32,000 nucleotides of DNA from Candidatus Scalindua sp. (GTDB taxonomy: Bacteria; Planctomycetota; Brocadiia; Brocadiales; Scalinduaceae), in assembly GCA_031316235.1 (NCBI GenBank), contig JALDRA010000001.1, forward strand, positions 3,600,001-3,632,000, written 5' to 3'. The stretch's first letter is position 1. Every line of letters begins with the position of its first letter. The position numbers and the translations under genes were made by a program. The notes under the pieces were generated by a model, which was not told the DNA's origin, searched no databases, and was given only the letters and a program-made list of their open reading frames with translations. Shown here piece after piece: positions 1 to 32,000 of this stretch.

Positions 1-530
1 ATCATTTTCAGATCCACCTGAAGATCGGCCCTTATCATCGGATCAAGGGCACCGAGGGGTTCATCCAGAAGGAGCACGTCCGGGTCTAACATGAGGGCAC
101 GCATCAGGCTTACCCGCTGTTGCTGACCACCTGAAAGCTGCACGGGGAAACGTCCAAGACCTTCAGATGGAAAATGCGTCAATTCGGTTAACTCATCCAG
201 GCGTTCTTTAATCCGTTCAACACTCCAGCCCAGATAGCGTGCCATCAGTGTCACGTTGCCATACGCGGTCAGATGAGGGAAAAGGCCTCCCTCCTGGATA
301 ACATAACCCATCTTTCGCCTTAAAGAGATTACAGCATCAGGAGTGACCATGGTTCCTTCGACAGAAACAGATCCACTGTCTGCCTCTATAAGGCCGATGA
401 TGAGACGGAGTATAGTTGATTTTCCACAGCCGCTCTGGCCGATGAACACCGTTGTCCGACCGGTTGGAATGGTTAAATCGATGGATTTAAGTGCCCTGGT
501 TTTACCATAGATTTTGGAAACATCCTGCAT
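1..530 (-). CDS. ABC transporter ATP-binding subunit, osmoprotectant (OpuC/YehX-like) type; 3' end runs off the window
   Basis: The frame is open to the window edge, so it is absent from the ORF track. Minus-strand translation from ATG 528-530 gives MQDVSKIYGKTRALKSIDLTIPTGRTTVFIGQSGCGKST (Walker A), QLSGGQQQRVSLMRAL (ABC signature) and LLLDEPLGALD (Walker B). GTG at 537-539 is an alternative start. Confidence 0.85.
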   Translation of the reverse strand, partial: MQDVSKIYGKTRALKSIDLTIPTGRTTVFIGQSGCGKSTILRLIIGLIEADSGSVSVEGTMVTPDAVISLRRKMGYVIQEGGLFPHLTAYGNVTLMARYLGWSVERIKERLDELTELTHFPSEGLGRFPVQLSGGQQQRVSLMRALMLDPDVLLLDEPLGALDPMIRADLQVDLKM

Positions 531-562
531 TTTAATCACGTCAGAATCCTTTTTTTATTGGT

Positions 563-674
563 TATACTCATCTCATAATGGTTTTCGGATAAAATCCGAG
601 ATAAAATTGAGCGAGTATACCTTCACCAAGATTTGGTTTCCAGAAAAACCGAAAACCAAATCGGTTTTAGTATA
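563..674 (+). repeat. Structured intergenic repeat, copy 1 (short 112-nt form)
   Basis: Sequence is TATACTCATCTCATAATGGTTTTCGGATAAAATCCGAG...AAACCAAATCGGTTTTAGTATA. It differs from copy 4 (16276-16387) at 6 of 112 positions by hand alignment and has TATACT/AGTATA termini. Confidence 0.9.
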
Positions 675-923
675 GTACTCCCACCTGAACCAGATAGTCG
701 GGCCAGACCTGGATAGATTCATCAGGGCGGCCGGGTACCTAGAATGGCGCTGAGCAACAACAGGGAAGTAGTTGCCCGCCTCGACTACCTGAAGTCCGGC
801 CCGGGGAAGGGGATGGTAGCTGTTTTGAAAGAGATGCACCTTTCTGCGTGCAGAAGCAGAGGCAGCCAGGTTGCGCTAAACTCGACCTGCATCATACCTG
901 CGTTCTTTGGATGTAAGTTACTT

Positions 924-956
924 CCGCCTTATAATGCGGGCGGCGTTTGTCTTTTG
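924..956 (+). terminator. Terminator-like GC stem-loop with a T-rich tail on the plus strand
   Basis: CCGCC (924-928) pairs with GGCGG (939-943) around a 10-nt loop and is followed by CGTTTGTCTTTTG. The T tract is on the plus strand only, although the flanking CDS (962-1762) is on the minus strand. Confidence 0.35.
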
Positions 957-961
957 AATTA

Positions 962-1762
962 TTAAATACTCTCTTTTCTCAAAATTTCCCCGATCTTCCG
1001 GTAAATGGCTTGTGCGGTATTCGGGGTTATCTGAGCATTTATGGTAATTGCCGGGAACATCCCGATGCCACGTTCTCTGGCATGTTGCCGGTCTTTGGCA
1101 ATCTGGGCATCAACATCGAATAAGTTGATAGATGCCTGTGTTTGTTTCTGAGTTTGACCATTTCTGGCAGCGAGTTGAATGAGTGTATCCCAATTCCAGG
1201 GGCCCTGATGGTTGATCAGGGTTTCTTGTATGATGCTGTATTTTCCATCCAACCGGGCAGACTCAACGAGTTTAAGTGCACGGAGAGCTTCCCGTGTCAA
1301 ACCCGGTGCTCTGAGAATAACCCGAAACTGATGAAGCTCTTTAGAGACCTTTTTGACCATTTGCCATATTTGCGGTAAATGTGGATCTGTATAGTCGGCA
1401 AAGACATCTATGATGATCGGACTATTCAGGTCCATGATAATCTCATGCGGTTTTTTTCCTGCTTCAAGGCTTTCCAGGACATAGGAAATCTCATTTTTCC
1501 CGGCACTGCATCCAAAACAGGCTGGTGAATTGAGACTTCCCGGTAAAAATCTTCCACACCGGCATGGGCAAGAACGCTCAGCCAGGATTTCATCTGCCAT
1601 TTTCATGATTTCTTGAAGATCATCTTCGACTGTTTCCGCTTCACACGCACGAAAACTAGAATATAATCCGAAAATTCCAGAAATAAGTATGGTAAAACAG
1701 ATAAAAGATAAAAACCTGCTGACAATTTCTCTCTCTTCTGCACAATTTTTTCTACTCAGCAT
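962..1762 (-). CDS. Membrane-anchored DsbA-like thioredoxin-fold protein lacking the CXXC motif
   Basis: This is a 266-aa ORF with an N-terminal TM helix (FLSFICFTILISGIFGLY) and a Cys-rich stretch (CPCRCG...CFGC). A DsbA-like pattern follows (IIIDVFADYTDPHLPQIW ... GMFPAITINAQ), but the usual CPxC position reads TDPHL. Confidence 0.6.
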   Translation of the reverse strand: MLSRKNCAEEREIVSRFLSFICFTILISGIFGLYSSFRACEAETVEDDLQEIMKMADEILAERSCPCRCGRFLPGSLNSPACFGCSAGKNEISYVLESLEAGKKPHEIIMDLNSPIIIDVFADYTDPHLPQIWQMVKKVSKELHQFRVILRAPGLTREALRALKLVESARLDGKYSIIQETLINHQGPWNWDTLIQLAARNGQTQKQTQASINLFDVDAQIAKDRQHARERGIGMFPAITINAQITPNTAQAIYRKIGEILRKESI

Positions 1763-1773
1763 CTTTTCATGAC

Positions 1774-2166
1774 CTAATAATGATGATAAATTGCAATATA
1801 AAGTTTTTTTACCCTGAACTCAGAGGTTTGGTAAACCTGAGCCTCAGGGTTTGCTCCTCTTCTCACATTCGTCCATAACGTTAATGTGAGGGCGGTACAT
1901 GGTAATACAGAAAGTATCATATCATATGATTGCATCCATTTAAAACCTATTTTGATTCTGTCAATCAACGATGTGCTGTAAGATGTCACCAAAGCCAATC
2001 CTACACCAACCAGCGCACTGCCTGCGATCAGACCTGAACTGAAGAGAATCCCATTTACGCGAGCTTTTTCAAGTGGTTCCTCTTTGAATTTTCTCTCTGT
2101 ATGGTCTCGAAGGAGACCTCCTATCATGATGGGTGTTGTGAGATAGAGAGGAGTTGGTAAATGATG
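1774..2166 (-). pseudogene. C-terminal remnant of an OPT-family oligopeptide transporter
   Basis: The 117-aa ORF (MIGGLLR...ILFSSGLIAGSALVGVGLAL) matches the conserved C-terminal block of OPT transporters (GGLIR ... SGLIAGE-L-G). The frame continues upstream of the ATG (LPTPLYLTTPI) to a stop at 2167-2169. Full OPT proteins are several hundred aa longer, and nothing upstream reads as OPT in one frame. Confidence 0.55.
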
Positions 2167-2327
2167 TCATGGAGAATTTCCAGGAGCTTGAAGCTGACGG
2201 TAAGAATATAGGGATCTACCGGGACAAACGAATTATTTGGCAAGAAGAGAGGACCGTTATCGTTTTTATCTCAGAGAGATTAAAGAGTGGACAGATAAGG
2301 GGAATATATCAATCACTGGGAAAGACA

Positions 2328-2351
2328 GAAAACCATTGTAAGATGAGTATA
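2328..2351 (-). repeat. Stub of the structured repeat (5' end only, 24 nt)
   Basis: The reverse complement reads TATACTCATCTTACAATGGTTTTC, against TATACTCATCTCATAATGGTTTTC at the 5' end of copy 1. It lies where the OPT remnant loses its reading frame. Confidence 0.5.
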
Positions 2352-2395
2352 GTATCCTCCTATAGATAAACGGTCAGACGAGTGCGGAGACAACA

Positions 2396-3355
2396 TCAAT
2401 CAGAAGTAGCTTCAATTAAGAAATCATAACAGTTGTCTCTCAATTCAGCATCAGCTCGTAGTTTCATTGCCTCCCGGGGATGGTGGTTGAGGTGGCCGCT
2501 GATACCATATATATCATTGAAACCCCACTCAATCTGCTTGCGAAGCGGCACCATCTGTTCCTGAATTACCTTGTATACGGGCCTCACATCAAACTTCGGA
2601 TTTTTTAAGAAATTAAGGAGAAGTTCCAGATTGCAGTTACCGGCGCCTCGGCCTATACCGTTAATAGTTGCATCTAGGAGGTTTACACCATCGATAATCG
2701 CCTGTTGAGTATTTGAAAAGGCTAGTTGCTGGTTGTTGTGAGCATGGAAACCCAGTTCCTTATCTGGGGCGTGATCTTTATACAGTTTCAGATAGCCCGT
2801 CACCTGCTCTGAATAAAAGGCCCCATAACTGTCAACCAGGTACAGGTAATCCACCTCTTTGGTTTCATTGATCTGTTCCAATGCTTCAATCAGTTCGGTT
2901 TCGATTGCGGCAGAAGAGGCCATAATGTTGATGGTGGTTTCATACCCAAGATCCTTCGATCGCTTTGCTAAATAGATCCCCTTATCGATATCGGGGACAT
3001 AACAGGCTATGCGGATCATCCCAACTACACTCTGTTCTGCGGGAAGAAGTGATTCAATATCTACTCTCCCGACATCAAACATTACTGCTAAAACGGGAGG
3101 ATTTTGGCATTCATGGGACTCAACCACCTGTCTGAGATCCTCCTCCACACAAAAATTCCATCTCCCATATTTTTCCCGTGTATATTCCTTACACTCACAG
3201 AGTTTTTTACCGATCTCCACGTAATCTACACCGGCATCACAGGTAGCGCGATATATAGATTTAACAAAATCCATGGTAAAGTGGTAATTATTGATCAGGC
3301 CTCCATCTCTAATGCTGCAATCTAAAACCTTAATCTGCTTTCTATACATCTCCAT
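2396..3355 (-). CDS. HMGL-like / pyruvate carboxyltransferase-domain aldolase (DRE-TIM metallolyase family)
   Basis: This 319-aa ORF has the motifs VLDCSIRDGG near the N-terminus and HAHNNQQLAFSNTQQAI, both typical of the HMGL-like domain. Confidence 0.8.
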   Translation of the reverse strand: MEMYRKQIKVLDCSIRDGGLINNYHFTMDFVKSIYRATCDAGVDYVEIGKKLCECKEYTREKYGRWNFCVEEDLRQVVESHECQNPPVLAVMFDVGRVDIESLLPAEQSVVGMIRIACYVPDIDKGIYLAKRSKDLGYETTINIMASSAAIETELIEALEQINETKEVDYLYLVDSYGAFYSEQVTGYLKLYKDHAPDKELGFHAHNNQQLAFSNTQQAIIDGVNLLDATINGIGRGAGNCNLELLLNFLKNPKFDVRPVYKVIQEQMVPLRKQIEWGFNDIYGISGHLNHHPREAMKLRADAELRDNCYDFLIEATSD

Positions 3356-3694
3356 AACTCCTGTAAAAACCAGCTGTCAACTGCATGAAATTCAAAAAAG
3401 TTATTTTAGCGTATACGGGTATGGAAAAACAAGCATTTTTCCGTCCTGATTGATGGTGAGGTGTTTAAAATGAGATGAAACTGCACCAGTTCCGGAAATT
3501 ACCACATCCGGCAACCGAATTTGTTCTATCTGATTATATAATTGAATATTCAACCTAAACTGATATAATTCCGAAAATTGTATTTCAACAAGAAGAAATT
3601 ACCCTTTTTCAGCGTGCACTATGCGTTGATGTTACTGTTGCGTGTTTTTCTTCGTTATGAAAATGCATGAGCAATAGAGGGGAACTCATAGGTA

Positions 3695-4981
3695 ATGGAT
3701 ACAGGGAAAAATAAATATATAAAGGCACCGCTTGGCATGAAGGATCTCTTTCCAACCGAGAGAGTACTATGGAACGAGATAGAAAATGTTGCCAGGGAAG
3801 AGTTTGAATTAAGTGGATATTACGAGATCAGGACCCCGGTTTTTGAAGACACACGTCTTTTTGTCAGAAGTATTGGGGAGACCTCGGACATTGTGGAAAA
3901 AGAGATGTACACGTTTGGGGATACAGATGATTCCATGATTACGCTCCGCCCGGAGAACACCGCACCCGTTATGCGTGCATATCTCGAATATGAGCTTTAT
4001 AAGTCAAAAAAATTCCAGAAATTTTATTATATAGGGCCTATGTTTAGAAAGGAAAGGCCCCAGGCTGGAAGGTTGAGGCAATTTCATCAGATGGGGGTTG
4101 AGGCGGTAGGTTCATATGATCCATTACTTGATGTTGAGACAATAAAGGTTGCAACCAGGGTTTATGACCGGCTTGGACTGACTGGATACAAGGTTAAGGT
4201 TAATTCAATCGGATGTGAAAAGTGCAGGCCTGGTTTCAGGGATCTTTTGAAAGAAGAACTCCGAAGATACAAAGAGGATTTGTGTGAACTCTGTCAGACA
4301 CGTATTGAGAGGAATGTCTTCAGGGTACTTGACTGCAAAAAGGAAAAATGCAGAGAGATCTGTACTAATGTGTCAAGCATCGTAAACCATATCTGTAATG
4401 ACTGCCTGGATCATTTTACTTCGGTAAAAAACACTCTTGAGGATATACGTCTTGACTACACGGTTGATCAAAATCTTGTTCGGGGATTAGATTATTATAC
4501 AAAGACAGTTTACGAAATTACCCATCCCGCTATGGGTGCCAGAGACACTATTTGTGCCGGTGGACGCTATGATAACCTGATATCTGATATAGGCGGCCCC
4601 CCAATTGGTGCTGTTGGTTTTGCTGCGGGGATAGAGGCCTCGTTGATTGCTCTTATCAAGATGAGAAATAAGGAATATCAAACAGAGAACCCACCAGTTA
4701 CACTGGACGCTTACCTTGTCTCCATTGGAAGTGAGACAAGGAGTTATTGCTTCCGGTTACTGAATACTCTCAGGCAGGCCGGCGTATCTGTTGATATGGA
4801 CTATGAAAGCAGAAGTCCAAAGGCACAGATGAGAATGGCCAATAAGACAGGAGCAAAGTTTACTATTGTTATCGGATCTGAAGAGTTGGCAAAAGGCGTA
4901 ATCAAGCTGAAGCATATGCAGACAGGTGAGGAAAATTTTGCCGGGGATCCGGGAGAAACGATACAGATTATTCGTAAATGA
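3695..4981 (+). CDS. hisS: Histidine--tRNA ligase
   Basis: This 428-aa ORF has the class II motifs TLRPENTAPVMR, MFRKERPQAGRLRQFHQ and AGGRYDNL. It also has a Cys-containing insertion (LCELC...LDCKKEKC) and a C-terminal anticodon-binding domain pattern. Confidence 0.95.
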   Translation: MDTGKNKYIKAPLGMKDLFPTERVLWNEIENVAREEFELSGYYEIRTPVFEDTRLFVRSIGETSDIVEKEMYTFGDTDDSMITLRPENTAPVMRAYLEYELYKSKKFQKFYYIGPMFRKERPQAGRLRQFHQMGVEAVGSYDPLLDVETIKVATRVYDRLGLTGYKVKVNSIGCEKCRPGFRDLLKEELRRYKEDLCELCQTRIERNVFRVLDCKKEKCREICTNVSSIVNHICNDCLDHFTSVKNTLEDIRLDYTVDQNLVRGLDYYTKTVYEITHPAMGARDTICAGGRYDNLISDIGGPPIGAVGFAAGIEASLIALIKMRNKEYQTENPPVTLDAYLVSIGSETRSYCFRLLNTLRQAGVSVDMDYESRSPKAQMRMANKTGAKFTIVIGSEELAKGVIKLKHMQTGEENFAGDPGETIQIIRK

Positions 4982-5078
4982 ACATTGTTCATTGTGCTCG
5001 GCACGTCATCCTGAGAGAAAATATTTGACATGGTTATCAAGTGTTTACGATGTCTTTAAAGAGAGAAGGAATAGATGA

Positions 5079-6851
5079 ATGACTGAATTAAAAAGAACCC
5101 ATACCTGCGGGCAGTTAAGGAAGAGTGATGCCGGAAACGAGGTTGTGCTTTCAGGGTGGGTTGATACGAGAAGGGATCACGGGGGAGTAATTTTTATTGA
5201 TTTGCGCGATAGATACGGCAAGTCGCAGATTGTATTTAATCCAGAGCATAATCATGAGGCTCATGATTATGCTTCTGATCTCAGGTCGGAATATGTTATC
5301 GCTGTAAAGGGGAAGGTTTCTGAAAGGCCTGATGGCATGACAAATCCTGATCTGGATACCGGTGAGATTGAAGTATTTGTTGATAAATTAGTACTGTTGA
5401 ATACCAGCGAGACAACGCCTTTTGAAATTACGGCCGATACAGAGGTCTCAACTGAGCTGAGGCTCAAGTATAGATATCTTGATCTGAGACGTCCGGTTAT
5501 GCAGAAGAACATGGTGTTTCGTCACAAAGTGTGTCAAGTTGCCAGACGCTACTTTGACCGTAATGAGTTTGTTGATATTGAAACACCGTTTTTGACTAAA
5601 AGCACTCCCGAAGGAGCAAGAGACTACCTCGTCCCCAGCAGAATAAACAGGGGACAATTCTATGCCCTGCCACAATCTCCACAGCTCTTCAAGCAGCTAT
5701 TGATGGTGTCAGGGATGGACCGGTACTATCAGATAGTAAAGTGTTTTCGAGACGAAGACCTGCGTGCGCAACGTCAGCCGGAATTTACGCAGCTTGACCT
5801 TGAGATGTCATTTGTTAATGAGGAGGATATCATGACTATCATCGAGGGGTTGGTGGCAGAGATTTTCAGGGAGGTGGTGGGGAAGGAGCTTCATGCCCCC
5901 TTCAAACGGATCTCTTACCGAGACGCTATGGATCGTTATGGTTGTGATGCCCCTGATTTGAGGTTTGACATGATAATACATGAGATAACTGATATCGGAG
6001 AAAAATCTGATTTCAAGGTGTTTCAGTCTGTAGCGAAATCTGGCGGCCAGGTAAGGGGAATTAATGCCTCAGGCTGTGGAAAATTTTCAAGAAAAGAGAT
6101 AGACGGACTTACCTCTTTTGTCAATCAATTCGGGGCAAAGGGTCTCGCGTGGTTTAAGGTTGATGAAAATGGATTAACTTCCCAGATTGCAAAGTTCTTT
6201 TCTCCCGAGCTTCAGTCTGAAATACAAGAACGTTTTGATGCTGTACCGGGTGATTTACTTCTCTTTGTGGCTGACAAGCAAAGTGTTGTCTCGCAATCGC
6301 TTTCTCAACTCCGGCTCAACATAGGAAAACAGAAAGGATTGATGAAAAGTGATGAGTTCCATTTTTCCTGGGTTGTTGATTTTCCACTCCTTGAATATAA
6401 TGAAGAGGCAGGCCGGTACGATTCACTTCATCACCCCTTTACCTCACCGCATCATGAAGATCTTAAGCTCCTGGAAGAGAAACCATTGGATGTGAGGGCG
6501 AGGGCATACGATCTTGTCTTAAATGGTATTGAACTGGGAGGTGGGAGCATAAGAATTCACAGATCCGATCTCCAGAAGAGTATCTTCAGCCTGCTCAATA
6601 TTGATGAAGCTACGGCACAAAAAAGATTTGGGTTCCTGCTTGAGGCATTGAAATATGGTGCACCACCCCATGGTGGTATTGCTTTGGGTTTGGACCGAAT
6701 GGTTACGCTGCTCTTAAGGCTTGATGATATCAGAGAAGTGATTGCATTCCCTAAGACACAGAAAGCTACGTGCCTCATGGCCGATGCACCTTCAGAAGTA
6801 GATGACAATCAACTCAAAGAGCTTGGATTGTCACTTCGAAAACCCGATTAA
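5079..6851 (+). CDS. aspS: Aspartate--tRNA ligase
   Basis: This 590-aa ORF has the motifs QSPQLFKQLLM, FRDEDLRAQRQPEFTQLD, GGGSIRIH and GLDRMV. An RBS (GAGAGAAGGA) lies upstream. Confidence 0.95.
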   Translation: MTELKRTHTCGQLRKSDAGNEVVLSGWVDTRRDHGGVIFIDLRDRYGKSQIVFNPEHNHEAHDYASDLRSEYVIAVKGKVSERPDGMTNPDLDTGEIEVFVDKLVLLNTSETTPFEITADTEVSTELRLKYRYLDLRRPVMQKNMVFRHKVCQVARRYFDRNEFVDIETPFLTKSTPEGARDYLVPSRINRGQFYALPQSPQLFKQLLMVSGMDRYYQIVKCFRDEDLRAQRQPEFTQLDLEMSFVNEEDIMTIIEGLVAEIFREVVGKELHAPFKRISYRDAMDRYGCDAPDLRFDMIIHEITDIGEKSDFKVFQSVAKSGGQVRGINASGCGKFSRKEIDGLTSFVNQFGAKGLAWFKVDENGLTSQIAKFFSPELQSEIQERFDAVPGDLLLFVADKQSVVSQSLSQLRLNIGKQKGLMKSDEFHFSWVVDFPLLEYNEEAGRYDSLHHPFTSPHHEDLKLLEEKPLDVRARAYDLVLNGIELGGGSIRIHRSDLQKSIFSLLNIDEATAQKRFGFLLEALKYGAPPHGGIALGLDRMVTLLLRLDDIREVIAFPKTQKATCLMADAPSEVDDNQLKELGLSLRKPD

Positions 6852-6982
6852 GCTGTTGTTGAACCAAAACTACCCATCCACGGCGTTGCTGCAATAATTC
6901 TCCAATCCTCACGTACTTGAGTACGCTCCGGTTGAAGAATTATTACGCGCCTTGTACCTTGGCAGTTTTGGTTCAACAACTG
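6852..6982. repeat. Long imperfect palindrome (about 130-nt hairpin) immediately after aspS
   Basis: The outer arms GTTGTTGAACCAAAACTaCC (6855-6874) and GGcAGTTTTGGTTCAACAAC (6961-6980) pair with one mismatch. An inner pairing joins GCAATAATTCT with AGAATTATTaC, and the apex is CGTACTtgAGTACG. Confidence 0.8.
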
Positions 6983-7177
6983 GGTATCTAAATTGTGCTA
7001 CTCGTTTGGCCTACCTGACTCATCATTCAGACAGGGAAACGAGCGGTAAAAACATCAAAAATAGTCGTAAATCGTAATTCGTAAATCCTTTTCCGTCTCA
7101 TCCTGCTTGGGTTTCCATAAAATACACGGAGTATCTCTCGTCTGCACTTCTTAACTTCGGATAGGTGGTGGTGAAAA

Positions 7178-9256
7178 GTGACTGCATCAGATTTAGATAA
7201 ATCAATCCAGTATATCAGGGGTGTTGGACCAAAACGGTACAAGACATTGACAAGATTAGGTATCTACACACCAAGAGACCTCCTCTATTACTTCCCCCGC
7301 ACTTACCAGGATCGCTCTCAAATTGAAAAGATTTCTGAATTGGGAGAGGGAGATACTGCAATGGTAAAGGGGAAGGTAACCCGCATGAAATCTTCCAATA
7401 CCAGAGGCTGGAAGAGTATCTTTGAGATTTCGGTCACTGATGATACTGGTACCCTTATGGTGAAGTGGTTCAATCAACCTTACCTGAAGGATAAGTTTGA
7501 AGTGGATGATCTGGTATTACTCTATGGCAGGGTCTCTTGCTATAAAAAAAAACTGCAGATAGCAAACCCTGATTATGAGGTTATTACCGATAATGATTGT
7601 CTTCGCGAAAGTATGGTAATAGTACCGGTGTATGCACTAACCGAGGATATGAGACAATCCATCTTTCGTAAGCTTATGGCGACGGTTGCTTCTGAATTAC
7701 TGTGTTTTGTAGAGGAGTTCTTTCCGGAAAATATCATGCAAAAACGGAAACTCATGCCTGCTGTTCCTGCACTAAAACGTATCCATTTTCCTGATTCTTT
7801 CGATGATTTGAATGAGGCAAAGAGAAGACTGAAATATGAAGAATTTTTTCTGTTTGAATCGGCTGTGGCACTTCAGAAACTCAGGATAAAAGAGGCAGAG
7901 GGGTATCAATTCTCGATAGGCCCGGAAATCGAAAGTCAAATCTTTAAACTCTTTCCCTTTACCCTTACCAGGAGCCAGGAGATGGTCATCAGGGACTTGC
8001 AGAGAGATATGTGCAGCCTGAAACCAATGAACCGGTTGCTCCAGGGAGATGTCGGATCGGGAAAGACGGTTATAGCGGTATATGCATTGCTAGCTGCAAT
8101 TGCCAATGGGGTTCAGTCTGCATTCATGGCGCCAACAGAACTCCTTGCTGAACAGCACTATCGTACACTTAACCATTATCTGGCAAATACAAATATCCGG
8201 GTCCTCCTCCTGAAAGGTGGATTAAAGACCAGAGAGAGGAGAGATGTTCTTGAACAGATACAAAATGGTGAAGTGGATCTCGTTGTTGGTACACATGCTC
8301 TCATTCAGAAAGATGTCCGATTTAAAAGGTTAGGTTTAATAGTTATCGATGAGCAGCACAAGTTTGGAGTGATGCAGCGTGCGAGACTACGGCACAAGGG
8401 ACACCATCCGCACCCCGACGTCCTTGTAATGACGGCTACTCCTATACCCAGATCGCTTTCCCTGACAGTGTTCGGAGATCTCGATGTCTCCACTATTGAT
8501 GAATTACCGCCCGGTCGGATACCGGTGAAGACATTCGGGGTAACAGCAAGCAAGCAGAACGATGCGTATGGGTTTATTCGCAGGGAGATAGAGAAGGGGC
8601 GGCAGGCGTATGTCGTGTACCCTTTGGTTGAGGAGTCTGAGAAACTCGACCTCAAGGCTGCGACGGAAGAGGCTGAAATACTTAAGGAGAAAGTATTTCC
8701 CGGTTTACGGGTGGGGCTTCTCCATGGGCAGTTGAAATCAGATATGAAGGAGTTCATCATGTCTGATTTCATACATCACCGGTTTGATATTCTGGTGTCA
8801 ACGATTGTGATTGAAGTTGGAATAGATGTTCCGAATGCGACCATAATGGCGATTGAACATGCTGAACGCTTTGGACTCGCACAGCTGCACCAGTTGAGGG
8901 GGAGGGTAGGGCGTAGTTCTCACCAATCCTATTGCTTGCTATTCGGAAGACCGAAGAGCGAGGGTGCCCGTCGGAGACTCAAGACAATGATAGCGACAAA
9001 CGATGGTTTCAGGATCGCGGAGGAAGACTTAAGGATCAGGGGTCCTGGCGAATTCTTTGGCACAAGACAGCACGGTATGCCTGAATTCAGGATAGGTGAC
9101 ATCATTCATGATCATGACCTGTTAACGTTAGCGAGGGATGATGCATTCGAATTTTTGAATGAAACAGGGAATTTAGCAACATCTGAAAATCGTTTATTAA
9201 TGAAAAAGATTAGGGAAAATTTCAAAGACAGACTCGATCTGATACATACTGGTTGA
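7178..9256 (+). CDS. recG: ATP-dependent DNA helicase RecG
   Basis: This 692-aa ORF starts with GTG. It has an N-terminal IRGVGPKRYKTLTRLGIYTPRDLLYYFPRTYQDR pattern and the helicase motifs GDVGSGKT, DEQHKFG, TATPIPR and QLHQLRGRVGR. Confidence 0.95.
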   Translation: MTASDLDKSIQYIRGVGPKRYKTLTRLGIYTPRDLLYYFPRTYQDRSQIEKISELGEGDTAMVKGKVTRMKSSNTRGWKSIFEISVTDDTGTLMVKWFNQPYLKDKFEVDDLVLLYGRVSCYKKKLQIANPDYEVITDNDCLRESMVIVPVYALTEDMRQSIFRKLMATVASELLCFVEEFFPENIMQKRKLMPAVPALKRIHFPDSFDDLNEAKRRLKYEEFFLFESAVALQKLRIKEAEGYQFSIGPEIESQIFKLFPFTLTRSQEMVIRDLQRDMCSLKPMNRLLQGDVGSGKTVIAVYALLAAIANGVQSAFMAPTELLAEQHYRTLNHYLANTNIRVLLLKGGLKTRERRDVLEQIQNGEVDLVVGTHALIQKDVRFKRLGLIVIDEQHKFGVMQRARLRHKGHHPHPDVLVMTATPIPRSLSLTVFGDLDVSTIDELPPGRIPVKTFGVTASKQNDAYGFIRREIEKGRQAYVVYPLVEESEKLDLKAATEEAEILKEKVFPGLRVGLLHGQLKSDMKEFIMSDFIHHRFDILVSTIVIEVGIDVPNATIMAIEHAERFGLAQLHQLRGRVGRSSHQSYCLLFGRPKSEGARRRLKTMIATNDGFRIAEEDLRIRGPGEFFGTRQHGMPEFRIGDIIHDHDLLTLARDDAFEFLNETGNLATSENRLLMKKIRENFKDRLDLIHTG

Positions 9257-9385
9257 AAAACCTGTTTTTTCTATTATTATGGTAAGTTATTCATTGCACC
9301 ATGATGGTGTGTGCTCTCAACTACGTACGTCCTGTCTTTCGGTAAAATATCATGAAAACTGACCTTAATCCAAATGTTTCAATTG

Positions 9386-9943
9386 CTACTTTATTAAGGG
9401 AAGAGCTCTCTTAAACTCTTCTGAGTCAGACGTTCTCAGTAATTCAAACATTACCATTTCTATGGAGGTGATTACTATACCGCTTTGGTACATTCGAGCC
9501 AGTCCGATTTCATGATTTTCCTGAGTCCTCGAAGATACAGCATCGCTAACGACATGAACATGGTAGTTTTCTATTGCTCCGAGCGCTGTCTGTGATATAC
9601 AGATATGGGTCTCGACCCCAGCAATTATTAAAGACGATATATGAGAACTGTCGATCTGTCTTCTGAAACTGTCATTAAGAAAACAGTTAAACTCCTTTTT
9701 GCATATGAGTTCTCCATGAGATAATCCTGCTTTTATTTCTGGCAGAATTGGTCCCAGTTTGTGTTGCTCAGTATAAATTACAGGAAGATGTACAATTTCT
9801 GCAAACGTAATAAGTTTAGTTATGTTGGAAATTATCTTCTCCTGCTCCGATATTGCAGGCATTAATTTTTCTTGTATATCCACAATAAGCAGAATACTAC
9901 TCTTCACGTTGAGCATTTTCTGAGTTTTTGTAAGCTTTGTCAT
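9386..9943 (-). CDS. Isochorismatase-family (cysteine) hydrolase
   Basis: It has the family motifs LLIVDIQEKL and IIAGVETHICISQTALGAI. The 246-aa ORF-track version overlaps the upstream gene. An internal ATG at 9941-9943 (MTKLTK...) starts 14 nt after the upstream stop and gives 185 aa. Confidence 0.85.
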   Translation of the reverse strand: MTKLTKTQKMLNVKSSILLIVDIQEKLMPAISEQEKIISNITKLITFAEIVHLPVIYTEQHKLGPILPEIKAGLSHGELICKKEFNCFLNDSFRRQIDSSHISSLIIAGVETHICISQTALGAIENYHVHVVSDAVSSRTQENHEIGLARMYQSGIVITSIEMVMFELLRTSDSEEFKRALPLIK

Positions 9944-9956
9944 GATATCGGATCGT

Positions 9957-10577
9957 TCAATTGTCTGAGAGCACAGGTCGAATGTAACTGCCGTCTTCCA
10001 CGTTGCACGTAAGTACACCTCCACCGCTGAAGTCCGTGCTCCACGAATTTCTCGAATCGTAGCTGTCGCCTGTCCATATCCATTCTTGTTTTTTATCAAA
10101 TACAGCATGGATATACAGGCTCTCATTCTGTTTGCTCGATTCTAATAATGATGCTGCTTCTTCCACGGTAGGTAATCTCCAGTTGTCATAACCAGCATAT
10201 TTCCGTTGATTCAAATCCCTCAGCCACCCCTTTGTTTGACTCCACTTAAGAGTGTCGCTTGAACCAGACTGATGCCATATCAGGCCCGTAGCGTGATCTA
10301 TGACAACCTTGTCGTCAGTGACCGTCTTTGTCTCATAGTCGTTCTTAATTGTACTATACCCCCAGAAACCCCACTCCTTTTTTTCTCGTAATGAAACATG
10401 GGGTGTTGACTGGATCTGTTTTACCGACAGTTCTCTATATGAAGATCTGAGTTTAATCAGCTTTGCAGATTTATCCGTTGTTGTTTCTCGATCATTTGCT
10501 TTATCACAACCGAGACTCAATAAAGCAGGAATTATGGATGCAAAAAAATATACGGCTAAGGCTCTTTTCATTACCAT
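9957..10577 (-). CDS. Lipoprotein with a DUF1566 (Lcl C-terminal-like) domain
   Basis: This 206-aa ORF has a signal peptide ending in the lipobox-like LLSLGC. The pattern DHATGLIWHQ ... WSQTKGWLRDLN ... GYDNWRLPTVEEAASLL is characteristic of DUF1566. Confidence 0.7.
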   Translation of the reverse strand: MVMKRALAVYFFASIIPALLSLGCDKANDRETTTDKSAKLIKLRSSYRELSVKQIQSTPHVSLREKKEWGFWGYSTIKNDYETKTVTDDKVVIDHATGLIWHQSGSSDTLKWSQTKGWLRDLNQRKYAGYDNWRLPTVEEAASLLESSKQNESLYIHAVFDKKQEWIWTGDSYDSRNSWSTDFSGGGVLTCNVEDGSYIRPVLSDN

Positions 10578-10623
10578 ACCTCACAATTTTGTTTCATATA
10601 TAAAATTTAAAGAGATTAAACCT

Positions 10624-10663
10624 GGAAAACCGTGGATTTTAATCCGTCAGGGGACGGTTTTCC
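10624..10663. other. Strong hairpin in the non-coding region upstream of the lipoprotein gene
   Basis: GGAAAACCGT (10624-10633) and ACGGTTTTCC (10654-10663) form a perfect 10-bp stem. The 20-nt loop contains its own GGAT-TTTA-ATCC mini-stem. No flanking T tract is present on either strand. Confidence 0.5.
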
Positions 10664-11083
10664 GTAAGCTGAACCCTGGTCTCCAGCCATATCCACCTCA
10701 ATCAAGAAGGTTTTCGCAGACCCACACCCCCGATTTCACTGACTCTATTATACAGCATTCTCATAAATTAAAACCAGGCTTTTTCATTTTTCCCCAGGTT
10801 TCATGCTGAAGTGGGGTATGATCGGCGTTCTCTAAAAAGAACATGCAACAAACAGTGGGTTTTCGTTCACGCACTAGTTAAGGAATCTACCACTGACCCA
10901 AAAGGCTATGAAATGATTATGGGAGACTCGGGAATGCTGTTTTTTTTGCATGAACAGGGAAAGAGAGGTCGGCAACTGATGATTGATGAGTCAAAGAGAG
11001 ATGCATACCTGCATAGTTCATAACCACTTGACGATCATTCAGAACAAGAGGTTATGGAAGGACTATACGCTGAAAATGAAAAA

Positions 11084-11161
11084 TGGGGTGAGCGAGGGGA
11101 TTCGAACCCCCGGCCCCCAGGACCACAACCTGGTGCTCTAACCGACTGAGCTACGCCCACC
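11084..11161 (-). tRNA. tRNA-His (anticodon GTG)
   Basis: The reverse complement folds as a cloverleaf: G(-1)-GTGGGCG-TA-GCTC-AGTCGGTTA-GAGC-A-CCAGG-TTGTGGT-CCTGG-GGGCC-GGGGG-TTCGAAT-CCCCT-CGCTCAC-C-CCA. G-1 and the 3' CCA are both encoded. Confidence 0.9.
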
Positions 11162-11182
11162 ATTTAATATTCGAAACACATG

Positions 11183-11256
11183 TACGCCAGGAAGGATTCG
11201 AACCCTCGACCCTCGGATTAGAAATCCGATGCTCTATCCGGCTGAGCTACTGGCGC
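11183..11256 (-). tRNA. tRNA-Arg (anticodon TCT)
   Basis: The reverse complement folds as GCGCCAG-TA-GCTC-AGCCGGATA-GAGC-A-TCGGA-TTTCTAA-TCCGA-GGGTC-GAGGG-TTCGAAT-CCTTC-CTGGCGT-A. The 3' CCA is not encoded. Confidence 0.9.
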
Positions 11257-11578
11257 AGTTAAAAAGTTGGTCAGGAAGAGATGATTTAAATCTTCGACCT
11301 CCTGCACCAAAAGCAGGATGATATCACTACTAAGAGTTACTTTTATAAACCATCTAATGATTACCGGTTACACTGGTTCAACCTTATACCATAAGAGAAT
11401 ATGAATTTCAAGTGTTTTCTGCTAATTCCTGCTGGTGCACGTCAAATCCGATAAGATTGGATACTTTGATAGAATATCAGATAGTGGACAGCTCATTGAA
11501 GTGCTATTTACCATATTGCCATGCACTATCCCGGTTTGCCTGGTTGGATTTGATTAAGTAGCAATATTTTAGATCTGC

Positions 11579-11717
11579 TGTACTCATCTCATACTGGATT
11601 TCGGATAAAATTTGAGAAAAAACGGAGCGGGTAAAGTCCTCGGCGTTTTTTGTCCGGGGATACCTGCATCCAGGCGTTGGTTTTTAGAAAAATCAACACC
11701 AAGTCGGTTTTAGTACA
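11579..11717 (+). repeat. Structured intergenic repeat, copy 2 (long 139-nt form, most diverged)
   Basis: Sequence is TGTACTCATCTCATACTGGATTTCGGATAAAATTTGAG...GTCCTCGGCGTTTTTTGTCCGGGGATACC...GTCGGTTTTAGTACA. The termini are TGTACT/AGTACA rather than TATACT/AGTATA. Confidence 0.85.
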
Positions 11718-12372
11718 TCGTCTACATCTGGCATGAGAGGAATCAGTCTTTATTCAAGTATTATTTTGCGTTTGCTGCTTTTTGATATAGAGATCTGCCA
11801 TAATCTGCGCATCATCGCTAATTAAAACGCGATTTTCCTTAATCTTCCACAGTTCTATGGTTTTCTTTATTGCAGCATATGCTGATCCAAAGTTCCCGTT
11901 ACGAATATCCCTGTTAATTGAACAAGCAATACTTGGTATTCTTTCCATGATTCAGGCTTTATCTGTAGTTTACATGGGGAAAAACTTGTCTCCTCGTTTG
12001 CAAGAGAGAGGCAAGAGATCAGCAGGGAGAAAACAGTATAATTTTTCATTTCAGTTGTCACAAAAAAAGTGCCAAAGTGAAGATGGTGGCAAAGAATTGT
12101 CATAAGTTATTGTGTGGTCTATTCTCGTTATTCAGCTGGTGCCTTAGTCACAGGCCATGACATGGTGCAGAGCAAGAAGTTTTTTGTGGGTATCCGGTAT
12201 GTATGATCTCATAATGAAACATTCACGACTGTGGCATGCTGAAGGGCGCTGTTTTGGTAATTATTTATAAGTGCTGTAGCGAGTGAGCATTGTTATCGGT
12301 GAATATGTTTACCTGAACCTGAAAATATATATGGTTCAACTTATTTCCGTGCGCAAAATCTAAAGCAGTTGA

Positions 12373-12418
12373 TATACTTATCTTATAATGAGTTTTAGGT
12401 TTCGTGCTGATTGGTATA
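12373..12418 (+). repeat. Internally deleted, degenerate mini-copy of the structured repeat
   Basis: Sequence is TATACTTATCTTATAATGAGTTTTAGGTTTCGTGCTGATTGGTATA. The first 18 nt match the copy 1 5' end at 16 of 18 positions. GTTTTAG and GGTATA resemble the 3' end GGTTTTAGTATA. Confidence 0.45.
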
Positions 12419-12446
12419 AAATTTTTAATCAATTTATTGGTGTGTA

Positions 12447-13436
12447 ATGGATATAAAACAAATCTCCATCAAGGATATTGATAATTCACTGGTAGGAAAC
12501 ATGAGATATTTGCGTTGTTCCGTGAGGTTTTTAGACGCTGTTATGGATTCAATAGGTAAAGTGGGCCTCATAAACCCAGTGATAGTACAGAAAACAGAAA
12601 ACAGGAATAAGTTATATTCAACCGTATGTGGTTATCAACGGGTTCGGGCTTTTAAAGAGTTGGGAATAGAGAGAATTGACGCAAGGATTGTTGATAGAGT
12701 TACGGATGAAGAACTCCTCTTTATCAGTTTTTACGATAATGTATTTTCTCGAGGGTTTAACGATATAGAAAAGGCTGTTATACTGAGAAATTTTCTGGAG
12801 ATTGGATATGCAAAAGACAGGCTGCTCTCTGAAATAATCCCTCTTCTCGGTATTCCGCAAAATAAGAATATATTAGATAAATACCTCTCTCTTTTTAAAC
12901 TTGGAGGGGAAATTGTCGATTCTCTCGCTAAGCAGGAATTTGAGATTGAAAAGGCTTTTCTGCTTATACCTCTTGCAAAGGAAGAGCGTGATAGTGTTTA
13001 CAAGGTTCTCTTTAAGGAATCAAAGACAAATATAAATGAAGCAAAGGAAACGGTAAGAAACTTACTTGACCTGAAAAAGATCAAACAGTGTGGCATACCT
13101 GAACTACTGGAGGGAAGAGAAATAAGAGGTATTCTCCAGGGGAAAAATACGAATAAAAGGCAAAAAGGAGAGAGTATCTATCGGTTCATTAAGAGCTTGC
13201 GTTATCCTTCCATTCACCAAAAGGAGGAAGGGTTTGCTCTATCAATAAAAGAGCTGGCGCTTAATAGCAACGTTCGTATTAATCATTCCAGATTCTTTGA
13301 GAAGGATGAGGTTCAGATAACCTTAAAGGTAACTGATGAACAAAATTTAGAGAGCGACCTGAATAAGCTTCTCACCCACGTGAGGGCAGGTTCCTTTAAG
13401 AAAATTTTCCAGAAGAGAGTAAGAAGAGTCAATTGA
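12447..13436 (+). CDS. ParB/Spo0J-family protein (ParB N-terminal domain plus HTH region), orphan
   Basis: This is a 329-aa ORF. LDAVMDSIGKVGLINPVIVQK...YSTVCGYQRVRAFKELGIERIDARIVD fits the ParB N-terminal pattern, with GYQRVR in place of the usual GERRxR. FYDNVFSRGFNDIEKAVILRNFLE...LGIPQNKNILDKYLSLFKL fits the ParB HTH region. Confidence 0.75.
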   Translation: MDIKQISIKDIDNSLVGNMRYLRCSVRFLDAVMDSIGKVGLINPVIVQKTENRNKLYSTVCGYQRVRAFKELGIERIDARIVDRVTDEELLFISFYDNVFSRGFNDIEKAVILRNFLEIGYAKDRLLSEIIPLLGIPQNKNILDKYLSLFKLGGEIVDSLAKQEFEIEKAFLLIPLAKEERDSVYKVLFKESKTNINEAKETVRNLLDLKKIKQCGIPELLEGREIRGILQGKNTNKRQKGESIYRFIKSLRYPSIHQKEEGFALSIKELALNSNVRINHSRFFEKDEVQITLKVTDEQNLESDLNKLLTHVRAGSFKKIFQKRVRRVN

Positions 13437-13462
13437 CAAAGGGTAAAGGAGCTATTATATTG

Positions 13463-13601
13463 TATACTCATCTCATACTGGATTTCGGATAAAATCCGAG
13501 ATAAATTTGAGCGAGTTAAGTCCTCGGCTCTTTTTGTCCGGGGATACCTTCACCAAGATCTGGTTTCCGGTAAAACCTAAAACCAGATCGGTTTTAGTAT
13601 A
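13463..13601 (+). repeat. Structured intergenic repeat, copy 3 (long 139-nt form)
   Basis: It differs from copy 5 (reverse complement) at about 10 of 139 positions by hand alignment. It carries the 27-nt insertion TAAGTCCTCGGCTCTTTTTGTCCGGGG relative to the short form. Confidence 0.9.
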
Positions 13602-13736
13602 TCCGTACAGAATGTACCGTTTGAGACGCTACGTGTCAGGAGATAATCTGACAATCCCTGGAGAGTTATTCAGCTTTCAGTTCTTGCACCATATTGACTT
13701 ATGACATTAATTGTTTTGAAGAAAGGAGTTTGGAAT

Positions 13737-14468
13737 ATGAGAATAATGTACTCTTTCGTAATTCTATTTTGTATGTGTCTGTCAGGAGCGGATTCTGTTT
13801 TTGCAGAGGGATTTCCTGTAGTTGTTTCAATAAGCGATTACAAGATTAATCCCCATAAGCATGATGAGATTTCTGATCCGGATGTATATTTTCAAATAGA
13901 ACATAACGGAACTGTCATTCAAACTTCAGAGGCTGTTCGTGACAATAATTTTCATTCGTATGGTGAGATGAGACGCTTTGGAGATTATTGCCAGGGGATA
14001 AGTGAACTATTGCCTGAAGATAAAATTATAATAAAATTTTATGATTCAGACTATGACACTGGCCTGGTACAGCAATTTTGGGAATGGGTACAAGGTTCGT
14101 TATACAAGTATATTGTCTATTTTGAACGACAGGTTGAATTGATGAATGATCCAACGAAAAAATATGATGATTATGATGCATATAAGGCTGCCACAGATGA
14201 CCCTAAGCTGAAACAGGCTGAGGATGATCTTACCGATAATATTATGGCCATTAACAAAAGACGCAACGATAAACTGCAGCATGAGTACCTGGGAGAGATA
14301 AACTTAGACATAAAGCTGGTGACAGAGGCATTTCAAGCAGGTGATATCCAACATGCATCTGATTATGATATTGTTAATACCGGGACAAATACAACTGTTG
14401 GAAAAATTAACTTAATAATCAAGCGATTTGAAGGGTATGGCGCTAAATATAAGACAAAGGGGTTCTGA
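13737..14468 (+). CDS. Secreted protein with an N-terminal C2-like domain pattern and an acidic, Lys-rich middle region
   Basis: An RBS (AAGGAG, 13723-13728) lies 8 nt before ATG 13737. The signal peptide is MRIMYSFVILFCMCLSGADSVFA. VVVSISDYKI...ISDPDVYFQIEHNGTVIQTSEAVRDNNFHSY...IIIKFYDSDYD has the spacing of a C2 domain (xSDPYVxV ... xD-D-D). The domain call is inference only. Confidence 0.6.
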   Translation: MRIMYSFVILFCMCLSGADSVFAEGFPVVVSISDYKINPHKHDEISDPDVYFQIEHNGTVIQTSEAVRDNNFHSYGEMRRFGDYCQGISELLPEDKIIIKFYDSDYDTGLVQQFWEWVQGSLYKYIVYFERQVELMNDPTKKYDDYDAYKAATDDPKLKQAEDDLTDNIMAINKRRNDKLQHEYLGEINLDIKLVTEAFQAGDIQHASDYDIVNTGTNTTVGKINLIIKRFEGYGAKYKTKGF

Positions 14469-14525
14469 CTGAAGAGAAATGGATACGTATAGGGAGGAGG
14501 GGGATATAAACGGGGAAGTCTATCA

Positions 14526-15455
14526 ATGTTTGCGTTAGAAATTAAAGAGCTAAAAAAGTCCTATAGAAAACCTTTCTCACGCAGAGAATTTCTTGCTTTA
14601 AGAGGTGTGAGCTTCTCTGTTTCTCAAGGCACCATATTTGGTTTAATAGGTCCAAATGGTGCAGGGAAAACGACAACAATAAAGTCGATCATTAACCTTG
14701 TAAGGCCATCTTATGGGTCGATCCTGATTTCGGGAAGAGATAGTCGCAGGAAAGAAGCAAGAAGAGAAATAGGTTATATGCCTGAGACAGAAAAATACCC
14801 GACATTTTTAACGGGCAGGCAGTTTCTTGAAATATTCTTTCGATTTTCAGGAAAAGAGTTAAAAGGCTGCAATGAAAGTCTGTATAAATGGATCGAAATG
14901 ACCGGGCTTTCAGATGCGATTGATAAAAGTATTGCAGTGTATTCAAAGGGGATGCGCAAGAAACTTGGATTAATTCAGGCGATCTTGCACGAGCCGAAAC
15001 TGTTATTGCTGGACGAACCGATTGAGGGTCTAGATGCTATAGGGAAAAAGATTGTCTTTGACAGCCTTAAGAGATACTGCGAAAGAGGTAATACAATCCT
15101 TATCAATTCACACTATCTTTCTGAGGTTGAAAAGTTTTGTGACCGTGTGGCTATTATCAATCAGGGTCAAATAGTCATGGAATTGGATCCAAAATGTATC
15201 CATGCCCCTTCTGGCTATTTGATCGGTGTCACAGATCCATGCTTGAATTATACAGAATTATTGTCCAATAATTTTCCAGTCAGAATAGAGAAACCGGGAT
15301 CGTTGCTTTTCTATTCTGATGATGAAGAGCTGCTGAATAGACTCATTCATTATTTGTGCGAAAATAAGATCTCAATTAATAGAGTCGAAAAGATCAAAAC
15401 AAACCTTGAAGAAGCGTATCTTTCTGTTGTGCAGAATCATAAAACCCTTGAATGA
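14526..15455 (+). CDS. ABC transporter ATP-binding protein (ABC-2 / exporter type)
   Basis: This 309-aa ORF has Walker A (GPNGAGKTTT), a signature variant (YSKGMRKKLGL) and Walker B (LLLLDEP). A C-terminal accessory region is present. Confidence 0.9.
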   Translation: MFALEIKELKKSYRKPFSRREFLALRGVSFSVSQGTIFGLIGPNGAGKTTTIKSIINLVRPSYGSILISGRDSRRKEARREIGYMPETEKYPTFLTGRQFLEIFFRFSGKELKGCNESLYKWIEMTGLSDAIDKSIAVYSKGMRKKLGLIQAILHEPKLLLLDEPIEGLDAIGKKIVFDSLKRYCERGNTILINSHYLSEVEKFCDRVAIINQGQIVMELDPKCIHAPSGYLIGVTDPCLNYTELLSNNFPVRIEKPGSLLFYSDDEELLNRLIHYLCENKISINRVEKIKTNLEEAYLSVVQNHKTLE

Positions 15456-15494
15456 TATCTCGTTTAATAGCAATCTTTTCGTAAGAGGTAAGAT

Positions 15495-16265
15495 ATGTTT
15501 TTGCAATCTAAGCCAGCTGTTAATTTCTCAGCAATGCAATCTGTCTTAAGGTTAACGTACCATGAGTATGTTAATAGGAAAATTTTTATTGTATCGGTCG
15601 CACTTTATAGCCTGGCAATTCTGGTACTCATATTTGAATCTGGTAAGAAGCCCGATTACCTCATTCATCCCTATTTCTTGTCATTTCTCTTTTATTTTTC
15701 GCTGATTTCCTTACTTCTCTCCGGTTTTGATATTGTTCCGAAGATGATAGAAAATGGAAGTGTCGAACTTATACTCTCAAGGCCGATTACAAGAGCACGG
15801 CTGCTTACTTATAATTACATTTCAACGATAGTTATTATCCCGATAGGTACTTTCTTCTTTTTTCTCTTCATATCATTTATTTACTTTGTTAAATCAGGTT
15901 TCTATGACTTTGTTCACATGCGTGTCTTTGCATTCACATTCATTGCATTTGCTGTCTATGCTGCTTCTTTTCTTCCTGCGTCTCTTTTGTTTTATCGGTC
16001 AAATGTGAATTTATTACTATGTATGGTTTTTATTGCATCAAATGCCATACCAAATTTGATGTATTGGCTTACAGCAGGTAATGGAGAAATAGACAGCAAT
16101 TACATTATGGGTTTGCTTTACCTGCTATCACCACGGTTGGTAGAGTTGTGCGGTTTTGCTGTTAAGCCGGGAGCGGGTGCAGGTATCACATACACACATT
16201 CAGTACTGTTTATTTCGGGATGTCTGCTTTCATCCTATGCTATCATGAATCACAGGGATTTCTAA
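15495..16265 (+). CDS. Polytopic membrane protein, probable ABC-2 type permease partner
   Basis: This 256-aa ORF has several hydrophobic segments. An RBS (AAGAGG) lies upstream, and the gene starts 39 nt after the ATPase gene. The permease role is inferred from context. Confidence 0.7.
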   Translation: MFLQSKPAVNFSAMQSVLRLTYHEYVNRKIFIVSVALYSLAILVLIFESGKKPDYLIHPYFLSFLFYFSLISLLLSGFDIVPKMIENGSVELILSRPITRARLLTYNYISTIVIIPIGTFFFFLFISFIYFVKSGFYDFVHMRVFAFTFIAFAVYAASFLPASLLFYRSNVNLLLCMVFIASNAIPNLMYWLTAGNGEIDSNYIMGLLYLLSPRLVELCGFAVKPGAGAGITYTHSVLFISGCLLSSYAIMNHRDF

Positions 16266-16275
16266 AAGTTTTAAA

Positions 16276-16387
16276 TATACTCATCTCATACTGGATTTCG
16301 GATAAAATCCGAGATAAAATTGAGCGAGTATACCTTCACCAGGATTTGGTTTCCGGTAAAACCGAAAACCAAATCGGTTTAAGTATA
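16276..16387 (+). repeat. Structured intergenic repeat, copy 4 (short 112-nt form)
   Basis: Full sequence: TATACTCATCTCATACTGGATTTCGGATAAAATCCGAGATAAAATTGAGCGAGTATACCTTCACCAGGATTTGGTTTCCGGTAAAACCGAAAACCAAATCGGTTTAAGTATA. Confidence 0.9.
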
Positions 16388-16460
16388 TTCAGGGCAGGCT
16401 CTATATCGTTAATCCTGATAGTCATGAATAATTATGGTAAGAAGTAGAGGAAATAAATCA

Positions 16461-17360
16461 ATGAGAGCTTCCATAGATCTGGGAACGAATACCTGCCTTT
16501 TGTTGATTGCAGAAGTTGAGAAGGGGCAGGTTAAAAGGGTAATAGGGGATTATGCTGAAATTGTCCGTCTTGGAGAGAAAGTAGATCAGACCCGGCGGTT
16601 TCAACCAAATGCGATGGGTCGAGCTCTTACCTGTCTTCTGCGCTATAAAACAATACTTGCCGAAGCCGGTATCCTGCCTGGTGACGTAGTATGTGTCGCT
16701 ACAAGTCAGGCAAGGAATGCAAGAAACAGCGATGATTTTTTTTTAAAGGTTCTGGAAGAAACAGGTTTCAGATTCAAGATCATTTCGGCTGCAGACGAGG
16801 CACGATTTACTTTTTACGGTACACTCCTGACCGGAATGGATTCATCCCGCTTTGTTGTAGTTGACCTGGGAGGAGGTAGTACAGAATTTGTAGCTGTTGA
16901 TAGCGGCAGAAGCCTTGAATTGGGTTCCGTACGTTTTACTGAGAGGTACCTTACCTCGGATCCTGTCACGGATGAAGAATTTAACAGATGTATTGATAAA
17001 ATCGACAACAAGCTGGAAGATCTCAAGGGATGGAGAAAAACGCTGTCCGATGATCTTGAGATGATTGCGGTTGCAGGAACAGCAACAACACTTGCTTCAT
17101 GGCACCTTGCACAAGAGGAATTTAATGCTGATGAGATAGAAATGGCTGAACTTACAAAAGGAGATTTTCTTAACATGGTGAAAGTTCTTAAAATTCACAC
17201 TGTTTCAGAAAGGTTGGAGTTGTTGGGTATAGAACAGGGACGTGCAGATGTTATCCTTGCAGGGGCTATGATTTTTTGGAGGGCTATGGAGAAACTTGGC
17301 TTTTCAGGTTGTAGAATCAGTCCAAGAGGTTTAAGGTATGGAGTGTTCGTAACAATCTAG
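16461..17360 (+). CDS. Ppx/GppA-family phosphatase (actin-like ATPase fold only)
   Basis: It has the family motifs IDLGTNTCLLLIAEV and VVDLGGGSTEF. I prefer ATG 16461, which has GAGGAA 8 nt upstream, over the ORF-track start at 16434, which has no RBS. Confidence 0.85.
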   Translation: MRASIDLGTNTCLLLIAEVEKGQVKRVIGDYAEIVRLGEKVDQTRRFQPNAMGRALTCLLRYKTILAEAGILPGDVVCVATSQARNARNSDDFFLKVLEETGFRFKIISAADEARFTFYGTLLTGMDSSRFVVVDLGGGSTEFVAVDSGRSLELGSVRFTERYLTSDPVTDEEFNRCIDKIDNKLEDLKGWRKTLSDDLEMIAVAGTATTLASWHLAQEEFNADEIEMAELTKGDFLNMVKVLKIHTVSERLELLGIEQGRADVILAGAMIFWRAMEKLGFSGCRISPRGLRYGVFVTI

Positions 17361-17432
17361 CAGTAAAATTTTTTCAAAGTTCGTCGAAAATAAGAAACAT
17401 AAAACTTGTCTGGATGGGTTTCGATAAGATTG

Positions 17433-17468
17433 TGAGGTTCTTTATTCTTATTGAACCTCATTTTGTTC
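17433..17468 (+). terminator. Intrinsic terminator candidate downstream of the Ppx/GppA gene
   Basis: TGAGGTTC (17433-17440) pairs with GAACCTCA (17453-17460) around a 12-nt loop and is followed by TTTTGTTC. Confidence 0.5.
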
Positions 17469-17501
17469 AGAAAGTATCAGGGATATAAAACAAAAATATC
17501 A

Positions 17502-17530
17502 TTGTTTGCCGCTATAATTTAGGATATAAT
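17502..17530 (+). promoter_or_regulatory. Sigma-70-like promoter candidate for the 17590 gene
   Basis: It has a -35 TTGTTT (17502-17507), a 17-nt spacer and a -10 TATAAT (17525-17530). It lies about 60 nt upstream of the ATG. Confidence 0.35.
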
Positions 17531-17589
17531 TTGCTTTTGAACTTATTTTATTCTTGATAGTTTATCACTTAAACGTAATGTAAATAAAA

Positions 17590-18414
17590 ATGATTAAAAA
17601 CTACCTTTTTACAGGACTCCTCTCTCTCTCCTCTCTCCTCGTGCCAGTCTCTATCTATGGGTTTGACAATCCATCTCATACGGATTTAATTAAATCTATA
17701 CAGGTGGATAAAAAACAAGTGATCAATGATGTATATTCACTTGTCGATGAAGAAAATGTTAAGCTGTTTAATCAAAATAACAGCGAAATGGATAAATTGC
17801 TTGAAGAACTTTTTACTGTCACGATTCCCAGATCAAAACTTGAGCAGTTTTATACAATGCTGTTTTATATTTCGAAATATGCTACGATCGAAAAAGATGA
17901 GATTAAGATTGATCGTGATTCGACGATCAGGCTATTAATTTCAAGCAGAGTTTTCAGTGATCCGGAATTTCCCAGACGAATTACGCATATCTATTTATCC
18001 AGGATAATCAGAGAAAAACCATATTATAAAGTTTCATTTGATAGCGACCAAATAGAGCTGAAATTGAATAGGGGAGATGGATACCGTATTTCCAGAGAGG
18101 GAATGCACCAGGAGGCAAAATCGCTTGTTTTTTACGGATCATTCTCTTTCAGACTGAGAAAACAGGAAGAGAATGTCGAAGCCTTTGATTTTGAAGATGT
18201 TGACCTTTATGGTTCTTTTGGTTCTCGTGGTTTTATAAATGTTGACATTAATTATGTTGCAATTAAGTCTGTTGAATTTCATAAAGGAACTGAGATGGCA
18301 CTGGTGAAGGCAAAGGTTTCTAGAAAAGAATTTGAAATAAACGAACACACCTGGCTTCTTGGTCTCGTATCGAGATTCGTTAACGATAAGTCTTTGCAAC
18401 CGATTGACTGGTAA
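17590..18414 (+). CDS. Hypothetical secreted protein
   Basis: This 274-aa ORF has an N-terminal signal-like segment (MIKNYLFTGLLSLSSLLVPVSIYG). I recognise no family motif. Confidence 0.6.
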   Translation: MIKNYLFTGLLSLSSLLVPVSIYGFDNPSHTDLIKSIQVDKKQVINDVYSLVDEENVKLFNQNNSEMDKLLEELFTVTIPRSKLEQFYTMLFYISKYATIEKDEIKIDRDSTIRLLISSRVFSDPEFPRRITHIYLSRIIREKPYYKVSFDSDQIELKLNRGDGYRISREGMHQEAKSLVFYGSFSFRLRKQEENVEAFDFEDVDLYGSFGSRGFINVDINYVAIKSVEFHKGTEMALVKAKVSRKEFEINEHTWLLGLVSRFVNDKSLQPIDW

Positions 18415-18689
18415 GTCCTGCCTATACTGAAACCAACCATTGGTTACAGTGTTTTCTTGCACACAGTTTCTCCTTGAGTTATTATAGCTTCAGAATTGAA
18501 TGAAATTGTTAGATGTCTAATAATTTTTTTGTGTTCTCTGTATAATAGCTTCTGAATGCCGAACTCACCTTCTGCAGATGTGATTATCGCCAGCAACCTT
18601 TGACAAGTTTTTTTATATAATAAAAAATAATGAAAAAACACCTTGAATATTTTTTATTTTAATAAATTGTTTCTGAAAGGATTGTAACC

Positions 18690-19340
18690 ATGAATATTAA
18701 TGAGTTAGAGGAGGGAATAACAAATGCGATAAAAGCTTCGACCGGTGAAGTTTTCACATCAATGCTTATGATGGAAGTAAAGGCGGAAGATTCGTTTGTA
18801 AGAGATGAAAAAAATGTCAGTACAGATTTGATTTCTTCACTTCATTTTTTTGGTGAAAACTATATGGGCAAGATTGCCGTTTTTTCATCCGGTGCCGTGG
18901 CATGCCATATTGCTAATGCGATGCTGGGGAGTGATACAAAAGAGGTGAATAGTGAAATCAAAGATGGTATGGGAGAAATTGTCAACATGATTGCCGGAAG
19001 TGCAAAGGTAAAGTTGTTCGATGCGCTTGGTGATATTCACCTGTTAACCCCCTGGGTAATAGCAGGTAGGCATCTGACCATTACCTCTTCAGACAGAAAT
19101 GGTAGTGGAGAACTTGATTTGGCGCTCGACGCGCAAGCGCAATTTTCCTGGGTAATGACAAAATTTACGTTTGAACATGGCTCATTTATGGTTGGAGTAC
19201 AACCAAATGCCGTTCCGGAGGAAAACAAAAATTCTCATGGAAATAAATTTGAGTATTTACAGGAAGAAAATAGAAGATTGAAAAAAGAAATAGAACAGCT
19301 TCAATTGCAGTTAGTTAACCCGAAAGTTTTTCCTGTTTAA
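18690..19340 (+). CDS. CheX-like domain protein with a C-terminal coiled-coil tail
   Basis: This 216-aa ORF has EVFTSMLMMEV and GEIVNMIAGSAK patterns typical of CheX/CheC-like phosphatase folds. The C-terminus (EYLQEENRRLKKEIEQLQLQL) has a heptad-like pattern. An RBS (AAGGA) lies upstream. Confidence 0.6.
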   Translation: MNINELEEGITNAIKASTGEVFTSMLMMEVKAEDSFVRDEKNVSTDLISSLHFFGENYMGKIAVFSSGAVACHIANAMLGSDTKEVNSEIKDGMGEIVNMIAGSAKVKLFDALGDIHLLTPWVIAGRHLTITSSDRNGSGELDLALDAQAQFSWVMTKFTFEHGSFMVGVQPNAVPEENKNSHGNKFEYLQEENRRLKKEIEQLQLQLVNPKVFPV

Positions 19341-19484
19341 TATAGTAACAGCATGAGGCAACTGGTTTATTGATATAAAAATCACCTATACCGAAAAGTA
19401 TACTCATGTTAATGTACCGGATATGTAAGGAATTATTACACCAACACAAGCAGCTGGACTGATTCGACACCAGCATAAACAGTT

Positions 19485-21122
19485 ATGAATAATTTTGGTA
19501 CAATCAGTGGTTATCTTATTAAGAAGTTATCTGGACATGGAGTGCGTCATGTATTTGGCGTACCCGGTGACTATGTACTGCGTTTCTTCCATGAACTGCA
19601 ATGTAGCCCGCTGCGGGTAATAAATACTTGTGACGAACAGGGAGCGGGCTTTGCGGCTGATGCTTATGCCAGAATCTCTGGTATGGGGGCAGTCTGTATT
19701 ACCTATTGTGTCGGTGGGCTAAAGGTAGCGAATACAACCGCTCAGGCTTTTGCAGAAAAATCCCCTGTGATTGTGATAAGCGGGGCTCCGGGTATTAATG
19801 AACGCTTGAAGTCTCCTCTCTTGCATCACAAGGTTCGAGATTTTAATACACAGTTGAAGGTTTTTGAACAACTTACGGTTGCCTCAACGGTGCTTGACAA
19901 TCCACAAACTGCTTGTCGTGAGATCGATCGTGTTTTCCATGCAGCCTTGCGATATAAAAGGCCAGTTTATATCGAGCTTCCTCGCGATATGGTTTCAGCA
20001 CCCGTCTCACTGGATACCATTCCTGAGGAGAAACTTGAGTCGAGTGACAGCAATACACTCAATGAAGCCTTGTGTGAAGCGGGCAAAATGATTAACTCCT
20101 CAAAAAGGCCTGTCATAATCGCCGGTATAGAGCTGCATCGCTTTGGTCTCCAGAAGGAGCTGCTGGAACTGATTGAAAATACCCAACTGCCTGTTGTGTC
20201 AACACTTCTCAGCAAGTCCGTCATTAGTGAACATCACCCTCTCTACCTTGGGGTTTATGGAGGGGCTATGGGACGTGAAGAGGTAATAGATTACGTTGAG
20301 ACCAGCGACTGCCTGATTTTACTTGGTACGTTTATGACAGACATCAACCTTGGGATCTTCACTGCACATCTTGATCAGGGGCGCTCTCTCTCTGTTACGA
20401 GTGAGAAGATCTCCATACAGTATCATTCATACGAAAATATACGTATGGAAGATTTCATCAGAGGACTTTTACAGATAAATATTTGTCGCCGCAAAGAGAA
20501 AAATACCGTGCATCCTCCACGCCTTTTACCGCCTCGCTCCGTTCCCGGGAAAAAAATCACCATACGCTATTTGTATCAACGCCTCAATTCATTTCTTGAA
20601 AAAGACATGGTTGTTATAGCAGACACGGGTGATGCAATGTTTGCTGCTATGGACATGACAATCCATAAAGAAACTGAGTTCCTGTCACCTGCATACTATG
20701 CTTCATTAGGATTTGCAGTACCGGCGAGCCTGGGTGTTCAGATGGCCAGACCGGAATTACGACCTTTGGTGCTGGTAGGTGACGGTGCTTTTCAGATGTC
20801 AGGTATGGAATTGTCAACAATAGCAAGATTTCATCTCAATCCGATTGTTGTAATACTGAATAATCGAGGTTATGGGACGGAAAGGTACATGCTCGATGGA
20901 CCTTTTAACGATATTGCTACCTGGGAATACAGCCGTATACCTGAAATCCTGAAAAGTGGTAAAGGGTTTGATATAAAGAGTGAAGATCAGTTAGAGAATG
21001 CCTTACATGATATTCGTAATTACACTGAGAGTTTTTGTATTCTTGATGTTCATTTAGATCAGGAAGACTGTTCTGTTGCTCTTCAACGCATGACGAATGC
21101 ATTGGGAAAACGAACGCAATGA
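19485..21122 (+). CDS. Thiamine-diphosphate-dependent 2-keto-acid decarboxylase (indolepyruvate/pyruvate decarboxylase family)
   Basis: This 545-aa ORF has an N-terminal GVRHVFGVPGDYVLRFF and the TPP-binding motif GDGAFQMSGMELST...LNNRGY. Confidence 0.85.
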   Translation: MNNFGTISGYLIKKLSGHGVRHVFGVPGDYVLRFFHELQCSPLRVINTCDEQGAGFAADAYARISGMGAVCITYCVGGLKVANTTAQAFAEKSPVIVISGAPGINERLKSPLLHHKVRDFNTQLKVFEQLTVASTVLDNPQTACREIDRVFHAALRYKRPVYIELPRDMVSAPVSLDTIPEEKLESSDSNTLNEALCEAGKMINSSKRPVIIAGIELHRFGLQKELLELIENTQLPVVSTLLSKSVISEHHPLYLGVYGGAMGREEVIDYVETSDCLILLGTFMTDINLGIFTAHLDQGRSLSVTSEKISIQYHSYENIRMEDFIRGLLQINICRRKEKNTVHPPRLLPPRSVPGKKITIRYLYQRLNSFLEKDMVVIADTGDAMFAAMDMTIHKETEFLSPAYYASLGFAVPASLGVQMARPELRPLVLVGDGAFQMSGMELSTIARFHLNPIVVILNNRGYGTERYMLDGPFNDIATWEYSRIPEILKSGKGFDIKSEDQLENALHDIRNYTESFCILDVHLDQEDCSVALQRMTNALGKRTQ

Positions 21123-21206
21123 AAAGTCGTGACATGGGAGAGACTCATCATTTTTTGGTTCTGGTCCGATCAGGTCGGGCCATATATTTTTAAAAAACCT
21201 TTATGA

Positions 21207-21425
21207 CAAAAAAAACTCGCAGACCTTATTACACAAAATTTTGAAGGGTTGCATGAGAAAAGCGGATTACCCCGAGACATGATTGGTAATTTGCATGGGA
21301 ATAACCTTGAGATTGTCTGTCTTGCATGCGTCATTGTTATTCAATCCGAAAATATCCTTGCTGATTTGAATCTTGAAAGAGTGACGGTTATGCCGATTTT
21401 GTTATCCATCAAAAGATGGGAGTGA
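21207..21425 (+). pseudogene. Remnant of a Sir2-family NAD-dependent protein deacylase
   Basis: This Met-less open frame reads QKKLADLITQNFEGLHEKSGLPRDMIGNLHGNNLEIVCLAC... It matches the Sir2 core LITQNIDGLH...(E)LHG....C..C. Only about 70 codons remain, and both the N-terminal Rossmann part and the second Cys pair are missing. Confidence 0.6.
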
Positions 21426-21481
21426 TTTCACAACTGATTACATGCCACTGAACCCTAAATGGGAACTTTGTTTATTTATTG

Positions 21482-21509
21482 TTGTTCGAAAAATTTTTTA
21501 GTATATAAT
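21482..21509 (+). promoter_or_regulatory. Sigma-70-like promoter candidate for murA
   Basis: It has a -35 TTGTTC (21482-21487), a 16-nt spacer and a -10 TATAAT (21504-21509). It lies 39 nt upstream of the murA ATG. Confidence 0.35.
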
Positions 21510-21547
21510 TCACGGCAATTGATCGGGCCTATTCTAAAAACTGAACA

Positions 21548-22846
21548 ATGGAAAAAATGGTCATTGAGGGGGGATACCCTTTACAGGGCAGCACAAGAAT
21601 AAATGGTGCGAAAAATGCTGCATTACCAATTATGGCTGCCTGTCTGCTGCTGAACGGGACATCTCGGATAAAAGGGATTCCTGATCTCACTGATGTGAAG
21701 ACACTTTGTCAGATTCTTAACAATTTAGGAGTCAAGACTGAAAGATGTGATGACCATACACTTGAAATAACAGTTCAGGATGACATAAACGTGACAGCGC
21801 CTTATGACCTTGTCCGTAGAATGAGAGCATCAATTTGCGTTCTCGGCCCTTTGCTGGGTAAAAGGGGGGCAGCCAAAGTATCTATTCCTGGTGGATGTTC
21901 AATAGGACCAAGACCGATCGATCTTCATATCAAGGGCATTAAGGCTCTCGGCGCAAAAGTTGAGATGGAGGACGGATATGTCATTGCAACAGGAAAAAGG
22001 TTGAAGGGGAATACGGTATATCTTGGTGGCACAAACGGATCGAGCGTCCTTGGTACTTGTAACATTATGATGGCGGCAACATTAGGTGAGGGAAGAACTG
22101 TTATTACTAATGCTGCCTGTGAGCCGGAAGTGCAGGATCTTGCCAATTTCCTTAATAAAGCTGGAGCAAGGATAACGGGTATAGGCGAAAAAAACCTGAT
22201 AATTGACGGAGTTGATGAACTGCATGGTACTGATTACGAAATAATTCCTGACCGGATTGAAGCGGGGACCTTAATGATAGCTGCCGCTATTACGGGGGGG
22301 AGAGTGGTGTTGGAAAATATTGTACCTAATCATTTAACTTCCGTTATTGACAAATTGGAAGAGATTGGTGTCAACATTCAAATTTGTGCGGTGAATGAGG
22401 AAAATTCTGTTGGTGACAAGACTACTGAATGTATCGTGGAAGGCACCAGGGATTTTCGGGCTGTAAATATTACGGCATTACCCTATCCCGGGATTCCAAC
22501 TGATATGCAGGCCCAATTTACGGCTCTCTTGAGCATAGTTAAAGGTGTAAGCATAATAACGGAAAAAGTATTTCCCCATAGGTTCGTACACGTTGCAGAA
22601 CTCAATAGAATGGGCGCTAGTATCCGGAACGATGATGCTATTTCGATTATCACCGGTGTTCCTTCACTTTCAGGGACAACAGTGATGGCGTCTGACTTAA
22701 GGGCAAGTGCTTCTCTTGTAATTGCAGGATTGGTAGCTAGAGGAGTTACAGAAATCAGGCGATTGTATCACATTGATAGGGGATATGAAAAGATTGAAGA
22801 ACGTCTTACGGGTTTGGGTGCAAAAATGTGGAGAGAAAAAGAGTGA
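21548..22846 (+). CDS. murA: UDP-N-acetylglucosamine 1-carboxyvinyltransferase
   Basis: This 432-aa ORF has an N-terminal INGAKNAALPIMAACLL and the active-site region PGGCSIGPRPIDLH. The EPSP-synthase-fold pattern runs throughout. Confidence 0.95.
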   Translation: MEKMVIEGGYPLQGSTRINGAKNAALPIMAACLLLNGTSRIKGIPDLTDVKTLCQILNNLGVKTERCDDHTLEITVQDDINVTAPYDLVRRMRASICVLGPLLGKRGAAKVSIPGGCSIGPRPIDLHIKGIKALGAKVEMEDGYVIATGKRLKGNTVYLGGTNGSSVLGTCNIMMAATLGEGRTVITNAACEPEVQDLANFLNKAGARITGIGEKNLIIDGVDELHGTDYEIIPDRIEAGTLMIAAAITGGRVVLENIVPNHLTSVIDKLEEIGVNIQICAVNEENSVGDKTTECIVEGTRDFRAVNITALPYPGIPTDMQAQFTALLSIVKGVSIITEKVFPHRFVHVAELNRMGASIRNDDAISIITGVPSLSGTTVMASDLRASASLVIAGLVARGVTEIRRLYHIDRGYEKIEERLTGLGAKMWREKE

Positions 22847-22857
22847 AATATTTTCAG

Positions 22858-22885
22858 TTGAACATTTATCTTATTTGTACATAAT
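22858..22885 (+). promoter_or_regulatory. Sigma-70-like promoter candidate for ffh
   Basis: It has a -35 TTGAAC (22858-22863), a 16-nt spacer and a -10 CATAAT (22880-22885). Confidence 0.3.
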
Positions 22886-22998
22886 AGGTACTGAACAACG
22901 CGGATCTGAGAGGAAAGAGTATTCCGAGACCTTTTACTGCCAGTTGTTTAGAGTATTTTCAGAACGTATTTTTCAGTAAACAATTAACCAGCTAAAAA

Positions 22999-24387
22999 AT
23001 GTTTGAATCTATTACAGGCAGTCTTGATACTATATTCAATAAACTTCGCGGCAAGGGGAGATTAACAGAAGAGAATATAAAAGAAGGATTGCGTGAAGTA
23101 AGGGTTGCGCTTCTTGAAGCAGATACAAATTATATAGTCGTCAGGGATTTTATCCAAAAGGTTACTGATCGAGCCGTAGGAGATGATGTTATACGGAGTG
23201 TGACTCCGGGACAACAAATAGTAAAAATAGTTCATGATGAGATGATAAACCTGATGGGCTCAGGAGATTCTGCTATACCGTATGTAGACGGTGGCATTAC
23301 GATCTTAATGCTTGTGGGGTTACAGGGAAGTGGTAAGACTACGACATCCGGAAAACTTGCAAACTACATTATGTCAAAAGGCAGAAGACCACTTCTTGTG
23401 GCCGCCGACGTGCAGAGGCCTGCAGCAATTGAACAGCTACAGGTTCTTGGTAAACAGCTCAGTATCCCGGTTTTTTCAGAGAAAGGTATGACTCCCGTTA
23501 AGATATGCAGCGGGTCTGTGAAATTTGCAAAGGCAAACAACCATGACGTGATTATCCTTGACACTGCAGGCCGGTTGCATATAGATGAAGAGTTAATGCT
23601 GGAATTAAACGATATTAACAACAAGATTAAACCGACTCAGATTTATTTTGTATGTGATGCTATGACAGGTCAGGATGCGGTCAACAGCGCGAAGGAATTT
23701 AATTTGCAATTGGGTTTAGATGGTGTGATATTAACAAAGTTGGATGGAGATACAAGAGGTGGTGCGGCATTATCTATCAGAGCTGTTACCGGCAAACCCA
23801 TAAAGTTTGTCGGTGTAGGAGAAAAGCTTGATAAACTGGAAGAATTTCATCCTGACCGCATGACATCAAGGATTCTGGGAATGGGTGATGTTGTATCATT
23901 AGTTGAAAAAGCTCAGAAGGTAATTGATGAGGAGGATGCTGCAAAATTAGGAAAAAAGATAAAGGATGGGTCCTTAACTCTTGATGATTTTCTTAAACAA
24001 TTACAACAAATCAGGCGGATGGGTCCTTTGAAAGATATCATGGGCATGATTCCCGGATTAGGGAAAAAAATGAAGGGTATGCAGGTTGATGAAAAGCAGA
24101 TGCAGAATGTTGAAGCTATTATTCATTCTATGACACGGTATGAACGAATGCAGCCTGATATTATTGAAGGTAATAGGAGAAATAGGATTGCGGCTGGTAG
24201 CGGAACAAATGTGGTTGATGTAAGCCAACTGCTGAAACAGTTTAAACAGATGAAAAAAATGTTTAAACATTTTGGCGGAGATGGTGGGAATATGATGTCT
24301 CCCGATGGAATGTCACCTCATGATGCGATGAAAATGAACAGAAAGCTAAGGAGCAAACGGAAGAAAGTGAAAAGGAAAAAAAGATAA
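22999..24387 (+). CDS. ffh: Signal recognition particle protein Ffh
   Basis: This 462-aa ORF has the NG-domain motifs GLQGSGKTTT, DTAGRL and TKLDGDTRGG. It has a Met-rich M domain and a basic C-terminal tail. Confidence 0.95.
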   Translation: MFESITGSLDTIFNKLRGKGRLTEENIKEGLREVRVALLEADTNYIVVRDFIQKVTDRAVGDDVIRSVTPGQQIVKIVHDEMINLMGSGDSAIPYVDGGITILMLVGLQGSGKTTTSGKLANYIMSKGRRPLLVAADVQRPAAIEQLQVLGKQLSIPVFSEKGMTPVKICSGSVKFAKANNHDVIILDTAGRLHIDEELMLELNDINNKIKPTQIYFVCDAMTGQDAVNSAKEFNLQLGLDGVILTKLDGDTRGGAALSIRAVTGKPIKFVGVGEKLDKLEEFHPDRMTSRILGMGDVVSLVEKAQKVIDEEDAAKLGKKIKDGSLTLDDFLKQLQQIRRMGPLKDIMGMIPGLGKKMKGMQVDEKQMQNVEAIIHSMTRYERMQPDIIEGNRRNRIAAGSGTNVVDVSQLLKQFKQMKKMFKHFGGDGGNMMSPDGMSPHDAMKMNRKLRSKRKKVKRKKR

Positions 24388-24456
24388 ATGTGATACAGAA
24401 GAAGCATGTGTGATTCTTGAAAAAGTAATTTATTAATCAAAGATAGGAGATTTTGT

Positions 24457-24711
24457 ATGGCAGTAAAGATAAGATTGAAGAAAATGGGAAGAAAGGGTAG
24501 ACCATTTTATAGGATTTGTGCTTTTGATGCTCGTGAAGAGCGTGATGGGAGGAGCATCGAGCAGCTTGGGACGTACGATCCGATGGAAAAGGAAGAGGCA
24601 AATAAAGTATCGCTGAAAAAGGAAAGAGTTGAATATTGGATCAGTGTGGGTGCAATACCTTCTGAAACAGTGGCCAGTATCCTTAAAAAAAATGGCATTG
24701 CATTCAGGTAA
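24457..24711 (+). CDS. rpsP: 30S ribosomal protein S16
   Basis: This 84-aa ORF begins MAVKIRLKKMGRKGRPFYRI... An RBS (AGGAG) lies upstream. Confidence 0.95.
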   Translation: MAVKIRLKKMGRKGRPFYRICAFDAREERDGRSIEQLGTYDPMEKEEANKVSLKKERVEYWISVGAIPSETVASILKKNGIAFR

Positions 24712-24796
24712 TAACTTGCCCATTCTGGTAGTTTACTTGATCTGTTTCGCTTAAGTGTAGAGTGTGAAGTTTCAGGACAAAGCTTGAAAATTCTTA

Positions 24797-24935
24797 TATA
24801 CTGAAATCGATTTGGTTTTCGGTTTTACCGGAAACCAAATCCTGGTGAAGGTATCCCCGGACAAAAAGCGCCGAGGACTTTACTCGCTTAATTTTATCTC
24901 GGATTTTATCCGAAATCCAGTATGAGATGAGTATA
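24797..24935 (-). repeat. Structured intergenic repeat, copy 5 (long 139-nt form, inverted)
   Basis: The reverse complement reads TATACTCATCTCATACTGGATTTCGGATAAAATCCGAGATAAAATTAAGCGAGTAAAGTCCTCGGCGCTTTTTGTCCGGGGATACCTTCACCAGGATTTGGTTTCCGGTAAAACCGAAAACCAAATCGATTTCAGTATA. Confidence 0.9.
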
Positions 24936-24964
24936 CTAAAAAGTTGTTGGAGCCTCGAAGAGCA

Positions 24965-25645
24965 ATGAGAATTGATATTTTGACTCTGTTTCCTGGTATG
25001 TTTCATGCTGTTTTTGGTGAAAGCATTTTAAAAATTGCACAAGATAAGAAGCTCGTAAGGCTTTTTCTGCATAACATAAGAGATTATTCGCGTGATAAGC
25101 ATAAGTGTGTAGATGATAAACCATACGGCGGAGGTGGAGGTATGGTAATAAAGCCGGAACCATTGTTCCATGCTGTAGAAACAGTAGAAAAACAAGCTGC
25201 TCAGGCTGCAAAGAAAATCTTATTGACACCTCAGGGGAAAACGTTTGACCAGCAGATTGCGATTGATCTGGCACAAGAAAGCCGATTAATGTTCATTTGC
25301 GGTCACTATGAAGGGTTTGATGAGAGGATCAGGTTGGGAATTGAACTCATGGAGATTTCAATTGGTGATTATGTATTGACCGGTGGAGAAATCCCTGCGA
25401 TGGTCGTGACGGATGCAGTTGTGAGATTAATTCCGGGTGTCCTGGGTGGAAAAAGATCATTGCAATATGAGTCATTTATGAATAAAATGCTGGATTATCC
25501 TCAGTATACAAGGCCCGAAGTATTCAGGGGAATGAAAGTGCCTGAAATACTTAGATCAGGTAACCACAAGTCGATTGAAGAGTGGAGAAAAGATGAATCA
25601 GCAAAAAAAACAGAGGAACGAAGGCCTGATTTATTGGCAAAATAA
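24965..25645 (+). CDS. trmD: tRNA (guanine37-N1)-methyltransferase
   Basis: MRIDILTLFPGMF... and GHYEGFDERI, IGDYVLTGGEIPAMV are TrmD motifs. I prefer ATG 24965 over the ORF-track TTG at 24944. Confidence 0.93.
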   Translation: MRIDILTLFPGMFHAVFGESILKIAQDKKLVRLFLHNIRDYSRDKHKCVDDKPYGGGGGMVIKPEPLFHAVETVEKQAAQAAKKILLTPQGKTFDQQIAIDLAQESRLMFICGHYEGFDERIRLGIELMEISIGDYVLTGGEIPAMVVTDAVVRLIPGVLGGKRSLQYESFMNKMLDYPQYTRPEVFRGMKVPEILRSGNHKSIEEWRKDESAKKTEERRPDLLAK

Positions 25646-25687
25646 GGTATCGCATCAGAAAAATTTTATATATTTAGGAGTTGCTTT

Positions 25688-26044
25688 ATGAACATGATAG
25701 ACGTATTAGAGAAGGAGAACATGAAGAAAGATGTTCCACAGTTTCGGGTTGGAGATCAGGTTGACGTTCATGTTAAGATTGTAGAGGGCGATAAAGAGCG
25801 AATACAGATTTTTAATGGCATAGTTATTGCGAGAAAAGGTGGCGGCAACAGGGAGACATTTACGGTAAGACGAATAGTCCAGGGAGAAGGTGTAGAGAGG
25901 GTTTTTCCCATACATTCACCGCATGTAGTAGATGTGGTCGTGAAAAAGTCTTATAAGGTGAGACGTGCGAAACTGTATTATCTGAGAGAAATAAGCGGTA
26001 AGGCAGCTAGGCTTAAGGAACTTCCCAGAAAAAAGAAAAATTAG
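25688..26044 (+). CDS. rplS: 50S ribosomal protein L19
   Basis: This 118-aa ORF reads ...PQFRVGDQVDVHVKIVEGDKERIQIFNGIVIARKGGG..ETFTVRR... An RBS (AGGAG) lies upstream. Confidence 0.95.
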   Translation: MNMIDVLEKENMKKDVPQFRVGDQVDVHVKIVEGDKERIQIFNGIVIARKGGGNRETFTVRRIVQGEGVERVFPIHSPHVVDVVVKKSYKVRRAKLYYLREISGKAARLKELPRKKKN

Positions 26045-26064
26045 GAAGAATACGGCTAAACAGA

Positions 26065-26177
26065 TATACTAAAACCGATTTGGTTTTCGGCTTTACCGGA
26101 AACCAAATCTTGGTTGCAGTTATACTCGCTCAATTTTGTTTCGGATTTTATCCGAAATCCAGTATGAGGTGAGTATA
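26065..26177 (-). repeat. Structured intergenic repeat, copy 6 (short form, 113 nt, inverted)
   Basis: The reverse complement reads TATACTCACCTCATACTGGATTTCGGATAAAATCCGAAACAAAATTGAGCGAGTATAACTGCAACCAAGATTTGGTTTCCGGTAAAGCCGAAAACCAAATCGGTTTTAGTATA. Confidence 0.9.
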
Positions 26178-26326
26178 AATATTTTTCTTTTGCATATCCA
26201 TTGTAAAAGGATTTCCTGGATTTCAGGGTATGGGTCTCCGTGAAATTATGATTTTCGATTGAGAAAAACAGAGACCTGGTAATACTCTGGTGGGGTTTTT
26301 CCCGGATAAAAAACACCGGGGATCTT

Positions 26327-26821
26327 GTGATTGAGAAAAAGGTAAAGACGATGTTAATTCAGGTTTCTGAAAACCGAAAATCAATCTGCAGGGAGTATAT
26401 TGAGATGTTTTGGCAGGAAAGTATGCTTGGTGATAAGATCGGGCCAAAGGAGCTTTGGATTAAGGGAGAAGGTGTAGCCAGGAAATTTCTAAAGAAACGA
26501 GGCTACAAGATACTAAAAAGAAACTATGTAAGCAAGACGGGCGAGATCGATATTGTAGCATATAATAAGGGGATTATTGCATTTGTAGAAGTGAAGGCCC
26601 GCCTGTCGGAAAGGTATGGCTCACCTGTACTTGCTATAACAAAGGGAAAGAAAAGGAAAATTGTTAAGACTGCCTTGTGCTACCTGCTCGAAAACAAGAT
26701 CGAAAATATCGATTACCGTTTTGATGTAGTTTCAATTTTATTTACAAAAGAAGCGTATAAGCCGATAATTGAGTTTTTTGAGGGCGCATTTACGTCTGAT
26801 GGTCTTTTTGATCATGTTTAA
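26327..26821 (+). CDS. yraN: YraN-family (UPF0102) endonuclease-like protein
   Basis: GEGVARKFLKKRGYKILKRNYVSKTGEIDIVAYNKGIIAFVEVKAR matches the YraN core. The listed start is the maximal GTG ORF. The true start may be the ATG at 26405 or 26423, because family members are usually about 120-130 aa. Confidence 0.8.
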   Translation: MIEKKVKTMLIQVSENRKSICREYIEMFWQESMLGDKIGPKELWIKGEGVARKFLKKRGYKILKRNYVSKTGEIDIVAYNKGIIAFVEVKARLSERYGSPVLAITKGKKRKIVKTALCYLLENKIENIDYRFDVVSILFTKEAYKPIIEFFEGAFTSDGLFDHV

Positions 26822-26889
26822 GAGTGGTTCGTGCAAACTGTTGTATGTATCTCTTTTTTCTTGTATTGAGTAATAAAACGTAGAGCCTT

Positions 26890-26982
26890 ATGAATAAGAA
26901 AAACAAATGGATACTGATCAGTGTAGGTTTTGTTGTGCTGGTAATTCTGCTTTATGTAGCAAAGTTTTTAGAAAAACCATAA
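26890..26982 (+). CDS. Possible 30-aa single-TM small protein
   Basis: The translation is MNKKNKWILISVGFVVLVILLYVAKFLEKP, a basic N-terminus followed by one hydrophobic helix. There is no clear RBS. Confidence 0.2.
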   Translation: MNKKNKWILISVGFVVLVILLYVAKFLEKP

Positions 26983-27565
26983 GATCCAATTGCAGTGTTT
27001 CTGATTAATCGGGAGATTGGGTAGAGAAATAGCAGGTATACCAACAGAGGTTTATCTATAAATCCGACCAGGAGCCTGATTATGTATTTTCTATCTAAAA
27101 TCTGATGATGCAGTAACCATTATCCCCAACGCAAATTCTTCGAAAGAGTGTACCTGTTCGTTCTTCTGAAAAGGCTATTCAGGTTTTACTCGGTTTTCAT
27201 TTTCAACCACCACCCTCAGGTAGTACCGCTTGATGGCTCTCTCAGAGGAAAATACGGTCGTTTGAGAAAGAACGTATGCAGCCTTTATGACCTGCAGAAG
27301 CTTCTTTGCAATGAAATTATCGTTATCTTGTTTTCTTTGACACAACGAAGATGTGGTAAACCATCCTACCAGGTGCTGATTTCCCCGCCCGGACGAATCC
27401 GTTCGGAAGGGAGTGAAAAAAAGCAGGAAATTACCGGTTTATAGTCTAATCCTTTACTTTCTACAAAAAATGAGGTCAGTTGATAGTTTTAATTTCACTT
27501 TGTATCTGTGATCAAAACACCTTTATTACTTGCCGGTAATCTGAAACGTTGGCTAAGTCTGAAAA

Positions 27566-27591
27566 TATACTCATCTCATCAACTGAAGTAT
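27566..27591 (+). repeat. Possible minimal remnant of the structured repeat (both termini, interior lost)
   Basis: Sequence is TATACTCATCTCATcaactgAAGTATga. The first 14 nt are identical to the repeat 5' end, and AAGTAT resembles the copy 4 3' end (TAAGTATA). It overlaps the ATG of the methyltransferase gene. Confidence 0.35.
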
Positions 27592-28348
27592 GAACAGAAG
27601 AAATTATGGAAAGAGACATGTTGTATCATGCTATGCCCACTCTCTCTTGCAAAAACCGGAGACACTTATCCTGGAAAAGTATCAGGAGTACATTCTGGGT
27701 AAATGTGTACTTGACCTTGGATGTGGCGCTGGTAGAACAGCACCACACCTGTATAATTTGAGTAAAAATTATACAGGCATTGATTATTCATTTGAAATGA
27801 TAGAAGTATGCAGAGAGCGGTTCAAAGAGTTGTGCTTTGTTCATGGAGATGTGAGAAACCTGAACATGATAGAGGACGGGAGTAGCGATTTTGTACTGTT
27901 TGCTTACAATGGTCTCGATTCTGTTTCCCACGAGGGAAGGCTGATAGGTCTAAGAGAGATATACAGAGTACTAAGAAAAAATGGATTGTTTGTATTTTCT
28001 TCTCATAACAGAAATCACCGGGATGCGATCTCACGTCCGAGTATTACTTTTACATTACATATATATCCGATGATTAATAATATCATACAGTTTGCACTAT
28101 CTACTTATAATCACACCCGAAACAAGAAAAAGGAGCAATGTAATGAAGAATATTCCATCCTCAATGATCGGGCGCACAATTACTCTATGTTGACCTATTA
28201 TATTGACAGAAAGAATCAGATTTCTCAACTGGCGAAAATTGGATTCGATGTGATCGAGATGTTTGATACTTCCGCAAATGTCTTGGAACATGACAGTGAT
28301 GATGGTGATAGTGCCTGGATTTATTATGTAGCGAGGAAACGGGGATAG
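27590..28348 (+). CDS. Class I SAM-dependent methyltransferase
   Basis: This 252-aa ORF has motif I (VLDLGCGAGRT) and the post-I/II patterns (GIDYS...; FVLFAYNGL). Confidence 0.8.
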   Translation: MNRRNYGKRHVVSCYAHSLLQKPETLILEKYQEYILGKCVLDLGCGAGRTAPHLYNLSKNYTGIDYSFEMIEVCRERFKELCFVHGDVRNLNMIEDGSSDFVLFAYNGLDSVSHEGRLIGLREIYRVLRKNGLFVFSSHNRNHRDAISRPSITFTLHIYPMINNIIQFALSTYNHTRNKKKEQCNEEYSILNDRAHNYSMLTYYIDRKNQISQLAKIGFDVIEMFDTSANVLEHDSDDGDSAWIYYVARKRG

Positions 28349-28416
28349 CAGAAACTTTCAGACAAAGCTTGACAATAAAAAGCGATAGAGGGTATTTTTT
28401 TCTGTATTTTATTTCT

Positions 28417-28620
28417 GTAATAGACCATATTTATCAAGACCCGCATTTTGATGGAGCCAAGTTATACTTACATTATGAGGACCTGAATGATGCCGGGCAA
28501 TTGACGAATTTGGTATATAACACTCGACCGGAAGAGATGTATCATTTAGCTGCACAGTCCCCTGTAAGGGGATGTCTATACTACTTCAACAGTGAGTACC
28601 TGCTGGCTCAAACAAGCGGA
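28417..28620 (+). pseudogene. gmd: Internal fragment of GDP-mannose 4,6-dehydratase
   Basis: VIDHIYQDPHFDGAKLYLHYEDLNDAGQLTNLVYNTRPEEMYHLAAQS aligns with the conserved Gmd block (R)VDHIYQDPH....KFHLHYGDLSD.SNLTR.L....PDEVYNLGAMSHV. The GxxGxxG N-terminus and the whole C-terminal half are missing. Confidence 0.7.
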
Positions 28621-28625
28621 GATAA

Positions 28626-29597
<972 letters not shown>

Positions 29598-30003
29598 AAT
29601 GTATGAAATTAAGAGGCCACTGCAGAGATATAATGGAGAACATCTCACAATATTAATCCAAAACATCTTCTAGATGCTGAATTACCTGTGATCTCTACCG
29701 GCACGATTTCATAAGATAAAATCGATAACCCGATTCTTTGCTTCCTCGTGAACTTTTTTGGTTGTATTTTTGAATATTTCTAATACGATGAATACATACT
29801 AGATCTGGGAATGGTTGTTATGGGAGAAAGGAACCTTAAAACAGAACATTAGTGGGTGTGCGAAAATTATTCATCTAATGCGTTACGGTGAAAAGCCCAT
29901 ACGTATCAAGGATAGTATCAGATTATGGCGTAAGTATGCGCTTTTATCTGGACAGTTTTCATTCAACCACTACTTAACGCTAATCAAGATTTTGGGAGGG
30001 AAA

Positions 30004-30519
30004 ATGAGACTCACGACAATTGTCCTTGCACTGCTGCTTGTTTTTTCAGGAAGCAATACCTGTTTCGCTATTGGGAAAATTGTAGACTATTTTCTTGACA
30101 ACGAAAATGCCTGGGACGTGACAAAAAATATTATTCAGGAGACCCCTGAGAAAATTGTCGTTACCGGAGGAACACAAGGTTTGGGGTTTGACCTTGAAGA
30201 ATTAACGGGCGGTGATGAGGTCTCTTTGGTCTTTTTAAAGCCCGGAAAGTCAGTTACTCTCAACTCTGAGGGGTTTTGGAACGCTGAGGACAAACTTCTG
30301 CCTGGTGAGAACAGGGTGGTGTCCGTTATTACCCGAAATTACGGGGACCGTACAAAGTTCCACTATAAATTTAAATTACAGAGGAACAAAAGTGACGGAG
30401 GTACGATGCTGTATAATAATACAAAACCCATCCTGGAGAGTAAATATGATGGGAGTGGTCCGGTCACGGACTTTGCAGATTTATCAGGAATCAGGATGTG
30501 TGTAATCGAGATCAGGTAG
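30004..30519 (+). CDS. Hypothetical secreted protein
   Basis: An RBS (GGGAGGG) lies directly upstream of ATG 30004. The signal peptide is MRLTTIVLALLLVFSGSNTCFA. The ORF-track start at 29815 adds 63 residues with no signal or RBS support. Confidence 0.65.
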   Translation: MRLTTIVLALLLVFSGSNTCFAIGKIVDYFLDNENAWDVTKNIIQETPEKIVVTGGTQGLGFDLEELTGGDEVSLVFLKPGKSVTLNSEGFWNAEDKLLPGENRVVSVITRNYGDRTKFHYKFKLQRNKSDGGTMLYNNTKPILESKYDGSGPVTDFADLSGIRMCVIEIR

Positions 30520-30611
30520 TTGCTTTTTTGTTTTGTAAACCATCCATGTTAAGAATAGAACGAAGTGAATTAAAGTAATATTTTGATAATTTTCTTGAAA
30601 GGAGTCCAGGT

Positions 30612-30959
30612 ATGACAAGAATTGGATCTGTTATAATTTCTCTCGTGGTTGTTTTTGTATTCATAAATTCTTATGTAGACACCTGTACATATGCTGACAG
30701 TTGCTGTGATACGAGACAAGCCTCTGATACCTCTGCTGAAAGCTGCATGGTTTGCGGAAAAGCGGTTGATAGTAAAGGGGGAAGAGTTGAAGTAGAAGTG
30801 GAAGGTAAGAACGTACCGCTTTGTTGTAAGGGATGTGCAAATGCTTATAAAGAAAACCCTGACAAATACTCTCAGCACGAAAAAAAACAGGAATCTTATA
30901 GAGATACATACCAGAAAGAAGTACCTCAGAAACGACAAAGAGGAGAAGGGTATTATTAA
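30612..30959 (+). CDS. Membrane-anchored TRASH/YHS-like metal-binding domain protein
   Basis: An RBS (AAGGAG) lies upstream and there is an N-terminal TM/signal segment. CMVC-x22-CCKGC fits the TRASH pattern C-x2-C-x19-22-C-x3-C, followed by AYKENPDKY. The C-terminus is charged. Confidence 0.7.
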   Translation: MTRIGSVIISLVVVFVFINSYVDTCTYADSCCDTRQASDTSAESCMVCGKAVDSKGGRVEVEVEGKNVPLCCKGCANAYKENPDKYSQHEKKQESYRDTYQKEVPQKRQRGEGYY

Positions 30960-30989
30960 AGGACGGTAACGTTCAACAGTTTTTTATCC

Positions 30990-31034
30990 AGAGGCATCCT
31001 TGCATGATTTCATCGCAAGAATGCCTCTTTTCAT
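30990..31034 (+). terminator. Intrinsic terminator after the TRASH-domain gene
   Basis: AGAGGCATCCTTGC (30990-31003) pairs with GCAAGAATGCCTCT (31015-31028), giving 14 bp with one mismatch and an 11-nt loop. It is followed by TTTTC. Confidence 0.6.
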
Positions 31035-31557
31035 ATGAAGAGATACACATTTCCGATCATAGTAATTTTTTAATTATTGTTTCTCTGGCAGCTTTATCAA
31101 AATTGTGCCAGCTATCTAAACCAAGAGAAGTTACTGCTGATTCTGACGCTCTACCGTTGGATTCGAGGCGAAAAAGATCTTGAAAAAACGACCTCGACCA
31201 AGCTGTTTTATATTGAAGACACTACCAGAACTAATCCTTTACTGACTGAAAGTAAATTAAGTGTTGAAATATTACGAAAGTACGCTCAAGCATTTGTAAG
31301 GGGCCAGAGCTATATGGAAAGGACCAGAAAGTCATTTATATGTGGACTTTGATTATGTAGTATAGTAATATAAACGATTTATGAATTCCCTCAATTTGGT
31401 CTTCATCTGGCAGTGGATAAGATCAGCAAATTGCACAGAACGACTCCGTCTGGTTCCCGGATAGATGCCGTTCTTTATGATTAAGATGTAATTCAAATCG
31501 TTAAGCTGTTCAACATTAGTACAGATGAGTTTTTTACGACACTATACGGAGATTAAG

Positions 31558-32000
31558 ATGCTGAAAACAATCCTAGTACCGATTGACGGATCAGATACCA
31601 GTCTGGTGGCTGTTGATTATGCAATAGAATTATCGAAGATATTCAATGCTGAGTTGATTGGCGTCTCAATTATTGATGTAAAAAGATTGGCAGGACCATT
31701 TATGAGGGATCTGGGAACAAGCATTGGTGGCATGGTACCATATGCTGATTTCCAGCAGAAAATCCGAAAGATATTGGAAGATATCGCTACAGCTGCTCTA
31801 GACGAGTTCGAAGGCAAATGTAAATCTGCAAATGTATCATTCATTCGTGAAATAAGTGAAGGCATAGTCAGTAAGGAAATCGTGAAAGCTGCTGAAAGAT
31901 GCGACATGATTTCAATGGGGATGGCCGGTGAACATGCCTTGTGGCGTGATGCGCTTTTGGGCTCAAATCTTGAATCTGTTGCCAGGCAGACACATAAACC
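31558..32000 (+). CDS. Universal stress protein (UspA family), 3' end runs off the window
   Basis: It is absent from the ORF track because it is open-ended. An RBS (GGAG) lies upstream. The translation MLKTILVPIDGSDTSLVAVDYAIELSKIFNAELIGVSIID ... ISMGMAGEHALWRDALLGSNLESVARQTHKP is the Usp pattern. Confidence 0.85.
   Translation, partial: MLKTILVPIDGSDTSLVAVDYAIELSKIFNAELIGVSIIDVKRLAGPFMRDLGTSIGGMVPYADFQQKIRKILEDIATAALDEFEGKCKSANVSFIREISEGIVSKEIVKAAERCDMISMGMAGEHALWRDALLGSNLESVARQTHK

What the first reader, a model, noticed from the sequence alone, without database searches (positions are those of the whole stretch)
563..27591. Dense family of 112/139-nt structured intergenic repeats that I cannot match to a named element
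There are six full copies: 563-674 (+), 11579-11717 (+), 13463-13601 (+), 16276-16387 (+), 24797-24935 (-) and 26065-26177 (-). At least three stubs are also present in the 32 kb. Shared architecture: a 6-nt terminal inverted repeat (TATACT...AGTATA); a 5' subterminal hairpin (ATTTCGGAT-AAA-ATCCGAGAT); and a 3' subterminal hairpin (GATTTGGTTT-C-CGGT-AAA-ACCG-A-AAACCAAATC). Both hairpins have AAA triloops. In the short form the 5' end TATACTC can also pair with the internal GAGTATA. Copies differ by only about 5-7% by hand alignment. All are intergenic, they occur in both orientations relative to neighbouring genes, and no consistent flanking target duplication is visible. This resembles ERIC, Correia or REP elements, or the subterminal-hairpin ends of IS200/IS605-type PATEs. 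No transposase is present in the window.
Basis: seen in the sequence. Interest (0 to 1): 0.7.

Follow-up and report, generated by a model that had tools for sequence, protein, structure and literature searches.

The report
Small mobile DNA repeats in Scalindua
The repeats are real: they are a previously undescribed family of tiny non-coding jumping-DNA elements (MITEs) that litter the genomes of marine anammox bacteria (Candidatus Scalindua), insert at TA sites, and resemble the Correia elements of Neisseria, so this is a new example of a familiar kind of element.

Summary
All six copies are at the stated coordinates, and both hairpins and the short and long forms are confirmed. The family has at least 187 further copies in four Candidatus Scalindua/Scalinduaceae genomes and was found in no other organism.

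Copies nested inside another repeat family show empty sites reading ..TTG-TA-CCT.. and filled sites reading ..TTG-TA-[element]-TA-CCT... Of 118 copies with distinct flanks, 107 have TA on both sides.

- Copies are about 89% intergenic and show no strand bias relative to genes.
- There is no base-pair covariation beyond plain sequence conservation.
- Copies differ in position between Scalindua species.
- Size classes of 57, 112, 139, 165 and 197 nt come from optional GC-rich hairpin modules.

The element is therefore a modular MITE of the TA-duplicating (IS630/Tc1-mariner) type. Its closest architectural analogue is the Correia element, but it shares no sequence with Correia or ERIC.

No partner transposase was found in about 1 Mb of Scalindua DNA or in the metagenome and viral scans. 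REP/RAYT and IS200/IS605 readings are not supported. Verdict: a new member of a known kind, of modest interest.

The parts
563..674 (+). MITE copy 1, short form (112 nt). TA at 563-564, core 565-672, TA at 673-674. It lies between two minus-strand genes, antisense to them.
11579..11717 (+). MITE copy 2, long form (139 nt) and the most decayed copy. Its flanks read TG...CA instead of TA...TA. It lies between the tRNA-Arg/His pair and a parB-like gene.
13463..13601 (+). MITE copy 3, long form. The 27-nt M hairpin module is at 13517-13543. The copy starts 26 nt after the stop of the parB-like gene, in sense orientation.
16276..16387 (+). MITE copy 4, short form. 5' TIR 16278-16303, 5' hairpin 16295-16315, 3' hairpin 16343-16375, 3' TIR 16360-16385. 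It is absent from the orthologous spacer of Scalindua RBC_AMX3.
24797..24935 (-). MITE copy 5, long form. It sits inside the rpsP-trmD-rplS gene row, antisense, and ends 8 nt before the trmD ORF.
26065..26177 (-). MITE copy 6, short form (ATAACTGCAA middle variant). It starts 20 nt after the rplS stop, antisense.
2328..2351 (-). Solo 5' TIR stub (TATACTCATCTTACAATGGTTTTCTG), intergenic.
27566..27580 (+). 15-nt 5'-terminal stub (TATACTCATCTCATC), just upstream of the gene that starts at 27590.
12373..12418 (+). 46-nt mini element of a sibling family with the same TIR type (TATACTTATCTTATAATGAGTTTTAGG...TGATTGGTATA).
26194..26398 (.). Copy of sibling MITE family C (TIR TATACYCAT..TGRTTTTCGG), directly next to copy 6.

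Best explanation
The repeats are copies of a non-autonomous DNA transposon (a MITE) specific to Candidatus Scalindua and its relatives.

**Anatomy.**
- The true element is TACTCATC...TTTTAGTA. It is 108 nt in the short form and 135 nt in the long form.
- It is bounded by imperfect 26-nt terminal inverted repeats and flanked by a duplicated TA target.

**Inferred mechanism.**
- A DDE transposase supplied in trans, most likely of the IS630/Tc1-mariner type, binds the inner TIR block TGGTTTTCGG.
- It cuts at the TACT ends and pastes the element into a TA dinucleotide, mostly in AT-rich intergenic DNA.

**The hairpins.**
- Each terminal hairpin is the inner TIR block paired with an adjacent inverted copy of itself.
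- Optional GC-rich hairpin modules sit in the middle of the element or in the hairpin loops.
- Presence or absence of these modules gives the size classes 112, 139, 165 and 197 nt.
- A 57-nt mini form arises by deletion between the two direct copies of the block.

**Shown versus inferred.**
- Shown: the copies, the TIRs, the TA duplication, presence/absence between species, the intergenic bias, and the lack of strand bias and covariation.
- Inferred: the class of transposase, present-day activity, and any effect of the stable stem-loops on the mRNAs that carry them.
For: **Copy number and host range.**
- nhmmer found 193 hits, 126 of them full length, in the window plus 118 loci.
- Every hit is in Scalindua/Scalinduaceae MAGs or in the window.

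**Target duplication.**
- Nested insertions in repeat family B give empty sites CGCGCCTTG-TA-CCTGGGCAG and filled sites CGCGCCTTG-TA-[element]-TA-CCTGGGCAG.
- A second nested site reads CTG-TA-[element]-TA-AAAATT, where empty copies read CTG-CA-AAAATT.
- A head-to-head pair of copies shares a single TA.
- 107 of 118 copies with distinct flanks have TA on both sides, and there is no longer duplication.

**Terminal inverted repeats.**
- Core positions 1-4, 6, 10, 15-24 and 26 match between the two ends, read from the consensus.
- Sibling families C and E carry the same TIR type.

**Mobility.**
- Window copy 16276 is missing from the syntenic RBC_AMX3 spacer. That spacer is 58 nt against 168 nt in the window, a difference of 110 = 108 + TA.
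- RBC_AMX3 has a copy upstream of ipdC where the window has none.

**Behaviour expected of selfish DNA.**
- 100 of 112 placeable copies are intergenic, against a crude coding fraction of 0.76.
- In co-directional gene pairs, 35 copies are sense and 27 antisense.
- Hairpin pairs are 93.3% paired against 93.1% in shuffles, so there is no covariation.

**Recent activity.** Copies are 92-94% identical between genomes, the same as within genomes, although host genes are only about 78% identical.

**Modules.** The optional modules occur only inside this element.
Against: **No partner found.**
- There are no TIR pairs 0.7-3 kb apart.
- There is no IS630/Tc1-type C-terminal motif in the six-frame translations.
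- tblastn with an IS630 transposase that I wrote from memory gave no hit.
- The metagenome scan returned only more MITEs, and the viral scan returned nothing.
- MAGs often lose multi-copy IS elements, and only about 1 Mb was sampled, so this absence is weak evidence.

**Limits of the TA evidence.**
- The clean empty-versus-filled evidence comes from two nested sites.
- Sequence alone cannot separate a TA duplication from 'insertion 3' of a TA by an element that itself ends in TA'. The symmetry of the TIRs favours duplication.

**A hint of constraint.** One copy shared by SCAELEC01 and RBC_AMX3 is conserved together with about 35 nt (5' side) and about 25 nt (3' side) of flank, while the surroundings have diverged. 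This could point to local selective constraint.
Confidence: 0.8

Rival explanations
1. The copies are a family of selected structured RNA or cis-regulatory modules, such as sRNA genes, mRNA-stabilising or RNase III-processing hairpins, or terminators. Under this reading, selection on function rather than transposition explains their conservation and their placement next to genes.
For: - The folds are very stable, -35 to -47 kcal/mol with z-scores from -4.3 to -8.3.
- Copies sit 0-30 nt from stop codons and inside the rpsP-trmD-rplS row, so they must be transcribed.
- Identity between species is 92-94%, far above that of host genes.
- A divergent subfamily keeps a 5' hairpin using a different sequence.
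- One orthologous copy is conserved together with its flanks.
Against: - There is no strand bias relative to genes: 35 sense against 27 antisense, plus 21 copies between divergent genes and 17 between convergent genes.
- There is no covariation above shuffles, and substitutions mostly break pairs.
- No Rfam family matches.
- The simple consensus scans place no terminator inside the copies. The only promoter-like matches that touch them use the terminal TATACT as a -10 hexamer.
- TIRs, the TA duplication and presence/absence between species are transposon features that this reading does not explain.
Confidence: 0.07
2. The copies are REP/REPIN-type palindromes mobilised by a RAYT, or hairpin-ended derivatives (PATEs) of an IS200/IS605 element. 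Both would be moved as single-stranded DNA by a Y1 transposase that recognises subterminal hairpins.
For: - There are conspicuous hairpins near both ends.
- No DDE partner was found.
Against: - The ends form a 26-nt inverted repeat, and the hairpins are built from that repeat.
- A 2-bp TA duplication flanks the copies.
- By established knowledge, IS200/IS605 elements and REPs have no TIRs and make no target duplication.
- No Y1 transposase domain occurs in any window ORF tested.
Confidence: 0.04
3. The copies are fossil remains of an extinct transposon. They would be inert repeats that no longer move in the window's organism and persist only because deletion is slow.
For: - No partner transposase was found.
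- There are many truncated stubs, solo TIRs and decayed copies such as 11579.
- Other mobile elements, an IS110 and a group II intron, have landed inside copies.
Against: - Some copy pairs within a genome are 100% identical.
- Identity between species equals identity within a genome, although genes are about 78% identical. This requires insertion well after the species separated.
- Insertion sites differ between the window and RBC_AMX3.
Confidence: 0.09

Closest known systems
Correia repeat-enclosed elements (CREE/NEMIS) of Neisseria
   Same: - Both are small, about 100-155 nt, with a short and a long form that differ by an internal segment.
- Both have 26-bp terminal inverted repeats that begin right after a TA.
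- Both insert at a TA target, occasionally CA, and duplicate it.
- Both have more than 100 mostly intergenic copies.
- Neither has a known transposase.
- Both fold into long stem-loops when transcribed.

The Correia features are taken from PMC2649163, PMC5039591 and PMC10969869.
   Different: - There is no sequence similarity. The Correia 26-mer has no match in the window even with 3 mismatches.
- The host is an anammox planctomycete, not Neisseria.
- The two ends here match at only 17 of 26 positions.
- Each end carries its own local hairpin.
- The size classes come from several optional GC-rich hairpin modules, not from one 50-bp deletion.
- Promoters, IHF binding and RNase III cleavage are shown for Correia. 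They are untested here.
ERIC/IRU elements of Enterobacteriaceae and their Photorhabdus/Xenorhabdus relatives
   Same: - Both are about 127-nt intergenic imperfect palindromes.
- Both have TIRs and a 5'-TA-3' at both ends (PMC3184786).
- Both have longer variants with inserts at fixed internal sites.
- Both are co-transcribed with neighbouring genes.
   Different: - There is no sequence similarity. The ERIC2 primer sequence is absent from the window.
- The host phylum differs.
- ERIC is a single long hairpin, whereas this element has a domain structure of two or three hairpins.
MITEs derived from IS630/Tc1-mariner elements (Stowaway-like)
   Same: - A 2-bp TA target duplication.
- TIRs with a conserved inner protein-binding block.
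- A preference for AT-rich non-coding DNA.

These family traits are stated from established knowledge of the family. IS630-family IS are reported in other anammox genomes (PMC7814187).
   Different: No IS630-type gene with matching ends was found, so derivation from such an IS is an inference from the TA duplication alone.
BOX elements of Streptococcus pneumoniae
   Same: A modular build in which a variable number of internal hairpin modules gives discrete size classes (PMC3049150 describes the pneumococcal repeats).
   Different: By my own knowledge, BOX has no TIR or TA duplication and its mobility is unclear. Its modules are tandem boxB units rather than inserts placed in hairpin loops.
REP/REPIN-RAYT and IS200/IS605 PATEs
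   Same: Abundant intergenic hairpin-forming repeats.
   Different: Those elements have no terminal inverted repeats and no target duplication, and they depend on a Y1 transposase. This element has both TIRs and a TA duplication.

Membership tests
MITE (generic prokaryotic) | Small (under about 500 bp) and non-coding | tested here: met
   Copies are 57-197 nt. The only ORFs that overlap them are short and unsupported.
MITE (generic prokaryotic) | Terminal inverted repeats | tested here: met
   An imperfect 26-nt TIR with 17 of 26 positions matching, including a 10-nt exact inner block TGGTTTTCGG. This is read from the consensus of 45 copies.
MITE (generic prokaryotic) | Target-site duplication | tested here: met
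   TA is shown by empty-versus-filled nested sites. 107 of 118 copies are flanked by TA on both sides.
MITE (generic prokaryotic) | Many dispersed copies, with presence/absence between related genomes | tested here: met
   193 hits in four Scalindua/Scalinduaceae genomes plus the window. Copy 16276 is absent at the RBC_AMX3 orthologous site.
MITE (generic prokaryotic) | A cognate autonomous element with the same ends | tested here: inconclusive
   None was found in about 1 Mb of Scalindua loci, 13 metagenome loci or the viral contigs.
IS630/Tc1-mariner-mobilised element | Duplication of a TA dinucleotide on insertion | tested here: met
IS630/Tc1-mariner-mobilised element | A DDE (DD[E/D]) transposase of this superfamily that recognises the TIRs | tested here: inconclusive
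   No such gene was found in the sampled DNA. Binding and transposition cannot be tested with these tools.
Correia (CREE) | The 26-bp Correia repeat sequence TATAGTGGATTAA... at the ends | tested here: not met
   0 matches in the window with up to 3 mismatches. The resemblance is in architecture only.
ERIC | The conserved ERIC core sequence | tested here: not met
   The ERIC2 primer sequence, recalled from memory, gave 0 matches with up to 3 mismatches.
REP/RAYT or IS200/IS605 PATE | No TIR and no target duplication, with hairpin ends recognised by a Y1 transposase | tested here: not met
   A TIR and a TA duplication are both present. No Y1 transposase domain was found in the window ORFs.
Known structured RNA family (Rfam) | A match to a curated covariance model | tested here: not met
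   Only two tRNAs reach gathering score in the window. The permissive scan of copy 13463 gave chance-level hits only.

The most novel reading that the evidence does not exclude
This family and its siblings (families C and E with the same inner TIR block, and family B with TA flanks) may form an orphan MITE superfamily. Its mobilising enzyme might not be an ordinary multi-copy IS. It could be a single-copy, domesticated or as yet unclassified transposase in Scalindua. The copies hold 92-94% identity across species whose genes are only about 78% identical, and they sit inside operons such as rpsP-trmD-rplS. They might therefore be retained because their stem-loops act on host mRNAs through processing, stability or termination, as Correia elements do in Neisseria.
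Probability: 0.15. Interest if true: 0.6.

Novelty: new member of a known kind. Interest (0 to 1): 0.35.

Why it matters
- **Anammox biology.** Anammox bacteria are uncultured in pure form and are known almost only from metagenome assemblies. A MITE present about every 5 kb in this window breaks assemblies. The only public contig carrying this window's RplS stops inside the elements on both sides.
- **Practical uses.** The family gives a lineage-specific marker for Scalindua. Insertion polymorphisms could serve for strain typing.
- **Genome dynamics.** Copies act as landing pads for an IS110-family element and a group II intron.
- **Gene expression.** Copies inside operons are candidate Correia-like regulators of expression.
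- **Taxonomic reach.** The family adds the Planctomycetota to the phyla with Correia/ERIC-type MITEs. A 2024 review of prokaryotic MITEs mentions neither planctomycetes nor anammox bacteria (PMC10969869).
- **Limits.** The kind of element is well known. Its significance is mainly descriptive unless a new transposase or a regulatory role emerges.

Tried and rejected
1. **Non-Scalindua hits of the genome scan.** Six hits fell in MAGs labelled Saccharibacteria, Ignavibacteria, Melioribacter, Desulfobacteraceae and 'bacterium'. All lie in a coding gene at a conserved ..SYWFSDKI.. motif, which I recognise as HtpX-like from memory. They lack the rest of the element, so they are coincidences and not horizontal spread.
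2. **Partner search.**
   - Loose TIR scan for inverted pairs 0.7-3 kb apart.
   - Long partial nhmmer pairs. These turned out to be an IS110 inserted into a copy (L051, L081) and unrelated genes (L042).
   - All-against-all repeats of 500 nt or more. These gave only IS110, group II intron RT and nucleotidyltransferase duplicates.
   - Six-frame motif search for the SPDLNPIE-type signature.
   - tblastn with an IS630 transposase sequence recalled from memory, so of uncertain accuracy.
   - Metagenome scan restricted to TIRs not followed by known MITE sequence. It returned 13 loci, all MITE variants.
   - Viral contig scan, 0 hits.
3. **Covariation.** No signal on 45 short copies. The M-module stem varies mainly in loop length.
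4. **Consensus scans.** No terminator-like site lies inside the copies. The only promoter-like matches that touch them use the terminal TATACT as a -10 hexamer.
5. **Databases.** Rfam at gathering and permissive thresholds gave nothing. The plasmid collection gave no match.
6. **Strain-level empty sites.** The look-up of encoding contigs with RplS returned one 1.2-kb contig identical to the window. Comparing the metagenome loci with each other showed no polymorphism.
7. **L092 nested insertion.** The junctions could not be aligned cleanly, so it was not used as evidence.

Full report
**Observation**

The six copies are at the stated coordinates. The repeat finder recovers them as direct and inverted families, they align over their full length, and an nhmmer profile scores them at E 1e-31 to 1e-46. 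The 5' hairpin motif occurs 7 times in the window against 0.02 expected, and the 3' hairpin motif 5 times against 0.00.

The long form equals the short form plus a 27-nt hairpin module, AAAGTCCTCGGCGCTTTTTGTCCGGGG, placed after ..GAGCGAGT. Predicted folds reproduce both hairpins and the TATACTC/GAGTATA closing stem. Z-scores run from -4.9 to -8.3 and both strands fold.

Rfam reports only tRNA-His and tRNA-Arg in the window and nothing meaningful for a copy at permissive thresholds. No window ORF has a transposase domain.

**Host and abundance**

A 24-nt pattern from the 5' end was scanned over one genome for each of 185,579 species.
- Every hit carrying the whole element is in Candidatus Scalindua SCAELEC01, Scalindua RBC_AMX3, a Scalinduaceae MAG or Scalindua OFTM1.
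- Six hits in other phyla lie in a coding gene at a conserved SYWFSDKI motif and are coincidences.

The window itself comes from a different Scalindua-like genome.
- It is syntenic with RBC_AMX3 locus L051, with 62-87% amino-acid identity and 78% nucleotide identity at ipdC.
- It is identical to a contig from run SRR28338161.

nhmmer found 193 hits, of which 126 are full length.

**True ends and target duplication**

Five copies, in L005, L009 and three in L116, lie inside another roughly 150-nt repeat that I call family B. Dozens of uninterrupted family B copies exist.
- Empty copies read CGCGCCTTG-TA-CCTGGGCAG.
- Filled copies read CGCGCCTTG-TA-[TACTAAAACC...GAGATGAGTG]-TA-CCTGGGCAG.

A second nested insertion, in L117, sits at another family B position. 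It reads CTG-TA-[element]-TA-AAAATT where empty copies read CTG-CA-AAAATT. A head-to-head pair in L001 shares one TA. Among 118 copies with distinct flanks, 107 have TA on both sides and no longer duplication exists.

The 5' end can be aligned with the reverse complement of the 3' end, using the consensus:
- 5' end: TACTCATCTCATAATGGTTTTCGGAT
- 3' end, reverse complement: TACTAAAACCGATTTGGTTTTCGGTT

This is a 26-nt imperfect TIR with an exact inner block TGGTTTTCGG.

Each 'subterminal hairpin' is this block paired with a nearby inverted copy of itself. The left arm of the 3' hairpin is a third, direct copy of the block. Deletion between the direct copies explains the 57-nt mini forms in L001 and L044. 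A divergent subfamily found in metagenomes keeps the same arrangement with a different partner sequence, GGTTTTCGG-CAATAAT-CCGAAAAC.

**Behaviour**

*Mobility.* Window copy 16276 is absent from the orthologous spacer of RBC_AMX3. That spacer is 58 nt against 168 nt in the window, a difference of 110 = 108 + 2. Conversely, RBC_AMX3 has a copy upstream of ipdC where the window has none.

*Location.* 100 of 112 placeable copies are intergenic, against a crude coding fraction of 0.76. Copies often lie within 0-30 nt of a stop codon.

*Strand.* In co-directional gene pairs, 35 copies are sense and 27 antisense.

*Covariation.* In 45 short copies with 95% mean column identity, 93.3% of hairpin cells are paired against 93.1% in shuffles. 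Substitutions in the inner 3' stem mostly break pairs. The one double change, T3>C with A55>G, belongs to a single lineage.

*Age.* Copies are 92-94% identical between genomes and 92-95% within genomes, although host genes are about 78% identical. Most copies were therefore inserted after the species diverged, from a conserved source.

**Modularity**

The size classes 112, 131-143, 163-173 and 189-197 nt arise from optional modules:
- M, placed after GAGCGAGT.
- N, CCCGCCTGAAYGACATGTCGGGCAGG, inside ATAACTG^CAA.
- GC-rich hairpins inside the loops of the 5' and 3' hairpins.

These modules occur essentially only inside this element. Solo 5' TIR stubs of about 30 nt are common. The window holds stubs at 2328-2351 and 27566-27580, a 46-nt mini element of a sibling family at 12373-12418, and a family C copy at 26194-26398.

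**Mechanism**

The best explanation is a MITE moved in trans by cut-and-paste into TA.
- By established knowledge of prokaryotic IS families, a 2-bp TA duplication is the signature of IS630/Tc1-mariner transposases.
- IS630-family IS are reported in other anammox genomes (PMC7814187).
- No partner was found despite several searches. The transposase class is therefore inferred, not shown.
- MAGs commonly lack multi-copy IS, so the absence is weak evidence.

Effects on RNA are plausible because copies lie inside transcription units such as rpsP-[24797]-trmD-rplS-[26065]. They are untested, and the lack of strand bias and covariation argues against RNA function as the reason the family exists.

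**Comparison with known elements**

The closest analogue is the Correia element of Neisseria (PMC2649163; PMC5039591; PMC10969869). Its features are:
- 26-bp inverted repeats.
- A TA target, sometimes CA, that is duplicated.
- Short forms of 104-108 bp and long forms of 153-157 bp.
- More than 100 copies.
- No known transposase.

ERIC-type elements also have TIRs and flanking TA (PMC3184786). Neither shares sequence with this element, so this is an analogue and not a member of either family. REP/RAYT and IS200/IS605 PATE readings fail on the TIR and the duplication.

No paper in the searched library links Scalindua with MITEs. A 2024 MITE review mentions neither planctomycetes nor anammox bacteria.

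**Verdict**

It is wrong on the absence of a target duplication, on TIR length, and on the PATE and REP options. This is a new family of a well-known kind of element. Interest is modest (0.35), with some upside if the mobilising enzyme or an RNA-level role proves unusual.

Noticed in passing
window 6858-6986 (also 29850-29971 and 10849-10878): A second, unrelated repeat family, which I call family B. It is about 150 nt with TIR TAGTGTTTGAACGAAAAC...GTTTTCGTTCACGCACTA and TA at both ends. It has 145 hits in 49 Scalindua loci. One clear copy sits between aspS and recG, and there are two weaker matches. It is probably another TA-duplicating MITE.
   Followed up: partly
window 26194-26398; L007 4156-4337; L028 1247-1427 and 2295-2476; L038 6545-6726: Sibling family C, about 182 nt, has near-perfect TIRs TATACCCATCACAAATTGGTTTTCGG that share the inner block of the focal family. 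This suggests one transposase serves several MITE families. The window copy abuts focal copy 26065-26177.
   Followed up: partly
L120, L121, L124, L125, L127, L129, L132 (JGI metagenome contigs); window 12373-12418: Another sibling, family E (TATACCCATATCAAAATGGTTTTAGG...TTTCGTGACTGGTATA), carries GC-rich hairpin modules. A 46-nt mini version lies upstream of the parB-like gene in the window.
   Followed up: partly
L051 4513-6206 and L081 about 3246-4938: A frameshifted IS110-family element (Pfam DEDD_Tnp_IS110 plus Transposase_20) is inserted into the focal MITE at model positions 68-71. The two RBC_AMX3 loci share 99.5% identity over 1805 nt, but the 3' MITE halves differ. The MITE therefore seems to be the IS110 target, as REP is for IS621.
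   Followed up: partly
L074 about 5455-7295: A group II intron is inserted in the M hairpin module of a MITE copy, starting with GTGCG right after ..AAAGTCCTCGG. It matches Rfam RF02005 at 134 bits and has an RVT_1 ORF.
   Followed up: partly
L005 7587, L009 6937, L116 1160/1578/3440: A focal MITE nested in family B has been amplified together with family B as a composite. This lineage carries paired changes, 5' TACTC>CACTC and internal GAGTA>GAGTG, that keep the closing stem intact.
   Followed up: partly
L017 4380-4730 versus L087 6709-7059: SCAELEC01 and RBC_AMX3 share a MITE copy at an orthologous site. About 35 nt of flank on the 5' side and about 25 nt on the 3' side are identical while sequence further out has diverged. 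The two copies differ only in the middle variant (ATACCTTCA versus ATAACTGCAA). This hints at gene conversion between copies or at local constraint.
   Followed up: partly
L032, L049, L062, L068, L085, L115: The 24-nt search pattern also matches a coding sequence for the conserved motif ..SYWFSDKI.. in unrelated phyla. I take this to be HtpX-like from memory. It is a trap for pattern-based repeat searches.
   Followed up: yes
window 24457-26044: rpsP is followed directly by a MITE and then trmD and rplS. No rimM-sized ORF lies between rpsP and trmD, where it sits in many bacteria. I did not check whether rimM is elsewhere.
   Followed up: no
window 28369-28662 and 28629-29597: A 97-aa ORF matching only the N-terminal part of GDP_Man_Dehyd overlaps the start of a complete epimerase/dehydratase gene. 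It may be a gene fragment or a frameshift.
   Followed up: no
L119 (Logan contig SRR28338161_172943) = window 24910-26088: The only public contig encoding this exact RplS is 1179 nt and ends inside the MITE on both sides. The repeats therefore fragment short-read assemblies of this organism.
   Followed up: yes
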